Assembly: GCA_963169655.1 (NCBI GenBank)
Contig: CAUJCM010000003.1
Location: 31,741-95,740 of the forward strand
Origin: Patescibacteria group bacterium
Lineage (GTDB): Bacteria; Patescibacteriota; Gracilibacteria; UBA1369
DNA: 64,000 bases
Direction of reading: 5' to 3'
Shown here: piece by piece, positions 1-64,000 of the stretch
Numbering within the stretch: position 1 is the first letter of the stretch
Layout of the letters: every line of letters begins with the position of its first letter
The notes under the pieces: generated by a model
What the model was told of the DNA's origin: nothing
Database searches by the model: none
What the model saw: the letters and a program-made list of their open reading frames with translations, nothing else
Program-made: the position numbers and the translations under genes

Positions 1-1852
1 AGCCTTAGCAGAAATTCAAAAAATAGAGTTTAACAAATATAAACAAAGCATTAAAGCACCTCATTTTGTTTTTTATGTTATTCAAGAGTTAGAATCAAAA
101 TATGGAAAAGAATTAGTTGAACAAGGTGGATTAAAAGTATATACGACTTTAGACCCTAAACTCCAAGATATAGCAGAGGAAGCTATTTCATCACGCAGTG
201 AAAGTTATGAAAAAAATTATAATGTTAAAAATACTGCATTAGTTTCATTAAACCCTGAAAATAGTCAAATTTTAGCTATGATAGGCTCAAGAAATTATTT
301 TGATACAGAAATAGACGGGCAAACTAACATTATAACTAGTTTTAGACAACCAGGATCAACTTTCAAACCAATTGTTTATGCTTCCGCCTTCATCAATAGA
401 TATTCCCCTGCTTCAATTATTTTTGATGTTTCCACACCTTTTGGAGCCAGTTGGCCAAAAAATTATGATGGAAAATTCCAAGGACCTATCAGTTTAAGAG
501 TTGCTTTAGCCCAATCTAGAAATATTCCTGCAATTAAAAGTTATTTTTTAGGAGGTGAACAAAAACAAATAGTCCCACTCGCTGAAAGTTTAGGAGTTAA
601 ATTTTTAGATAGAGATAGTGAATTTGGGTATCCTCTTTCATTAGGGGCTGGAGAAACTACTCTTTTAAGCATGGCAAATGCTTATGCAACTTTTGCTAAT
701 CAAGGTATACACAATTCGCCAGTTGCAATTTTAAGAGTTGAAAATGCTCAAGGACAATTGCTTGAAGAATGGAAACCAACAGAAAAACAGATACCTGTAA
801 TTGACCCACAAGTAGCTTATTTAATAACTAGTATTTTATCAGACAGATCAGTAAATGTTGGAAGTAATCTAAATGTAAATGGACAAATTAATGCAGCAAA
901 AACAGGTACTTCTAATCGTAAAATTGGCAATCAATATCTTCCCAATGACTTATTAACAATTGGCTATACAACTAAGTTAGTCACAGCAGTATGGGGCGGA
1001 AATAATGATACTACAAAGGATGGTAATTTAAGAGCTAATGCAGATGGATATAATGTAGCTGCTCCAATCTTTAAAGAATTTATGGAAAAAGGGCTTTCTG
1101 GAAATCCTGCAGAAGAATTTCCTATTCCAGAAGGTATTAGACAAGAAACTGTCTCAAAATACAGTGGTAAATTAGTCAGTAATTTAACACCAATTGATGC
1201 CCATATTACAGATTATTTTGCAAGCTGGGCAGTACCTACTGAAATGGATGAAAGTTATAGTGGCATTCCAGATTTTTCAGCTTCAGAAAAGCTAAGTCCA
1301 AACACCTGTCAAAATGGCCAAGCACAATTATTATATAAATCTGTTCTTCATGATATTGACCCAAATAGAGAAGTCTGGGAAGAATATGCTCAAAAATGGC
1401 TAAGTGAAAATGCAGACATTCTAAATCAACAGATAGGAAAAATTGAATGTGCAAATATTTCTCAAGATCAAACACCAAATTTTGAGATAGTTAATTTACA
1501 AGACAATCAAATATTATTTGATAAAAATTTCACCGTACAAATTAAAATAAGTCCAAATATTAAAGCAAAACAAGCTCTCTTTTATATTGATAATTCACTT
1601 CAATATAATCAAGATCAAGCACCCTTCTCTGGAAATATCAGAATACCAAGGGATGAAAATCAATTCAGTCATAAACTCACAATCTTATTATATGATATCA
1701 ATGGAAATATAGGCTCTAAAACAATTACAATTAAAACACATCAAGATAGTGATTCCAACAATTTATCATCGAACAATATGGAAAACAACAATTCAACAGA
1801 GCCATCTTCAAATCACAGTAATGACCCTATTAATGAACCAATTGAACAGTAA
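1..1852 (+). CDS. class A penicillin-binding protein (PBP1A-type), 5'-truncated by the window edge
   Basis: The frame is open from base 2. Translation upstream of the listed Met reads APHFVFYVIQELESKYGKELVEQGGLKVYTTLDPKLQ...NTALVSLNPENSQILAMIGSRNYF. Transpeptidase motifs follow: SxxK (GSTFKP), SxN (SRN), KTG (KTGTS). The C-terminal tail is Asn/Ser-rich. Confidence 0.9.
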   Translation, partial: ALAEIQKIEFNKYKQSIKAPHFVFYVIQELESKYGKELVEQGGLKVYTTLDPKLQDIAEEAISSRSESYEKNYNVKNTALVSLNPENSQILAMIGSRNYFDTEIDGQTNIITSFRQPGSTFKPIVYASAFINRYSPASIIFDVSTPFGASWPKNYDGKFQGPISLRVALAQSRNIPAIKSYFLGGEQKQIVPLAESLGVKFLDRDSEFGYPLSLGAGETTLLSMANAYATFANQGIHNSPVAILRVENAQGQLLEEWKPTEKQIPVIDPQVAYLITSILSDRSVNVGSNLNVNGQINAAKTGTSNRKIGNQYLPNDLLTIGYTTKLVTAVWGGNNDTTKDGNLRANADGYNVAAPIFKEFMEKGLSGNPAEEFPIPEGIRQETVSKYSGKLVSNLTPIDAHITDYFASWAVPTEMDESYSGIPDFSASEKLSPNTCQNGQAQLLYKSVLHDIDPNREVWEEYAQKWLSENADILNQQIGKIECANISQDQTPNFEIVNLQDNQILFDKNFTVQIKISPNIKAKQALFYIDNSLQYNQDQAPFSGNIRIPRDENQFSHKLTILLYDINGNIGSKTITIKTHQDSDSNNLSSNNMENNNSTEPSSNHSNDPINEPIEQ

Positions 1853-1858
1853 ATATTC

Positions 1859-2650
1859 ATGAAATCATTAATTAAATATCTTTTATTATTAATTTTCATT
1901 TTATCCAGTTTATTTAATGTGGGATGTAATCTATTAAAAGATGTACCTCCCATTCATAAACTACAATTAAATCAATTAAATGATGGACAAAATAATTTAT
2001 TATTTATTCAAATAGATCCAAATAAATACCATTTTGAAATTCAACAAAATACAAATAAAGATGACCGGAAAAATATCAAAGAAATAAAAGAAATTTACCA
2101 AGCCGACTTGGTATTGAATGGTAGTTTTTACAGTGAAAATTTTGAACCTCTTGGATTATTAATATCAAACCAAATACTACTATTTCCACTTTTTAAATCA
2201 GAATTAATGAATGGTGTTTTTTTCATTACAAAAGACAATATTCCTCAACTATTAACTTATAATAATTTTATCGAGCAACAAGAACAGTTAACAAAGAATA
2301 TTAGTTTTGCCATTCAAGCAGGCCCCATTTTGATTAATCAAGATCAAGAAGTTATAGCTGATCCAAACAACACAAAAAGAGCTAGTAGAACAGCCATAGG
2401 AATTGATAAAAACAATAATATTATAATTATAATTTTGCATAATAGTATTTTTAATCAAAATAATTTTTTAACTCTTCTCGAGTTTAGTAATTTAATTAAG
2501 AATAATAAGGAATTGCAAAATTTAGGCATACATTCAGTTATTAACCTAGATGGAGGAAAATCGACAGGTATTGCAATTTATGATCAATATTTTCCAGAAA
2601 TTGAAAAAGTACAAAATCTCATCACAGTAACTCAAAACAATAATGAATAA
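1859..2650 (+). CDS. phosphodiester glycosidase family (DUF2233-like) lipoprotein
   Basis: Lipobox LFNVGC. Motifs LVLNGSFY, AIQAGPILI, RTAIGIDKNN and NLDGGKST are typical of the family. Confidence 0.7.
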   Translation: MKSLIKYLLLLIFILSSLFNVGCNLLKDVPPIHKLQLNQLNDGQNNLLFIQIDPNKYHFEIQQNTNKDDRKNIKEIKEIYQADLVLNGSFYSENFEPLGLLISNQILLFPLFKSELMNGVFFITKDNIPQLLTYNNFIEQQEQLTKNISFAIQAGPILINQDQEVIADPNNTKRASRTAIGIDKNNNIIIIILHNSIFNQNNFLTLLEFSNLIKNNKELQNLGIHSVINLDGGKSTGIAIYDQYFPEIEKVQNLITVTQNNNE

Positions 2651-3677
2651 AAATATATTTGTTATCAGTGATATTGAGCTTGGTCAAGGAGACATATTTG
2701 ACGATTTCAAAGATGAAACAATGTTAATTGATTTCATAAATAAAATATCTCAAGAACCTGGAAAAAATATTTTAATTTTAAATGGAGATACATTCGATTT
2801 TTTAAAAATGCCTTACAAAGATGTATTTACACATCATATAACCGAAGATATTTCTTTGTGGAAAATGCAAAGGATTATTGATACTTATCCCAATATTTTT
2901 AAAGCATTAAGATACTTCATTAGTAAAAGAAGTAACAGAATTCAATTTAATGTAGGCAACCATGATTTCGACATCATGTGGCCATCAGTACAAAATTTGA
3001 TTAAAAAAACATTGAAAGAAAATACTAAAATAGTTTTTGCACAAGAATTTAACAATCAAGAAATCCATATTGAACATGGACATCAAGTTGACTACTTCCA
3101 TAAAATGGATATGAAAAAACCATTCATCAAATATAAAGGTAAAAAACTTTTAAATTTACCAATTGGATCTGTTTCAATTATTAAATATTTTATTGAATTA
3201 AAAAAAGAATTTCCTTATGAAGAATCAATTTACCCTCGTCATCAAGCATTTGAATCTTTTCCAACTTTCAAAAAAAGAAAACAAAAAATTGCAAGAAATT
3301 TTATTCTTAAAGGATTACTTTTAAATTTCATTATTGGTATTGGCGATCCCATCTCGAATGTTCCATATATTAATTTTATAAAACATGTATTTTCACATGG
3401 CCTTGAAACATTAGATGGTAGCAAGTTTATGAGAAAAAGATTTAAAAATATCATAAAGCTACATCCCAATAAAAAAGTTTATATAATGGGACATATGCAC
3501 ATCACTCATCATGATATACATCCAACACAAGACCATATTCAAATTGTTACTGACACTTGGAGACATGAATTTCGTATTCAAAAGCACGATACTATTTCCA
3601 AGCTTAAAAACTACGCAAAAATAGTATATGATAACAATAAACTTATTAGCGTAGATTTATTAACTTTTGTACCATGA
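2643..3677 (+). CDS. calcineurin-like metallophosphoesterase
   Basis: Motifs SDIELG, NGDTFDF, GNHD, HGH and GHMH appear in canonical order. It overlaps the neighbouring genes by 8 and 4 nt. Confidence 0.75.
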   Translation: MNKNIFVISDIELGQGDIFDDFKDETMLIDFINKISQEPGKNILILNGDTFDFLKMPYKDVFTHHITEDISLWKMQRIIDTYPNIFKALRYFISKRSNRIQFNVGNHDFDIMWPSVQNLIKKTLKENTKIVFAQEFNNQEIHIEHGHQVDYFHKMDMKKPFIKYKGKKLLNLPIGSVSIIKYFIELKKEFPYEESIYPRHQAFESFPTFKKRKQKIARNFILKGLLLNFIIGIGDPISNVPYINFIKHVFSHGLETLDGSKFMRKRFKNIIKLHPNKKVYIMGHMHITHHDIHPTQDHIQIVTDTWRHEFRIQKHDTISKLKNYAKIVYDNNKLISVDLLTFVP

Positions 3678-4240
3678 ATATAAATTCAGCAACTCATTTA
3701 ACATCATTAGTTGTTAATAGTAATTTACCAGAAAACAATCTCCCAATTTATGCTTTTATTGGCAGATCAAATGTTGGCAAATCAACTCTAATCAACTCTT
3801 TGACTAATCAAAAAGAATTAGCAAGAACCAGTTCAAAACCAGGAAAAACACAAACAATAAATTTATTTTTAATAAATAAAAAAATATATTTTGCAGATTT
3901 ACCAGGCTATGGATATGCCAAATTAAGTAAAGCAGAAAGAAAAAATCTACAAAATATTATAATTTGGTTTTTTAATCATCCTGATTTAATTTTTAAACAA
4001 ATATTTATCTTAATCGACAGTAAAATTGGACCTACTAAAGATGATATTGAATTTATTGGCTTCATTCATTCATACAATTTACCATTTTCAATTATTTTAA
4101 CTAAAATAGATAAATTAAAAAGAAGCCAGTTAAATCAACAAATATTAAATTTGAAAAATCAATTTTTAGGACACAATATTCTCCCCTATTCATCATTTAC
4201 TCAAGAAGGGAAAAAAGAGTTACTAACTCAAATTATCTAG
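3674..4240 (+). CDS. engB: ribosome biogenesis GTP-binding protein YihA/EngB
   Basis: G1 GRSNVGKSTLIN, G3 DLPGYGYA, G4 TKIDK. About 190 aa, with an ATGA overlap with the upstream gene. Confidence 0.85.
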   Translation: MNINSATHLTSLVVNSNLPENNLPIYAFIGRSNVGKSTLINSLTNQKELARTSSKPGKTQTINLFLINKKIYFADLPGYGYAKLSKAERKNLQNIIIWFFNHPDLIFKQIFILIDSKIGPTKDDIEFIGFIHSYNLPFSIILTKIDKLKRSQLNQQILNLKNQFLGHNILPYSSFTQEGKKELLTQII

Positions 4241-5243
4241 GTAAAAACCAAAAATCATCTTCAATATTTGGATCAAAAATACTTAATACTTTTTGATTAT
4301 GTAATCTAAATAAATTCACATGCATAGTGTAATTTGGACTAATCAAAATTACATTTTTTCCAGCATCAAATAATGTTTGATATAATGAAGCAAAATCTCC
4401 ATCGCCAGAAAAAAATATTTGATTATCATATTTTTCTAAAGTTTTAGGATGTAAACTATATGCCACAATATCCGGATCCAAATCACATTTAAAATATAAA
4501 GACCTAGTTTCCTCAATCACACCTTGCAAATTATCTATATTCTCTTTTATTCCGAACATTTCTGCCAATAATATATTTTTATCTCTATTATCAGCTTGAG
4601 CCATATTTAAAGTACCCATAACAGCTTCATATCTTTCTCTGAAATTCTGAATGATATGATAAATATCTTTAACCACTTTTCTATGATCCTTATCAGTAGC
4701 CAAATACTTCCTTCTTATTTCTGAAGTTTTAGTAATGACTTCACAGCCATCATTTTTAAATAATTCTTCAAGATATAATAAATTACCAGCACTAACGACT
4801 ATATCAATTTTTTGACGAATTATATTACTAGTAAAATCAATTTCTTCATTTCCATCTAATGACCTAATATAACTTTTAAGAGCTAAAGACAACAATTGAA
4901 TAAATTTTTCGTCATCATCTTCTTTTAATGTAGCAAAACGATTATTATTAAATAAATCAGGTTGATATTTTAGTACCCATTTAGTCACCTCCTTAATCAA
5001 CTTGGGATGAAGATAAGTTTTAGGCATAAAAACCCTAGTGTCTTGTATAAATTCACTATTTTTAAAAATTGACGTAACATTTGGTATAGAAATTTTGCTA
5101 CGCTCTCCTTCATTTCTCATAACATTCCAAGCTGTAACATTACTATAATCAATATTAACTAAAGTTCTATTAGGATTAAGCCCCCGTAATTGAGCCGTAT
5201 CTTTAATTAAATCCTCTAATCCATTTTTATTCCTTAATTCCAT
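4233..5243 (-). CDS. NYN (LabA-like) domain protein with a large internal insertion
   Basis: N-terminal LVNIDYSNV and C-terminal KCDLDPDIVA...SGDGDFASLYQTLFDAGKNVILIS match the NYN/LabA acidic motifs. About 200 aa of unrecognised sequence lies between them. Confidence 0.55.
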   Translation of the reverse strand: MELRNKNGLEDLIKDTAQLRGLNPNRTLVNIDYSNVTAWNVMRNEGERSKISIPNVTSIFKNSEFIQDTRVFMPKTYLHPKLIKEVTKWVLKYQPDLFNNNRFATLKEDDDEKFIQLLSLALKSYIRSLDGNEEIDFTSNIIRQKIDIVVSAGNLLYLEELFKNDGCEVITKTSEIRRKYLATDKDHRKVVKDIYHIIQNFRERYEAVMGTLNMAQADNRDKNILLAEMFGIKENIDNLQGVIEETRSLYFKCDLDPDIVAYSLHPKTLEKYDNQIFFSGDGDFASLYQTLFDAGKNVILISPNYTMHVNLFRLHNQKVLSIFDPNIEDDFWFLPR

Positions 5244-5373
5244 TATATTATAATTTATTAAATCGCATTAATAAGCCATTTTCCTTCTTATTTCACTAAA
5301 CAGTATAGTAATTTTACATCATTTTTACATTTTGGCAAGTATTATGTTATAATAAATTGATTTACATAAAATA

Positions 5374-7077
5374 ATGTTAGAAAATACATTTTTACAACTC
5401 AGTATAATATTGCTAATAGCCTTAGGAATAAGTAGTATTTTTCAATTATTTAAACAACCAATAATGATTGCCTATATTTTAACAGGTATTATTGTTGGAC
5501 CAATAGGGTTTGCAATTATTAATAATTCTAACAACCTCTCCACCTACAGCCAGATTGGGATTAGCTTCTTATTATTTATTATCGGCATAACTTTAAATCC
5601 TGAACATATTAAAAGTTTAGGGAAAAAATCAATATTTATCACTTTAATCACAAGTTTTCTAAGTTTTATTTTATTTTATTACACAGCAATATTATTCAAT
5701 TTTTCTTCTCTTGAAAGTCTATTATTAGGATTAGGATTTTCCTTTAATTCAACAATAGTCATTATGAAACTCCTCAGTGATAAATTAGAATTAGAGACAC
5801 TATCAAGCCAAATCACCATTGGGATATTAATCATCCAAGACTTACTAGCTATGATACTTTTAGTAGTTTTGGCTGCTATAAATCAAGGGGATAATATTAT
5901 TAACAGTTTAATATTCCTATTAATTAAATGTGTAATAACAACTAGTCTTTTACTTTTATTTAGCTACAAATTCCTCCCAAAAATTACCCGTAAAATAGCT
6001 AGCTCACAAGAAATCTTATTATTATTTTCTGTAGGTTGGTGTATGTCTATCGCCAGCATTTACTATTTATCAGGTTTCTCAATAGAAATGGGGGCTTTAT
6101 TTGCAGGAATCACATTATCACTATCACCATATAGATATGAAATCATTGCTAAAATGAAGCCACTTAGGGATTTTTTTATAATTTTATTCTTCGTTTTTTT
6201 AGGATCAGACATCATTTTTTCTGAAATAGCCAATCTGATATTACCAACCGTTATATTTACATTATTCATTTTAATTATTAGACCTATCTTATCAATTTTT
6301 ACAATTCAAAAATTTTCATATAATAATCAAACAAGTTTTTTAGCAGGTATAAATTTTAGCCAAGTAAGCGAATTTTCATTAATTTTTATAGCTCTAAGCA
6401 TTCAATATAAATTGATTGATCATAAAATTCTTTCTTTAATAACATTTATTACATTCATCAGTATCATAGGATCTACATATTTAATAAATTATAATCATCA
6501 GCTATATAAAAAATTAAAGAAATATTTTAATTTTGAAAATAAAAAACATCAAAAATTCAACATTAATCCAGTACAGCAAAAAACTCATAAAAATGAAATC
6601 CTTTTACTAGGTTATTCAAGAATGGGAAGATCTTTAATAGAAACATTACACAACTTAAATACCGACTTTTTCATTATAGACTTCAATCCAGAAATTATAC
6701 AAAGACTCAAAAAAGATAATTATAACTGTTTATATGGAAATATTAACAGTTTAGAAATATTAGAAAGCATTAATTTTTCTATAACTAATATAATTGTTTG
6801 CACTGTAAAAGATTATGAAAATAATCTCTTATTAATCGATTATATTAAACAAAAAAATCCTCAATCAGTTTTAATCATGGTAGCTCATACCAATAATGAA
6901 GCTTTAAGTTTATATGAAAGAGGAGCCGATTATGTCATTATGCCTTATCATCTTGGAGGTCTACAAATCACAAATTTATTAGAAAATTATCAAAACAATT
7001 TAGAAAATTTAATCATTGAAAAGAAATCTCATATCAATAAAATATTAATCAGTAAAGAATTAGGTAATTCTAAATAA
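5374..7077 (+). CDS. monovalent cation:proton antiporter (CPA2/Kef-type) with a C-terminal TrkA-N (RCK) domain
   Basis: About 380 aa of multi-TM hydrophobic core, followed by a Rossmann-like ILLLGYSRMGRSL and a soluble domain. Confidence 0.75.
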   Translation: MLENTFLQLSIILLIALGISSIFQLFKQPIMIAYILTGIIVGPIGFAIINNSNNLSTYSQIGISFLLFIIGITLNPEHIKSLGKKSIFITLITSFLSFILFYYTAILFNFSSLESLLLGLGFSFNSTIVIMKLLSDKLELETLSSQITIGILIIQDLLAMILLVVLAAINQGDNIINSLIFLLIKCVITTSLLLLFSYKFLPKITRKIASSQEILLLFSVGWCMSIASIYYLSGFSIEMGALFAGITLSLSPYRYEIIAKMKPLRDFFIILFFVFLGSDIIFSEIANLILPTVIFTLFILIIRPILSIFTIQKFSYNNQTSFLAGINFSQVSEFSLIFIALSIQYKLIDHKILSLITFITFISIIGSTYLINYNHQLYKKLKKYFNFENKKHQKFNINPVQQKTHKNEILLLGYSRMGRSLIETLHNLNTDFFIIDFNPEIIQRLKKDNYNCLYGNINSLEILESINFSITNIIVCTVKDYENNLLLIDYIKQKNPQSVLIMVAHTNNEALSLYERGADYVIMPYHLGGLQITNLLENYQNNLENLIIEKKSHINKILISKELGNSK

Positions 7078-7394
7078 TGGTACAAAAAATAGTAATTTAT
7101 ATAGTAAATAGACTCAAAACACATTCTAATTATGCTTTCAATTTATGGGGAGTCAACAACCCTTCAACTTTTTTGAAAATAAAAAGACTAATTATATTCA
7201 TATCTTCTGCCTTAATTGTTTCCATTTGGCCTGTAGAAAATCATTTAATTGAAAATAGCATTTTCTTAACTGCTTTTTTTATCTTCTTAATAATTTATCA
7301 AAAAACTATATCCAGATGGATAATATTATTTTATTTAAATTTAAATATTGTTTGGATTTTCTATTTAGTGCAATATTTTCTACCTAAAGTTTAA
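7077..7394 (+). CDS. hypothetical small membrane protein
   Basis: TAATG stop/start overlap with the antiporter gene. Three hydrophobic segments and no recognisable motif. Confidence 0.45.
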   Translation: MVQKIVIYIVNRLKTHSNYAFNLWGVNNPSTFLKIKRLIIFISSALIVSIWPVENHLIENSIFLTAFFIFLIIYQKTISRWIILFYLNLNIVWIFYLVQYFLPKV

Positions 7395-7396
7395 TT

Positions 7397-10336
7397 CTAT
7401 TTTGATTGATCAGAACGATCTATATCTTTTAAAACAAAAATGTAAACAGCCCCACCAATAACAGTTAATATTACAACTATACCAACCCAAAAAGGCCAGC
7501 TTTGTTTAGTCACAAAATTAGAAACATTATGTAACCAACCATCAGATGTTTTATTTAAACTAGCTCCCAGAACATTACCTTGATCACCTTTATTAACTGT
7601 TAAATTAAAATTAATTTTAATAGTTTTACCCATTACATTATCTTTTTTCCTAATAGTTTGAATATAAACTGTATGAGAACCTTCTTCTAAAAGTGGAGAT
7701 TTAATAGAAAATACTCCATCTGTACTATCAGCAATTAAAGCCGACGAAACTACTAAGCTCTGCCAAGTTACATTAACTCTACTACCTAAATCAGTTAAAG
7801 TACCATAAAGCACAGGTTGTCCATCTTTAGAATCAACTTTCAATACTAAATTTTTAATTAATATATCTTCAGGAATGTCAGTAGATTCCAATTTTTTAAC
7901 TTTTGCAGATTCAAAAGCTATAGTAGTATCAATAACAACTTTTATCGGAGAAGATAATTTAACTTGCCCCTTGTTAATAGATCGGGCCAATAACATATAA
8001 GTACCATCTTTAATTTCAATATCAGGAATAAAAACAAACCTACCTCTAGCATCAGTTTCAGTTGTCCCCAAAATCATCTCACTGCCAAAATCATTTCTTA
8101 AAAGAATCTGAATTTTAACGATATTATTTCCCAAACTAGGAGCTCCTACACCTTTTATTAAAGGAGAATTATCAGCAATTATTTGTCCATATTGAAAATT
8201 ATTTATAACAACTGGAAAATCATCATTCATTTCTCCAGGACTATTTTTATCTAAAGGATTAGAATTTAATTCTAAAACTTCTTCCGCATCAGTATAACCA
8301 TCCCCATCCGTATCAATTCTAGTTGGATCAGTTCCATATAAATATTCTAAAGCATCTGAAAGTCCATCTCCATCTGTATCTTGCATACCATCCTTCACTT
8401 CAATATTATATTTAATTTCCCATGAATCTATAATCTTATTTCCATTTTTATCATCAGGCATTGATTTTGCGTCTAATGGATTACTTCCTGCTCTTAATTC
8501 TTCACTATCACTAAATCCATCTCCATCTGTATCCATCAATAAAGGATTTGTACCATATATATTAATTTCATCTCCATCGGACAATCCATCTCCATCTGTA
8601 TCAACATAATTTGGATTTGTTTTATATTTAAAAATTTCATCCCCATCTAACAATCCATCCCCATCTGTATCAGCGTGTTTAGGATTTGTAAAATAAATTT
8701 GATTTTCATCTATATTTAAAATACTATCTCCATCATCATCTGCCAAAATACTTGTTTCCAATTGATGTGCATTAATATAGTCTTCAAAAGCATCAACCAA
8801 TAAATCAACCTCCTGTAAGTTAGGTGACTGGTCAGGTTTAGCTTCACTACCTTCAATACAAGCCAAAATTTTTAATTCACAAATCTTATTATAAACAATT
8901 GGATAATACCAATGAGCATCATAAAGATCAGGTCTAACATCTTTAAACACAGTTTTTTGCTTCTTTATTAAATTTTCTTCTTCACTTGATAATGCAAAAG
9001 CTTTTTTAATCAAAAAATTCATTACAAAAACATCAGAATTTTGTAATTCAAGAGCTTGAGCTACCAAACTAGCAGCATATATTTCTTTGTAAAATAATGT
9101 ATTATAATCAAATCTTTCATATTTAAAATCCGAACTACCTTTTTCAAAATTAGATAAAACAGTAGTCAAAATTTTAAGTGTCTCAGCACGTGTAATTTCT
9201 TTTTCTGGTAAAAAAGGACTATTTTCAATTCCATAGTAACCTTGAATAACTGAAAGTAATGCTAAATTCTGAATATCATTTTTAAGTGGATTACCTTCTA
9301 AATCGGGAAATAAAACTAAATTTTTTGGATCCAATTTAATCCCATCAAAAGAACTAAACATTCTAAAAATATTAGTACAATTTTCTAAATCTGCATAGCA
9401 TCTATCAAGTAATTCTTTTCTTCTTTCTAAAATTTTCAATCTATTCACTACTAAATAAGCAACATATTGACGAGTAGTTATAGTAGGATCTTTAACTTTT
9501 ATTTTTTCTTCTTTAAAAACTTCATCCAAAGGCTTAATTTCATCTATTTTATAAGGTCTATCTAACGGCAAAATTCCAGAATTACTAGAACTTGGTTGTG
9601 ATGAACCTCTTGAAGTACCATTATCTCCTGTTGAGCCCGTGTTTATTCCACCATTATTTCCAGAACTATTATCTCCTGTTGAGCCCGTGTTTATTCCACC
9701 ATTATTTCCAGAATCATTATCTCCTGTTGCCCCTGAATCTGTCCCACCATTATTTTCAGAACCATTATCTCCTGCATCATTTTCAGAACTTTTATCAGGC
9801 TCATTATTACCCCCATCTGATGGTGGATTATAACCTCCACTACTTCCACCTCCTCCACCACCACCATTATCAATTGGTGGACTTACAATAATACCTTTAA
9901 CAATAAAATCAGCATGTGCAGTTAATCCAGTATAACTAGCTGTAATTTTAGCTGTAGCAGAACCTAAATTTAAGTCGCTCACAGGTGTTGCTACTCCAAT
10001 TGAATTAATAATAGCAATAGCTGGCTTATCTACCGACCAAAAAGTATTTGGGTCACTACTCACATCTTTATCTGGAATCGGACTAGGAGCATTCGGGTAG
10101 TCAAAGTGTGCAATTGCTTTAAAAATAACATTTCCTCCACCTTCATTAGCAGTTGCAGTCACTGGCTCAATTGATAAACTAGTAGGTTTATATACCAAAC
10201 CAAAATTTATATTAGTTCCACCTGAACAATTATTTGCATTGGTACAATCTAATGTATTAGCTAATAAAGGGGAAGAAATAAAAAACACGAACAACAGAAT
10301 AAATGTTCTCCTTAACAATCTATTAATATTAGACAT
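7397..10336 (-). CDS. large mosaic cell-surface protein (Big_2-like, Gly/Ser/Asn repeat, SLH-like, thrombospondin type 3 Ca-binding repeats, Ig-like, C-terminal TM anchor)
   Basis: Signal peptide. There are at least 7 D-x-D-x-D-G repeats (DTDGDGLSDGDE and variants, nt about 8240-8750). SLH-like segments (FPDLEGNPL...ITRAETLKIL). C-terminal WPFWVGIVVILTVIGGAVYIFVL. Confidence 0.8.
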   Translation of the reverse strand: MSNINRLLRRTFILLFVFFISSPLLANTLDCTNANNCSGGTNINFGLVYKPTSLSIEPVTATANEGGGNVIFKAIAHFDYPNAPSPIPDKDVSSDPNTFWSVDKPAIAIINSIGVATPVSDLNLGSATAKITASYTGLTAHADFIVKGIIVSPPIDNGGGGGGGSSGGYNPPSDGGNNEPDKSSENDAGDNGSENNGGTDSGATGDNDSGNNGGINTGSTGDNSSGNNGGINTGSTGDNGTSRGSSQPSSSNSGILPLDRPYKIDEIKPLDEVFKEEKIKVKDPTITTRQYVAYLVVNRLKILERRKELLDRCYADLENCTNIFRMFSSFDGIKLDPKNLVLFPDLEGNPLKNDIQNLALLSVIQGYYGIENSPFLPEKEITRAETLKILTTVLSNFEKGSSDFKYERFDYNTLFYKEIYAASLVAQALELQNSDVFVMNFLIKKAFALSSEEENLIKKQKTVFKDVRPDLYDAHWYYPIVYNKICELKILACIEGSEAKPDQSPNLQEVDLLVDAFEDYINAHQLETSILADDDGDSILNIDENQIYFTNPKHADTDGDGLLDGDEIFKYKTNPNYVDTDGDGLSDGDEINIYGTNPLLMDTDGDGFSDSEELRAGSNPLDAKSMPDDKNGNKIIDSWEIKYNIEVKDGMQDTDGDGLSDALEYLYGTDPTRIDTDGDGYTDAEEVLELNSNPLDKNSPGEMNDDFPVVINNFQYGQIIADNSPLIKGVGAPSLGNNIVKIQILLRNDFGSEMILGTTETDARGRFVFIPDIEIKDGTYMLLARSINKGQVKLSSPIKVVIDTTIAFESAKVKKLESTDIPEDILIKNLVLKVDSKDGQPVLYGTLTDLGSRVNVTWQSLVVSSALIADSTDGVFSIKSPLLEEGSHTVYIQTIRKKDNVMGKTIKINFNLTVNKGDQGNVLGASLNKTSDGWLHNVSNFVTKQSWPFWVGIVVILTVIGGAVYIFVLKDIDRSDQSK
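9620..9790. repeat. 48-bp in-frame tandem repeat (about 3.5 units) inside the surface-protein gene
   Basis: Units start at 9620, 9668, 9716 and 9764 (attatctcctgttgagcccgtgtttattccaccattatttccagaa...). The first two units are identical. They encode 16-aa GNNGGINTGSTGDNSS repeats. Confidence 0.9.
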
Positions 10337-10411
10337 AGAATTTTCTATTTATTATGTATTTTTATTTTCTTGAACATTCTAACATAAACACTTTAATCTG
10401 CAAATTGAATA

Positions 10412-12886
10412 TTATTTAGGATTAAAACCTTGTCTTTCAAAATCTTTAAATTTATCCCCAAAATATTCTGGAGGAAAATATAAATTAAATAAAAGAGGCC
10501 AAGCACGAGAAGAACGATAAGAATGATGAGAAGTATTTGAATAGTCAGACAAATTATAAATAAGTAAAGATCTCAAATTCTGGCATTGAGTTTCAAGCAT
10601 AGTATCAACCATTTGAATTTTTCCATCTTTTAATTTTTCAGGAAAAGAAAAAATTTTTGCTATTGAAAACTCTTGTGTTTGTTTAAATTTTGACGAACTT
10701 TTACTTCGTTTTGGCACAAAATTTTTAGTAGAAATATTTCTATATTCTGCAGGATCATCAGCTTTAATTAAATCTCTAGCATGATTTGAATATAAAAATT
10801 CTCTAAAAACATTTAAGTCATCAGCATTTGAAAAAACTAACATCCATCTATTTTCATCACTCACTTCCTTTCCTCTATCTTCACTTACAATCCTTGCAAT
10901 TTCATCTTTTACATGAATATAGTGAGTATCTCCAGTATAAATTAAAGCCTCTATATACTTATAATCTTTACGCCCAAATTTATTTTTCTTTTTTTTATGA
11001 GTACTTTCCACAATAGGAATAAAAGGAATTTCTAATCTAACTTTTTTAAAATGTTTACTTTCTTTTGGATGAATTAAAAAATTTTTTCCATTCATATCTA
11101 AAAACTTTTGACCTGATTGAATTGAATCTAAACCAACTTTATTATTATCATTCAAAGAAAATTGTTGAATATTTTTATCATCAAAAATAACTTCATAATT
11201 AGGTTTTTCTAGCAATTGTCCATCCTCAGAAACTTCTTCTAACAAATAAAAATCAACATCAACTTCACTTAAATCCTTAATTTTTAATATTTTTTTAATA
11301 TATTTTTCTAATATATCTCTCCTTTCAGTAGCCTCAATAAATTTTTTATTACTTAATTTTTTACTAATTTTTAAAAAATCTCGTAAAAAAGCAGAACAGG
11401 CAAAAGTAATCTGATCTAATGGAGTATCTTTATATTTAGGAAAAGTATCTACAAAAAGTTTTGGATTATGAAACCATTCTAATAAAGTAGCCAAATCTCT
11501 TTGTTTTAAAATTTCTTCCGGATAAACACAAGCCTGATGGATATCAGTATCTCTACGGTACATTAATGCATCTCCCAAGGTTCTTCTAAATTTATCTTCT
11601 GCCTTTCTCAAACAATAGGCAAAATATTCTTCAACCTCTTTGTTATGTAATTTATTTAATAAAGGTGAATTATTTAATCCAAATATTTCTCTTATTTTTG
11701 AAACAAAAATTTGTCGATCTTCTTTAACTGTATTTATTAAAGTTTCTATATATCTCATCAATTGTGTAGTATAGTTTATCTGTGCTAAATTTTTTGGATC
11801 ATTTAATTTATGAAAAATATCTGGCTCTCTAATTTTAGAAACAGAATTTAATTTTTTAGAATAAAATTTAAATAATGCAGGTTTAATAAATTTGTCATGA
11901 AAAGCTTTAACATCAAAATTTTCTTCAAAAAATAAAACATCTCTTTTTTCTGAAATATCTTCTATTTTTGATTCTCCTAAAACATCTTTAATTTGATTTT
12001 TAATTTCTAAATTTAAAGAATGAAGTTTATGTTCCCTTGCATAAACTGCCATTTGCCTACTATCTGAATATAACCAATCATATAAAGTTTCACCATTCAT
12101 TCTATTTATTGAATACCCAACATTATCCAAGTATTTCATTAATGCCAAAAACTCCTTATAATCAAAAATCATCCGCTTATCTTGAACACTATACTTAATA
12201 ACTCTTCCCATAATATATGCCATCACAAATCCCCTCTTATCTTCACTAAATTTTTCAAAATAAGCTTCATTTGCAATTCTATCAATATTATCTTTAATTT
12301 TTTCCGACACCTTTTCGCGTAAGGTCATTTTTCTTTTTACACCATCTTCACCAGTTTCAATATATTCTTCTAAAAATAATTTACTGATAGACACATCAGG
12401 AGCATCATCTTTTTGTTGCTTAAAAAATTCAAATAAAGTTTCAGCACCAGTCAAATTATATCTTTCTAAAAAAAGTACAGTATTTAATAATACTTGCTTT
12501 TCCAAATTTCTTAATTGACCGTCTACCTGTTGATCACTATTTTGATCAAGATATTTTATATCACTATCGACAGAAATTAACGAATTTGCAAATTTAGTGG
12601 CAATTAAATCTGCTAAATTATTTTTCTTAAATCTATGAATAAATTCATCAAGATTTAATCTAAATTGGCTAAAAGCAACTTCCTTAATCATCCTTTTAAT
12701 TAAATCGCTTAACGACGCTCCTGGCGAATCAGTTTGAGCGTGTTCTCTTAATTTAAGATCAATATTTTTATCGTCATCATTTTCACAAGATCTAATCAAA
12801 AAACCAAACCTTACTTTTACTCTAGGATCAATATAATTTTCCGGCTTCTCTCCAAATTTATCTCTTAAATCAATTTCTATACTCAT
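10412..12886 (-). CDS. hypothetical cytoplasmic protein, 824 aa, no recognisable domain
   Basis: Long uninterrupted ORF with no signal peptide or TM. It sits upstream of, and co-oriented with, the surface-protein gene, and is divergent from the 13025 operon. Confidence 0.7.
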   Translation of the reverse strand: MSIEIDLRDKFGEKPENYIDPRVKVRFGFLIRSCENDDDKNIDLKLREHAQTDSPGASLSDLIKRMIKEVAFSQFRLNLDEFIHRFKKNNLADLIATKFANSLISVDSDIKYLDQNSDQQVDGQLRNLEKQVLLNTVLFLERYNLTGAETLFEFFKQQKDDAPDVSISKLFLEEYIETGEDGVKRKMTLREKVSEKIKDNIDRIANEAYFEKFSEDKRGFVMAYIMGRVIKYSVQDKRMIFDYKEFLALMKYLDNVGYSINRMNGETLYDWLYSDSRQMAVYAREHKLHSLNLEIKNQIKDVLGESKIEDISEKRDVLFFEENFDVKAFHDKFIKPALFKFYSKKLNSVSKIREPDIFHKLNDPKNLAQINYTTQLMRYIETLINTVKEDRQIFVSKIREIFGLNNSPLLNKLHNKEVEEYFAYCLRKAEDKFRRTLGDALMYRRDTDIHQACVYPEEILKQRDLATLLEWFHNPKLFVDTFPKYKDTPLDQITFACSAFLRDFLKISKKLSNKKFIEATERRDILEKYIKKILKIKDLSEVDVDFYLLEEVSEDGQLLEKPNYEVIFDDKNIQQFSLNDNNKVGLDSIQSGQKFLDMNGKNFLIHPKESKHFKKVRLEIPFIPIVESTHKKKKNKFGRKDYKYIEALIYTGDTHYIHVKDEIARIVSEDRGKEVSDENRWMLVFSNADDLNVFREFLYSNHARDLIKADDPAEYRNISTKNFVPKRSKSSSKFKQTQEFSIAKIFSFPEKLKDGKIQMVDTMLETQCQNLRSLLIYNLSDYSNTSHHSYRSSRAWPLLFNLYFPPEYFGDKFKDFERQGFNPK

Positions 12887-13024
12887 AAATGACTACACAA
12901 AATTTAAAGTACTTTTTAATTATATCACAAAAAATAAGTGTAATAAATGCAACTTATTAAACATAACACTTTACCAAAAAAGGAATTTAATATATAATAA
13001 CTAGATATATTTGAGTTTAAAAAA

Positions 13025-14164
13025 ATGACAAAACACCATAAAACCAGTGTATTTCTTGCAACAATTTTAACAATTTTAATACCTATTTCTATTGTCAATG
13101 CGTCATCTCTAGTAGTATCAAAAACAAAAAACTCAGATGACAGCAATAATCAAAATTGGTTCCGTTTTTTTGAAATACCTGGAACAAAAATAGAAGATTC
13201 AATAGTATTAATTAATACTAGTAAAGAAGTTCAAGACTTAAAAATATATGCTACTGATGCAACTTCTAATCAAGCAGGAAGCTTTACTCCAAAAATGTCT
13301 AATGAAGAACAAAAAGGCATTGGGGCTTGGACAATCCTTTCTCAAGATCATATAGTATTAAATCCAGGTGAACAAAAAGAAATAGATTTTATTATTAATA
13401 TTCCAAAAGATCTTCCACCTGGACAATATTTTGGCAGTATTATGAATGAAAACAGTCAATCAATAGAGAGCTGTCCAACAGAAAACCTCGTTGAAAATCA
13501 ATGCAAAAGCAATATTCACATTAAAACAAGAACTGGAAATAGAATTTATTTAAATATTCCAGGAGAAATTAAACAGGATATTAAATTAAACAGCTTCAAT
13601 TGGTCAAAAACAAATAATAATATCAATTTCAATTTTAGTTTTAGCAATAATGGAAATGTTGCATTTCAGCCAAAAGTAACGATCAATATTTATAATTCTT
13701 GGGGAAAGAAAATAGATAGTATTGAAGAAAATCTTGGTAAATCACTTCCTAACACTACGATCACTCCCATCATCAATTGGAATCCAAAAGGCCAATTTGG
13801 TAATTTAACAGCAAAAGCCAATATTATTTATTTACAAGAAAATTTAGGACAAATCGATAATTTACATGGATCTTCTTTAAGTGAAATAGCAAACTTAAAA
13901 TTTTATATTATTCCTTGGAATATAATTTTAGTATTACTATTCATTTTAATTAGCTTCTCTCTTGGCTTGGTTTACAGAAACTTATATATCAAAAATTTAA
14001 TAAATAACTCAATAATTTATACAGTAAAAGAAAATGATAATTTAATTGATATTGCAAAAAAACACCAAACCAAATGGCAGTTAATAGCAAAATTAAATAA
14101 AATCTCCCCTCCCTTTATATTAAAAACTAAGCAAAAAATAAAAATTCCACAAAACAAAAAATAA
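13025..14164 (+). CDS. DUF916/DUF3324-like (CscA-like) surface anchor with a C-terminal TM followed by a LysM domain
   Basis: Signal peptide. Motifs GAWTIL..VLNPGEQKEIDFIINIPKDLPPGQYFGS and RTGNRIYLNIPGE. TM IILVLLFILISFSLGLVY. LysM YTVKENDNLIDIAKKHQTKWQLIAKLNKI...KIKIP. Confidence 0.6.
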   Translation: MTKHHKTSVFLATILTILIPISIVNASSLVVSKTKNSDDSNNQNWFRFFEIPGTKIEDSIVLINTSKEVQDLKIYATDATSNQAGSFTPKMSNEEQKGIGAWTILSQDHIVLNPGEQKEIDFIINIPKDLPPGQYFGSIMNENSQSIESCPTENLVENQCKSNIHIKTRTGNRIYLNIPGEIKQDIKLNSFNWSKTNNNINFNFSFSNNGNVAFQPKVTINIYNSWGKKIDSIEENLGKSLPNTTITPIINWNPKGQFGNLTAKANIIYLQENLGQIDNLHGSSLSEIANLKFYIIPWNIILVLLFILISFSLGLVYRNLYIKNLINNSIIYTVKENDNLIDIAKKHQTKWQLIAKLNKISPPFILKTKQKIKIPQNKK

Positions 14165-14165
14165 T

Positions 14166-17100
14166 ATGACTAGTCAAAATAAAATATCAAAAATTATTTT
14201 AGGAGCAATCATAATAACCAGCACCTTAATTTCTGGAAGTATTTCATTAGCTGACGCAAACTTAATAAAAGATGCAAAAAATTTTTATGATAATAGTCCA
14301 GAAAAAATAAATAGTTTTACATTGCCATTTACAACAGAACCAATTGCAAGTGCTGTTGACACCACAGGAAATATGGCCTTTGTCTGGGCAGATAACACAG
14401 GTGCAATAGATAGTTGTAAATCCATATACTTTCAAATATATAATTACAATGGTATTCCAATTACAGGCCATGAAGAATTAACTGGAAGTTGTCATATTGA
14501 TAATTTATATAAAGATCCAAAAATAATATTTACTAAGAATGGACTAGCAATAACCTATTATTCTTATTTATATGATGGATTACAATCTTATCCAAACATC
14601 AATATACAATTTTATAATACAGATACTGACACAATAAGCGCCCCAATAATAATAAATGATTATACTATAAATGATTATAATGAAATAAAATCCCCACAAT
14701 TCGCGATAGAAAATGAGGATAAAAATATAATTGGTATAGTTTGGGTTGGTTGCCCAGACATAACCTGTACAGAAGAAAAAATAATGTATCAAAATATAAA
14801 TTTAGATGGGAATAAACCTAATCCTAACAATAAAGTCATTAGTGAAAATAGCACTAATTATGAAGTAGCCAACCCTAGAATTGCTGATAGTGGAATATTA
14901 TTTATGATTACATGGACTCAGTTTGATAATGCTGAGACAACAATCAATTCTAAAGCTATTAATGCTCATGATCCTGATAAAGTCACTAATGAAATAGAAA
15001 TAACTCAAAATAATTTTATATCAAACCCATCACGTTATGTTTTAAGAAGCGATATTGTTGGAAATAATATTTTTCCTCCTGCTAAATATTCAATTGAGAA
15101 TAATGAAGCAAAATGGCTAGACACCTTTTTTATCGTTTATGATGATTTAAGTAGTATAGATAATAGCAAAAGCATTTATCTTAAAAAGATATCATGTATT
15201 ACTACAATGTCTTTACTCAATGGACAGCCAAGCCATAATTGTTCAGTAGCCACAAAAAATTCTAAGGAGATTATAATTAGAATAAACACAACTACGGAAA
15301 ACAATATAATGCCAGCAATTGCAAAATCACAAAAACAATTATTCAAAGACGATCAAAATGATGGAAAATTAAGGTTAGACAATATTGCAAATACAATAAC
15401 TGTCACCTGGGTACAAGCAGATCTTTTAAAAGCGGAATTTCCTATTTATCATTTAATAGCTCAAAATTATGATAGCAATTTAAAAAAACTTGGAAATCAT
15501 TTTATGATTCATTCAGGTATTAATGACGTTAATACAACGTATACATTAAGTAAATTTGCACCAAACAATTTTTTAATAAATTTTAGAAGCCTAGTCGTAT
15601 GTCCAGATTCAAACTGGTCTTGCGACTATGTTGATGATATCAGAGGAGGATATAATAATTACAAAAACCAAGCAGAATTATATAATAATATTAATTTTAA
15701 AGTAGGAACAAATATTCCAGTAAATCCACCAACTAACCTAATACAACAATCACCACAAACAGCATTAAATAGCGATGGAAAATATGTAATTGTGTACACA
15801 CAATTAAATGACGATGATTCTTTTTCCTCCTTCTATACTCTATACGACAATTTTGGAAATAGTATTATAGCCAATCAACCCGTATCTAATACTTTAACAG
15901 GTGACCAATCATTTCCACGAGTAAAATTTTTTAATGAAAACAAGGATTCTTCTAATTATGGAAAATTTATTATTACATGGGAAGGAGAAGGTAGCGGTGA
16001 TAATGATGGTATTTTTTATAGAATATTCAAAGCAGATGGAACGCCTGATACTACAGAAACATTAATTAATACAAATACCAACCAAATACAATCAGGATAT
16101 GACTTAAGTGTTGGTGAATATGGTCAAATAGCAATCGTATATACAGAAAAAAATGTCGACCTTATAACAAATGATTTGTATCTTTATTATAATAATAATG
16201 GAACTATAATAAGAAAAAACATCGTAAATTCTTCAGAAATTTTAGTCACACCAAAATTTTCTCCTAAAATTGCACTAAATCCAAAAGCAGATGGAAGTAC
16301 AGGACTAGCAGGTCAAACAAAATTTGTTATAGGCTGGAATACTGAAGACATTGGTCACAATTTTTTTACATATTTTCAAGAAGGCTACCTACAATCTTCT
16401 TCAGTAATTAATTTATTGGGATCACCTTCACACATTGGTAACTTAATAAAAGATTTAGAAGGCGGATATAATGACCAAATAACAACAAAAATAAATACCG
16501 CAAATGACAATTTTTTTTACGGAGCTATTATATTTGATAATAATCAATATCTCGTCAAAGCTAAAATATTTAATTCAAATTATGTATTAGACATACCGAA
16601 TAAATCAACCCGAGCTAGTGAGCTATCCATAGATCCTGCAACTGGAAATATTGCTGTAATTGGAACAATCAGTAACACTTATAATAACCTATGGAACAAA
16701 AAAAATACAATACTTAGAGAAACAACAATTCTCAATCCTTTTTACCCTTTATATGGAGGAAGTGATGAAAAAAACAAAGAAATAATTATAGCTCATGATG
16801 ATTTAAGTATATATAGCAAAATATTAGATGTTAGTACCAGTTATTATGCCGCAATACTTAATAATATTATAGGAGAGTTCGCCCCATTTGATTTATTTAA
16901 GATTTTTATAAAAACTGATACTTTTGGAGTAATGCCTTCTCAACAATTATTCTTCACAAATTCTAATGACATAGATAATTTTCAAGAATACGATTTAATT
17001 CAAGGAAATTTTTCTGGTGCAAGTGGTACAGTTCTATATAAACATCAATCTGCTAATCCTGGTGAAAGTTTTCTAATTGTAGAACTAGACAATGGTAGTC

Positions 17101-18185
17101 CTTTTTTTGACAATATTGATACTATTACTAATCAAACTGATTTTGCCAATGTAGACAGCACAATTGAAGGATATATCCTATATTTTTATGAAGAAGGGTG
17201 GGATTCAAATAATCACAACAAAATATATACTCCAGGATTCGCAGAATCCGGAGAAATAGTTCAAATTATTTCAAGCTATCAAGTATTTATTAAAACAAAT
17301 GATGTATTTCCACCATTTGACCCTGTTGTAGTTTATGCAGGCGAAATAGCAAATCATAATGATGTAGCATTTTATCCAATAATAACCTTAAGTACATTAA
17401 GTTTCATAGAACCCGATGTATTCAATCAACTTGCTGAAACAACTCTTAAATGGCTAGAAGAAACAACTAAGCTATATCCATCAAAATATAATGATTATGG
17501 TCAACTCACTGCAACCACAAGTATAAGCTATAATACTAGTTCAGAAGATATTAATGAACAAAGAATAATAACTGCATTCAATTCTTATATACCGCCACTT
17601 AATATTAATCTGTTTCATCATCCAGATTATAATGGGGTATATCAACAAATTTTTGCTAATCCATATAATCTAGGAGAAAGTCAAAATTCATCACCAATAA
17701 CTACACAACAAATCAATCCAGGTGGAAAATATATTCAAGTTCCTGAATTAATTACATTTAATCAAAATTTAGAAAAACAACAAAGTTATAGCGTAAATTT
17801 TTATGATATAGATAATAACTGTATTACAATTACTGACCTCGACGGATCAGAATTTGATTTAACAGTTTCAATGACAAACTTAACAAATAATACAGACATT
17901 AATAATCCAAAAACAATTTCTAATAGCAATTTCGAAATAGAAAATAATGATGGAGTTAGAGATGAAATTACAATAAATCAAGCATTTTCAAATATAAATG
18001 ATGTATCTCTAGATCCTTCAACAAATATAAGTCAGCACGCAACACTCGATACTGTACAAACATTATTAAATAAAAATAATAAAAACACCGGTTCTTGGAA
18101 AATTTGTCCAAAATTAATATTTAATGTACCAGCAAGCGCTCCAATGGGAACAGCTAATGGGAGTTTAACATTTACTATAATATAA
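14166..18185 (+). CDS. giant secreted protein (1339 aa) with about 10 propeller-like repeats and a WxL-like C-terminal module
   Basis: Signal peptide. Recurrent blade motif (FVWADNTG..IYFQIYNYNG, IITWEGEGSGDNDGIFYRIFKADG and others). The C-terminus has YIQVPELITFNQ, CITITDLDGSEFDLTVSMTNL and GTANGSLTFTII. Confidence 0.6.
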   Translation: MTSQNKISKIILGAIIITSTLISGSISLADANLIKDAKNFYDNSPEKINSFTLPFTTEPIASAVDTTGNMAFVWADNTGAIDSCKSIYFQIYNYNGIPITGHEELTGSCHIDNLYKDPKIIFTKNGLAITYYSYLYDGLQSYPNINIQFYNTDTDTISAPIIINDYTINDYNEIKSPQFAIENEDKNIIGIVWVGCPDITCTEEKIMYQNINLDGNKPNPNNKVISENSTNYEVANPRIADSGILFMITWTQFDNAETTINSKAINAHDPDKVTNEIEITQNNFISNPSRYVLRSDIVGNNIFPPAKYSIENNEAKWLDTFFIVYDDLSSIDNSKSIYLKKISCITTMSLLNGQPSHNCSVATKNSKEIIIRINTTTENNIMPAIAKSQKQLFKDDQNDGKLRLDNIANTITVTWVQADLLKAEFPIYHLIAQNYDSNLKKLGNHFMIHSGINDVNTTYTLSKFAPNNFLINFRSLVVCPDSNWSCDYVDDIRGGYNNYKNQAELYNNINFKVGTNIPVNPPTNLIQQSPQTALNSDGKYVIVYTQLNDDDSFSSFYTLYDNFGNSIIANQPVSNTLTGDQSFPRVKFFNENKDSSNYGKFIITWEGEGSGDNDGIFYRIFKADGTPDTTETLINTNTNQIQSGYDLSVGEYGQIAIVYTEKNVDLITNDLYLYYNNNGTIIRKNIVNSSEILVTPKFSPKIALNPKADGSTGLAGQTKFVIGWNTEDIGHNFFTYFQEGYLQSSSVINLLGSPSHIGNLIKDLEGGYNDQITTKINTANDNFFYGAIIFDNNQYLVKAKIFNSNYVLDIPNKSTRASELSIDPATGNIAVIGTISNTYNNLWNKKNTILRETTILNPFYPLYGGSDEKNKEIIIAHDDLSIYSKILDVSTSYYAAILNNIIGEFAPFDLFKIFIKTDTFGVMPSQQLFFTNSNDIDNFQEYDLIQGNFSGASGTVLYKHQSANPGESFLIVELDNGSPFFDNIDTITNQTDFANVDSTIEGYILYFYEEGWDSNNHNKIYTPGFAESGEIVQIISSYQVFIKTNDVFPPFDPVVVYAGEIANHNDVAFYPIITLSTLSFIEPDVFNQLAETTLKWLEETTKLYPSKYNDYGQLTATTSISYNTSSEDINEQRIITAFNSYIPPLNINLFHHPDYNGVYQQIFANPYNLGESQNSSPITTQQINPGGKYIQVPELITFNQNLEKQQSYSVNFYDIDNNCITITDLDGSEFDLTVSMTNLTNNTDINNPKTISNSNFEIENNDGVRDEITINQAFSNINDVSLDPSTNISQHATLDTVQTLLNKNNKNTGSWKICPKLIFNVPASAPMGTANGSLTFTII

Positions 18186-18802
18186 TGAATAAAACAACAA
18201 TATTCATCATAGGTTTACTAAATTTAATCTGGGTAAGTACCAGCACTGCCAACTCCCCTAGTTTCACTTCATATCCAGAAGATATATCAAATGGAAATTG
18301 GATAATAAAAAATGTTAATCCAGGCAAAAATTATTATGAGAAACTAATTGTTAAAAATTTAGAAAATGAAACAATACAATTAAATTTAAAATTTAATGAA
18401 TTTATCGAAAACAACAAAAATATCCAATTATTAGAAAATCAAAAATATTTAAATATTGGCAATTGGATAAGCCCAACAAGTCAAACAATACAATTATTAC
18501 CTTATGAAACAAAAAGAATTAGTTTTGAAATAAAAATACCAAAACAAACCTTAGAAAAACAATATCAAGGTGCATTTTTAATCTCTAAACAATTATCACA
18601 AAATAATTCATTTAATATTAATACCAGAATAGGAAATAGAATTTATTTAAATGTTACCAACAACAACCTATTAGAAAATAACATTTTTAATCTTCCAATC
18701 AGCAAAACTAATTTATTATTTATATTTATAAGTATTCTTATGCTCGGATATTCTCTATTTCACTCAAAACGATTAATCAAAAATAAAAATTATGAAAGAT
18801 AA
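18185..18802 (+). CDS. short DUF916-like surface anchor (signal peptide, beta domain, C-terminal TM)
   Basis: NIGNWISP..LLPYETKRISFEIKIPKQ..YQGAFLIS, then RIGNRIYLNV, then TM LLFIFISILMLGYSLF. TAATG overlap with the upstream gene. Confidence 0.55.
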   Translation: MNKTTIFIIGLLNLIWVSTSTANSPSFTSYPEDISNGNWIIKNVNPGKNYYEKLIVKNLENETIQLNLKFNEFIENNKNIQLLENQKYLNIGNWISPTSQTIQLLPYETKRISFEIKIPKQTLEKQYQGAFLISKQLSQNNSFNINTRIGNRIYLNVTNNNLLENNIFNLPISKTNLLFIFISILMLGYSLFHSKRLIKNKNYER

Positions 18803-19823
18803 AATTATTAAAAACATAACAACAATATTAGGAGTATGTATCTTATTTATAAACACAACTCCTATATTTGCTCAAATATTAGAAATTCAAATCATTGGAG
18901 CTGGTTATAAAGTCTTAACACCAACACAATTAAATTTTCCAATAATCAATACAGGGACTGAAAATACAACGACAAATATTAAAACTAGAAATGTCTTTCT
19001 AGAAAAAGACAAATCAAATCAAAATAGATATGGATTTCAAGTAATAGATGAGAATGGAGGAAATCCATTTGATGTACTAATAACAACTGATGAATTTAAA
19101 ATATCCGAAACAACTAAAACCATTCAAGGAAGCAACAATAAAATTCTAAAAGTAGCTTCTACAGAATTTTTTGAAATTGGAAATAAAATTTTAATTCCAA
19201 GTGTTTTTAACAATACAGAGTTTACAATTAATACAATAAACCACCCTGATACAATAGAAATTGCAGAAAATGAGGATTTATCTATTGTTCCAGATAATAC
19301 AAACATTATAAAAATTATAAACTGCAATGATAGTCCAAAAAAATGTATATCATTGAATAATTTTTCAATTAAAAACAGCGACGGAATAAATCCTGAATTT
19401 AATACATTAAATGGAAATGAAAATGATTTACAATTACATTCATCAACAGATTCATTTATTACATTTAAAGGAAAAGCAATAACAACAACAGGATCTATTA
19501 ATCAAATACTGAATGTAGAAAATACAAACAATCTATTTGTAGGAGAAGAAATTATTTTTCCTAGTGATAGTGGGGTAAATCCACTCACCAACAAAATAAC
19601 AGAAATATCCTCCCCTACCTCATTTAAAGTTGAAACAAGTTTTATAGATCCGCCAACTGACGGGATTGAATTATATTCAAAAAACATTCGCACACTGACC
19701 CTTGCAAATAGTACGGGTGAAGAACCTGGTATTTTCGAAATATATCCTGTTTTACAGTTAGTTGTTCCAGCAGGACAAAAAAATGGATTATATCAAACAA
19801 CATTAAATCTTACTATACTCTAA
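18792..19823 (+). CDS. secreted protein with WxL-like motifs
   Basis: Signal peptide. LTPTQLNFPIINTG, GFQVIDENGGNPFDVLITTDEF, C-terminal GLYQTTLNLTIL. 11-nt overlap with the upstream gene. Confidence 0.5.
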   Translation: MKDKIIKNITTILGVCILFINTTPIFAQILEIQIIGAGYKVLTPTQLNFPIINTGTENTTTNIKTRNVFLEKDKSNQNRYGFQVIDENGGNPFDVLITTDEFKISETTKTIQGSNNKILKVASTEFFEIGNKILIPSVFNNTEFTINTINHPDTIEIAENEDLSIVPDNTNIIKIINCNDSPKKCISLNNFSIKNSDGINPEFNTLNGNENDLQLHSSTDSFITFKGKAITTTGSINQILNVENTNNLFVGEEIIFPSDSGVNPLTNKITEISSPTSFKVETSFIDPPTDGIELYSKNIRTLTLANSTGEEPGIFEIYPVLQLVVPAGQKNGLYQTTLNLTIL

Positions 19824-19824
19824 A

Positions 19825-21918
19825 ATGAAAAAAATAAATTTATCAATTTTTATAATCAGTTTACTTTTCCCACATATTTTAAGTGCTGAAAGTATAAATT
19901 TAAACGATATAAGTGTAAATTATTCAAATAATAATAATTATTTAAATGTTAATTTTGATAAAAATAACAGTGTTTCTGATCAAATTATAATTAAAAATCT
20001 ATCTGACAATAAAATTAACTTAAATATTAGCACAGAAAATTTATCAAATTTAGTTTCTATTCAAGATACTATAATTATAAATCCAAATGAAACAAAAATT
20101 ATACCGTTTAAAGTTGATTTAAACAAAAATATTGGCATAGGTAATCATCAAGGATTAATTCTATTTAAATATAGAAAAACACAAGACAACAATATTTATA
20201 ATCTAGAAAAAGGACTCAAATTAAATATTAATATACCAGGACAAATTCAAAATTCTTATAAAATAATAAATCCAATTCTTACCAAAGATAAAAATTATAC
20301 ACATTACACTTTCAACATAATAAATAGTGGAAATACATTCTTAAATGGCACTACTACCTTGACTAATCAAAATGAAAACACCCAACACACACAACCAATT
20401 GAAATATATCCAGGAGAATCAGCAAAAGTCAGTTTAAATATAAAAAATAACACAAACAAAAATTCAAAACTAATTAACACAATTAATCTGAACAATGAAT
20501 TTAAAACATATATATTAAATAATGACATAGAAGGACCTCAAAACTTCTCACCATTTATCATTATATTATTATTAACAATAATAATATTTGCTTATCTAAA
20601 AATCAAAAATCAAAAATCAAAAATCATTAATTATATTTTAATAGGAGTATTAAGCATAATATTTTTCAGAAACTCTAACAATATTAATCAATTTCTCAAA
20701 ACAGATAGTTTTAACACAGTCCCTGAAACTGGTTTTCTGACCACAATTAAATGGGGGCAATTTGGACCAGTAAGCCAATTTGAATCTAATCCAATATCAT
20801 GGAATGGTTATTTTAAAGCTAGTAGCGGAAAATTAATTATCATAGAAAAACTAAATAATGAGAAAAATGATGATATTCAGTTAAATAAAAATGAAAACCA
20901 GCTAAATTTCAAAAATATTACAGGCCCTGACAATGATGGCGTTATCTTATTATTTAAACCCGATAAATCAGATCCAAAACCAGCTTTAACCTACTATAAT
21001 AATAAATCTCAAGAAAAATATACCTTTTCTATCAATTCAACTCTAAAATTAAGTAAATATATTAATTATTTAAACGGAGAAATAGAAATAAACAGTGAAA
21101 TAGCAGATAAAAATCTTACAATCATTCAAGATAACCAAAAATTTAATATTGTCACTACAAATATTAATACAACATCTCCAATATTAGAAATTCTTGGTTC
21201 TCCAGATGCAGATATTATTTTCAATCAAGAGTCCACAAATGAAATTAAAATAAAAGAAAATCAAAAATCATTGCAGTTACAAGATGAATTAAAAATATTA
21301 AAAGAAATAATTAAAGATTTGCCTTCTTCATCAGATTCACTCTATCAATATATTTTAAATTCCGAATTGATAGAAGAAATTAACTCTAATTACAATTCCG
21401 CAATTGTAAAATCAAATCCATTATTAATAGATAAACTCCGCAATTCTCCTCTAATTATAAATGAAATATCATCATCATCTGAACAAAATTTAATTTTCGT
21501 ACCAAATTCAAAAGTAGAAATGCCTTCTCAATTTTTTTCCTTCAATCAAAAACAAACAACTAGTCAGAGTCTAGGAAATATGATATTTGTGCAAAACAGA
21601 AATAATCCATGGTCAATTTATTTATCAATTAATAATTTAATATCTACAAAAAATAATTTAAGTATTCCTTCATCAAATATAACTATAATACCAGGTAATA
21701 TTAAATTAATTAATGGAAATGAATCTTCAAATTCAATATTGGCTGGCCCCACTCACAAATTAATAAATAATAATGATCAAGCATTATTAGCAACTATTAC
21801 ACCTCAAAATTACAATGAAAACACAGTATTTACTCTGAATCCACAAATAATGATAGAAATACCAGCAGGTACCAAACCAGGAACATATAAAGCAGAAATT
21901 ACAATACGTGAAATCTAG
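19825..21918 (+). CDS. fusion protein: DUF916-like anchor, two-TM hairpin, WxL-like C-terminal module
   Basis: The N-half resembles the 18185 and 32250 products (IINPNETKIIPFKVDL..GNHQGLILF, LKLNINIPGQ). TM1 FIIILLLTIIIFAYL, loop KIKNQKSK, TM2 IINYILIGVLSIIFF. The C-half has LIFVPNSKVEMPSQFFSF, IFVQNRNNPWSIYLSINNL and GTYKAEITIREI. Confidence 0.6.
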   Translation: MKKINLSIFIISLLFPHILSAESINLNDISVNYSNNNNYLNVNFDKNNSVSDQIIIKNLSDNKINLNISTENLSNLVSIQDTIIINPNETKIIPFKVDLNKNIGIGNHQGLILFKYRKTQDNNIYNLEKGLKLNINIPGQIQNSYKIINPILTKDKNYTHYTFNIINSGNTFLNGTTTLTNQNENTQHTQPIEIYPGESAKVSLNIKNNTNKNSKLINTINLNNEFKTYILNNDIEGPQNFSPFIIILLLTIIIFAYLKIKNQKSKIINYILIGVLSIIFFRNSNNINQFLKTDSFNTVPETGFLTTIKWGQFGPVSQFESNPISWNGYFKASSGKLIIIEKLNNEKNDDIQLNKNENQLNFKNITGPDNDGVILLFKPDKSDPKPALTYYNNKSQEKYTFSINSTLKLSKYINYLNGEIEINSEIADKNLTIIQDNQKFNIVTTNINTTSPILEILGSPDADIIFNQESTNEIKIKENQKSLQLQDELKILKEIIKDLPSSSDSLYQYILNSELIEEINSNYNSAIVKSNPLLIDKLRNSPLIINEISSSSEQNLIFVPNSKVEMPSQFFSFNQKQTTSQSLGNMIFVQNRNNPWSIYLSINNLISTKNNLSIPSSNITIIPGNIKLINGNESSNSILAGPTHKLINNNDQALLATITPQNYNENTVFTLNPQIMIEIPAGTKPGTYKAEITIREI
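20598..20625. repeat. perfect heptanucleotide tandem repeat (AAAAATC)x4 inside the coding sequence
   Basis: Read directly: aaaaatc at 20598, 20605, 20612 and 20619. It encodes the KIKNQKSKI loop between the two TM segments of the 19825 gene. Confidence 0.95.
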
Positions 21919-22490
21919 TTTTTTACAGCAATTAAAAGTCCGTCACCGATCTTTAAAATATCACTATCAAATCTCTCATCACTTTGCATATTAATAACAA
22001 AGTTTTCCAAGGCAAATTGATGAGACTGAATATTATCGGCAATAACTAAACCTCCTTTTTTAATAAATGGATAACATTGATTCAAAATATCTTGATATTG
22101 TTTCTTGGTAGCATCTAAAAATAACAAATCAAAATTCCCCTCTCTTATGTTAGAATTTATATCAAAGATTTCTGGAGCGTGCCCAAAAACTTGTGTAATA
22201 ATTTGATTTAAATCAAATGTCAAAAAGTTTTTTTCTGCTAATTTAAATCTAGTAATATTTGATTCAACAGTCCAAAGATATCCTATTTTATTGTCTTTCA
22301 AAGCCTGAGCCATCCAAATAGTTGAATATCCATTCGAAGTTCCAATTTCTAAAACTCTTTGACATCCAGACAGCCGAATAAAAAGATACAACATTTGAGC
22401 AACTTCTCTTGGAATATTCCAATAATGTTTATTAGTTTTTTCTAAACTCAATATTTTATCTTCAAGCTCCCTACTAAAAATATTCATCAT
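21915..22490 (-). CDS. class I SAM-dependent O-methyltransferase (caffeoyl-CoA OMT-like, family 3)
   Basis: SAM motif VLEIGTSNGYSTIWMA, LFLDATKKQY, GGLVIADN. 191 aa, convergent 4-nt overlap with the 19825 gene. Confidence 0.75.
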   Translation of the reverse strand: MMNIFSRELEDKILSLEKTNKHYWNIPREVAQMLYLFIRLSGCQRVLEIGTSNGYSTIWMAQALKDNKIGYLWTVESNITRFKLAEKNFLTFDLNQIITQVFGHAPEIFDINSNIREGNFDLLFLDATKKQYQDILNQCYPFIKKGGLVIADNIQSHQFALENFVINMQSDERFDSDILKIGDGLLIAVKN

Positions 22491-22590
22491 ACAATCAAAA
22501 GTGATATAATAATTATATAAAAAATTCTAAATTAAATATAGCAAAAAAAAGAAACATTCATATAATATAACTAAAACAAATACACAAACC

Positions 22591-25500
22591 GTGAAAATAA
22601 AACATCAAACAAATCTATTCATACAGCTAAAATTAATCATACTTGTAATATTTAGTATTATTCCTAACTATTTTTTAAACCCTATCGCTAAAGCTTCCAT
22701 ATCACCAACTTTATCCTCTTTCAAAATTTTACCAGATCAAATTGAACCATCAGATCCAAATACATATCCCGATCAAACTGGAAATTTAAATATGTATAAC
22801 CCAAACAATACCGCATTAATTATGGTTACTCCAATTGATGATGGAGGGCCATTTCCAGCTCCAGTACCAAATAGTACTATTGAATTATCAATATCTCCAA
22901 ATGATGGAAAAGTAAAAACATTTGAAATACCATGTTCAACTATTCGTACCATCACCAACACCACACAATCAAATACTACCATTAATAACATTACTTACTC
23001 TGGTTGTTTTATAGCCTATTATACTGATGATATTTCAGATAAATTTCAGAGTAATTCAATTAATGAATATACAATAACAGCAGATATTAATAATACAACA
23101 ACCCTTCAGGCAGAATCTACCTTAAAAATTAAACCCATAGCTAATATAGGTATTGGTAATTATATTTTTAGGCAAGATGATAATAATGAAATTGATGCAA
23201 GTAATTTAATGCCAGTAAATACACCACTCTATAATATTAGTAAAAATGAAAATTTCCGACTTAGGGTTAGCTTAACAAGAAAATTATCAATACTAAATAC
23301 TTTATTCGAAAATAATGCTAGCAATTTATCAAATTTATTTAAAAATATTGACAAAGATAAATTAATACAAGATGAGTTTGCCCCAATACAAGAAACATTA
23401 TTAAATGATAATTTAAGTTTTAATAACATAGAAGGAAGACATCCACCAGCAACAGCAATAGATGAAGAAAATAAAAAATTATATTCATTATATGCAAGCA
23501 CTAATACTAACGACGAATTTGTAGTTTCTATTATTGATTTAGACAATATATCTAATCCGCCAACTGAATTTAATATTGCTTGTGACGCTACCTGTCAAAC
23601 AAATGGAGGGAATATTAACACTGACATGCAAACCAGTAATAATATTTTTTTAGATATTGATAATAATCTATTGTATATAGTAGTTAGCCCTTGGGATAGT
23701 AGCACAGGATGGGGAGATATTAATGATTATTATATTAAAATTTTTAAAGTAGATCTAAGTACACAGTCAATAATAAATGTCTTAAATATACCTAAATTAC
23801 TTTCAGAAAATACTAATCAAGCTATAACTCAATATTCAGCAGATAGTGAAATTGATCTAGATAGCGGATTTTTGTATGTAATGGTTAGTGGAAATTTAGA
23901 TTCAAATAATAGTTATGTTAAAGAAGGAAGTAACAATGAACCAGCAAATATAGTCAAAGTTAAATTAAATGCCCCAAATCAAGATTTAGAACTTATTGAC
24001 AGGACTATTTTAGCAAGAAATGGTCTACACATTACCTCTTCAATTATTGATACGGTTAATAAATATTTATATGTAACAAATGGAAAACCAACTCAATTAT
24101 ACAGATTAGACTTAGATGTACCCGAAGAAAAACCTCCAATTATAATTTCACAAATCAGTTTATTTTCAAGTAATGTAAATTACCCAAACCTACAAGTGGG
24201 ATTTCAAGCTTCCATTTTAGACCCCACAAGCAATTATGCATATTTTGCTAGCTCAAATAACCAAATTATATATGACATGATTTCAAGTCAAATAAAATTT
24301 ATGAATTCTCTACAAAATCCACCATATATAACTAAAGTAAATTTAAATCCTCTAGAACCATTTGAAGTAATGTCCAAAGTAAACATCGGAAACCCAAATG
24401 CCTATGCTATGAAATATTATGTAGAAATCCTCATAGGAGGCTCTCCAGTAAATCTATATAATAATATTATAAAAGTTCTTAATATAATGAATGAATTAGA
24501 TTTCAACACAACTATATTCGGAAATATTTTATCTCAAAATGGAATAGCAACTCCATCCATCGACACAATTAATCATTATATTTATTTTCCCACAATCAGA
24601 ATTGTAGGACAATCTACAGGAGCATTTAAAATTATAAGATATGACACCACTAATGACACCGTCAGAGGAATGAAAGAAATGGATAATGAAATTATCATAG
24701 GGCAAGTACCAATTACTAGAAATCCAACATTAAACACAGATATGATAATTACATCAGGAAATATATATTCCAACATAATGAATTTAGGATATATATTAAA
24801 GATAATGGGAAAAAGTGATAAATTATTAACTTATAAATCTACAACTAATATTAATCCAATTATACAAAGCGCCTCATTATCAGAACATAACATTGATACC
24901 GCTGGATATTGTAACTATTCAGACACAGAAAATTTAAATTGGGAAAATATACCTAATGATGATTTTATTTATGCTACAAGTTCTTATTTTAACGATAGAG
25001 ATAAAACTACTAATATTCCAGGTCTACTTCCTGATACCAACGAAAGCTTTGTTCCAGGAGAACTAAAACAATCAAATACATCAATATCCAAGATCTCTTT
25101 AGGCAGAAGTCAATTCACTGAAATTGAATATTCTTTGAAAGCCACAAATGATGCTAAAGGCAGTTATTGCTTCAGAATTATAGATAGCGATCCTAATAAT
25201 GATAATCAAACAAGTAAATATCCTAATATGATACTTGGATATTTCAATCCAGATTATCAAAAAATTAATCTCTTAAAAGAACATTTTTATATTCCAATTA
25301 CAATCAATGGAATAATTATAGATAAAAATGAATTATTATTACAAGAAACCGCATATAAATCCACATACAATATCAAATTAGCAAGCCAACCTACTGACAC
25401 GGTTAATATACACATAACTTCTGATGATCCAAGAATTAAATTTGTACTTCCTGATGAAAGTAAAGTTAATTTTTTAAATATCAATTTTGACGGAAATAAT

Positions 25501-26217
25501 TGGAATACTAACCAAACGATATCAGTATTTGTTCCCAAAACCCCAAGCAATGAAGGCACTACTTATGGATTAATTCACCACACATCCACAAGCAATGATC
25601 CTTCTTATAATTTTTTAGTAATCAAACCAATTCAAACAATTGTAACAGACACAAATGAAGCAATAAGCAAAATAACCGCAAATATATGTAGCGGTGCAAG
25701 CTTCACACCTCCAGCAAACTTTAACTTCCCAAATATTAAAATAGGAAACAATACTCCAGTCTTTTCTCCAGATATTCCAATTTCAATTATTGATGAAAGA
25801 TGTTCTGGAGACTCATTCTCATTAACACTACAAGCAAGTAATTTCTGTAATGATATTGATAATTTAATGTGTATACCTCTCAATAAAGTTTACTTAGCAA
25901 CTTCAACTTTAGTAAATGATTACACAACTACTTTAACTCCAGCTCAAATAGGTAATTTTATTGCAAATTATCTCCAAACAGGAGTAGATATCGCAACTAT
26001 AAATGCCTTCAAACATCAAGATCCAAATGATGATTTAACTCTCGATCAAGCAATTACTTTAATTGATACCGATGGAGTACTCGGAGATAATAATCACAAA
26101 ATTAATGAAGATGTAGATTTCTTAATGCACTTACTCATTGATTATGCAAATATCACCACTCCTCTTGGAATAGGTACTTATACAACTACTTTAACTCTTG
26201 ATTTTATTACACAATAA
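22591..26217 (+). CDS. giant secreted protein (1208 aa) with YVTN-like propeller repeats and a WxL-like C-terminal module. GTG start.
   Basis: GTG is the first canonical start after an in-frame TAA at 22528. Signal peptide. Recurrent xxLY(V/I) strands (NKYLYVTNG, GFLYVMVSG, NLLYIVVSP, NHYIYFPT). The C-terminus has FTPPANFNFPNIKIG, ISIIDERCSGDSFSLTLQASNF and IGTYTTTLTLDFITQ. Confidence 0.6.
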   Translation: MKIKHQTNLFIQLKLIILVIFSIIPNYFLNPIAKASISPTLSSFKILPDQIEPSDPNTYPDQTGNLNMYNPNNTALIMVTPIDDGGPFPAPVPNSTIELSISPNDGKVKTFEIPCSTIRTITNTTQSNTTINNITYSGCFIAYYTDDISDKFQSNSINEYTITADINNTTTLQAESTLKIKPIANIGIGNYIFRQDDNNEIDASNLMPVNTPLYNISKNENFRLRVSLTRKLSILNTLFENNASNLSNLFKNIDKDKLIQDEFAPIQETLLNDNLSFNNIEGRHPPATAIDEENKKLYSLYASTNTNDEFVVSIIDLDNISNPPTEFNIACDATCQTNGGNINTDMQTSNNIFLDIDNNLLYIVVSPWDSSTGWGDINDYYIKIFKVDLSTQSIINVLNIPKLLSENTNQAITQYSADSEIDLDSGFLYVMVSGNLDSNNSYVKEGSNNEPANIVKVKLNAPNQDLELIDRTILARNGLHITSSIIDTVNKYLYVTNGKPTQLYRLDLDVPEEKPPIIISQISLFSSNVNYPNLQVGFQASILDPTSNYAYFASSNNQIIYDMISSQIKFMNSLQNPPYITKVNLNPLEPFEVMSKVNIGNPNAYAMKYYVEILIGGSPVNLYNNIIKVLNIMNELDFNTTIFGNILSQNGIATPSIDTINHYIYFPTIRIVGQSTGAFKIIRYDTTNDTVRGMKEMDNEIIIGQVPITRNPTLNTDMIITSGNIYSNIMNLGYILKIMGKSDKLLTYKSTTNINPIIQSASLSEHNIDTAGYCNYSDTENLNWENIPNDDFIYATSSYFNDRDKTTNIPGLLPDTNESFVPGELKQSNTSISKISLGRSQFTEIEYSLKATNDAKGSYCFRIIDSDPNNDNQTSKYPNMILGYFNPDYQKINLLKEHFYIPITINGIIIDKNELLLQETAYKSTYNIKLASQPTDTVNIHITSDDPRIKFVLPDESKVNFLNINFDGNNWNTNQTISVFVPKTPSNEGTTYGLIHHTSTSNDPSYNFLVIKPIQTIVTDTNEAISKITANICSGASFTPPANFNFPNIKIGNNTPVFSPDIPISIIDERCSGDSFSLTLQASNFCNDIDNLMCIPLNKVYLATSTLVNDYTTTLTPAQIGNFIANYLQTGVDIATINAFKHQDPNDDLTLDQAITLIDTDGVLGDNNHKINEDVDFLMHLLIDYANITTPLGIGTYTTTLTLDFITQ

Positions 26218-26232
26218 AATTAACTGAAAAGA

Positions 26233-27495
26233 ATGATTAAAGATAAAATAACAAATCTTCAAAATAAATTATTTACAGCTATCACTGTATTATTAGCTTT
26301 AATAACATTTATTCCAATTAGTTTTGCTCAATCCATAAATAATAATTCCATCTTATTCAATTCAAACTCACAAAAATCTTTAAATTCCTCATTTACAACT
26401 TCAGAAAATAATATTCTTACAAACGATTCAAATACAAATCCATCAAACGAAACTAATCAAAAAAATTTAGTCCAATTAAGAATAATCCCTTCAATTAGTG
26501 ACAGTAATAGTTCAGCTATACTCACCTACTCTCTCAAACCAAATAAAAACACAGAAGACATTTTGACTATTCATAATGAATCTGATTACAACAGCTACAC
26601 ATTTAATTTATATGCAGTTGATGCAGCCCAAAATAAAAGAGGCGATATTTATTATAAATTAGCAAATCAAGAACAAAACGCAATTGGTTCATGGACAAAT
26701 TTTAATAAAAAAGGATTAAAAATTTTTCCTAATCAAACTTTAAGAATCCCATATTCAATTCATATTCCTCAAAAAATTACTCCTGGAACTTATCAAGGAG
26801 GATTCGTTGTAGAACTTCAAAATTCTTCTAATGAGGATAATCAAATCAAAGTAGTTAGCAGAATTATCACACCTTTTAGAGTAACCATTCCAGGAAGAAA
26901 ATTTATTGAATTAGATTTTAAAAATTTTGAATATAATAAAAATCCAAAAGAGCCTTTATTTAATATTTCTCTATCTAATTCAGGAAATGTAATTTTAAAA
27001 GCAGATATCGATCTTGAAATAAAAGGCACATTATTTAAAGAACCATACAAAGCTTCTTCAAATGAAAATATCTTACTTCCAGATTCTTCAATAAATAAAA
27101 ATATCTCTACCCAAAAACTACCTTTTCTAGGAAAATATCAAGCTTCAGCAATAGTTAATCTTTATCAATTCGATACAAATAAAAATGAATATATATACTA
27201 TCAAACACTTCAAAAAGACATCGAATTTACCATTATCCCCTACTCTTTCTTGATATGTTTATTAGTTCTAGCAATATTTATCATTTTTATTGCAGTAAAA
27301 AGACAAAAATGTCTTAAAAAAATTAAAGAAAATTCATTTACACATATTGTGGCTAAAGGAGAAACCTTAACTTCAATAGCAAATCTTTACAAAATTAATT
27401 GGAGGACTATAGTTAGGTTAAATAAATTTAAAAAACCGTATACTTTAAGAGTAGGAAAAAAATTAACAATTTTTGTTAAAAATAAAAAGAAATAA
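26233..27495 (+). CDS. DUF916/DUF3324-like surface anchor with TM followed by LysM (paralog of 13025 and 30401)
   Basis: Signal peptide. GSWTNF..IFPNQTLRIPYSIHIPQKITPGTYQGG, RVTIPGR. TM FLICLLVLAIFIIFIAV followed by KRQKCLKKIK. LysM HIVAKGETLTSIANLYKINWRTIVRLNKF. Confidence 0.6.
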   Translation: MIKDKITNLQNKLFTAITVLLALITFIPISFAQSINNNSILFNSNSQKSLNSSFTTSENNILTNDSNTNPSNETNQKNLVQLRIIPSISDSNSSAILTYSLKPNKNTEDILTIHNESDYNSYTFNLYAVDAAQNKRGDIYYKLANQEQNAIGSWTNFNKKGLKIFPNQTLRIPYSIHIPQKITPGTYQGGFVVELQNSSNEDNQIKVVSRIITPFRVTIPGRKFIELDFKNFEYNKNPKEPLFNISLSNSGNVILKADIDLEIKGTLFKEPYKASSNENILLPDSSINKNISTQKLPFLGKYQASAIVNLYQFDTNKNEYIYYQTLQKDIEFTIIPYSFLICLLVLAIFIIFIAVKRQKCLKKIKENSFTHIVAKGETLTSIANLYKINWRTIVRLNKFKKPYTLRVGKKLTIFVKNKKK

Positions 27496-27497
27496 AA

Positions 27498-28253
27498 ATG
27501 AAAAAATTATTCTCAATCTCAGTATTAGTTTTAGTAAGTTTAAATTTATTTATAGCTACTGTTTTCGCTACACCAGAAAATTTTGATGGTGAGCAGGAAA
27601 TTGAGTGCAATGATAGTGGATCTTTTATTATTAAATCTGCACCTGAAACTATTGAATTTTATGAAAGAACAACAAACTTTTATAATGAAGATAATTCCAA
27701 TATCATTGCAACAAAAGATAATGGAAATTATGACCCAATGATAGTTTTTGAAGATACCAGAGGTTTTGATCCTAGCGGAAATAAAGAATGTGGAAAGGGT
27801 TATATTGTCTCAGTAGTAGCTTCAGATGGAATTACTAATTATGCAGATATTAACAATAAAAATACTTCAGATTATTACAGGATATATTTAGCAACTGGTG
27901 AATTTGGTGGAGATGGAAATATGCTTGAAGACGTCAATATTGGAACTTCGATTCCTGATGAATTAATGAGAGACATAGTAGAATTTTATGATGAAAATGA
28001 TGTTCAAAATAAATCAATTAAAACAGCAATTAACTTATTTGAAACTCAAGAAGCTTTTTATGGAGATCTAGGATTAATTTTAAATTTTTATGATCAAGAT
28101 CAAGGAGATGATGCAGAGTGGTCTACACTTAAAACTTTACATAATGATTTAGAAAAGAAAGTAAGTGGAACTGTCACAAATAATTATCAAGGTCCAATTG
28201 CACCAGGTACTTATACAGGAACAATCACTTTCTCTATCACTCAGAAAAGTTAA
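27498..28253 (+). CDS. small secreted WxL-like protein (Trp-less FxL variant)
   Basis: Signal peptide IATVFA. IIKSAPETIEFYERTTNF, VFEDTRGFD..GKGYIVSVVAS, C-terminal PGTYTGTITFSITQKS. Confidence 0.6.
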   Translation: MKKLFSISVLVLVSLNLFIATVFATPENFDGEQEIECNDSGSFIIKSAPETIEFYERTTNFYNEDNSNIIATKDNGNYDPMIVFEDTRGFDPSGNKECGKGYIVSVVASDGITNYADINNKNTSDYYRIYLATGEFGGDGNMLEDVNIGTSIPDELMRDIVEFYDENDVQNKSIKTAINLFETQEAFYGDLGLILNFYDQDQGDDAEWSTLKTLHNDLEKKVSGTVTNNYQGPIAPGTYTGTITFSITQKS

Positions 28254-28327
28254 GACACACACTTGACAGAACACTATAAAATATAGTAATATAATTTGAA
28301 GCTTTATAATTTAACCAAAAAACAAAT

Positions 28328-28990
28328 ATGAAAAAGCTCACAACAATTTTAGCCTTAACGGCAGTAACAGCAAATCTTGGTATCGCTACTGTGTTTGCAC
28401 AACCTCAAGACGAAGCTATCTCAGGAACCCAAAGCATTGATTGCGATAATACTGGAGATATTACTCTTGTAGTAGATGGTAATAAAGATATTACTTTTTA
28501 CCCAAGAACTGTAAATTTTAAAGACGCAACACAAGCTTATGCATCAGCTTCTAAGAACGCCAATAAATATATAAAAATCCAAGACACAAGAGGATATGAT
28601 TCAACATGTGGATTTGGAGCTACTTTAAGTATACAATCTAGCGGACTAAATCATCCTGATTCAGGAGATATTATAGATTTAATGACAGGAGATTATACTA
28701 GGAGTAATTTTGTAATTGAAAGTGGCAGTATTCCAGACAGTACTAATTTTTATAATGATATTGTAGGAAATGTAAAAGCTGGTACAGAAACAGATATTAA
28801 GAATTCGGTTCAAATATTTGAAACTAATCAGGCTTTTAGCGGATCAATTAAAATAATTTATAATCCAAGTACAGATGATGGTAGTGATTACGATGATGTA
28901 TTAGTTGCAGCTAAAAGACCATCTTCAGTAATAGCACAAGGAACCTATACAGGAACAATTACTTTTTCTTTGGAGAAAAAAAATAGTTAA
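28328..28990 (+). CDS. small secreted WxL-like protein (paralog of 27498)
   Basis: Signal peptide IATVFA. ITLVVDGNKDITFYPRTVNF, IKIQDTRGYDSTCGFGATLSIQS, C-terminal QGTYTGTITFSLEKKNS. Confidence 0.6.
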   Translation: MKKLTTILALTAVTANLGIATVFAQPQDEAISGTQSIDCDNTGDITLVVDGNKDITFYPRTVNFKDATQAYASASKNANKYIKIQDTRGYDSTCGFGATLSIQSSGLNHPDSGDIIDLMTGDYTRSNFVIESGSIPDSTNFYNDIVGNVKAGTETDIKNSVQIFETNQAFSGSIKIIYNPSTDDGSDYDDVLVAAKRPSSVIAQGTYTGTITFSLEKKNS

Positions 28991-29011
28991 TTTTTAAATA
29001 TCATCAATCAA

Positions 29012-29040
29012 AGAGCCACAATTGTGGCTCTTTTTCTTTT
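29012..29040 (+). terminator. rho-independent terminator after the 28328 gene
   Basis: Stem AGAGCCAC / GTGGCTCT with loop AATT, followed by TTTTCTTTT. Confidence 0.75.
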
Positions 29041-29041
29041 T

Positions 29042-29083
29042 ATTCCCCTCTTGAGGGGTGTCAGCCACAGGCTGACGGGGTGG
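29042..29083 (+). repeat. two-hairpin repeat element, copy 1
   Basis: ATTCCCCTCTTGAGGGGTG-TCAGCCACAGGCTGA-CGGGGTGG. Hairpin 1 is CCCCTC/GAGGGG and hairpin 2 is TCAGCC/GGCTGA. Confidence 0.85.
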
Positions 29084-29104
29084 ATCAAATCTTTAGATAA
29101 AAAG

Positions 29105-29620
29105 TTAATGAAGAAGTTTTTGAAGCTCTTTTTCTCTTATTTCTATATTTTCAAGAAGATCTTGATGTACATACTCTATATTTTGGCAAACTTCACTATT
29201 TCTATACCTCAAAACTTTTAACCCTAAATCATTTAAAGCCACTTCTCTTTTTTTATCGTATTGCTCTTTTAAATCATGGCTAGATCCATCTATTTCAATC
29301 ACTAAACCTAGTCTTGCAATAAAAAAGTCTACAATAAAATTACCAATAACAGTTTGCCTATCCATATCATAATTTTTAATTATGCCTTTATTTTTAAAAA
29401 TGTTCCAAAAGATTACTTCTGAAAGTATTGACTGTTTTCGTAGTTTTCTAGCTTTTTTTGTGAGCTGTTTATTCTTAGGCAAGTTCCAATATGGAAAAAG
29501 AGATCTTTTTTGCCAGTCGAAACAAGCCACCCCGGCAAATTCTTCGAATTTGCCACCCCTCAAGAGGGGAATTTTAATTTTACCAATACTATACTGCTTT
29601 TTACTCATAATTCGGTACAT
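29105..29620 (-). CDS. DUF559 (Vsr/restriction-endonuclease-like) domain protein
   Basis: LTKKARKLRKQSILSEVIFWN, FIVDFF, LVIEIDGSSHD and LKVLRYRNSEV are typical of DUF559. Residues 17-33 (IPLLRGGKFEEFAGVAC) are encoded by a copy of the repeat element. Confidence 0.75.
   Translation of the reverse strand: MYRIMSKKQYSIGKIKIPLLRGGKFEEFAGVACFDWQKRSLFPYWNLPKNKQLTKKARKLRKQSILSEVIFWNIFKNKGIIKNYDMDRQTVIGNFIVDFFIARLGLVIEIDGSSHDLKEQYDKKREVALNDLGLKVLRYRNSEVCQNIEYVHQDLLENIEIREKELQKLLH
29526..29572 (-). repeat. two-hairpin repeat element, copy 2 (inverted, inside the DUF559 coding sequence)
   Basis: The reverse complement reads ATTCCCCTCTTGAGGGGTG-GCAAATTCGAAGAATTTGC-CGGGGTGGC. The flanks match the other copies, while the second stem has a different sequence that is still self-complementary. 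Confidence 0.85.
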
Positions 29621-29970
29621 ACTAAGTATATTTATAAAAGTCGCTTTTAAATTCTGGATAAAATTTTAATAAAGTTTGGATGGTGGAATCAATAATCCAC
29701 CCAATCAAAGTAATATTCCAATTGTATAAAAACAAAAAGATTATTATACTAAAAATGTCGTTAACCCTGAATACAATGAAAAATAACGCTATTAAAATAT
29801 CTTCAAAAAAAGAAATTAAAAAATCAGATAAACTTGAGAAGAACATACAGAAATACTTTGACTGGGTTGATAAAACATATATTCCTAAAGGAAAAAAGAT
29901 AGCATTTTAAAAATTTTAAAGAAAGTTAGAGGGTAAAAGAAGTCAGCAATCAAAGCCTATCGAGGAAACA

Positions 29971-30013
29971 ATTCCCCTCTTGAAGAGCGTTAGCCGGAGA
30001 CTTTCGGGGTGGC
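29971..30013 (+). repeat. two-hairpin repeat element, copy 3 (degenerate)
   Basis: ATTCCCCTCTTGAAGAGCGTTAGCCGGAGACTTTCGGGGTGGC. The flanks are conserved but both stems are damaged. Confidence 0.7.
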
Positions 30014-30116
30014 TCTTTCGTTTGAAAAAAGCTAAAATCCCCAAAATTTGACGGGGTGTTCTTTATGAAGCTTAGGGAAACAAAGAGAAAGATCATCGCG
30101 TAGAAAGAAAACATCA

Positions 30117-30160
30117 ATTCCCCTCTTGAGGGGTGGCAGCCACAGGCTGACGGGGTGGCT
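30117..30160 (+). repeat. two-hairpin repeat element, copy 4
   Basis: ATTCCCCTCTTGAGGGGTGGCAGCCACAGGCTGACGGGGTGGCT, nearly identical to copy 1. Confidence 0.85.
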
Positions 30161-30280
30161 GAATTGTTAGCAATGTGAATTTAGTAAAGATACATCCGGA
30201 TAAACAAAAAAGATAAAGAACACAGAAAATAAACACAAAATATAGTTCATTTACCTTTGTTAAAAAAATTAAATTAAATC

Positions 30281-30300
30281 ATTCCCCTCAATAGGAGAAT
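30281..30300 (+). repeat. partial copy of the repeat's first hairpin
   Basis: ATTCCCCTCAATAGGAGAAT shares ATTCCCCTC and is itself a near-palindrome. Confidence 0.4.
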
Positions 30301-30400
30301 TAAAGCAAGCCACTTCGTAGCAAAGTATTTAAAATAACCACTTTATCTTCTTTACAAAAAATGTTAAAATTATAATAGTTAAATAAAAATAAAAAACAAA

Positions 30401-31525
30401 ATGAATCGCAATAAAACAAAAACATTTTCACTATTTCTAATTATTTCATTACTACTTCCTTTTGAAACTATTTTTGCAAAAAGTTTTGCAGTAAAGGTTG
30501 ATCCAAATGACAATAAAAAAAGTTCATATTCTTTTGAGTACCAAGAAGGAAAAGTTCTTTCAGATCAAATTACAGTTACAAATTTGGATAAAGTTGAAGA
30601 ATCTACCTATCAAGTTTATGGGGTAGATGGTATCACCAATTCTCTGGGTCAATCTGTTTTTAAAAGTTTAACTGACAAACAAACAAATCTAGGTTCTTGG
30701 ATTGAATTTGAAGAACCTACTTTCACTTTAAAACCTGAAGAAAGTAAAACTGTCACTTTCAAAATTAATATTCCAGAAAATGTAATTCCAGGTTACTACA
30801 CAGGTGGGATTAGTGTTCAAGAAATAAATAATCAAGAAGTTAAAAGTAAAGAAGAAAAAAAACAATCTTTTGGAGCCAAAGTTTCTACAAGAATTATCCA
30901 TAGAGTATATGTAAATATTCCAGGTGAAATTACAATAAATGGAGATATCAATAGTTTTAAATTTCAATCTGTAAATAAAAGTAATTTTTTCACTTTCAAT
31001 GCAGAAAATACTGGTAATACAATTTTAAAAGCTGAAGGTAAAATTACTATAACTGGTGGAATTACTCAAAAAGAAGCTTTTGAAATTCCAGTAAATATAG
31101 CTTATTTAAATGTAGGTGAAAAAATAGAAAATAAAATATCTATTCCAAAAGAATTTAATTATTATGGAAATTTCCAAGCAAATTTAGATTTAAAAATGTA
31201 TAGTTTTGATCCATTTAATAATATAACTACTGATTTTAAAGAAGTTCATTTATCTACAACCTTCAAATTAATTCCTTGGGATCAAATTTTCTTAGCTTTA
31301 AAAATTCTTGCACTCTTAATCATTTTAATTACTGCATATATCACTAATAAAATTCTTTACCTCAAAAAATGTGAACCATATACAGTTCAAGAAGGAGACA
31401 CAGTTAATAGTCTTGCTAAAAAACACAATATGTCTTGGAGGAAACTCGCTAAAATCAACAAATTGAAAGCACCTTATGAACTCACTCCAGGTCAAAGTAT
31501 TTTAGTAAAAAAAATTACTAAATAA
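30401..31525 (+). CDS. DUF916/DUF3324-like surface anchor with TM followed by LysM (third paralog)
   Basis: Signal peptide. GSWIEFEEPTFTLKPEESKTVTFKINIPENVIPGYYTGG, RVYVNIPGE. TM ALKILALLIILITAYI followed by NKILYLKK. LysM YTVQEGDTVNSLAKKHNMSWRKLAKINKL. Confidence 0.6.
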   Translation: MNRNKTKTFSLFLIISLLLPFETIFAKSFAVKVDPNDNKKSSYSFEYQEGKVLSDQITVTNLDKVEESTYQVYGVDGITNSLGQSVFKSLTDKQTNLGSWIEFEEPTFTLKPEESKTVTFKINIPENVIPGYYTGGISVQEINNQEVKSKEEKKQSFGAKVSTRIIHRVYVNIPGEITINGDINSFKFQSVNKSNFFTFNAENTGNTILKAEGKITITGGITQKEAFEIPVNIAYLNVGEKIENKISIPKEFNYYGNFQANLDLKMYSFDPFNNITTDFKEVHLSTTFKLIPWDQIFLALKILALLIILITAYITNKILYLKKCEPYTVQEGDTVNSLAKKHNMSWRKLAKINKLKAPYELTPGQSILVKKITK

Positions 31526-32250
31526 TGTCAAAAATTAATAAAAAATTACTATCTTCATTTATTTTAGCTTGTAATATCTTAATTGCTAGTAATTTAGCTA
31601 ATGCAGTTGATGTTAGTGGCTCTCTTGAAATCACAGGTTGTAGTACAAATTGTTTAACTTTAACTGTCCCAAATAATCTAAGCTTACATAACAGCCAATT
31701 TTTAGATAATTCAAATCAAAATATTTATCTTTACGGAAATTATAACCTTGGAGAAGGTATTAAAATTAACAATGTAATGATGAGCGACACTGGATTTAGC
31801 TTATCTGTAAAAAGTAGCAATTTAATAAGTGTAGAAGATAGTAATTATAAATTACCTTACTCTGAAATTGGTATTTTAACATTTAATAATTCCAATACAG
31901 AATCAATTGATATGGTAAGAAATAATAATTCTATTCCAATTCAATCTGAAATTGACCCCGTAGTAAAAGGTGAAACTACAGAACCTTTTAACTACAACAA
32001 ATTACTAGACAATATTGAAGATCAAATTGATATAACAGATTACTACACTTATTTTTCAGGAGCTAATCCAAATTTAAGTGATGATATAGCAATCATCAAT
32101 CAAACTCCTCAAGACGATAATAGTAAAGGCTCATTTGAAATGGGGCTTTCTTTAATTTTCAAAATACCACAAAATTCAATCGACAATGGACAGCTAATTG
32201 AAAGTGATTATAATGGAGGCATAACATTTACCTTAATCCAATATCCATAA
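31525..32250 (+). CDS. small secreted WxL-like protein
   Basis: Signal peptide. CLTLTVPNNLSLHNSQF, VMMSDTGFSLSVKSSNL, C-terminal DYNGGITFTLIQYP. TAATG overlap with the upstream gene. Confidence 0.5.
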   Translation: MSKINKKLLSSFILACNILIASNLANAVDVSGSLEITGCSTNCLTLTVPNNLSLHNSQFLDNSNQNIYLYGNYNLGEGIKINNVMMSDTGFSLSVKSSNLISVEDSNYKLPYSEIGILTFNNSNTESIDMVRNNNSIPIQSEIDPVVKGETTEPFNYNKLLDNIEDQIDITDYYTYFSGANPNLSDDIAIINQTPQDDNSKGSFEMGLSLIFKIPQNSIDNGQLIESDYNGGITFTLIQYP

Positions 32251-32957
32251 TGAAAACAAAAAATATTTTAAAAATAATATTAATCAATTTATTAATATTT
32301 TCTTTCGCTAATTTTTCTTTTGCAGCTGAAAAAGAAAATAACAGTCAAACAGCTCCGGAAAAAATGGAACAAACCGGATTTTCAGCAAGACCAGCTTTTC
32401 CAAATATTGAAAACTCAGGTTCTTTTACCTTTGAAGCAAGACCAGGAGAAACAGCAAGTGATATTTTAAAAATTTCAAATTTTAATAATTATCCAATCAC
32501 AGTTTTTGTTTATCCAACTGAAAACGAAGAAGAATTAAATAGCCAAGGAAATATTTCTTATAAAACATTTGGAAAAGAAATGACAGGAGTAGCAACTTGG
32601 TTTGAACTCGAAAAAGAAGAATTAGAAATGGAGCCAAAATCAGACCAAAATATTAAATTTTCAATCCACATCCCAGAAGATGCAGAAATGAAAGATTATT
32701 ATGGTGCCTTATCAGCTGAAGTTCGTGGCAAAGCTCCAGAAGGAGGAGGAGTTAGTGTAAATTATCGCTTTATTATTAAAGCAAATATTAAAGTAACCGA
32801 TAACCCAAGAGTAATTGAAAAAATTCCACCTACTCCCCTATTTGCTCCAGCTCAACTTTATTTATATGGATCAATCGCACTTTTTGTAATAATTGTTCTT
32901 TATTTTATTAGTTCAGCAATCATCAATAAAAAGAAAGGTAAAACTTCTAAAAAATAA
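32250..32957 (+). CDS. short DUF916-like surface anchor (signal peptide, beta domain, C-terminal TM)
   Basis: ATWFELEKEELEMEPKSDQNIKFSIHIPEDAEMKDYYGALSAE. TM LYLYGSIALFVIIVLYFI followed by a basic tail. TAATG overlap with the upstream gene. Confidence 0.55.
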   Translation: MKTKNILKIILINLLIFSFANFSFAAEKENNSQTAPEKMEQTGFSARPAFPNIENSGSFTFEARPGETASDILKISNFNNYPITVFVYPTENEEELNSQGNISYKTFGKEMTGVATWFELEKEELEMEPKSDQNIKFSIHIPEDAEMKDYYGALSAEVRGKAPEGGGVSVNYRFIIKANIKVTDNPRVIEKIPPTPLFAPAQLYLYGSIALFVIIVLYFISSAIINKKKGKTSKK

Positions 32958-32980
32958 TCTTCAATTTAAAGTCAAAGCAA

Positions 32981-34384
32981 ATGATTAAGAAAGAAAAGTT
33001 AAACAAAATACTTTATTCCTTCTTAATCATTTTTAGTATCATCCTCACCTATTTTCTTTTCACCAAAACCCAAACAACATTAATATTTATCGGAGTATTT
33101 TTATTTGGTTTCATTTCCTATAAGAAACCAATACTCTCATTATACTTAATTTTACTTTTACCCGTATTAGGAGAATTTTCTCGTTTTACTTTCTTTGGAC
33201 AAAGTATAGTTTTAAGTGATTTACTACTACCCGTTTTTATCATCACCCTATTACCACAAGTTATCAAATCTAAATTTGATAAAAAAATAAAAACAATACT
33301 TAAATTAATCAGTATTTTTATATTAATAGCAATACTCTCACTTATTTTCAGCCTGACAGAACTATCAATTTCAGAAGTACTTAAAAGCTCCCTCTATTTA
33401 ATCCGATTCATTTTATATTTTTCACTCCTCCCCTTTTCATACTTTATTATTTCAAAATACTCCAGAAGCAAAAAAGTTATTTTTTGGATAGTCATATCTT
33501 CACTTCTTTTAGTAATTACAGGTATTCTTCAATTAATTTTCTTACCGGATTTAAAAGAGTTAGCATTACAACAAGGTTATGACCCACATATTAATAGGCT
33601 AGTTGGTAGTTGGCTTGACCCAAATTTTATTGGTGGATTTTTTGCTTTCATTTCAACTTTTATTTTAAGTCTAGCTATTTATGAAAAAAATAAAAAAATA
33701 AAAATCTTTTACTTAATATCCACATTAGTTTTTATTTCCACTTTATTCTTAACTTATTCAAGATCTGCATATTTAGCTTTATTTACTAGCATTTTCATAC
33801 TTGGACTACTCAAAGCAAGAAAAATACTTTTAATCTTTTTATTAACTTTTATTATTGGAATTAACTTTTCTTCAAGAGCAAAAGAACGAGTTGGAGAGCT
33901 AATTACTTCAATGACTTCAGTTATCACTCAAAGTTCTGAAAACCCAGATCCAACTGCAAGACTTCGTATCAAAAACTGGAATGAAACTATAGAATTAATC
34001 AAACAAAAACCATTACTTGGACATGGTTATAACACTTTAACTTTCACTAAAGTAAATCAAGGATTTATTGAAACTACTGATATTCACTCTGCAAGTGGCT
34101 CAGATTCAAGCCTACTTACTATCCTCGTTACTACTGGCATCTTTGGATTATTAACATATTTAATTACAATCCTTTTAATCTTAAAATATTCACTATTAAA
34201 TTGGCTTAAATTTAAAAATAACCCTTATTTACAAGGATTAAATTTAGGAGTTTTTTGCAGTTTTATTGGACTTCTAGTACATAGCTTTTTCGTAAATAGT
34301 CTCCTGTTCCCTCAAATCTTAATTTATTTTTGGATAGTTATAGGACTATTTTACTTTAAAAACGCTAATAAACAATTTGTGTAA
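32981..34384 (+). CDS. O-antigen ligase (Wzy_C)-like polytopic membrane protein
   Basis: About 11 hydrophobic segments. YSRSAYLALF, followed by a large loop with GHGYNT, as in O-antigen ligase/polymerase families. Confidence 0.65.
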   Translation: MIKKEKLNKILYSFLIIFSIILTYFLFTKTQTTLIFIGVFLFGFISYKKPILSLYLILLLPVLGEFSRFTFFGQSIVLSDLLLPVFIITLLPQVIKSKFDKKIKTILKLISIFILIAILSLIFSLTELSISEVLKSSLYLIRFILYFSLLPFSYFIISKYSRSKKVIFWIVISSLLLVITGILQLIFLPDLKELALQQGYDPHINRLVGSWLDPNFIGGFFAFISTFILSLAIYEKNKKIKIFYLISTLVFISTLFLTYSRSAYLALFTSIFILGLLKARKILLIFLLTFIIGINFSSRAKERVGELITSMTSVITQSSENPDPTARLRIKNWNETIELIKQKPLLGHGYNTLTFTKVNQGFIETTDIHSASGSDSSLLTILVTTGIFGLLTYLITILLILKYSLLNWLKFKNNPYLQGLNLGVFCSFIGLLVHSFFVNSLLFPQILIYFWIVIGLFYFKNANKQFV

Positions 34385-35672
34385 GAATATATAATTTTCC
34401 ACCTCTTTCTTCAATCACCACACTATTTTTAATCTGATCATTTATAAATAAGACAACTTTATATTGTTTTTCTCCTATTACATTAACAAATATAAAATAA
34501 TTATCAGGTAAATTTTCTCGCTCTTTTTTAAAAGCTTCATTAATCAAATCAAACAATTCAGAGCTAATTTTCATATCAGAAAAAATATGGGCATTATCAA
34601 TTTTAGGAAACTCAGAAGTTTTAATATTATTATTAACCTGAAGTGGAGCGTTCAAATTTAACAAATTAGCATTCATATTAATTTTAGTATTTACTCCATC
34701 AAAACTTAACTTCATTTTTGGAATTACATCTTTATTAGTATCAAAATCTAAAGTCTTGATTTTATTATCTACTTTTGGATTATCAACTTTGACCTCATCA
34801 TCAACAACATTCAAATTAATTACTTTATTACTCAAAGTCTCATTTTCTTTTTCTCCCTGACTTTTATCTAATACAATTTTCTCTTCTTTATCAACAACCA
34901 GGTTTTTATTATTCTGTTCATTACTTATCAAGGCATTAAAACTAGTTACCTTTTTTGTCATACCTCCATTACTTAAACTATTAATATCATCAACTTTATC
35001 AGGCTCATAATTATCAATAATAGTATTTTTTGGATATTGATAAATAATCATTGTCTTTTCAATCTTAGGTTCAGTAGCTCCTTTCTTTTCTACCTTAACT
35101 TCAGTTTTTTGATCTACAATATTTGTAGGTAAGTAAAAACTAGTATTAGCAAAATCAAAAGTAAGATTAGTTTCTAAACCTTTTTTATCCACATTACCTT
35201 TTAATCTTTCTTTTGCTTTAGATAAAGCTTCTTCAGAAGGCATTACTAAATCTGCTGAAAAAGTATTAATCTTTTGATTATCATCGTTTCTCAAAACATC
35301 AAAATCTACTTTAAGTCCACTATTTTCATTATCACTCAAAAAGCTTTCATTTTGATCATTTACACTATTTCGATAAGTAACTGGAATAACTTGTTCATTT
35401 GGAATTTTAACTTTGAAATCAAATAAACTAATTGAAAATAAGGCCATCACAGCAAGTACCGGTACTCCAGCAAATACATATTTATATTTCAAAATAAAAT
35501 CAAAAAAACTTGAATTACTTTGTTCTTCAAGCATCAAGCCATTAGCTTGATTTAATAATTTATTTCTTAACTCATCCTTAAATTCAGCACGAATATTAAT
35601 AGTCTCTGATTTTTTTGCATTTTTCAGAGTAGAAACTACCTTTTCAAAATATTGTCCTTCTAAGTTTTCCAT
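34365..35672 (-). CDS. single-pass membrane protein, possible anti-sigma factor by position
   Basis: It starts 2 nt after the ECF sigma stop. Short cytoplasmic N-terminus, TM FAGVPVLAVMALFSISLF, long extracytoplasmic part. No zinc anti-sigma motif is visible. Confidence 0.45.
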   Translation of the reverse strand: MENLEGQYFEKVVSTLKNAKKSETINIRAEFKDELRNKLLNQANGLMLEEQSNSSFFDFILKYKYVFAGVPVLAVMALFSISLFDFKVKIPNEQVIPVTYRNSVNDQNESFLSDNENSGLKVDFDVLRNDDNQKINTFSADLVMPSEEALSKAKERLKGNVDKKGLETNLTFDFANTSFYLPTNIVDQKTEVKVEKKGATEPKIEKTMIIYQYPKNTIIDNYEPDKVDDINSLSNGGMTKKVTSFNALISNEQNNKNLVVDKEEKIVLDKSQGEKENETLSNKVINLNVVDDEVKVDNPKVDNKIKTLDFDTNKDVIPKMKLSFDGVNTKINMNANLLNLNAPLQVNNNIKTSEFPKIDNAHIFSDMKISSELFDLINEAFKKERENLPDNYFIFVNVIGEKQYKVVLFINDQIKNSVVIEERGGKLYILTQIVY

Positions 35673-35673
35673 A

Positions 35674-36225
35674 TTAATTCATTAAAGATTTTAATCTTTT
35701 TAAAGCTCTAAAGAGCTTAACTCCAACATTATTTGGTGTAATACCCATAATATTACCAATTTCAATATTACTTACCTCTTCAAAATATTTAAGTCTAATT
35801 AACTCCTTTTCTTCATATTCAAGTTTATCGAGAAAATAATTAATATTATCTCTTTCTTCTAAAACAATACTATCTTCAACAAGATCAATATCATCTTTAA
35901 TTTCTGGCATATCCTCCAAATCAACTTTTTGAGTTCTATTATTAACTCTATACCATTTCAAAACATTATTATGTGCAATCTTATATAACCAAGCCGAAAA
36001 TGGATAACCTTTAAACTGATATTTACTTAAATTTGCCAAAGCATCACAGAAAGTTTGACTAACCAAATCTTCAGTTAATTGCTGATCATTATTTACTCTA
36101 CGAGCAATGTACCTATAAATAGCTTCAAAGTATTTATCATAAAGCTCTGTAAAGCATTGAGGATCAATTTTTGCTCGTTCCACTATAATATTCTCTTTTT
36201 GCAGGTCTTTATTCATTTTTAGCAA
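35674..36225 (-). CDS. ECF-type RNA polymerase sigma-70 factor
   Basis: Region 2 FTELYDKYFEAIYRYIARRV...FSAWLYKIAHNNVLKWYR. Region 4 ELIRLKYFEEVSNIEIGNIMGITPNNVGVKLFRALKRLK. Confidence 0.85.
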   Translation of the reverse strand: MLKMNKDLQKENIIVERAKIDPQCFTELYDKYFEAIYRYIARRVNNDQQLTEDLVSQTFCDALANLSKYQFKGYPFSAWLYKIAHNNVLKWYRVNNRTQKVDLEDMPEIKDDIDLVEDSIVLEERDNINYFLDKLEYEEKELIRLKYFEEVSNIEIGNIMGITPNNVGVKLFRALKRLKSLMN

Positions 36226-36419
36226 TTTTGAGTCAATATTTTAAAATCAAACTACATTTCTGTCAATATTAACTCTAGATAAACTAATCATCTCTTTACC
36301 AAATAATATTTGTCAATTTTCCCCAAAGAAAGCGAAAATTATTCTACTTTCATCACTTTCTTGGCACCTTTTACAATCCAAAAGTATATGCTAAATTACA
36401 AAAAAGTAATTTTATTAAT

Positions 36420-36938
36420 ATGTTATACGAAAACATTTCTAGCAATCCTGAAGCATTAGGCGAAGTGGTTGGAGCCATAATTGGAGTTGTCGGCTTAATC
36501 ATTGGTACATTTGTAAGTATATTTACATCATTACTAATAAGACATCTCGATATTAAAAGAGAAGAAAGACGAGATTTTGCAGAAACAGAAAGGGATAGAA
36601 AAGCAAGACACTTTGCTCTACAACAAGAAGTTTATTCAGCTTTCATTACTGAATTAGCAAATTTTGAAAGTATTTTAACAAAAAATGACTTTAAAACAGA
36701 CATCGATACTCTTGAAGAATTTCAAGGAGAATGGACAAAAACAGAGATAAGAATTGATTTAGTTGCAAATAATCAGGTTATTAAACTTAAAAATCAATTA
36801 TCAACAATTATTCTTGAATTAGCCGAAGAAAAATTTTCAGGTAAAAAACTGAAAAATATCGTATTAGACAGTAGCTACATAGATATTAGAAATAATTTAT
36901 TAGAAAACATTAGACAAGAAATGGGTATTCAAAATTAA
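36420..36938 (+). CDS. hypothetical N-terminally membrane-anchored protein
   Basis: A single TM (VVGAIIGVVGLIIGTFVSIFTSLLI), then a charged helical region. No motif recognised. Confidence 0.5.
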   Translation: MLYENISSNPEALGEVVGAIIGVVGLIIGTFVSIFTSLLIRHLDIKREERRDFAETERDRKARHFALQQEVYSAFITELANFESILTKNDFKTDIDTLEEFQGEWTKTEIRIDLVANNQVIKLKNQLSTIILELAEEKFSGKKLKNIVLDSSYIDIRNNLLENIRQEMGIQN

Positions 36939-36939
36939 T

Positions 36940-37938
36940 ATGACAAAAATTACTTCAAAATTTATTATATTATTTATAACAGCTTCTCTTTTTAGCTTCA
37001 ATTTAACATTTGCCCAAACAGGTGTAGTAAACCCAAACGATCCAAATAATCCTAACAATCCAAATAATCCTCCAGTAGCTCAACCACCTCAAAATAATCC
37101 TGACCCTAACAATCCTCAAAATTCTAATAATCCAAATTTAGAACTCAAAGATATTATTAATTACAACCCATCAATATTAAAAGGACCAATAATAGAAACT
37201 AATCCATTAAATAATAATCAGCCTGTAAAAGACCCACTTCCTCCAAAAGAAGACCCTAACAACAATAATCCAAAAGACGAACCTAGAAATCCAAACTCAA
37301 ATCAGGACACTCCACCTGATGATCAAAAACCCATTAATGAAAATACTACGACAAACCCAGACAGCCCATTAGTTGGAGTTCCACCAAAAAGACCAAATCA
37401 GGACAAGCCTGTAATCATTCCTACTGATCCAATTATTCCTATTTTTGATAAACCGGAAGACAGTCCAGAAAAAAAACCTGAAGAAACATGTCCAGTACAA
37501 GTCGAAAAAGGAGAAACACCTCCTTGCCCAGTACAACCAAATAATATTATTCCTAAAATGCCAATAAATTTAATTCTTGGTACTATATTTTCAGTATTTT
37601 TATTTGGTGGAGTTTTTTATTTAATTAATTCTCAACAATTAAAATCTGAAAAAAGATCAATAGATAAAAAAATAAAAAATGAGCATCAATCTAATATTCA
37701 AAATAATAGACAAAAACTTTATTCTCAATTTATTGATTTTATCACGGTTGAATTAACTTCAAACAAACCTTTAAATAGTCAAATCTTCAGTCAACTATCA
37801 TCAAAACTAGAGCTTCTCGGATCTAAAGAATTACAAAACCTCAATCAAAACCTTAAAACTGCCTATTTAAATAATGACAAAAAATCACTAAAAATCTTAT
37901 TAAGTGATTTTGCAAAACTAGCTAAAAAAGAATTTTAA
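36940..37938 (+). CDS. Pro/Asn-rich secreted protein with one TM and a C-terminal helical tail
   Basis: Signal peptide. (NPN/DPNNP)n low-complexity region of about 170 aa. TM LILGTIFSVFLFGGVFYLI. Confidence 0.55.
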   Translation: MTKITSKFIILFITASLFSFNLTFAQTGVVNPNDPNNPNNPNNPPVAQPPQNNPDPNNPQNSNNPNLELKDIINYNPSILKGPIIETNPLNNNQPVKDPLPPKEDPNNNNPKDEPRNPNSNQDTPPDDQKPINENTTTNPDSPLVGVPPKRPNQDKPVIIPTDPIIPIFDKPEDSPEKKPEETCPVQVEKGETPPCPVQPNNIIPKMPINLILGTIFSVFLFGGVFYLINSQQLKSEKRSIDKKIKNEHQSNIQNNRQKLYSQFIDFITVELTSNKPLNSQIFSQLSSKLELLGSKELQNLNQNLKTAYLNNDKKSLKILLSDFAKLAKKEF

Positions 37939-38282
37939 TCATTTTTTAATTTTTCTTTGCTTTTCCTTTGCCTTCTTTTCTTTTGTTTTTTTATTTTTAA
38001 TAATTTTAAATTATGAGTAGAACTTTTTCCCAATTTTAAATCTTCAATTTTATCAATAATTAATCTATAAGCTGACAAACGATTACCCCAAAGTTCGCGA
38101 AATTTTTGTACTTTAACCGAAATCCCAGTTGGCAAATGTTTTAAATTAACAGCATTAACACTTTTATTAATTTTCTGACCACCCTTACCACCACCTTTAC
38201 TAAAATTTTCTTCAAATTGATCAAAAGACAGGCCAAGTTTTATCATTTTCGCTTCCAACTTCTTATCTTTAAAATCCATCAT
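37935..38282 (-). CDS. GGQ-domain peptidyl-tRNA hydrolase (ArfB/YaeJ-like ribosome rescue factor)
   Basis: GGGKGGQKINKSVNAVNLKHLPTGISV contains the class I release-factor GGQ motif. Basic C-terminal tail KIKKQKKRRQRKSKEKLK. 115 aa. Confidence 0.7.
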   Translation of the reverse strand: MMDFKDKKLEAKMIKLGLSFDQFEENFSKGGGKGGQKINKSVNAVNLKHLPTGISVKVQKFRELWGNRLSAYRLIIDKIEDLKLGKSSTHNLKLLKIKKQKKRRQRKSKEKLKND

Positions 38283-38518
38283 ACTTAAAAATTGGTGGAC
38301 CCCAGAAGCGGTAAGCTCCTGAACGCAAAGCGCCTAGTATAAATACTAAAGGCCCATAAACAAAAACAATCTTACCAAAAAAAATTTAATTTTCAATATA
38401 GTTATAAAAATTTTTATAATCACTTAAGATTCAATTTTTTGATATTCTCTTTGAAGGCTATCTGATATCTCACCCTCATCATATTTAGTAAGATAAAAAA
38501 TAATTTTGAAGAGAAATA

Positions 38519-38845
38519 TTACTTATTTCTAATCTCCAAAACTGATGACATTCTAAATAAACGAAGATCTAAATGAAAAATAATAATAGATAAATCATCT
38601 TCTTTATATACAGAATCATTATACAAATGTTTCATTTTTAAAACCACCTCATCATAAGCTTGTATTATAGACTTTCCATCAGTCATTTCCTCAATCAATT
38701 CACAAAATTGATAGAAAGAGTCCATTACATTTTCAAAAATAGCTTTATCTTTAAGGTGAAAAAATTCCTTCCTTTCTCTTTCTTTCAACATCATCTCATT
38801 TTCAAACAATTGATCTGTTTCTCTTTCTTTATTTTCCATAATCAA
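38519..38845 (-). CDS. hypothetical acidic helical protein (short paralog of 38866-39576)
   Basis: Shares LYNDSVYKEDDLSIIIFHLDLRLFRMSSVLE with LYKLSEYKEDDLNILNKRLFIRAYSIDKFLKE in the neighbouring gene. Confidence 0.5.
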   Translation of the reverse strand: MIMENKERETDQLFENEMMLKERERKEFFHLKDKAIFENVMDSFYQFCELIEEMTDGKSIIQAYDEVVLKMKHLYNDSVYKEDDLSIIIFHLDLRLFRMSSVLEIRNK

Positions 38846-38865
38846 AAATATAAAATATTAATAAT

Positions 38866-39576
38866 TTAACTAATATCATCAATAATCTTCTCTCCGTTAT
38901 TTAAATTTAAAATTTCAATAGCCTCATTGAATCTAAGATTCATCAACGAATCTAAAGTTTCATAGTAATCATTAAACCCATCATTATCAACATCTTCAGC
39001 CAACAAATTAAGTCTATCTAAAGCCAAATAATAAGCTGATGTCAAACTAAGCAAATCTTGTATCTCTCTCATAGCTAATTTATATTCTAAATAAATAGAC
39101 CTAGCTTCACTTAATTTTGAGTCTAATTTTTCAATTCTATTAAAAAAATCGATTTCTTCTTCAATCAAAATAGAATTATTATCATTAATAAAAACCTCTT
39201 TAACTTTAAAACTTTCTTTTAAAAACTTATCTATACTATAAGCACGAATAAATAATCTTTTATTTAGTATATTTAAATCATCTTCTTTATATTCAGATAA
39301 CTTATATAACTCTTCTAACTTAACAGAAATTTCTATTAAAATAGACATAATTTTATCCCTATCAGACTCTTTCTCCGCAATATCACATCCATTAAAATAT
39401 AATTGTAAAGCCTCTTTAGACCTATCATTATCTTTCAACATTGCAAATTCAACAGACTCTCTTTGTTTCAAGATTAAAACATTTAAATATTCTTTAGATT
39501 CATCATTGTTTTCAAGAATTTCTTCTCCCAAGAACCCCATCACTGAAAGTAAATCTACATTTTCCTTCTTCTCCAT
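38866..39576 (-). CDS. hypothetical acidic helical protein
   Basis: 236-aa ORF with no signal peptide or TM. Appears to carry two copies of the module found in the 38519 product. Confidence 0.5.
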   Translation of the reverse strand: MEKKENVDLLSVMGFLGEEILENNDESKEYLNVLILKQRESVEFAMLKDNDRSKEALQLYFNGCDIAEKESDRDKIMSILIEISVKLEELYKLSEYKEDDLNILNKRLFIRAYSIDKFLKESFKVKEVFINDNNSILIEEEIDFFNRIEKLDSKLSEARSIYLEYKLAMREIQDLLSLTSAYYLALDRLNLLAEDVDNDGFNDYYETLDSLMNLRFNEAIEILNLNNGEKIIDDIS

Positions 39577-39686
39577 AATTGTACAATAATTTATAATAGC
39601 AATTATAATAAAACAATTTTCTTAAAAATCAAGGATTAAAATAAAAATAAATATGATAAATTTCTTAAAATCTTATTTAAGTACAC

Positions 39687-40478
39687 ATGAAAAATTTTCA
39701 TAAAAATCAATTATCAATATTATTAATATCTTCTCTTTTAGTAATATCAGGATGCGATCTATTTAATATTAACAACAAGACTTCGAATACTTTATCTGAA
39801 GTAAAAACCGATCAAACAAATCAAATCGATATTCCTGAAAATGAATTAAGTACAAAGAAAACTCAAGAAGAAATTAATGAAGAAACAGAAAATATCTTAA
39901 TAAATGTAGTTTATCCAATTACAGATAATGAAAAAGTAAACAAAACCGTTAAAGACTTTATAGATCAGCAAATTAAAGAATTCAAACAAGATGCTCCCGC
40001 AATAGATGAAAATTCAATTAATATGCAAAATACCTTATATATAAACTACTCAAATACAAGTTTATACAATAAAGGAGAAGTTCAAAGTTTTAAATTTGAT
40101 ATATCAACCTATACAGGAGGAGCACATCCAAATACTTTCTCTCATACTTTCACTTTTGAAATGAATTCAGGTGATTTAATTAATCTATCTGATATCTTCA
40201 ATAAAAATGAAAACTACTTAGAAACATTATCCAAAATTACTTCCGACAACTTAAAATCACAATTAATAAAAGGCGACTCACCAGATTTTATTGCTGAAAC
40301 AATTGAATCAGGGACAGAACCAACTGAAGAAAATTATAAAAATTGGGTATTTGATAATAACTATTTGACTATTCACTTTGACCCTTACCAAGTAGCTTCT
40401 TATGCTGAAGGGCCACAAATGGTAAATATTCCATTATCAGATTTATCTGATATCTTAAACTCTAAATATATAAAATAG
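39687..40478 (+). CDS. DUF4163/DUF3298 domain lipoprotein (RsiV/PdaC-type fold)
   Basis: Lipobox VISGCD. STYTGGAHPNTF and HFDPYQVASYAEGPQMVNIP are characteristic of DUF3298. Confidence 0.75.
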   Translation: MKNFHKNQLSILLISSLLVISGCDLFNINNKTSNTLSEVKTDQTNQIDIPENELSTKKTQEEINEETENILINVVYPITDNEKVNKTVKDFIDQQIKEFKQDAPAIDENSINMQNTLYINYSNTSLYNKGEVQSFKFDISTYTGGAHPNTFSHTFTFEMNSGDLINLSDIFNKNENYLETLSKITSDNLKSQLIKGDSPDFIAETIESGTEPTEENYKNWVFDNNYLTIHFDPYQVASYAEGPQMVNIPLSDLSDILNSKYIK

Positions 40479-40524
40479 AGTTTAAAATCAGCATATATTT
40501 TTTAAACAAATTAAAAAATACTTT

Positions 40525-40937
40525 TGGTGGAGATGCTGGGAGTCGAACCCAGGTCCACAAAAGTCTACTACAAACATCTACAATCATAGCCATATTTATT
40601 TAAGTAAAAAGAATAAAAATATGACAAAAAACTCTTTTTACTTGGTTTTGTTATAAAAGATTCAAGCCTCAAAACGCCAAACTTTCTTGATCAGTCCCGC
40701 TAATGTCATCAGGTCTAATTTAGCGGAGTCAATTAGCTGATGACCTCAGAGTTAATAGTCCGAGGAATTTTAGGCCGCTCTAAGCAAAAGCAAGAGCTGG
40801 AGCTTGTTCAGCTTCAATAGCCTTAGCAAGTCTTTCAACTGCAATTATATTTGCACTGACGGATCTAACGGGAGACAGTGCAATCCCGTGATTGCCATTT
40901 GTAAAAGATCTTTTATGTCGAATGCCGTAACATCCCC
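40525..40937 (-). ncRNA. ssrA: tmRNA (SsrA)
   Basis: The reverse complement starts GGGGAUGUUACGGCAUUCGAC and ends CUGGGUUCGACUCCCAGCAUCUCCACCA. The acceptor stem is GGGGAUG/CAUCUCC with a G3:U pair (Ala identity), and there is a T-arm. Internal tag ORF: GCA AAU AUA AUU GCA GUU ... GCU CCA GCU CUU GCU UUU GCU UAG. Confidence 0.95.
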
Positions 40938-40989
40938 AATAACAATATTATTACAATAAACCTTAAAAAAATCAAGCTCACACAACCCT

Positions 40990-41550
40990 TTACTGACTTA
41001 CTCTCTCAACATATTCACCTGTATCTGTATTTACTCTAATCAAATCCCCTTCTTTAATAAAAAGTGGAACATTAACCTTTGCCCCTGTTTCAATCACTAC
41101 TTGCTTTGTTCCACCAGTAGCTGTATCTCCTTTATTTCCAGCTGGAGCTTCAATAACTTTAAAATTAAGTTTAGGAGGAAGTTGAATTGAAAATGGTTCA
41201 TCATCAATAAACATAGCAATCACTTCACTTCCTTCCAAAATATAATCTTTCATATCACCAATATTTTCCAAAGGAATTGTAAATTGTTCATAACTTACTT
41301 CATCCATAAAAGTCATATCAGTTCCATCATTATATAAATATTGAGAATTTCTATATTGTACACTTGCTTCTTCAATTGATTCATTACTCCTAAAACTCAC
41401 TTCAAAAATTTTTCCGGATTTCGCATTTTTAAGTTTTGTTCTTGTAAAAGCAGATCCTTTTCCAGGACTTACAAATTGATAACTCAAAATAATACAAGTT
41501 TCTCCATTATATTTAATAGCTAAACCCTTTTTAAAATCAGCAGTAATCAT
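40990..41550 (-). CDS. efp: elongation factor P
   Basis: 186 aa. DFKKGLAIKYNGE, modification loop VSPGKGSAFTRTKLKN, C-terminal OB domains. Confidence 0.95.
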   Translation of the reverse strand: MITADFKKGLAIKYNGETCIILSYQFVSPGKGSAFTRTKLKNAKSGKIFEVSFRSNESIEEASVQYRNSQYLYNDGTDMTFMDEVSYEQFTIPLENIGDMKDYILEGSEVIAMFIDDEPFSIQLPPKLNFKVIEAPAGNKGDTATGGTKQVVIETGAKVNVPLFIKEGDLIRVNTDTGEYVERVSQ

Positions 41551-41618
41551 ATATTTATCAGTTAATTTGCGGTTATTTTAGTGATGAATAATTAATTCGT
41601 CAAACATTTCCATATTTT

Positions 41619-42989
41619 TTATAAATCTTTATAAGGAAAAAATAAAATATCTCTAATATCACTAATGCCAGTCATCAACATAATTATCCTATCCACACCT
41701 AAAGCATTTCCACCAGAAGGTGGCATTCCCATTTTTAAAGCCTCAATAAAAGTCTTATCAACATCATATAGATCTTTATTCAAATTTTTTCTTTCCTCCC
41801 TTTCTATATTAAGTCTTTTCTCTTGTTCCACAGGATCATTTAATTCGGTAAAAGCATTACAAATTTCCATTCCAGCAATATAAGCTTCAAACCTTTCAGC
41901 AAAATTAGGATTATCTTTGCAAGGCTTTGATAATGAAGCCATCGAAATTGGATAATCATAAATAATTGTTGGTACACCAACCCCCAACTTTCCTTCAATT
42001 TCATTCATAAAAACCATAAAAAACAAATCATCAAAACTACAATTTTCATCAACATTATATCCTTTATTTTTAACCACCTCCCTAAATCTATCTATATTAT
42101 TAAATGTCGCTTCATCAATATTTGCATATTTATTAAAAGCATCAACAACTTTTGTTTTCTCCCATGGGCTAGTCATATCTATTTTCATTTCGTTCCAATA
42201 CAAAAATTTATTTTCCTCCCCATTAAGTTCCTTCCATAAATATTTAATTAAATTTTCAATATCACTCATCATTTCAAAATAAGAAGCAAAAGCTCTATAC
42301 CATTCTAAAATCGTAAACTCAGGGTTATGTCTATCACTAAAAGTTTCTTTATTTCTAAAAGACTTAGTAATTTGAAAAATCTTTTCAAAACCTCCTACTA
42401 ATAATTTTTTCATTGCGTACTCAGGAGAAGTTATCAAATACATATCCTCAGAAACTTTCATATCAGCAGCAAAATTTGCCTCAAACTTTGTTTTAAAAAC
42501 ATCTAAATATGGCTCCATCCCAGGCAGTTTCACCAATGAAGGAGTATCAGTTTCAATAAAACCTTCTTCCTTAAAGAATTTTCTTATAATCTCTATAATT
42601 TTAGTTCTTTTAATTAAATTATCTTTTAAATTCTGATCTATTATTATTTTTTGATAATTAGCAGACTCTTTAAGTGAAATATAAAAATCTTCACAATCAA
42701 CTAAAACTTTTCTGGAGGTTTCATTAAATCCTCCAACAATTTTTCCTATTTTTACTTCTAAAATAACACCCACTTTTGGTAAATCTTCACTTTCAATCAA
42801 AACTCTTCCACTATCATCTTGCAAAAAATATCCTTTTTTATCCTCAATACTTTTTCCATTCACAAAGCCTTCTCCATCAATAATTCCAATAACTCTGCCA
42901 CAAATCACAATTTTTTGCTCACTTTCAAAGTTCTGAAATAAAATTTCAGATATAAAATGAGTCCTATTTATTCTATCTGGAAAACTCAT
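41619..42989 (-). CDS. epmA: EF-P lysine ligase EpmA (GenX/PoxA)-like class II aaRS paralog with an N-terminal OB-like extension
   Basis: LITSPEYAMKKLLVGGFEKIFQITKSFRNKETFSDRHNPEFTILEWY matches EpmA (TSPE.AMK.LL, IFQI.KSFRN, TxLEWY) better than LysRS (RIAPELYLKRL). Motif 3 GGNALGVDRIIML. Adjacent to efp. Confidence 0.7.
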   Translation of the reverse strand: MSFPDRINRTHFISEILFQNFESEQKIVICGRVIGIIDGEGFVNGKSIEDKKGYFLQDDSGRVLIESEDLPKVGVILEVKIGKIVGGFNETSRKVLVDCEDFYISLKESANYQKIIIDQNLKDNLIKRTKIIEIIRKFFKEEGFIETDTPSLVKLPGMEPYLDVFKTKFEANFAADMKVSEDMYLITSPEYAMKKLLVGGFEKIFQITKSFRNKETFSDRHNPEFTILEWYRAFASYFEMMSDIENLIKYLWKELNGEENKFLYWNEMKIDMTSPWEKTKVVDAFNKYANIDEATFNNIDRFREVVKNKGYNVDENCSFDDLFFMVFMNEIEGKLGVGVPTIIYDYPISMASLSKPCKDNPNFAERFEAYIAGMEICNAFTELNDPVEQEKRLNIEREERKNLNKDLYDVDKTFIEALKMGMPPSGGNALGVDRIIMLMTGISDIRDILFFPYKDL

Positions 42990-43080
42990 AAAGTTTTGAA
43001 ATAAAATCTTAAAGTTTTGAACTTTTTCAAAACACTTTTAAACAAAAATCACTACTTTTAAACAAACTTTTACACGAGTT

Positions 43081-46000
43081 TTACTTCAACTGACTCTTTT
43101 CCGCAAGTTTTTTTAAACAATTATTTAACTCATCTACCCACTGAAAACCAAGATCTTCAAGTTTAATCTTTAATTTATTTCCTGAAATCATCCATTTATT
43201 ATTGTAATCAAGCAAAATCATAATATTTTCTGGTTTTACCAAATTACTCATATGCAAAATAATTTCCTTTTCCTTCATTAAATATATTGTTTCAGCTTTC
43301 ACACTAACAATACCTGCAAGTTTAGCATTAATTCTTAATTCAATAATCTTAAACAAATTAATAACTTCAAGAGGCAAGGTTCCATAATCGTCAATTAATT
43401 CATCTTTCATTCCGTATAATTCATCAATACTGTCAGAAGCTGATAATTTTTGATAAATATTAATCTTATCTTTTGTATTTGTAATATAAGAATCTGGAAT
43501 AAATGCTGAAATTGGTACTTCTACTGCAATATCTTCTGGTTCTTCTTCTCTTAATACTCTTCCAGCTTTCAAGTCTTCAACAGCTTTATTTAACATTCTA
43601 ATAAAATGGCTTACTCCAACCACATTAATTACACCATGTTGTTTTGCCCCCAAAATATCTCCAGCTCCTCTAATTTCTAAATCTTTCATGGCAATTTGAA
43701 ATCCTGATCCTAATTCAGAAGCTTCAACAATTGCCTTAAGTCTTTTCTTTGCATCCAATTTAAGCCTTTGTCCATGATACATAAAATACGCGTAAGCCTG
43801 TCTTTTACTTCGCCCAACTCTTCCTCGAAGTTGATATAATTGAGCAAGTCCAAACTTTTCTGCATTATTTACGATCAATGTATTAGCATTTGAAAGATCA
43901 ATTCCATTTTCAATAATTGTAGAGGAAACTAAAACATCAAATTGATGATCTTTAAAAGCCACTATTCTATCTTCCAAATCACCAGACCCAAGTTGTCCAT
44001 GAGCAACTCCAAACCTTGCCTCTGGAACTAAAGACCTTAATTTATCAGTTAAACTATCAATTGTCTGAACCCTATTATGTAAAAAATAAACCTGCCCTCC
44101 TCTAGCTAATTCACTTAAAATTGCTTCTCTAACTAAGCCTAAAGAAAATCTTCTAACTTCAGTAATAACAGGAAGTCTTCCAGGAGGAGGAGTTGTAATT
44201 GTAGAAATATCCCTTAACTTATTTAAAGCTATATTTAAAGTCCTTGGGATTGGGGTCGCTGTCATAGTCAAAAAATCCACATCAGATTTAAATTTTTTAA
44301 AAACTTCTTTCTGCTTTACTCCAAATCTTTGTTCTTCATCAACTATAACTAATCCCAAATCTTTAAAACCAATATCTTTTTGTAAAAGTCTATGTGTACC
44401 AATTATAATATCAATTTCACCTTTTGCTAACTTCTCCACAATTTTCTTTTGCTCAGTAGCAGTTCTAAAACGAGAAAGCATTTCAACTCTTACATTAAAT
44501 TGGTCCATTCTCTTTTTAAAAGACCTATAATGCTGATCAGTTAAAATTGTAATTGGAGAAACAACAGCTGTTTGTTTTTTATTTAAAAACGCCACAAAAG
44601 CAGCTCTCATTGCTACTTCAGTTTTTCCAAAACCTACATCACCACAAATAAGTCTATCCATTGGAATATCTCTTTCCATATCATCCAAAACATCCTTATA
44701 AGCATGTAACTGACCTGGAGTTTCTTCGTACTCAAAACTATCTTCAAATTTCTTTAAAATCTTTTCATCAATCTTATATTTTACTCCTTTAGCACTTTTT
44801 CTCTCTGCATAAATTACCAATAATTCTTTAGCTATTTCTTCAGTTTCTTTTTTAACTTTTTTAGTAATAGAATGCCATTCAGCAGAACCAAGTCTTGTTA
44901 ATTTTGGAGGGTTTTCATCAGCTCCAATAAATTTATTAACTTTATCAGCTTGATCAATAGGTACAAATAATTGATCATTTTCAGCATAACCAATTTTCAA
45001 ATATTCCTTAGTTAATTCATCTATTTTTCTTTGTTCTAAACCTAAAAACAATCCTATTCCATGATCAACATGCACAACATAATCACCAGACTTTAAACTA
45101 GCTAAAAAGTCCATAAATACTTTTTGACTAGAGATTTTCTTTCTCTCTTCTTGAAGAGAAGAAATATCTCTATCAGAAATAATCATTAACTTTAATTCAG
45201 GATTTTGGAATGCTTGAGGAAGATAATCATCCTTATCTCCTTCCAATAAAAATACTCGAAAATGACCATAACCCAACTGGCTTAAATCAGTATTAAAACT
45301 AATATTATTATCATTTAAAATTTCTTTTAACTCATCTAACTTTTTAGTAAATACAACAATATTCCATGAGTCTTTAATTTTTTCTTTTAAATCATTAACC
45401 AAATCATAAGAACCACGATATTTCAAAACTGACAAATAATGTAAATGTAAATGATTCTTTTCATCTTCATTAAAAGAGACAAAACTAATTACTTGGTTTC
45501 GATTATAAACATCATTAAAACTCGCATTCCAATCTTCAAAAAACTCATCATAAATCTCTAAATCATCTTCAATTATTAAATTATCTTTTCTAAAAGCATC
45601 AATTAAAAGTTTATCAGATTCTTCAAATACAATAGGCCAAATTTCACACTCTTTTAACTCTTCAACAGAATCTTTATCAAGGCTATTTTGATCATAAATT
45701 TCAATACTCTCAATTTTATCAAAAGCAATATTAATCCTTACAGGATTATGGTAATTCACAGGATAAATAGTAAGCACATCACCAGATCTAAAATATGATC
45801 CTTTCTCTAAAAAGGCATCTTCAGAAAGCTCATATCCCATAGCAATCAAACTTTCATAAAAATTCATCAAATTTAACTCAGTATTCTTTTTTAAAATTAA
45901 TTTTGCTTGTTCTAGCCAACTAATATCTGGAATCCTTTTTAAAAGCTCAAAATAAGGTATAACCAAAAACCTTTTATCATCTGTTTTAATTAAAGATAAA

Positions 46001-46323
46001 AGTTCCATCAATTTTATTCTTTTGATTCTATTCAATTTACTAACAGATTGAGATTCGATCTTTGAATCAAAACTATAAACATCTAAACCATTCCATAATT
46101 CAAATTCTTTTAAAATAGGTTCAACATCATTTTTACTATTTACAATCCAAATCCCACCATTATTTTTCTTTTCACTTCTTAAAGAATCAACAACAGTAAA
46201 TACTTTAGAAGAATGATTTGAAAAACCTGAAACACTAAAAGTTTTTTTATCACTTACCAAATCAAAAAAACGTGCATTTTGCACGGTTGGCAAAAACCTT
46301 ATCAAGTTATTTAACTTATTCAT
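43081..46323 (-). CDS. mfd: transcription-repair coupling factor Mfd
   Basis: 1080 aa. RNAP-interaction region DHGIGLFLG, Walker A GDVGFGKTEVAMRAAF, DEEQRFGV, helicase C motifs QLRGRVGRS. Confidence 0.95.
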   Translation of the reverse strand: MNKLNNLIRFLPTVQNARFFDLVSDKKTFSVSGFSNHSSKVFTVVDSLRSEKKNNGGIWIVNSKNDVEPILKEFELWNGLDVYSFDSKIESQSVSKLNRIKRIKLMELLSLIKTDDKRFLVIPYFELLKRIPDISWLEQAKLILKKNTELNLMNFYESLIAMGYELSEDAFLEKGSYFRSGDVLTIYPVNYHNPVRINIAFDKIESIEIYDQNSLDKDSVEELKECEIWPIVFEESDKLLIDAFRKDNLIIEDDLEIYDEFFEDWNASFNDVYNRNQVISFVSFNEDEKNHLHLHYLSVLKYRGSYDLVNDLKEKIKDSWNIVVFTKKLDELKEILNDNNISFNTDLSQLGYGHFRVFLLEGDKDDYLPQAFQNPELKLMIISDRDISSLQEERKKISSQKVFMDFLASLKSGDYVVHVDHGIGLFLGLEQRKIDELTKEYLKIGYAENDQLFVPIDQADKVNKFIGADENPPKLTRLGSAEWHSITKKVKKETEEIAKELLVIYAERKSAKGVKYKIDEKILKKFEDSFEYEETPGQLHAYKDVLDDMERDIPMDRLICGDVGFGKTEVAMRAAFVAFLNKKQTAVVSPITILTDQHYRSFKKRMDQFNVRVEMLSRFRTATEQKKIVEKLAKGEIDIIIGTHRLLQKDIGFKDLGLVIVDEEQRFGVKQKEVFKKFKSDVDFLTMTATPIPRTLNIALNKLRDISTITTPPPGRLPVITEVRRFSLGLVREAILSELARGGQVYFLHNRVQTIDSLTDKLRSLVPEARFGVAHGQLGSGDLEDRIVAFKDHQFDVLVSSTIIENGIDLSNANTLIVNNAEKFGLAQLYQLRGRVGRSKRQAYAYFMYHGQRLKLDAKKRLKAIVEASELGSGFQIAMKDLEIRGAGDILGAKQHGVINVVGVSHFIRMLNKAVEDLKAGRVLREEEPEDIAVEVPISAFIPDSYITNTKDKINIYQKLSASDSIDELYGMKDELIDDYGTLPLEVINLFKIIELRINAKLAGIVSVKAETIYLMKEKEIILHMSNLVKPENIMILLDYNNKWMISGNKLKIKLEDLGFQWVDELNNCLKKLAEKSQLK

Positions 46324-46360
46324 TTAAATTCCGTATACCAAATTTTCTTACCTCTAAATA

Positions 46361-47473
46361 TTACACCTTAAGAGGCATTATTATGTACATATAAGTCTTT
46401 TCAGACTCTTTCGCAATCTTTATTACAGCAGGAGCTAGCTTGTCGTCAAGCTCAATTATAATTTCATCAGTTTGAATAAAATTTAAAACTTCTAATAAAT
46501 ACTGAGAATTTAAAGCAATTTTATTATTTTCTCCTTCGACAATTCCTTCTATTTCTGCTTTTTCTTCACCAATCTTTGTTTCATCTGTAGAAATAGTTAA
46601 TTTGCCATCATTAGTAACACTACACTTAATATTGTTATTATTTTCTCTAGCAAATAAAGCTACTCTCCTCACAACTAAAGACAAATCATCAGTTTTAACA
46701 GTTATCTTTGTTTTTCCTTCTTTTGGAATAATTCTTTCATAATCAGGAAACTTTCCTTCAATAAGTCTTGAAATCATTCTAGTATCACCAATTACAAATA
46801 AAATCTGATTTTTAGAAATTGTTATTTCAATCTCTTCAGCTTCTGATTTAGAAACAATTTTTCCAAGTTCTACAATTGTTTTAGCTGGAACTATTGCTTG
46901 TAAATCAAAATCTACAGCTTCAGCTAAATTAATTTTCTTTTCTGCCAATCTATAACTATCAGTTGCTACTAATTTCAAAAAATCCTTTTTTAAATCAAAT
47001 AAAATACCAGAAAGAACAGGTCTTGCAGTATTAGTAGCTGCTGCAAATACTGTTTGAGAAATAGCTAAATCTAAATTTTTCTTTGAAACTTTAAAGACTT
47101 GATCCCTGTTTACAGTAGGGATTAAAGGAAATTCTTCAGCAGAAATACCTTTAATTTTAGTTTGTGAACTAGGTGATTTTATTTGTAAAGTATTTGTATC
47201 ATCAACAAACAATTCAACATTTTCATCTTTTAAAAGAGAAACATAACTCATTAAAAGTTTAGCTGGTACTGTAATTGAGCCTTCTGCTTTAATTTCAGCT
47301 GAACAAAAACATTGAATAGCAATTTCTAAATTAGTTCCAGAAAAATGCAATTTATTACTTTCAGCTTTCAATAGAACATTATTTAAAACAGGTAATGTAG
47401 TATTTTGATTTATAGCTTTTCCTACAACATTCAAAGATTCATTTAAATCATTCTGAGAACAAACAACCTTCAT
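46361..47473 (-). CDS. dnaN: DNA polymerase III beta sliding clamp
   Basis: 370 aa. N-terminus MKVVCSQNDLNESLNVVGKAINQNTTLPVLNNVLLKA, and three-domain length typical of DnaN. Confidence 0.9.
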   Translation of the reverse strand: MKVVCSQNDLNESLNVVGKAINQNTTLPVLNNVLLKAESNKLHFSGTNLEIAIQCFCSAEIKAEGSITVPAKLLMSYVSLLKDENVELFVDDTNTLQIKSPSSQTKIKGISAEEFPLIPTVNRDQVFKVSKKNLDLAISQTVFAAATNTARPVLSGILFDLKKDFLKLVATDSYRLAEKKINLAEAVDFDLQAIVPAKTIVELGKIVSKSEAEEIEITISKNQILFVIGDTRMISRLIEGKFPDYERIIPKEGKTKITVKTDDLSLVVRRVALFARENNNNIKCSVTNDGKLTISTDETKIGEEKAEIEGIVEGENNKIALNSQYLLEVLNFIQTDEIIIELDDKLAPAVIKIAKESEKTYMYIIMPLKV

Positions 47474-47812
47474 ATTATTTTATTAAAACTTTTTTGCCTC
47501 GTTATTATAACCACACTCACCAACCTTTCAAGCAAACATTTTCTTTTCAACTTTTCAACAATCAAATTTCCCCTATTATAAACTTTATATTATTTAAATT
47601 TATATAAATTGTAGTTATAGTAACCCTTTTACTTTTTATTCTTTTTATGTCTTTATATGTTTATATCTTTTGATTATACTTATTTGAAATTTTCTTATAT
47701 ATTTAAAGAAATAAATTTTTTTTATTAAACAATTGTTCAGTTGTGTATAAAATTAAAACTGTGCAAAACTAGTTTAAAATTTATTCAAAATCTAAAAAGT
47801 TAAAAACAATTT

Positions 47813-48514
47813 ATGTCTAATTTTTCATTATTAAGTTCAAAACAGAAAAAAGTTTACACAATGATGTTATTTTTTAGCTTGGCTGGGGTATTTGTAACTG
47901 CATATCTAATTTATATTCACTTTAAACCAGCAGGCGCTAGTAGCTTTTGCAATTTAGATGATTACTGGAATTGTGATAGAGTTAATCAAAGCCCATTTGC
48001 TGAAATATTTGGCATTCCAATGTCATTCCTTGGATTTGGTTTCTATTCTATATTAAGTATTCTATTAATTGGATTAATTAAAAATTATAAATATTGGAGA
48101 GGTGAACTTTTAACTTCAAAATGGTTTTTTAGTTTAACATCTATTATTTCTGTTTTAATGTCAGTAGGTTTAATTTTACTTGAATTTAAATTTTCAAAAG
48201 CTTTATATGGATTTTTCCCAATAGTATCTATAGTTCGCAACTTATTGGTTTCAGTTTTAATTTTATTAATTTATAAAAAATACAAAAATAATGATGATCA
48301 AATTACTAAATTTACTGCATGGTTAGGTATTTTAACTTTATTTGGAGTTAATTTTTCATTATATTTAACAGGCATAGAGCTCTTTGTATTACAGGGAATT
48401 TGTATGTTCTGTATTACTCAACAAGTCTTAATTATCTTAATTTGTATACTTAATTTTCACGAATTAAAGCAATTAAATAATGGCAAACGAACAATCACAA
48501 CAATTAAAGTTTGA
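47813..48514 (+). CDS. vitamin K epoxide reductase (VKOR) family membrane protein
   Basis: Loop cysteines FCNLDDYWNCDRVNQSPFAEIFGIPMSFLGFGFY and the active-site CxxC (CMFC) in the last TM. Five hydrophobic segments. Confidence 0.8.
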   Translation: MSNFSLLSSKQKKVYTMMLFFSLAGVFVTAYLIYIHFKPAGASSFCNLDDYWNCDRVNQSPFAEIFGIPMSFLGFGFYSILSILLIGLIKNYKYWRGELLTSKWFFSLTSIISVLMSVGLILLEFKFSKALYGFFPIVSIVRNLLVSVLILLIYKKYKNNDDQITKFTAWLGILTLFGVNFSLYLTGIELFVLQGICMFCITQQVLIILICILNFHELKQLNNGKRTITTIKV

Positions 48515-49481
48515 TTCTTGGGAAGAAAGAGAAAAACAAATTAGATTAGAAAGAATGGATGAGTTTTCTAAGCTAAATCCTCAAGAACAACAAAAAATTT
48601 TACAAGAAGAAAAACTTAAATTTCAAAAATCCCAAGAACAAACAAGAGAGTCTTTAGGATATAAAAAATTTAATTCAGAAAATATTGATTTTAGTGAAGA
48701 AAAAGAAGAAGAAGAAAAGCTTCAAGAAGAAGAATTGTTAAAAATAAATCAGGAACTTCAACAAGGATATCAACCTTCAGTTAAAAAAGAAAAGCAAAGT
48801 AATCAAAATGAAGAACAATTATATCAAAGATATAAAGAAATGTATTTTGCAGTAGTAGAAAATATATCCAAGAAATTATCTTTTGAATTTAGAAGTATAT
48901 CCTTAAATGATAAAGGTAGAAATTCTATTCATAAAGCCTTTATGACTGATATTATTGATAATTCCGAAGGTGGAAAAAAAGAAAGTGATTATTCAAAAAT
49001 TTGGCAAAAAATTGAAAAAAAAGAAATGTCTCCAAATCAAATTACAATTCTTTTTGAAATTGATATGGGAGAAGATAAAGACAATAATTTAGGTCTTAAA
49101 AATTTATCATTAGAAATTCCTTTAGGAGCTTTGCTAGATGGTAAATTATCAGAAAAACTATCTAAGTTTACAAATATTGTATTTTTTGCAGCTGATCAAT
49201 ATCAAAGAAAAAATAATTTTAATATTCAAGAAAGAAGTCAGAATAATCAACAAAAACCAGTTAAAATTTTAACTGATCAAGAATTACAAAAAATTGGAAT
49301 AACAAGAATTAATGGAGGTTCAGTAAGACCAAATATTGGAGAATTTGCCAAAGGTAACATTAATACTATTGCTTTTTCATTTAATAATGGGTTTATTTGG
49401 GGTACTTTAGATTCTTTCAATTTACCTCAAGATCCACAGCAATTGTCTGAATCAATTGATAAAAAACAAAAAGATAATTAA
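48480..49481 (+). CDS. hypothetical Glu/Lys/Gln-rich protein
   Basis: 333-aa ORF whose start overlaps the VKOR gene by 35 nt. The true start could be the internal Met (MDEFSK). No motif recognised. Confidence 0.5.
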   Translation: MANEQSQQLKFDSWEEREKQIRLERMDEFSKLNPQEQQKILQEEKLKFQKSQEQTRESLGYKKFNSENIDFSEEKEEEEKLQEEELLKINQELQQGYQPSVKKEKQSNQNEEQLYQRYKEMYFAVVENISKKLSFEFRSISLNDKGRNSIHKAFMTDIIDNSEGGKKESDYSKIWQKIEKKEMSPNQITILFEIDMGEDKDNNLGLKNLSLEIPLGALLDGKLSEKLSKFTNIVFFAADQYQRKNNFNIQERSQNNQQKPVKILTDQELQKIGITRINGGSVRPNIGEFAKGNINTIAFSFNNGFIWGTLDSFNLPQDPQQLSESIDKKQKDN

Positions 49482-49487
49482 ATTAAA

Positions 49488-50423
49488 ATGCCACAAAAAA
49501 TTAAAAGATTTAAAGTTAATGGAGAGATTTATCCCAGTATTGGGTTAGCTCTTGGTTCTGGAGCAACTAAAGCAGTTTGTCAATTTGGATTAATTAAAAG
49601 ATTTAGAGAACATAATATTCCAGTTAGTCATATTGCTGGGTCTAGTATGGGGGCGATTGTGGCTGGTGTATATGCGCTTGGATTAGATATTGGTTTTGCC
49701 TTAGAAAAAGCAATGGGATTTGCTCAATCAACAAGTATTAATAATATTTCAAATTTTAATATTTCAAAAGAAAGTATTTATAAAAAAGATTATACAGAAG
49801 GGTTATTAAAAGAAATTTTTGCTGATTTTACTTTTGAAGAATGTAAAACACCACTCACAGTAACCTCTGTGGATCTTGAATCAGGAAAAGTTGTTTTATT
49901 AGATAAAGGTCTTTTGGTACCTTCAATAAGAGCATCAACCTCAATACCTGGAGTCTTTGAACCATCATTTTTAAATAACCATTATTTAGTAGACGGAGGT
50001 TTGCTTGAGGATTGTCCTGTTCAAACATTAAGAGAAGTTGGAGATTTTGATATAGTAATAGGTTCTCATATTCAGGATTTAAGCGTTAAACAGAAGATTT
50101 CTGGACATATTTTCAACAAGTTTTACAGAAAAAGAAATTGGTTTCAAAAATTTTATGGTAAGGTTGCTGATTTTAAACAAGATATGCAAATTTTCAGCAA
50201 TATAATGTTTAGAACATTAGACATTGTTAGAGATGATGTTTGGAAGTATAGGTTAAAAGAAGCTAATCCTGAGTTATTAATTAATATAGATATTCAAAAT
50301 GTTTCAATGTTTGATGTAGAAAAAACAAAAGAATTAGTTGAAATTGGAGAAAAGGCATTTGATAAACATTTTTATAAATTGATGGAAATTATCGAATTAA
50401 AAAAGAAAGAGTTGAACAAATAA
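49488..50423 (+). CDS. patatin-like phospholipase
   Basis: Oxyanion GLALGSGATKA, nucleophile GSSMG (GxSxG), catalytic VDGGL (DGG). Confidence 0.85.
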   Translation: MPQKIKRFKVNGEIYPSIGLALGSGATKAVCQFGLIKRFREHNIPVSHIAGSSMGAIVAGVYALGLDIGFALEKAMGFAQSTSINNISNFNISKESIYKKDYTEGLLKEIFADFTFEECKTPLTVTSVDLESGKVVLLDKGLLVPSIRASTSIPGVFEPSFLNNHYLVDGGLLEDCPVQTLREVGDFDIVIGSHIQDLSVKQKISGHIFNKFYRKRNWFQKFYGKVADFKQDMQIFSNIMFRTLDIVRDDVWKYRLKEANPELLINIDIQNVSMFDVEKTKELVEIGEKAFDKHFYKLMEIIELKKKELNK

Positions 50424-50480
50424 AATGAAAATGATAATTTAAGAGTAGTAAAATAGAGATAAATAATTAATAAAATAAAA

Positions 50481-51131
50481 ATGTCGTCCAAATCTAGTTT
50501 AGTATTAGTTTCAATAATTTCATTACTCTTCATTAACGCTTGTCAAATAAAAGACCGCGGAAATGTTTATGGTTATGATTTTAATACAGCTAATATTAAA
50601 TATGAGATAACTGGATCTAGTTATGGAACAAGTGACGTCTGGATTAAAGGTGAAAACAAAAAAATCCATAATCAGATAACCAATGAAAGTTTGGATGGTA
50701 GCAAACAAATTATTAATACTATCTTAATACAAAAAAAGGATAAGCTTTATACATTAGATGTTGATAAAAAATCTGGATATTTGACTACTCAACCTATGTA
50801 TCAAGAACTTAAAAATATGTCACCTGAAGAAAGGAAAAATGCTTTAACTGCAGACGTAATCAGAGATATGAGATCTGATGAAGAAAAAGCAGAAGGCCCA
50901 TTGAAGCCAGAAAAATCTGAAGTTATAGCAGGACAGACATGTGACCTTTATACTTCCTCTGCTATGCTAAAAACATGTGTATGGCAAGGGATTCCGCTGA
51001 AGGCTGTCGCTTCACTACCAGAATATGGAATTCATACAGAAACATTAGCTAAATCAATTGAATTAAACATAGACATTCCAGATAGTGAATTTGATATCCC
51101 TCAGGATTATCAAATAAATGAAATAAATTAA
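50481..51131 (+). CDS. hypothetical lipoprotein
   Basis: Lipobox LFINAC. 216 aa, no motif recognised. Confidence 0.55.
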   Translation: MSSKSSLVLVSIISLLFINACQIKDRGNVYGYDFNTANIKYEITGSSYGTSDVWIKGENKKIHNQITNESLDGSKQIINTILIQKKDKLYTLDVDKKSGYLTTQPMYQELKNMSPEERKNALTADVIRDMRSDEEKAEGPLKPEKSEVIAGQTCDLYTSSAMLKTCVWQGIPLKAVASLPEYGIHTETLAKSIELNIDIPDSEFDIPQDYQINEIN

Positions 51132-52690
51132 TGTTTTTTTACACAATTTTAATATTCCTTCTAGTATTTATTACTACTAGCCTGACTAGTTATTTTTTAA
51201 TTGGTATAAAGAGTAGATTTGAATTTAAAAAAGCAAAAATTGAGGTTGATAAAATAATTGAGAAAGCTAAAACAGAAGGTAATGAATATAAAACTAGAGT
51301 AAAAGAGCAGGTTGAGAAATTTAATAACCTGTTTATTAAATATGAAAAACATTTTACAAATCAGCAAGACAAGACAGAAAAAAGTATTAAATTACTTGAA
51401 GAAAAACTAGTTAAAAAAGAAGAAGAAAATAAAAAAATTGAAACAGAAGTTAATAATTTAAATAAAGAATTAGAAGTCTTTTATACAAATATTGAAAAAG
51501 AAAAAGAGAAAAAAATCCCACTTCTTTCAAAAGTAAGTAGTTTCCAAATTGATAAAGCGAAAGATCAAATTATTCAAAATCTCCAAGACGATTTAAATCT
51601 CGCAAAAGAATTAAGAATAACAAAATATATTAATTCCATTACAGAAGATTCCCCCACTATAGCCAAAAATATGTTAATTGAAGCAATTCACAGGTTTAGT
51701 GCCCCAACTTCTGTTGAAAAAAAGAGCTTAATTATTCCAATAAATAGGAATGAAACAAAAGCTAAATTAATGGGTAATAATCTTGAAGTCCTAACATTTT
51801 TAGAAGATCATCTTGGTGTAGATATTGTTTTTGACGATTCAAAACCTGGAATTACAGTTTCACACTATGAATTAGTTAAAAAACATATAGCAAGAGAAAC
51901 AATTTTAAAATTAATTAAAGATAAAAATATTAGTATTGAATTAGCTCAAAAAAGATTAGATGAAGCAACAAAAGAAACTAAAGCAATGCTTATTGATATT
52001 GGTAAAAAAATAGTAAATAAACTCGAATTACAATACAGAAATTTTCCTGATGATTTTAAAGAAATATTAGGAAGATTAAAATACAGAACAAGTTATGGAC
52101 AAAATATTTTAAAACACTGTTTTGAAGTTGGATTTTTTACATTACTTCTTGGAAATGAATTGGGTTTAAATGAAGAAATTTGTAAAATTGGAGGATTTTT
52201 TCATGATTTAGGAAAAGCAATAGATCAAGAAGATGGTCGTCCTCATGATATTTTAACAAAAGAAATAATGGAAAGGTTTAATATCTTTTCTTGGGAAGAG
52301 ATACATGCTGCGTGGACTCATCATGATGCTATTCCAATTGAAACAGCAGAAGCTTTACTTGTAAAAGCAGGAGATGCTATTTCAGCAGGTCGTCCAGGAG
52401 CCAGACAAGAAACAATTGAAAAATATTTAGCAAGAATTATGGCAATAGAGGGAATCGCTAATTCTTATGAAGGAGTTAATAAAACGTATGCTATATCAGG
52501 AGGAAGAGAGCTTAGGGTTTTAGTTGACCCAAAAAGACTTGATGATCAAAATTTACCAGAACTTGCTGAAGAAATTGCTAAGGAAATCGAAGATAATGTT
52601 GCTTATCCTGGGCAAATCCGTGTAAATGTGATTAGAAGAATACAACATAATCACACTATTAAAGAAAAAAATAAGAAAAAAGTTGCATGA
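51131..52690 (+). CDS. rny: ribonuclease Y
   Basis: N-terminal TM, coiled coil, KH region, HD domain (GRLKYRTSYGQNILKH, FHDLGKA, HHDA). 519 aa. Confidence 0.9.
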   Translation: MFFYTILIFLLVFITTSLTSYFLIGIKSRFEFKKAKIEVDKIIEKAKTEGNEYKTRVKEQVEKFNNLFIKYEKHFTNQQDKTEKSIKLLEEKLVKKEEENKKIETEVNNLNKELEVFYTNIEKEKEKKIPLLSKVSSFQIDKAKDQIIQNLQDDLNLAKELRITKYINSITEDSPTIAKNMLIEAIHRFSAPTSVEKKSLIIPINRNETKAKLMGNNLEVLTFLEDHLGVDIVFDDSKPGITVSHYELVKKHIARETILKLIKDKNISIELAQKRLDEATKETKAMLIDIGKKIVNKLELQYRNFPDDFKEILGRLKYRTSYGQNILKHCFEVGFFTLLLGNELGLNEEICKIGGFFHDLGKAIDQEDGRPHDILTKEIMERFNIFSWEEIHAAWTHHDAIPIETAEALLVKAGDAISAGRPGARQETIEKYLARIMAIEGIANSYEGVNKTYAISGGRELRVLVDPKRLDDQNLPELAEEIAKEIEDNVAYPGQIRVNVIRRIQHNHTIKEKNKKKVA

Positions 52691-53616
52691 TTTATGACTT
52701 AGCAATTGTTGGAGCAGGACCAGCTGGAATGTCAGCAGCAATTTATGGTTCACGCGGACAATTAAATACTATTCTTTTCGGAGATGAAACTAAAGGAAAT
52801 TTATATAAATCTCATTTAATTGCTAATTATTTAGCATTTCCAAATGCAATTACTGGCCCTGAACTTACAAAATTAAGTATTAAACACGCGACAAGTTTTG
52901 GTGCTACTCATCAAAAAAATGAAATTATTGATATCACGATTAATCAAGATGGCACTTTTCAGTTAAAAGATAATTTACAAAATACTCATCAATCTAAAAC
53001 AGTCATCATAGCTACTGGCCAAAGTTATGTATTATCAGGTATTCGAGGAGAAAAGGAATTTACTGGTAAAGGAGTTTCATACTGTGTTACCTGCGATGGG
53101 TATTTTTATAAAAATAAAAAAGTAATAGTTATTGGAAACGGAGATTTTGCTGCTGACGAAGCTTTACAGCTTTTAAGTTATACAAATGACATTACAGTTT
53201 TAAGTCACGGCAAGGATTTTCAAATTAATGATACATTTTTAGATGACTTACAAAAAAATAATATTAAAATGATTAGAACTTCTAGACTTGGACTTATTAA
53301 TGGAGAAGAAAAAATTACAGGAGTGACATCAATAGAACCATTAGCTAATGGAAATAGTTTTTTTGAAGCAGAAGGTATTTTTATGGCTATTGGTCAAGCA
53401 GGAGCAAATGCTTTTTCAAAAAAATTAGGACTTGAAATGGATGGTAATTTTATTAAGACAGATAAAAATGGAAAAACTAATATAAAAGGGCTTTTTGCAG
53501 CCGGAGATTGTACTGGTTCCCCCCCTCAAGTGGCTTCAAGTGTTGGAAGTGGTTGCAATGCCGCCTTAAGTGCAATAAAATTAATCCGAAATTTATCAAA
53601 TTATATTCAATATTAA
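52687..53616 (+). CDS. trxB: thioredoxin-disulfide reductase-like flavoprotein
   Basis: FAD motif YDLAIVGAGPAGMSAAIY, redox CVTC (canonical CATC), FAAGDC. The second dinucleotide motif is atypical (VIGNGDFAADEA). Confidence 0.75.
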   Translation: MIYDLAIVGAGPAGMSAAIYGSRGQLNTILFGDETKGNLYKSHLIANYLAFPNAITGPELTKLSIKHATSFGATHQKNEIIDITINQDGTFQLKDNLQNTHQSKTVIIATGQSYVLSGIRGEKEFTGKGVSYCVTCDGYFYKNKKVIVIGNGDFAADEALQLLSYTNDITVLSHGKDFQINDTFLDDLQKNNIKMIRTSRLGLINGEEKITGVTSIEPLANGNSFFEAEGIFMAIGQAGANAFSKKLGLEMDGNFIKTDKNGKTNIKGLFAAGDCTGSPPQVASSVGSGCNAALSAIKLIRNLSNYIQY

Positions 53617-53618
53617 TT

Positions 53619-53906
53619 ATGTTTGGCTTTAATAAAAAGAAAAAAGAAACAAATAAAAAACAAAGTCGTTTAGATAAAGTTTTAATGGGGGTTATTGTAG
53701 GTGGAGCTATTGGATCAGTACTCGGTATTGGGTTTGCTCCTAAAAAAGGCTCAGATACAAGAAAAGATATTGGAAAACAAGCCAATAAGATTCTAAAAAG
53801 TGCTAAGGACATAGTTAGTGATAAAATTTCGCAAAATAATCTTATTAAAAAAAATATAAAAAAGACTGCAACCTTTGGTAACAAAGCTTTACCTGATGAA
53901 AAATAA
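53619..53906 (+). CDS. YtxH-like membrane-associated protein
   Basis: I prefer the internal ATG at 53619, 3 nt after the trxB stop. GVIVGGAIGSVLGIGFAPKKGSDTRKDIGKQA matches the YtxH motif. The longer listed ORF (from 53508) overlaps trxB. Confidence 0.65.
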   Translation: MFGFNKKKKETNKKQSRLDKVLMGVIVGGAIGSVLGIGFAPKKGSDTRKDIGKQANKILKSAKDIVSDKISQNNLIKKNIKKTATFGNKALPDEK

Positions 53907-53928
53907 TTTTAGATAATAATTTTTTAGA

Positions 53929-55980
53929 ATGGCTAAAAAGAAAAAAAAACAGCAAATTAAAAATAATTTACCAAAAAAGACTAAAAAGAAATTTTTAAAT
54001 AAAACTGTTCAACAAGAAAAGAATAACAATCAAATTGAAAAAGAAAATAGAGAAGTTGAAGTTGTTCAAAATCAAACCACAAGTATATCTACCGAAAACT
54101 CTTTTTCTAAGCGCTTGGAAGATATAATCAAAAGAAATTTTAAAAGTAAACAATCTTCTGAAACAGATAAGGTCTATAATAATATTATATTGCTTGGCCC
54201 TCCAGAAAGTGATGCTTTATTAGATTGGTTAAAAATAAGATCAAAAGCAACAAAAACCTTTAAACATTTTATAATTGCTTTATTAATTGTTGGTTTAATG
54301 TCATCAGCAGTTGTCACAGTAGAATTACTTTCAGAAAATAGGATTTTACCAGGTGTAGCATTTGCACAAGAAGAAGTTGGTTATCAGCCTTATGAAGTAA
54401 TTAAAGAAGATATTACTAAAAAAATTAATAATTTTTTTACATCTTCTATTACTTTTAATTATCAAGACCAAGAAATTTCAATTCCAGTACAAGACTTATC
54501 AGTAGTTTATCAAATTGATGAATCTATTAATCAATTACCATTGTTTCATTTTAAACAAAACAATTTAATAGGTTTGATTGGAGAAACTTTTAAGGCTAAA
54601 AAAATTTTTCCAATATATAAAAAAGAAGATAATAAAATATTTGATTTAGTTGAAGAAAAATTAAATTTAAAAGATAGCAGGGCTTTATCTGCAAAATTAA
54701 TTTTAAATGATAATAAAAAATTAGAAATAATAGATGAAAAACAAGGAATAATTATAGATAAGGAGGCCTTTTTGAAAGATATTGAAAATAGATTTTTATA
54801 TTTAAGTAATAAGCCAATTATTATTAAAACTATTGAAGAGCAACCATTAATTACAAGATTTGACCTTGAAGGTGAATTAAGCGATTTACAAATAAAACTT
54901 GAAAATAAAATTAATATTCAAACTAATACAGACTCCAAAAAATCTTGGACATTCAAAGCAATTGACCATTTAAATGATATTATTTATCAAAAAGATAATG
55001 GACAAATTACTATAAAAATTTCTCAAGATTTAATAAAAAATTATTTGTCTGAAGAAATTTTTTCAAAAATTGAAAAAGAAGCTCCTAGCGTAAAAATTAC
55101 CTATAATGATCAAAAAGTAGATTTTGATGGGCATATTTTTTATGGAGTTGTAGTAGATAAAAATAAAGTAATAAATGATTTAGAACTAGCTATCAATTCA
55201 ATAGGTCAGGAAATTGAAATTATTACTGAAGAATCACAACCAAAGCTAGATATTGATCCAAAATTACAAGCAGTGGGAATTAAGGAGATAATTGGAATTG
55301 GTCATACAGCCTTTGCAGGTTCCACATCTAATAGGAGATGGAATATTGATGTGGCAATGAAGAAATACAATGGATTAATCATTAAATCAGGAGACGTATT
55401 TTCTTTTAATGATAATCTTGGCCCAGTAGATGGTTCAACAGGTTATAAATTAGAATTAGTTATTACAGGCGCTGGAACTGTCCCTGAATATGGTGGTGGT
55501 GTTTGCCAAGTTTCTTCAACAGTATTTAAAGCTGCATTATTTAGTGGCTTACCAATAGTTGAAAGATCTCCACACTCTTATGCCGTTAGTTATTATGCAC
55601 AAATAGATGGGTATGGACTTGATGCAACTATTTATCCGGGTGTAAAAGACTTTAAATTTGAAAATAATACACCAGCTAATATGTTAGTCCAAACTTTTAT
55701 AGATAATGATGATGCTTATGTGGTATTTCTTGGTACAAGTGATGGAAGAAAAGTCACTTTAACTGATTATTGGAGGGGAAATTATCGTGGAGCAGGAGGA
55801 ACAGAATTAATTCCCACAAAAACTTTACCAACTGGTCAAAGAAAACAGATTGAAACAGCCCATGGAGGTTTTGACGCTAGTTGGAAAAGAACAATTACCA
55901 CAGCAAATGGCGAATCAAAAGAAGAAACTGTTTATAGTGTTTATCGTTCTACTGCCAATAGAATTTTAGTAGGAGAGTAA
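53929..55980 (+). CDS. VanW family protein with an N-terminal TM
   Basis: GGGVCQVSSTVFKAALFSGLPIVERSPHSY and YGLDATIY are VanW hallmarks. Lys-rich N-terminus, then a TM. Confidence 0.8.
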   Translation: MAKKKKKQQIKNNLPKKTKKKFLNKTVQQEKNNNQIEKENREVEVVQNQTTSISTENSFSKRLEDIIKRNFKSKQSSETDKVYNNIILLGPPESDALLDWLKIRSKATKTFKHFIIALLIVGLMSSAVVTVELLSENRILPGVAFAQEEVGYQPYEVIKEDITKKINNFFTSSITFNYQDQEISIPVQDLSVVYQIDESINQLPLFHFKQNNLIGLIGETFKAKKIFPIYKKEDNKIFDLVEEKLNLKDSRALSAKLILNDNKKLEIIDEKQGIIIDKEAFLKDIENRFLYLSNKPIIIKTIEEQPLITRFDLEGELSDLQIKLENKINIQTNTDSKKSWTFKAIDHLNDIIYQKDNGQITIKISQDLIKNYLSEEIFSKIEKEAPSVKITYNDQKVDFDGHIFYGVVVDKNKVINDLELAINSIGQEIEIITEESQPKLDIDPKLQAVGIKEIIGIGHTAFAGSTSNRRWNIDVAMKKYNGLIIKSGDVFSFNDNLGPVDGSTGYKLELVITGAGTVPEYGGGVCQVSSTVFKAALFSGLPIVERSPHSYAVSYYAQIDGYGLDATIYPGVKDFKFENNTPANMLVQTFIDNDDAYVVFLGTSDGRKVTLTDYWRGNYRGAGGTELIPTKTLPTGQRKQIETAHGGFDASWKRTITTANGESKEETVYSVYRSTANRILVGE

Positions 55981-55981
55981 A

Positions 55982-56773
55982 TCAAATTTGTTTTGTTATA
56001 TCCTCTGTCCCCTCTCTCATTTGCTTTAACATTTCCTGAGCATCTCGGTTTTCAGGCCAATGTTTTAAAATATTATTTAAGATATCTTCCGCTTCTTTAT
56101 TTAGATTTTTTTCTAATTGCCAATTTGCTAAAGTCAATCCGTAGTCAAGATTATCGGGATCTAATTCAAGTGATTTTTCAATATTTCTAAAAGCTTCATC
56201 ATAATCATCTAACAAATGATTAATACGAGCCAAACTATAAAAACGCCCTGCACGACTATTGTCTAGTTCAATTGATTTTTCATAAAAATCTTTTGCTTCT
56301 TGATATTTTTCTTGATGAAATAAAGAAAGTCCTAGGTTACTAAAATAAATAGGATCATTACTAACTGCTACTACTAATTTACGATAAATTAATTCAGCCT
56401 TTCCAAATTGGCTTTGATTTAAATAAATTGCTCCTAATTTTGAATAAGTTTCTACATTAGAAGGATCCATTGCCATTGATTGAATATACAACTTTTCTGC
56501 CTCATCAAAATTGCCTCTTTTTAGTTCTAATTCAGCTTTTTTAAATAAATTTTCTCCTTTCAATTTTAATTTTGGGTCTATACTAGAACTATCTGGAATC
56601 ATTTCTTTAGGTGTAATTTCATGATCCTCTTTCGATAGTTTTTTGGGAGTATTAAACCCTTTTTTAAACACCATTTTCCCAAATAATTGTGTTTTTTCTA
56701 ATAAAAACCAGCGATGAATAAAAATAATTACTAGAACAAATAATGATAATATTACTAAAATCCAATCAATCAT
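55982..56773 (-). CDS. membrane-anchored tetratricopeptide repeat protein
   Basis: N-terminal TM, then at least 5 TPR-like 34-aa units (AEKLYIQSMAMDPSN, AKDFYEKSIELDNS, FRNIEKSLELDPDN). Confidence 0.75.
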   Translation of the reverse strand: MIDWILVILSLFVLVIIFIHRWFLLEKTQLFGKMVFKKGFNTPKKLSKEDHEITPKEMIPDSSSIDPKLKLKGENLFKKAELELKRGNFDEAEKLYIQSMAMDPSNVETYSKLGAIYLNQSQFGKAELIYRKLVVAVSNDPIYFSNLGLSLFHQEKYQEAKDFYEKSIELDNSRAGRFYSLARINHLLDDYDEAFRNIEKSLELDPDNLDYGLTLANWQLEKNLNKEAEDILNNILKHWPENRDAQEMLKQMREGTEDITKQI

Positions 56774-57705
56774 AAACTTAAAATAAATTCTTCAAGTAAA
56801 AGTCTACTATTTACATTTGTTTCAGCAAGCTTTTTTACTTCCAACAACTTTTCAATATTTTTATTAGCTTTAATTATTTCATTCTCATTAGTACTAACAA
56901 TTGCTTTGTTTAAATTCTCTCTTAACACCATAAAAGCAATTTCCAAAAATATTTGGGTGAGTATAGGATCATTATAAATTTGCCCAATAAAATTAAAAGC
57001 GGCAGAAACATCTTTTCTTTTTAGAAAATTTTGTATTTGTAAATAAGTATTTTCATATATTTCAAAATGCTCACTATTATCTAGTAGTTTAATGGCTTTA
57101 GCAATTCTGCCTTGGGATAATTCAGTTACTCTATAAATTTTTTTTTCTTCAACTAAACGATATCGATTTTTAAGAATTTGAAACAAGTCTTTATTTGAGA
57201 TTAATTGAAAATCTACTCTCCTTACCCTTGACAAAATAGTTTCTAAAATCAGCTTTGGATTAGAAGAAGTTAAAATAAATATAACTTTTTCTGGAGGTTC
57301 TTCCAGTATTTTTAATAAGGCATTAGCAGACTCAGGAGTAAGTCTTTCAATGTCTTCAATAACTAGTATTCTCTTTTGACTATTCCCAGTCATATGTAAA
57401 TTATGGGTAATATTTCTTATTTGTTCTATTTTAATAGAGCTGTCAGAAAAATCATTAGCAATAAAAATAGTATCTGAATGAGTCCCCTTTTCTATTTGAT
57501 TAACAATACTGTAAGCTTTATCAGCGTTTAAATTATGAGTTTGTATTGCTTTTGAAAAAGATCTAGCAATTGTTGATTTTCCAAGGTCAGATGGGCCAGC
57601 CAATAAGTATGCATGAGCTAAATTATTATTAACTAAATCTTGATTTAGCCAGTCTAATTGTTTTTGGTGTCCAGCTATATTTTTAAAATATTGAGACATA
57701 AACAA
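56770..57705 (-). CDS. holB: DNA polymerase III delta' subunit
   Basis: AHAYLLAGPSDLGKSTIARSF, ANALLKILEEPPEKVIFILTS, TILSRVRRVDF. Confidence 0.85.
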   Translation of the reverse strand: MFMSQYFKNIAGHQKQLDWLNQDLVNNNLAHAYLLAGPSDLGKSTIARSFSKAIQTHNLNADKAYSIVNQIEKGTHSDTIFIANDFSDSSIKIEQIRNITHNLHMTGNSQKRILVIEDIERLTPESANALLKILEEPPEKVIFILTSSNPKLILETILSRVRRVDFQLISNKDLFQILKNRYRLVEEKKIYRVTELSQGRIAKAIKLLDNSEHFEIYENTYLQIQNFLKRKDVSAAFNFIGQIYNDPILTQIFLEIAFMVLRENLNKAIVSTNENEIIKANKNIEKLLEVKKLAETNVNSRLLLEEFILSL

Positions 57706-57818
57706 TAATATTTATTATATCCGGATAATATACTTATAGTAGCATTTTGTCATTAAAAATAACTTTATTAAAAAGCTATTTAGAAGTAATATCGTCATAC
57801 TTTTAACTTATTAAAAAA

Positions 57819-58490
57819 ATGAAAACAAATAATTTTTCTTTTGAAATATCAATCGCTATTTTGACTGTTATGTCATTGCTCTTAGTTGGATGTCAGGCTA
57901 AAACTGAAAATACTAACGATAATAATAAAGAAAATATACAAATTGATATAAATAATTCAAATATAACCCCAGAACCAATGCAAAATGAAGAAGCAAAAAG
58001 TGGTGATACAGTAGCCACTATAGATACTGATTTAGGTATGATTAAAATCAAATTATTCCCTTCAGAGGCTCCAGAAATTACTAAAAATTTTATAGAATTA
58101 GCAAATAGTGGAAAATACAATAATGTTCCTTTTCACAGAGTAATTGATGGATTTATGATTCAAACTGGAGATTTTACAAAACAAGATGGTACTGGTGGAT
58201 ATAGCTATAAAGGACCAGACACTGAATTAAAAGATGAAATTAGCTCTAATTTGTCACATATTAAAGGAGCAGTGTCTATGGCCAATCGTGGTCCAAATAC
58301 AAATGGAAGCCAATTTTTTATAGTAACTGGAAATCAAGGAGCGACTTTTTTAGATGGAGGTTATAGTATTTTTGGCCAAGTATTAGAAGGTCAAGATATA
58401 GCAGATAAAATTTCTAAAGTTAAAACAGATAGTCATGACAAACCTCTTGAACAGGTTTTAATGAAATCGGTTAAAATAGAAAAAATATAA
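57819..58490 (+). CDS. cyclophilin-type peptidyl-prolyl isomerase lipoprotein
   Basis: Lipobox LLVGCQ. FHRVIDGFMIQTGD, SMANRGPNTNGSQFFI. Confidence 0.9.
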   Translation: MKTNNFSFEISIAILTVMSLLLVGCQAKTENTNDNNKENIQIDINNSNITPEPMQNEEAKSGDTVATIDTDLGMIKIKLFPSEAPEITKNFIELANSGKYNNVPFHRVIDGFMIQTGDFTKQDGTGGYSYKGPDTELKDEISSNLSHIKGAVSMANRGPNTNGSQFFIVTGNQGATFLDGGYSIFGQVLEGQDIADKISKVKTDSHDKPLEQVLMKSVKIEKI

Positions 58491-58537
58491 AGATATATTG
58501 TCATAATTTATTCGATCGTCTATATTATTTTTCAAAC

Positions 58538-58575
58538 AAAGCTATTCGCGTGAGCATCATTCGAATAGCTTTTTG
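58538..58575 (+). terminator. rho-independent terminator after the PPIase gene
   Basis: Stem AAAGCTATTCG / CGAATAGCTTT around a 13-nt loop, followed by TTG. Confidence 0.55.
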
Positions 58576-58659
58576 ATTATCCAAAATAAAAATTTGTAAT
58601 TTGCAAAATAGTTTTTTATTAATTATTTTTCTCTCTGGATTTTATAAAATCTCATTAAC

Positions 58660-58695
58660 CAAAAACAAAAAAACTCCGCCAAAATTAGCGGAGTT
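58660..58695 (-). terminator. rho-independent terminator after rplT
   Basis: On the minus strand: AACTCCGC-taattttg-GCGGAGTT followed by TTTTTTTGTTTTT. Confidence 0.75.
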
Positions 58696-58716
58696 CCTTA
58701 TTTTTACACAAATTTT

Positions 58717-59070
58717 TTATAAAGCTTGTTTTGCTTTTTCAACTATAGCTTTAAAAGCCACAGGATTATTAACAGCAAGTTCAGCTAATATTTTTCTATC
58801 AATAGCAATTTTTGCTTTTAACATTCCATTAATTAATTTTGAGTAGCTTAAACCATCTGGCCTAACTGCTGCATTAATTCTTGTAATCCAAAGTGACCTA
58901 AATTGTCTTTTCTTTAACTTTCTACCGACATAAGCATTTTGGCCTGCTTTAGCTACAAAATTCTTTGCCCATTTTACTCTTGATGAGGCTATTTTTGAAT
59001 AGCCTTTCACCATCTTCTTGAGCTTATTATGTCTTCTTTTCGCTATAGTTCCTCTTTTAACACGTGTCAT
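58717..59070 (-). CDS. rplT: 50S ribosomal protein L20
   Basis: [24 protein letters not shown]... 117 aa. Confidence 0.95.
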
Positions 59071-59092
59071 AATTTTTTAGATTAAATATAAA

Positions 59093-59281
59093 TTAAGCTA
59101 GTAGTTTTTTGATCCATTTAGTATCACTAGCTGAAGCCGGCATGCCAGACTTGTAAAGTTTCTTTTGTCTTTTAGATTTATTAACCAAAAGATGTCTTTT
59201 TCCCGCTTTGTTAAGCATAATTTTCCCATTAGCAGTTATTTTTACTCTTTTCTTTAAACCGCTATGACTTTTCTGTTTCAT
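59093..59281 (-). CDS. rpmI: 50S ribosomal protein L35
   Basis: MKQKSHSGLKKRVKITANGKIM... 62 aa, between infC and rplT. Confidence 0.9.
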   Translation of the reverse strand: MKQKSHSGLKKRVKITANGKIMLNKAGKRHLLVNKSKRQKKLYKSGMPASASDTKWIKKLLA

Positions 59282-59285
59282 AAAT

Positions 59286-59798
59286 TTATTGTTTAGGAGG
59301 TATTAATACCATGTTAATTGTATTTCCTTGTCTTTTTGCTGGAGATTCAATAATAGAGTCTTCTTTTAATTTTTCATAAAATGCTTCTACTTTTTGCATC
59401 CCAAGATCATTATATGTAGCTTCTCTGCCTTTAAACATCAAGCTAACTTTTACGCTATTCCCTTCTTTTAAAAACTTTCTTGCATTATTTGCTTTTACAT
59501 CCAGATCATGTTCATCAATTCTTAAACTTAGTCTAATGACTTTCATTTCAGATTTTTTTTGCATTTTCTTATGCTTTTGATCGATCTTGTTTTGTCTATA
59601 TAAGAATTTTCCAAAGTCCATAATTTTACAAACTGGCGGTTTAGCTAGTGGGGCCACTTCAACTAAATCCAATTCTCTGTCATGGGCTAATGATAAAGCT
59701 TCTTCTAAGGAAACTTCACCCAACTGTTCATCATTTTCATCAATTAGACGAACGGTGTTGGCAGTGATTTGCTTATTAATGCGATGAGTTTTACTGAT
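59286..59798 (-). CDS. infC: translation initiation factor IF-3, non-AUG start (5' end uncertain: ATC 59798, ATA 59810 or ATT 59780)
   Basis: Upstream of the listed TTG the frame stays open and reads SKTHRINKQITANTVRLIDENDEQLGEVSLEEALSLA, the conserved IF-3 N-domain. The in-frame stop is TGA at 59826-59828. No ATG, GTG or TTG occurs between that stop and the conserved region. Confidence 0.85.
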   Translation of the reverse strand: MSKTHRINKQITANTVRLIDENDEQLGEVSLEEALSLAHDRELDLVEVAPLAKPPVCKIMDFGKFLYRQNKIDQKHKKMQKKSEMKVIRLSLRIDEHDLDVKANNARKFLKEGNSVKVSLMFKGREATYNDLGMQKVEAFYEKLKEDSIIESPAKRQGNTINMVLIPPKQ

Positions 59799-59997
59799 AT
59801 TATTTAATATAAGGAATAAAAATTGTCATCCTCAAAACCCCAAATTTCAAGTTAGACAGAGCAGAATATAAAGTAAGTTAAGCCCAAAAGTCAAATTTAA
59901 ATTAATTTTATCAAAATTTAACTTTCAAGAAAGAAGATTGCTTTATTCTCACATTGAACTAACATAAAGTTAGATCGTTGAAAACAAAGTAATCTTT

Positions 59998-60003
59998 AAG
60001 GAG
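59998..60003 (+). promoter_or_regulatory. Shine-Dalgarno sequence of the 60010 gene
   Basis: AAGGAG lies 6 nt upstream of the ATG at 60010. Confidence 0.6.
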
Positions 60004-60009
60004 TCAATC

Positions 60010-60702
60010 ATGAAAAATGTAATTATTTTTTTGTTAGTATTTGCTGGGTTGTTTATTAACGCTTGTTCAGAGCAAGAGGCTGTTAATAAGCCTCTTCAAA
60101 ATTCTGAAGTGTCTGAAGAAAATCCATCTGACAGTAAAAATACATTTAAACCTCCAGCTAAAATTGATAATATCAATAGAGAAGAGGTAGAAAGAGTAAG
60201 AGTAAGGCCTCAAGACGAAGGGTATTTCGGTAATACTGAAACAACAGATCCAAACTATGGAATGTATAAAGTTCCAGACACTTGGGAAATTAATTGGGAA
60301 AACCCAAATATTGCTAGATCAAGAGTTGATTTTGGGTTCATATATAATGAACTAGACTTCTCTTACTCTGGAGAAAATACTCCCGAAAAAGTGAGAGATT
60401 GGAGATTAACTACTTTAGAGTGTACATATTTTGGAGAAAGAGATACTCAAACTGGTTGTGAAAAAGGCTTCAAAAAAGCCAAATATGATGTAGACGGTAT
60501 CGAGGTGTATGCCTTGCATTATTATGGGGCATTATTTGATCCTGATATTCCGACTACTGATATATTTTGGACAAATCAGCAGGGAGAAATTGTTACTTTC
60601 AATATTATTGGGGATTTCTTTAAAGCCCAGGAAGCCTGGGAATCAATAGTTAAAACATATCGTTACCCCGATAAATATTTCTCCGTTCGCCCTTTAGATT
60701 AA
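60010..60702 (+). CDS. hypothetical lipoprotein
   Basis: Lipobox LFINAC, good SD, 230 aa, no motif recognised. Confidence 0.6.
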   Translation: MKNVIIFLLVFAGLFINACSEQEAVNKPLQNSEVSEENPSDSKNTFKPPAKIDNINREEVERVRVRPQDEGYFGNTETTDPNYGMYKVPDTWEINWENPNIARSRVDFGFIYNELDFSYSGENTPEKVRDWRLTTLECTYFGERDTQTGCEKGFKKAKYDVDGIEVYALHYYGALFDPDIPTTDIFWTNQQGEIVTFNIIGDFFKAQEAWESIVKTYRYPDKYFSVRPLD

Positions 60703-60748
60703 TTAATTAAGAACTTAGCTTAATAAAAGGCACTTTGTGTTAACTATC

Positions 60749-60773
60749 GGGGGGCATTAAAAAGCCCCCCTTT
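60749..60773 (+). terminator. possible terminator hairpin
   Basis: GGGGGGC-attaaaaa-GCCCCCC followed by only TTT. Confidence 0.4.
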
Positions 60774-60783
60774 CACAGAAGGT

Positions 60784-62859
60784 ATGGTTATGTCTAAATT
60801 GGTTTTTTATTTGGTAGTCTTTATTAGTTGTTTAGTAGCACCCAATGTAAGGGCGGCTATTAAAGAAGGTTTTTGCAAAGACTTTAATCTCACCGATATT
60901 CCAGTTGGAGATTTTAGACCAAATATGCAATTACCTCAAAGAGAATGGAGATTAACTCAGCATTATAACAATCCAAAATCTGATGGATTTTGTAGCGTTG
61001 GTTCATCTCAACCTTCAGGAGACAGCCCATCTTGCATTGGCCAAAAAATTTATTATGGTCATGATGGTGTTGATTTACACATCCAAGGAGCAAGAGGTGG
61101 TGAAGAAGATATCTTTTCTATTACTGATGGAATGGTTATTGCTTCTCATCCTAATCTTACTTTCACTGGATGGGGCGAGTCTTTAATTATAGCCACTCGT
61201 CCCCATTATTCTTCTGAAGAGGTGCTCACTTTTCATTATCATCACTTATACACTGACAAACAATCTATTACTTCAAGAAAATTTGGGGTATGTGAAAAAG
61301 TCAATGTAGGAGATGTAATTGCAAAAGAGGGTGGAACTCCAAAGTGGCCAGTTCACTTACATCTTTCAATTAAGAGGTGGAGTAATGTAGACGAACTAAA
61401 GTCTCGTATCAAGAACAGTCCATCATCTCTTTATGGTTATGGATATTCTTTTGGAAACAGCGCTTCAATCATCAATTTTTTAGATCCAGAAGGATTGATC
61501 TTTAATTTCTATAATGAATTTATTGATGATCCCGAGTTTTATAAAGATTGGGAATGGAGCCTTCCTTACATAAAAGAGATGAGGAGTAAGGGGTGGTTCT
61601 TTGGTAACTTTGATGGAACTTTTGGAATAACTCAAGCAGTTTCAAGACGAGAGGGCGCTCGTTGGGTGAAAATAGTTTTAAGATATTTGAGTGATTTTCC
61701 AGTAAAGGCTCATTTTGAAGATTTGCCTTTGTCTGATAAAGATTCACCATATATTGAAGCTTTGATTCGCAGACCTTTGGGCATTCCAATTGTAAGTCCA
61801 ACTAATAGTTGTGATAAACAAGCTTTAAAGTTTTGCCCAGACAAACCTTTGTCTAGAGCAGAAGCTTTGAAAATGGTAATTGTAGCCTTTTATTATCATG
61901 AATTTGCTAATATTTATGATAATTGGGTGTGGAGATTGCCAAAAACACTTGTTTTGCCACTACTATCAGTCTTTACAGATGTAAATGCAGAAGATTGGTA
62001 TGCTCCATACCTATATTTTGCATGGAAAAAAGGACTTATAAGCGAACAAAATGTCTTTAGACCAGGCGAGCCCATAAAGAGAGCTGAGTTTGCAAAATGG
62101 TTAGTTGTAAGTGAAAAAAATATTTATCCAAGAAGTACTAACTCTTGTTTAAATATCACTTGTGGTCAAAACCAATATTGTGACATTCACTCTAGTCTTT
62201 GTGTGGATTTACCAACTTGTGTTCCTCAAGAGGATCAACCTTGTCCGGTAGGAGGTGGAGTAGAAATAGAGGAAAATAATCAGAGTAACAATGACCCAGA
62301 TCCATTGTGCCAAAATGGATTGAAAGAATCCCAATTGTGTCCTGATGGGTATAACAGGACTTATCGTCAATGTATTGGTGGTAATTGGAGTCTATGGAGT
62401 CCAAATTGTCCGATCCAAAATAATGACGATTATAATGACTCATCTAATGGCGATTTAAATCCTCAATGCACTATTGAGTATTTAATGTCTACTGATGGGT
62501 CTAGTTGTTATGAAAACAGTCAGAAAGAAGGGCATCCTACTCTCTGTTTGGAAACTCAAAACCTTAAAGGAGGTTTAATATCATGGAGACTTTGTAAAAA
62601 AGATACTTTGTTCAGTAATAATTTCTCTTATGAGTTATTAGATCAGAACCATTTAAATCAACTGATTTCTGGAAAATTAGTTGGCTCAAGTGGGGCATCT
62701 TGTACTCCATGGAGAAATGAAAACTTAACTCACATCAACCTAAATGGACCAGAAAATGGTGCAGGCTTGATAGTTGAAGTACAGTCCCCTGTGGGCTGTA
62801 CTTCACCAAACTGTACATATTTTTCCGGTTTTAACACTATTTATCGGCTTTGTCGCTAA
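60784..62859 (+). CDS. secreted M23 (LytM-type) metallopeptidase with three SLH-like domains and a Cys-rich C-terminal region
   Basis: Signal peptide. M23 motifs YGHDGVDLH and PVHLHLS. SLH-like units (WSLPYIKEMRSKGWFFGNFDGTFG..VSRREGA, FEDLP..SPYIEAL..LSRAEALKMV, FTDVNAEDWYAPYLYFAWKKGLIS..IKRAEFAKWL). More than 20 Cys in the last 240 aa. The start may instead be ATG 60790, which has better SD spacing. Confidence 0.75.
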   Translation: MVMSKLVFYLVVFISCLVAPNVRAAIKEGFCKDFNLTDIPVGDFRPNMQLPQREWRLTQHYNNPKSDGFCSVGSSQPSGDSPSCIGQKIYYGHDGVDLHIQGARGGEEDIFSITDGMVIASHPNLTFTGWGESLIIATRPHYSSEEVLTFHYHHLYTDKQSITSRKFGVCEKVNVGDVIAKEGGTPKWPVHLHLSIKRWSNVDELKSRIKNSPSSLYGYGYSFGNSASIINFLDPEGLIFNFYNEFIDDPEFYKDWEWSLPYIKEMRSKGWFFGNFDGTFGITQAVSRREGARWVKIVLRYLSDFPVKAHFEDLPLSDKDSPYIEALIRRPLGIPIVSPTNSCDKQALKFCPDKPLSRAEALKMVIVAFYYHEFANIYDNWVWRLPKTLVLPLLSVFTDVNAEDWYAPYLYFAWKKGLISEQNVFRPGEPIKRAEFAKWLVVSEKNIYPRSTNSCLNITCGQNQYCDIHSSLCVDLPTCVPQEDQPCPVGGGVEIEENNQSNNDPDPLCQNGLKESQLCPDGYNRTYRQCIGGNWSLWSPNCPIQNNDDYNDSSNGDLNPQCTIEYLMSTDGSSCYENSQKEGHPTLCLETQNLKGGLISWRLCKKDTLFSNNFSYELLDQNHLNQLISGKLVGSSGASCTPWRNENLTHINLNGPENGAGLIVEVQSPVGCTSPNCTYFSGFNTIYRLCR

Positions 62860-62864
62860 ATAGT

Positions 62865-62892
62865 AACCCTCAATGAAAATTGAGGGTTTTTT
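62865..62892 (+). terminator. rho-independent terminator after the M23 gene
   Basis: AACCCTCAAT-gaaa-ATTGAGGGTT followed by TTTT. Confidence 0.8.
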
Positions 62893-63040
62893 AAAATATA
62901 TAAATTTTAATACTAAAATAATTTAGCAAAATAAATGACAAAAAGCATCTCTTTCAATTATTAGAAACTTTTTAGAAGTACAAGATAAACAAAAGTTAAT
63001 TATTAAAATTTACGGTTATTTAATAAATATTTCAACAAAA

Positions 63041-63667
63041 CTAACTATATTCTAATCTGCCTTGTAAAGCTCTGGTCAAAGTCACATCATCGGCATAATC
63101 AAGATCTCCACCAGCTGGAAGTCCCCTGCCAATTCTTGTAATTTTTATACCTAAAGGTTTTAAAATTTTTGTTAAATATAAAGCTGTAGTTTCTCCTTCA
63201 AGCGAGGGATTTGTTGCTATAATAACTTCAATATCTTCACTGCTAACACTCTGATTAATCAAATTTTCAATACGAACTTTTAATTCATTTATTTTTAATT
63301 GATTAGGTCCAATTCCATCTACTGGTGAAAGCACTCCATGTAAAACATGGTAATTGCCTTTAAACTGTCCAGTCTTTTCGAGAGCTATTACATCCAAAAT
63401 CTCTTCTACAACACAAAATAAATTTTTATTTCTACTTTGATCTAAACAAATTTTGCATTTTTCACTTTCTGAAATATTAAAACAATCAACACAAAAATTT
63501 AAGCCTTCTTTGGTTTCAGCAATAGACTTGGATAATTGAGAAATTCTCATATCAGGAGAATGAAGTAAGTGCATAGCAATCCTTTGGGCAGATTTAGGAC
63601 CTATTCCTGGTAGTCTTGAAAATTCATCAATAACTTTTTGAATTGATTCTGGTAAAAAAGAGCTCAA
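63041..63667 (-). CDS. recR: recombination protein RecR (TTG start)
   Basis: HhH LPGIGPKSAQRIAMHLL, Cys4 finger CVDCFNISESEKCKIC, Toprim region VEEILDV...IIATNPSLEGETTALY. Confidence 0.9.
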   Translation of the reverse strand: MSSFLPESIQKVIDEFSRLPGIGPKSAQRIAMHLLHSPDMRISQLSKSIAETKEGLNFCVDCFNISESEKCKICLDQSRNKNLFCVVEEILDVIALEKTGQFKGNYHVLHGVLSPVDGIGPNQLKINELKVRIENLINQSVSSEDIEVIIATNPSLEGETTALYLTKILKPLGIKITRIGRGLPAGGDLDYADDVTLTRALQGRLEYS

Positions 63668-63735
63668 TTTTTTTAAAAATAATTTAACAATATTGTACTA
63701 TCACAGTCTCTGGCTTTATACAATTTTAGAAAAAA

Positions 63736-64000
63736 CTATTTGTTTTTATCATCATCTCCATCCAAACAACCTTTTCTTATTTCTTCAAATTCTTCAGATA
63801 CATATGCAGTAATTTCTTTAATTGATTTAAGTAACTCTCCAGTAGCTTCTGATTTTGGAGATTGTATATTTTCAGCAAGTTTTACAGCCTGCATAGTACT
63901 ACTATTAGATCGCTTTGGACCTTTTTCATGACTATTTTGATATGTCTTTAAATCAATGTCTTGAATACGATATTTTTTTAAAAATTCTAATGGGCCAATT
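63736..64000 (-). CDS. hypothetical protein, C-terminal fragment (the gene continues beyond the window)
   Basis: My own translation of the minus strand gives 88 open codons from the window edge: IGPLEFLKKYRIQDIDL...EEFEEIRKGCLDGDDDKNK, ending at TAG (63736-63738). It is absent from the ORF track because it lacks a start in the window. No motif recognised. Confidence 0.4.
   Translation of the reverse strand, partial: IGPLEFLKKYRIQDIDLKTYQNSHEKGPKRSNSSTMQAVKLAENIQSPKSEATGELLKSIKEITAYVSEEFEEIRKGCLDGDDDKNK

Follow-up and report, generated by a model that had tools for sequence, protein, structure and literature searches.

The 20-kb block at positions 13,025 to 32,957 of the window (the whole 64,000-nt stretch of DNA that was analyzed) is best explained, with a probability that we put at roughly 70%, as three adjacent, divergent WxL-type (Csc-type) clusters of cell-surface proteins in a CPR-related host. 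The initial annotation had regarded the system as undescribed; we judge it instead to be a real, divergent variant of the known WxL/WxLIP system, which anchors proteins to the wall in lactic acid bacteria; its function here we infer. The host, kin to Candidatus Peribacteria/Gracilibacteria (CPR), is an uncultivated, ultra-small, low-GC organism (25–31% GC in the window) with the standard genetic code.

Layout of the block and its flanks

The block consists of three adjacent sets of cell-surface proteins (modules 1, 2 and 3), and its proteins are named below by the first coordinate of their genes. Of 14 ORFs, 12 are on the plus strand and two on the minus strand (21915–22490 and 29105–29620). 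A Kyte-Doolittle scan revealed a signal-like hydrophobic N-terminal segment in all but two of the 12 plus-strand proteins; the two, 18185 and 31525, were slightly under the cut-off, and their signal peptides were judged by eye. The earlier description of 12 of the 14 genes as plus-strand and secreted was borne out in this way, with coordinates, strands and lengths in agreement. So was the tight packing: junctions are overlaps or gaps of at most 15 nt, the sole exception being 28253/28328 (74 nt). The motifs quoted in that description were all found in the translations. The secreted proteins comprise WxLIP-like (class 1) and WxL-like (class 2) members, with the following features.

Module 1 and the gene after it
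13025–14164, plus strand: WxLIP-like protein, 379 aa, with signal peptide, PGBD, HBD-like second Ig domain, TM helix 298–316 and LysM (PF06030 31.2 bits; LysM E 1e-11; pI 9.2)
14166–18185, plus strand: large secreted protein, 1339 aa, passenger plus C-terminal WxL-like module (..SEFDLTVS.. / GSLTFTII; moderate orthologue-profile evidence; no Pfam match; pI 4.5)
18185–18802, plus strand: short WxLIP-like protein, 205 aa, PGBD and TM only (PF06030 22.2 bits; phmmer E 1e-6 to 1e-8; short profile 98.7%)
18792–19823, plus strand: acidic secreted protein, 343 aa, the weakest class 2 member (partial hhalign matches only)
19825–21918, plus strand: natural fusion, 697 aa, WxLIP-like in its N-half and WxL-like in its C-half, with two hydrophobic helices and their basic loop in between (hhalign 99.1%/97.3% for the N-half, 78.8% for the C-half)
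21915–22490, minus strand: O-methyltransferase gene between modules 1 and 2 (PF01596 E 2.6e-21)

Module 2 and the gene after it
22591–26217, plus strand: large secreted protein, 1208 aa, C-terminal WxL-like module, terminus GTYTTTLTLDF (profile 90.9%)
26233–27495, plus strand: WxLIP-like protein, 420 aa, TM helix 337–355, then LysM (PF06030 32.4 bits; LysM E 4.6e-13)
27498–28253, plus strand: small WxL-like protein, 251 aa, paralogue of 28328 (phmmer E 1e-20; member of the family from the exhaustive search)
28328–28990, plus strand: small WxL-like protein, 220 aa, signal peptide and domain only (PF13731 16.4 bits; family profile 64.6%)
29010–29033, plus strand: intrinsic-terminator-like hairpin ending module 2 (10-bp stem with 5 GC pairs, then a T-run)
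29105–29620, minus strand: DUF559 endonuclease-like gene between GC-rich repeats of 52 nt (PF04480 E 4.8e-27)

Module 3 and the downstream flank
30401–31525, plus strand: WxLIP-like protein, 374 aa, TM helix 296–314, then LysM (PF06030 42.6 bits, E 7e-11; LysM E 1.5e-12)
31525–32250, plus strand: small WxL-like protein, 241 aa (..DTGFSLSV.. / DYNGGITFTL; profile 72%)
32250–32957, plus strand: short WxLIP-like protein, 235 aa, PGBD and TM helix 207–225 (PF06030 28.0 bits)
32981–34384, plus strand: Wzy_C (O-antigen-ligase-like) membrane protein (PF04932 E 1.5e-20)
34365–36225, minus strand: 435-aa protein of unknown family and an ECF-type sigma factor (Sigma70_r2/r4 matches for 35674–36225)

The two minus-strand genes were assessed by their distribution in related loci. 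The O-methyltransferase gene occupies the same position in two of them (L006 and L007), is absent in L004 and probably stands outside the surface-protein system. The DUF559 gene is absent in the relatives that cover the junction of modules 2 and 3, and is an insertion outside the system. Among the flanking genes, Wzy_C adjoins the block in every relative reaching that far, and the pair of the 435-aa protein and the ECF sigma factor lies beside the block in five (L001, L004, L005, L008 and L009); this pair is a possible regulator.

Class 1 proteins as WxLIP homologues

By sequence comparison, class 1 proteins are homologues of WxLIP (DUF916/DUF3324). Four of them (13025, 26233, 30401 and 32250) exceeded the 27.3-bit gathering cut-off of PF06030 (PGBD, DUF916), and 18185, which fell under it, was joined to the rest through its phmmer and hhalign matches. 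The five stand-alone proteins were mutually significant in phmmer (E 1e-6 to 1e-37), and the N-half of 19825 matched class 1 at 99.1% in hhalign. Against a profile of 11 Firmicutes WxLIPs, hhalign probabilities were 99.5% for the long forms (E 8e-23), 98.7% for the short forms and 97.3% for the N-half of 19825. In the long forms, the second domain aligned with the DUF3324/HBD region of these WxLIPs (86.7%, P 4.4e-6, 84 columns), and PF11797 (HBD) gave no match in class 1 even at E ≤ 1. The DUF916 assignment proposed initially was confirmed; the DUF3324 assignment is probable from the HBD-region alignment and finds no backing in the Pfam search. The short forms, 18185 and 32250, lack the HBD-like domain.

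The hydropathy scan showed the arrangement expected of a WxLIP, a signal peptide plus a single C-terminal TM helix, with the C-terminal TM segment present in all five stand-alone proteins. In the long forms, a LysM domain of some 45 aa following this helix takes the place of the short tail; it is predicted to lie on the cytoplasmic side, and our model leaves it unexplained. The isoelectric points of four of the five stand-alone proteins are 8.9–9.6, and that of 32250 is 5.3. A class 1 query also retrieved unannotated relatives from Embleya and Nonomuraea records. As WxL proteins are about 91% from Firmicutes (PMC9772566), a restriction of WxL loci to low-GC Gram-positives would be too strong a statement.

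The C-terminal modules of class 2

Class 2 proteins most likely carry a divergent WxL domain, as judged from profile matches with controls, a weak Pfam match, C-terminal placement and gene context. The best score against PF13731 (WxL; gathering cut-off 25 bits) was that of 28328, at 16.4 bits (E 0.0095). Residues 57–216 aligned to profile positions 57–211 of 214, and WxL was the only Pfam family that spanned essentially the whole domain, although below threshold. PF13731 gave no match in the other six class 2 proteins or nine homologues, nor in any of 21 C-terminal modules, taken from the window and its relatives, that were scanned one by one. In phmmer, only 27498 and 28328 found each other (E 1e-20). 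Most pairs were undetected by phmmer or a single family HMM, and the remaining members connect solely via profile–profile comparison, for example 31525 with the 28328 family (46%, P 2e-4). Of the two recurring classes announced in the initial annotation, class 1 is thus well supported, whereas homology within class 2 is much weaker than implied.

Orthologue alignments of class 2, of only 3–6 sequences each, were compared by hhalign with a profile built from 20 proteins of Firmicutes WxL clusters, of which 14 carry a WxL annotation. Five of the six families (six of the seven proteins) gave long, collinear matches (P 1e-6 to 3e-4) with moderate probabilities (42–91%). The 22591 type ranked first (90.9%, P 1.1e-6, 158 columns); its profile includes the C-termini of the giant proteins of relatives, which on their own reached 87.3% (P 3.8e-6). 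It was followed by the C-half of 19825 (78.8%, P 1.7e-5, 100 columns), the 31525 type (72%, P 3e-5, 111–116 columns), the 27498/28328 family (64.6%, P 6e-5) and, marginally, the 14166 type (42–63%, score 32.4–36.5, 150 columns, P 7e-5 to 3e-4). Profile homology was not found for 18792 (6%, score 25.4). The identification of class 2 as WxL therefore holds as profile similarity in six of seven proteins, but it fails at the Pfam cut-off for all seven and does not convincingly include 18792.

Sixty-four decoys of the same composition (6 reversed alignments and 58 passenger tiles) scored at most 16.8, and 10 cross-family controls at most 29.7. The top control, the C-half of 19825 against WxLIP, was a spurious PGTY-type strand match between unrelated Ig-like domains. 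Given this control, 18792 (25.4) is unproven and the 14166 type (32–36) barely above it. Parts of 18792 aligned with canonical WxL (residues ~29–105, P 0.016; last 34 columns, P 0.006) without exceeding the best cross-family control (29.7), and the protein is linked with the module of 14166 (P 4e-4). It may contain a WxL-like domain interrupted by an insert of about 200 aa.

The module is at the extreme C-terminus in all seven window proteins, whose isoelectric points are 4.0–4.6. An exhaustive profile search returned 65 relatives. They are either small (about 200–260 aa; 171–275 aa among the full-length matches) or large (560–2931 aa), always with the module C-terminal and, in full-length matches, aligned up to the last residues, and canonical WxL proteins show the same dichotomy (PMC9772566). 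The passenger regions of the window proteins, called propeller-like in the initial annotation, had no sequence matches in Pfam, NCBIfam or the PDB.

In canonical WxL domains, motif 1 has a hydrophobic residue at −10, Asp at −8 and Arg at −6 upstream of Trp-x-Leu, and motif 2 lies in the terminal strand (PMC9772566). In 22591, motif 1 (IIDERCSGDSFSL) carries I, D and R at exactly these positions, followed by F-S-L with Phe for Trp. Class 2 does not show the two Trp-x-Leu motifs by which a WxL domain is recognized: of the 14 motif positions, 13 have another residue than Trp. Motif 1 has F, Y or A in its place, motif 2 F, L or I. The loss of the terminal Trp from all seven copies, as originally reported, was seen in the translations (F in 14166, 27498, 28328 and 31525; L in 18792 and 22591; I in 19825). 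The label "Trp-less" is too broad, since hhalign aligned motif 1 of 19825, NPWSIYLSI, to canonical GWxLxV with its Trp kept, the only one at a motif position in class 2. Trp is likewise missing from one motif or from both in annotated WxL proteins of Firmicutes (Listeria pFV2, Paenibacillus and a small Bacillus cereus protein), so the literal Trp-x-Leu motif is not universal across the family.

We also considered whether class 1 alone is part of the known system. Class 2 modules would then be an unrelated, beta-rich, CPR-specific domain for anchoring or sorting, recruited independently beside DUF916 genes, and their likeness to WxL would be limited to generic beta-strand motifs (..D.RG.., PGTY.TxT..). 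This is improbable in our view. It would account for the sub-threshold Pfam scores of every class 2 protein, but Firmicutes cluster proteins also miss the cut-off (no match for the large L. johnsonii protein, whose annotation is hypothetical; 20.8 bits for the Paenibacillus RCC1 protein). The spurious Ig-like match at 29.7 shows that a PGTY-type strand can mislead; however, the matches to canonical WxL extend over 100–158 columns, are collinear and keep both motifs in register, the −10/−8/−6 spacing of 22591 is exactly canonical, and the composition-matched decoys score far lower. Two large module-bearing proteins remote from any DUF916 gene (L023 and L024) would also fit independent recruitment, yet orphan WxL proteins are known in Firmicutes (PMC10599100). 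The fold search of the 28328 model returned no WxL structure, which likewise favors an unrelated domain. Structures of the Firmicutes system have been solved (PDB 9i25 and 9i1y); 9i25 was outside the top 50 Foldseek matches from a fold library (to April 2026) that may or may not include it. With the 28328 family profile as query, 9i25_A, a WxL domain protein, ranked second of 177,635 PDB sequences (E 0.62). The WxL reading is further supported by 19825, where a single polypeptide combines the two classes.

The confident AF2 model of 28328 is all-beta (pLDDT 84.9), and its top Foldseek matches in the PDB were donor-strand-complemented chaperone–usher pilins (Csu, including CsuA/B, CfaB, FimG, Caf1 and SafA; E 5e-3 to 0.2, probability ≤ 0.99). 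By this fold-level likeness, small class 2 proteins could be pilus- or fibre-like subunits assembled by donor-strand exchange, with class 1 as a membrane chaperone or anchor and not a wall-binding platform. The AlphaFold2-predicted insertion of a DUF916 beta-hairpin strand into WxL, beside the WxL N-terminus (PMC10599100), is formally strand complementation and mechanistically analogous to that of pilins. However, TM-scores were low (0.23–0.49, among them 0.37/0.49) and rmsd was 7–15 Å; sequence similarity to pilins, usher or periplasmic chaperone homologues in the block, and any sign of an N-terminal extension usable as a donor strand were all absent. Moreover, the same module on large proteins fits anchoring better than polymerization, and the block would encode a wall-linked surface system, unlike outer-membrane pili. 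We therefore hold a pilus very unlikely, and the likeness is one of analogy, not membership.

That the motifs are a by-product of an AT-rich, Asn/Ile/Thr-rich composition, with no two-class system behind them, might be suspected from the low GC content and the many class 2 pairs invisible to phmmer or a single HMM, but it is refuted by the E-values of class 1 paralogues, by orthologous loci at 40–49% GC that keep genes, order and motifs unchanged, by the reversed and passenger-tile controls, which do not reproduce the matches, and by a regex scan of window ORFs of at least 90 aa, which found the terminal motif only in block ORFs, in six of seven class 2 proteins (the 31525 terminus was missed by the pattern).

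Conservation, proposed function and comparison with known systems

The gene pairing was sought in related genomes as proposed, and the locus is kept in six independent related loci, the synteny partners being genomes labelled Peribacteria/Gracilibacteria. The fusion of the 19825 type recurs in two relative loci (L004 and L006). In syntenic relatives, the large partner reaches 9,474–11,652 aa; these giant proteins with the terminal module are putative attachment proteins.

A WxL cluster has been defined as a minimum of one WxLIP plus a pair of WxL within four genes (PMC10599100; Hassan et al. 2023). Provided that class 2 is WxL, the modules agree with this definition and with the three-module layout first described: module 1 contains two WxLIP-like and two WxL-like proteins besides the fusion; in module 2, three WxL-like proteins accompany a single WxLIP-like one; and module 3 has two WxLIP-like proteins and one WxL-like protein, which calls for counting the small proteins of module 2, within four genes.

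In the proposed mechanism, basic class 1 homologues would be held in the membrane by their C-terminal helix and display the PGBD outside, and long forms would additionally display the HBD-like domain. The helical hairpin of 19825 is predicted to place both of its halves outside the cell. Acidic class 2 proteins would be secreted, ending in a divergent WxL domain with an aromatic or aliphatic residue for most Trp. By analogy with the Firmicutes system, this domain would be expected to be captured and stabilized by the WxLIP PGBD at the peptidoglycan surface, for which the 19825 fusion is indirect support. Both the small proteins, with the domain alone, and the large ones, with a passenger as well, would then be kept non-covalently on the wall. 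The large passengers may project outward and bind other cells or substrates.

Firmicutes WxL clusters include csc of Lactiplantibacillus plantarum, loci A–C of Enterococcus faecium and the elr operon of E. faecalis, with a minimal unit of one small and one large WxL protein plus a WxLIP (DUF916-DUF3324-TM) protein (PMC1534035, PMC9772566, PMC10599100). Like them, the block has operon-like sets of secreted proteins in several paralogous clusters per genome. The membrane-anchored protein has the PGBD(+HBD)+TM architecture and is usually basic, and the domain-only small proteins are acidic; acidic small WxL and basic WxLIP proteins are likewise found in L. plantarum and Listeria (PMC9772566, PMC10599100). 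Large proteins have an N-terminal passenger and the domain at the extreme C-terminus, and the core of two motifs, hydrophobic-x-D-x-R...aromatic-x-L and a terminal T-aromatic-x-L strand, is shared.

The differences from Firmicutes begin with the host, which is related to Peribacteria/Gracilibacteria and not to Bacilli. The block's modules lie under the Pfam threshold with nearly all Trp replaced, and its long WxLIP-like proteins bear the extra LysM. Short PGBD+TM-only forms, rare in Firmicutes, are standard partners here, and a WxLIP-like and a WxL-like half are fused via a helical hairpin. The block has a Wzy_C gene and that of an ECF sigma factor as linked neighbors, and the large partners of relatives attain giant size. 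An LPXTG (CscD-type) protein occurs in most canonical clusters, though not obligatorily (PMC9772566), and no LPXTG-type C-terminal signal was found among block ORFs.

The plasmid-borne locus of Paenibacillus urinalis, consisting of DUF916, a small WxL and a large RCC1-WxL protein, and the pFV2 locus of Listeria monocytogenes offer further parallels. Each is one plasmid cluster, unlike the block. Their small proteins are annotated as WxL, that of Paenibacillus passing the Pfam cut-off (30.1 bits), and the Paenibacillus DUF916 protein has no LysM, unlike the long forms of the block. As in the block, Trp is already lost, with terminal strands FTYT/FTFT in Paenibacillus, and with motif 1 GYDV and the terminus TVTVAV in Listeria. 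The large Paenibacillus partner bears a beta-propeller (RCC1) passenger and is also under the Pfam WxL cut-off, and the Paenibacillus WxL family bridges well to the module of the 22591 type (69.9%, P 4e-5).

Organization and conservation of the block

At a minimum length of 150 aa, 14 ORFs were called in the block (13025-32957), 12 of them on the plus strand; genes are named here by their start positions. Within each run, neighboring genes overlap or are separated by no more than 15 nt, with the sole exception of a 74-nt gap before 28328, and a strong terminator-like hairpin was found 3' of 28328. The ORF coordinates and strands bear out the dense plus-strand packing reported in the initial annotation, and the motifs quoted there were all present in the translations. 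In a hydropathy scan, all plus-strand proteins but two showed a signal-like segment at the N-terminus (10 of 12; 18185 and 31525 fell slightly under the cut-off), and all five stand-alone proteins of the WxLIP-like class 1 showed a C-terminal transmembrane (TM) segment; class 2 comprises the secreted proteins with a C-terminal WxL-like module. The GC content of the window is 25-36%, and in DNA this rich in AT a promoter scan was uninformative, returning 130 sites where 137 were expected. As the long genes contain no in-frame TGA and several ORFs terminate at TGA, the standard genetic code was adopted, and the alternative code with UGA as Gly, as in Gracilibacteria, was rejected.

The gene pairing was sought in related genomes, and the whole locus proved to be syntenic in six independent related loci. 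Two related loci, from MAGs labelled Candidatus Peribacteria and Candidatus Gracilibacteria, have GC contents of 41% and 49%, which argues that conservation of the locus is not an effect of composition. The taxonomy of the window was inferred from these MAG loci alone. The block is a real, conserved feature. Among the neighbors common to the related loci are the Wzy_C gene downstream, a gene for a protein of 390-473 aa and an ECF sigma factor gene. In the window, the Wzy_C (O-antigen-ligase-like) gene, a convergent gene for a 435-aa protein without a family assignment and the ECF sigma factor gene occupy 32981-36225, 3' of the block. This order is the same in every relative extending that far, which suggests functional or regulatory coupling.

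The following elements lie between the modules:
21915-22490, minus strand: family 3 O-methyltransferase gene between modules 1 and 2, overlapping the end of 19825 by 4 nt
29105-29620, minus strand: gene for a DUF559 protein (Vsr-like endonuclease fold), between modules 2 and 3
29042-29093, 29971-30022 and 30117-30168: GC-rich repeat of about 52 nt, with an inverted copy at 29551-29573

The closest relative (L006/L007) shares the O-methyltransferase gene, which another related locus, L004, lacks. The DUF559 gene is missing at this position in the related loci covering the junction; hence, together with the repeats, it is probably a recent insertion. The repeat (ATTCCCCTCTTGAGGGGTG.CAGCC...GGGGTGG) is present in three to five copies, some of them inverted, across the 1.4 kb that separate modules 2 and 3; a copy lies within the 5' end of the DUF559 gene. 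The repeat resembles a small mobile element or a REP-like sequence.

Two large genes diverge from the block (7397-10336 and 10412-12886, both minus strand). Of their products, that of 979 aa combines a signal peptide with five bacterial TSP3 repeats, a Big_13 domain and a C-terminal hydrophobic stretch; for that of 824 aa, neither a family match nor an obvious signal peptide was seen. A tmRNA gene was found at 40525-40937 on the minus strand (Rfam, 124 bits; tag peptide AVERLAKAIEAEQAPALAFA).

Class 1 proteins are homologs of WxLIP

Class 1 proteins were compared with PF06030 (WxLIP_PGBD, formerly DUF916) at its gathering cut-off. Four exceeded it (13025, 31.2 bits; 26233, 32.4; 30401, 42.6; 32250, 28.0), and 18185 was slightly under it (22.2 bits). 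The five stand-alone proteins retrieved each other by phmmer (E 1e-6 to 1e-37). Profiles built from the window proteins and their orthologs in related loci were then aligned with a profile of 11 annotated Firmicutes WxLIPs: the long forms (13025, 26233 and 30401) scored 99.5% (E 8e-23, 243 columns), the short forms (18185 and 32250) 98.7%, and the N-terminal 300 aa of 19825 97.3%. The proposal that class 1 consists of DUF916 proteins was thus confirmed, and these matches establish homology to WxLIP. DUF3324 had also been proposed; PF11797 itself matched no class 1 protein, but the second domain of the long forms, taken on its own, gave a match of 86.7% (P 4.4e-6) to the HBD (DUF3324) region. 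Class 1 genes in related contigs had already been labelled PF06030 by automatic annotation.

The long forms also matched LysM (E 1e-11 to 5e-13). On these matches, the predicted domain order of the long forms is signal peptide, PGBD, HBD-like domain, TM, LysM, and that of the short forms is signal peptide, PGBD, TM. The LysM tails, all distal to the single TM helix, are as follows:
13985-14164: C-terminus of 13025
27340-27495: C-terminus of 26233
31376-31525: C-terminus of 30401

Assuming cleavage of the N-terminal signal peptide, LysM, which follows a single C-terminal TM helix, is predicted to lie on the cytoplasmic side, an odd location for a module that binds peptidoglycan. This architecture is kept in all related loci.

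A class 1 query also retrieved unannotated relatives in two actinobacterial records of the plasmid collection, one at E 1e-8 and 91% coverage, the other at E 5e-5, indicating that DUF916-like proteins reach beyond Firmicutes and CPR:
NZ_CP108785.1 (Embleya, 5.7 Mb), 1716578-1717381: class 1 relative
NZ_LT559118.1 (Nonomuraea, 11.9 Mb), 1269087-1269614: class 1 relative

Class 2 modules and the WxL domain

Single-sequence and family searches gave little for class 2. Only 27498 and 28328 were related by sequence (phmmer, E 1e-20); phmmer, an HMM of the small-protein alignment A1 and a 47-sequence family HMM revealed no link to the other five class 2 proteins or to canonical WxL proteins. The WxL assignment in the initial annotation was not recovered with the Pfam profile, as no class 2 protein reached the cut-off: the best, 28328, obtained 16.4 bits against 25, although residues 57-216 aligned nearly full-length with profile positions 57-211 of 214. 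PF13731 scanned one by one against the other class 2 proteins, homologs and orthologous modules gave no match, nor did a Pfam scan link weak representative matches to WxL, including P0060, which ends in ...GTITWTLS. An exhaustive profile search over 1.84 billion representatives yielded only 65 relatives. These were either small (about 200-260 aa) or large (560-2931 aa), and the module stood at the extreme C-terminus in every full-length match, typically ending in ...GTYxGTITFTL. Canonical WxL proteins show the same split into small and large forms, with the domain always C-terminal (PMC9772566).

As a direct test of homology, ortholog profiles of the class 2 C-terminal modules were compared with a canonical profile. 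As a small WxL query from L. johnsonii returned only near-identical sequences (at least 93% among the matches listed) and added no diversity, canonical diversity was taken from annotated Firmicutes plasmid clusters of Lactobacillus, Paenibacillus, Bacillus, Enterococcus, Listeria, Pediococcus and Lactococcus; tblastn with a small WxL protein against plasmids recovered the query alone. The profile comprised 20 small and large cluster proteins, 14 of them annotated as WxL.

Table. Class 2 C-terminal modules against the canonical WxL profile
22591 type: 90.9%, P 1.1e-6, 158 columns
19825 C-half: 78.8%, P 1.7e-5, 100 columns
31525 type: 72%, P 3e-5, 111 columns
27498/28328 family: 64.6%, P 6e-5, 109 columns
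14166 type: 42-63%, P 7e-5 to 3e-4, 150 columns
18792 type: 6%, P 6e-3, 34 columns

Both WxL motifs were in register in the alignments, for example IIDERCSGDSFSLTL on VTDTRLNATGWNLAV and GTYTTTLTLDF on GKYTSNLTWNL. Decoys (six reversed alignments and 58 passenger tiles of 230 columns from the same proteins) all scored at most 16.8, and ten cross-family controls (class 1 against WxL, class 2 against WxLIP) at most 29.7. Accordingly, five of the six orthogroups are clear of the null, 14166 marginally so; 18792 fails to be established. Among the 177,635 sequences of the PDB set, the family profile gave second rank to a "WxL domain surface protein", 9i25 chain A, at a non-significant E of 0.62; the alignment spanned the C-terminal motif. 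Taken together, class 2 most likely carries a divergent WxL domain, and we put the overall probability of homology at about 0.7. The description of the modules as Trp-less holds in that Trp is replaced almost everywhere; it does not hold for 19825, which keeps the Trp of motif 1, nor as a unique feature, since one or both motifs are without Trp in annotated WxL proteins of B. cereus, Paenibacillus and the Listeria plasmid pFV2.

An AF2 model from 10 sequences (pLDDT 48) was set aside; the model of 28328 kept, from a 31-sequence alignment, was all-beta and of high confidence (pLDDT 84.9). In a PDB fold search its top matches, all at low TM-scores, were donor-strand-complemented chaperone-usher pilins; 9i25, if the fold library includes it, ranked outside the top 50. 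In the small-protein family of 28328 (28328-28990; alignments A1 and A2), Cys39 is invariant and another Cys, at position 94 in 28328, is common in the expanded loop of motif 1; the two suggest a disulfide tying the N-terminal strand to motif 1. The passenger domains of class 2 in the window had no match in Pfam, NCBIfam or PDB sequences and hence gave no sequence support for the propeller-like passengers of the initial annotation; P0015, a related large protein, showed faint Kelch matches.

The gene 19825 (19825-21918) encodes a WxLIP-like N-half and a WxL-like C-half joined by two hydrophobic helices that flank a basic loop, and the fusion is kept in two relatives (L004 and L006). This layout is what interaction of the two classes outside the cell would predict, and as a natural fusion it lends Rosetta-stone support to the proposed physical interaction. 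Class 2 is acidic (pI 4.0-4.6) and class 1 basic in four of the five stand-alone proteins (pI 8.9-9.6; 32250, pI 5.3), the same charge pattern as small WxL proteins and WxLIPs of L. plantarum and Listeria (PMC9772566, PMC10599100).

Giant proteins and comparison with Firmicutes clusters

Four relatives encode a giant protein at the position of 22591, and those called in full, three in number, measure 9,474-11,652 aa. On their own, the C-terminal 230 aa of the giants scored 87.3% against the canonical WxL profile (P 3.8e-6). The same C-terminal module also occurs on "orphan" large proteins far from any WxLIP/DUF916 gene, the 2550-aa one showing faint Kelch/beta-propeller matches and a TIG match:
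L001 1-8761, L008 1-8763, L009 1-8754 and L005 17-8722: giant-protein genes in related loci
L023 6001-13653: orphan, 2550 aa
L024 651-4847: orphan, 1398 aa

Peregrinibacteria encode many very large extracellular proteins of unassigned function, for which attachment to other cells has been suggested (PMC4736985, PMC11573180). The importance of the locus rests mainly on its tie to these proteins: together with its relatives, it supplies giant proteins with a recognizable C-terminal module and a dedicated membrane partner, and turns how giant CPR surface proteins stay on the cell into a testable question. Given probable class 2 homology, the WxL/WxLIP system would reach well past Bacilli, with its name-giving Trp residues dispensable. 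A profile from class 2 sequences would annotate proteins that are mostly nameless or, where named at source, "hypothetical protein" in current databases. We consider it possible, though doubtful, that WxL/WxLIP is a general device by which CPR of the Peregrinibacteria/Gracilibacteria type tether giant extracellular proteins, as long as 11,652 aa, to the wall for attaching to other cells; it would then be an ancient surface display common to CPR and Firmicutes rather than a Lactobacillales speciality, in which the inner-side LysM and the always-adjacent ECF sigma pair might couple surface occupancy to gene expression.

Among the papers listed in literature searches, the recent ones on WxL/DUF916 essentially all concern Firmicutes, and none combined WxL with a CPR term. 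The system described here is probably homologous to the Firmicutes WxL/Csc clusters and would work like them, anchoring and adhesion being functions inferred from those clusters. Each module fits the published WxL-cluster definition, although module 3 contributes a single WxL-like protein of its own (PMC10599100). The loss of Trp is likewise shared with the Listeria, Paenibacillus and B. cereus proteins and not peculiar to the block. In contrast to the Firmicutes clusters, the host lineage is CPR, no LPXTG protein was found among the block ORFs, and the modules fall under the Pfam cut-off with Trp replaced almost throughout. Furthermore, LysM follows the TM helix in the long WxLIP-like proteins, short partners with PGBD alone are routine, both classes are joined in one gene (19825), genes for Wzy_C and an ECF sigma factor are linked to the block, and the passengers can be giant.
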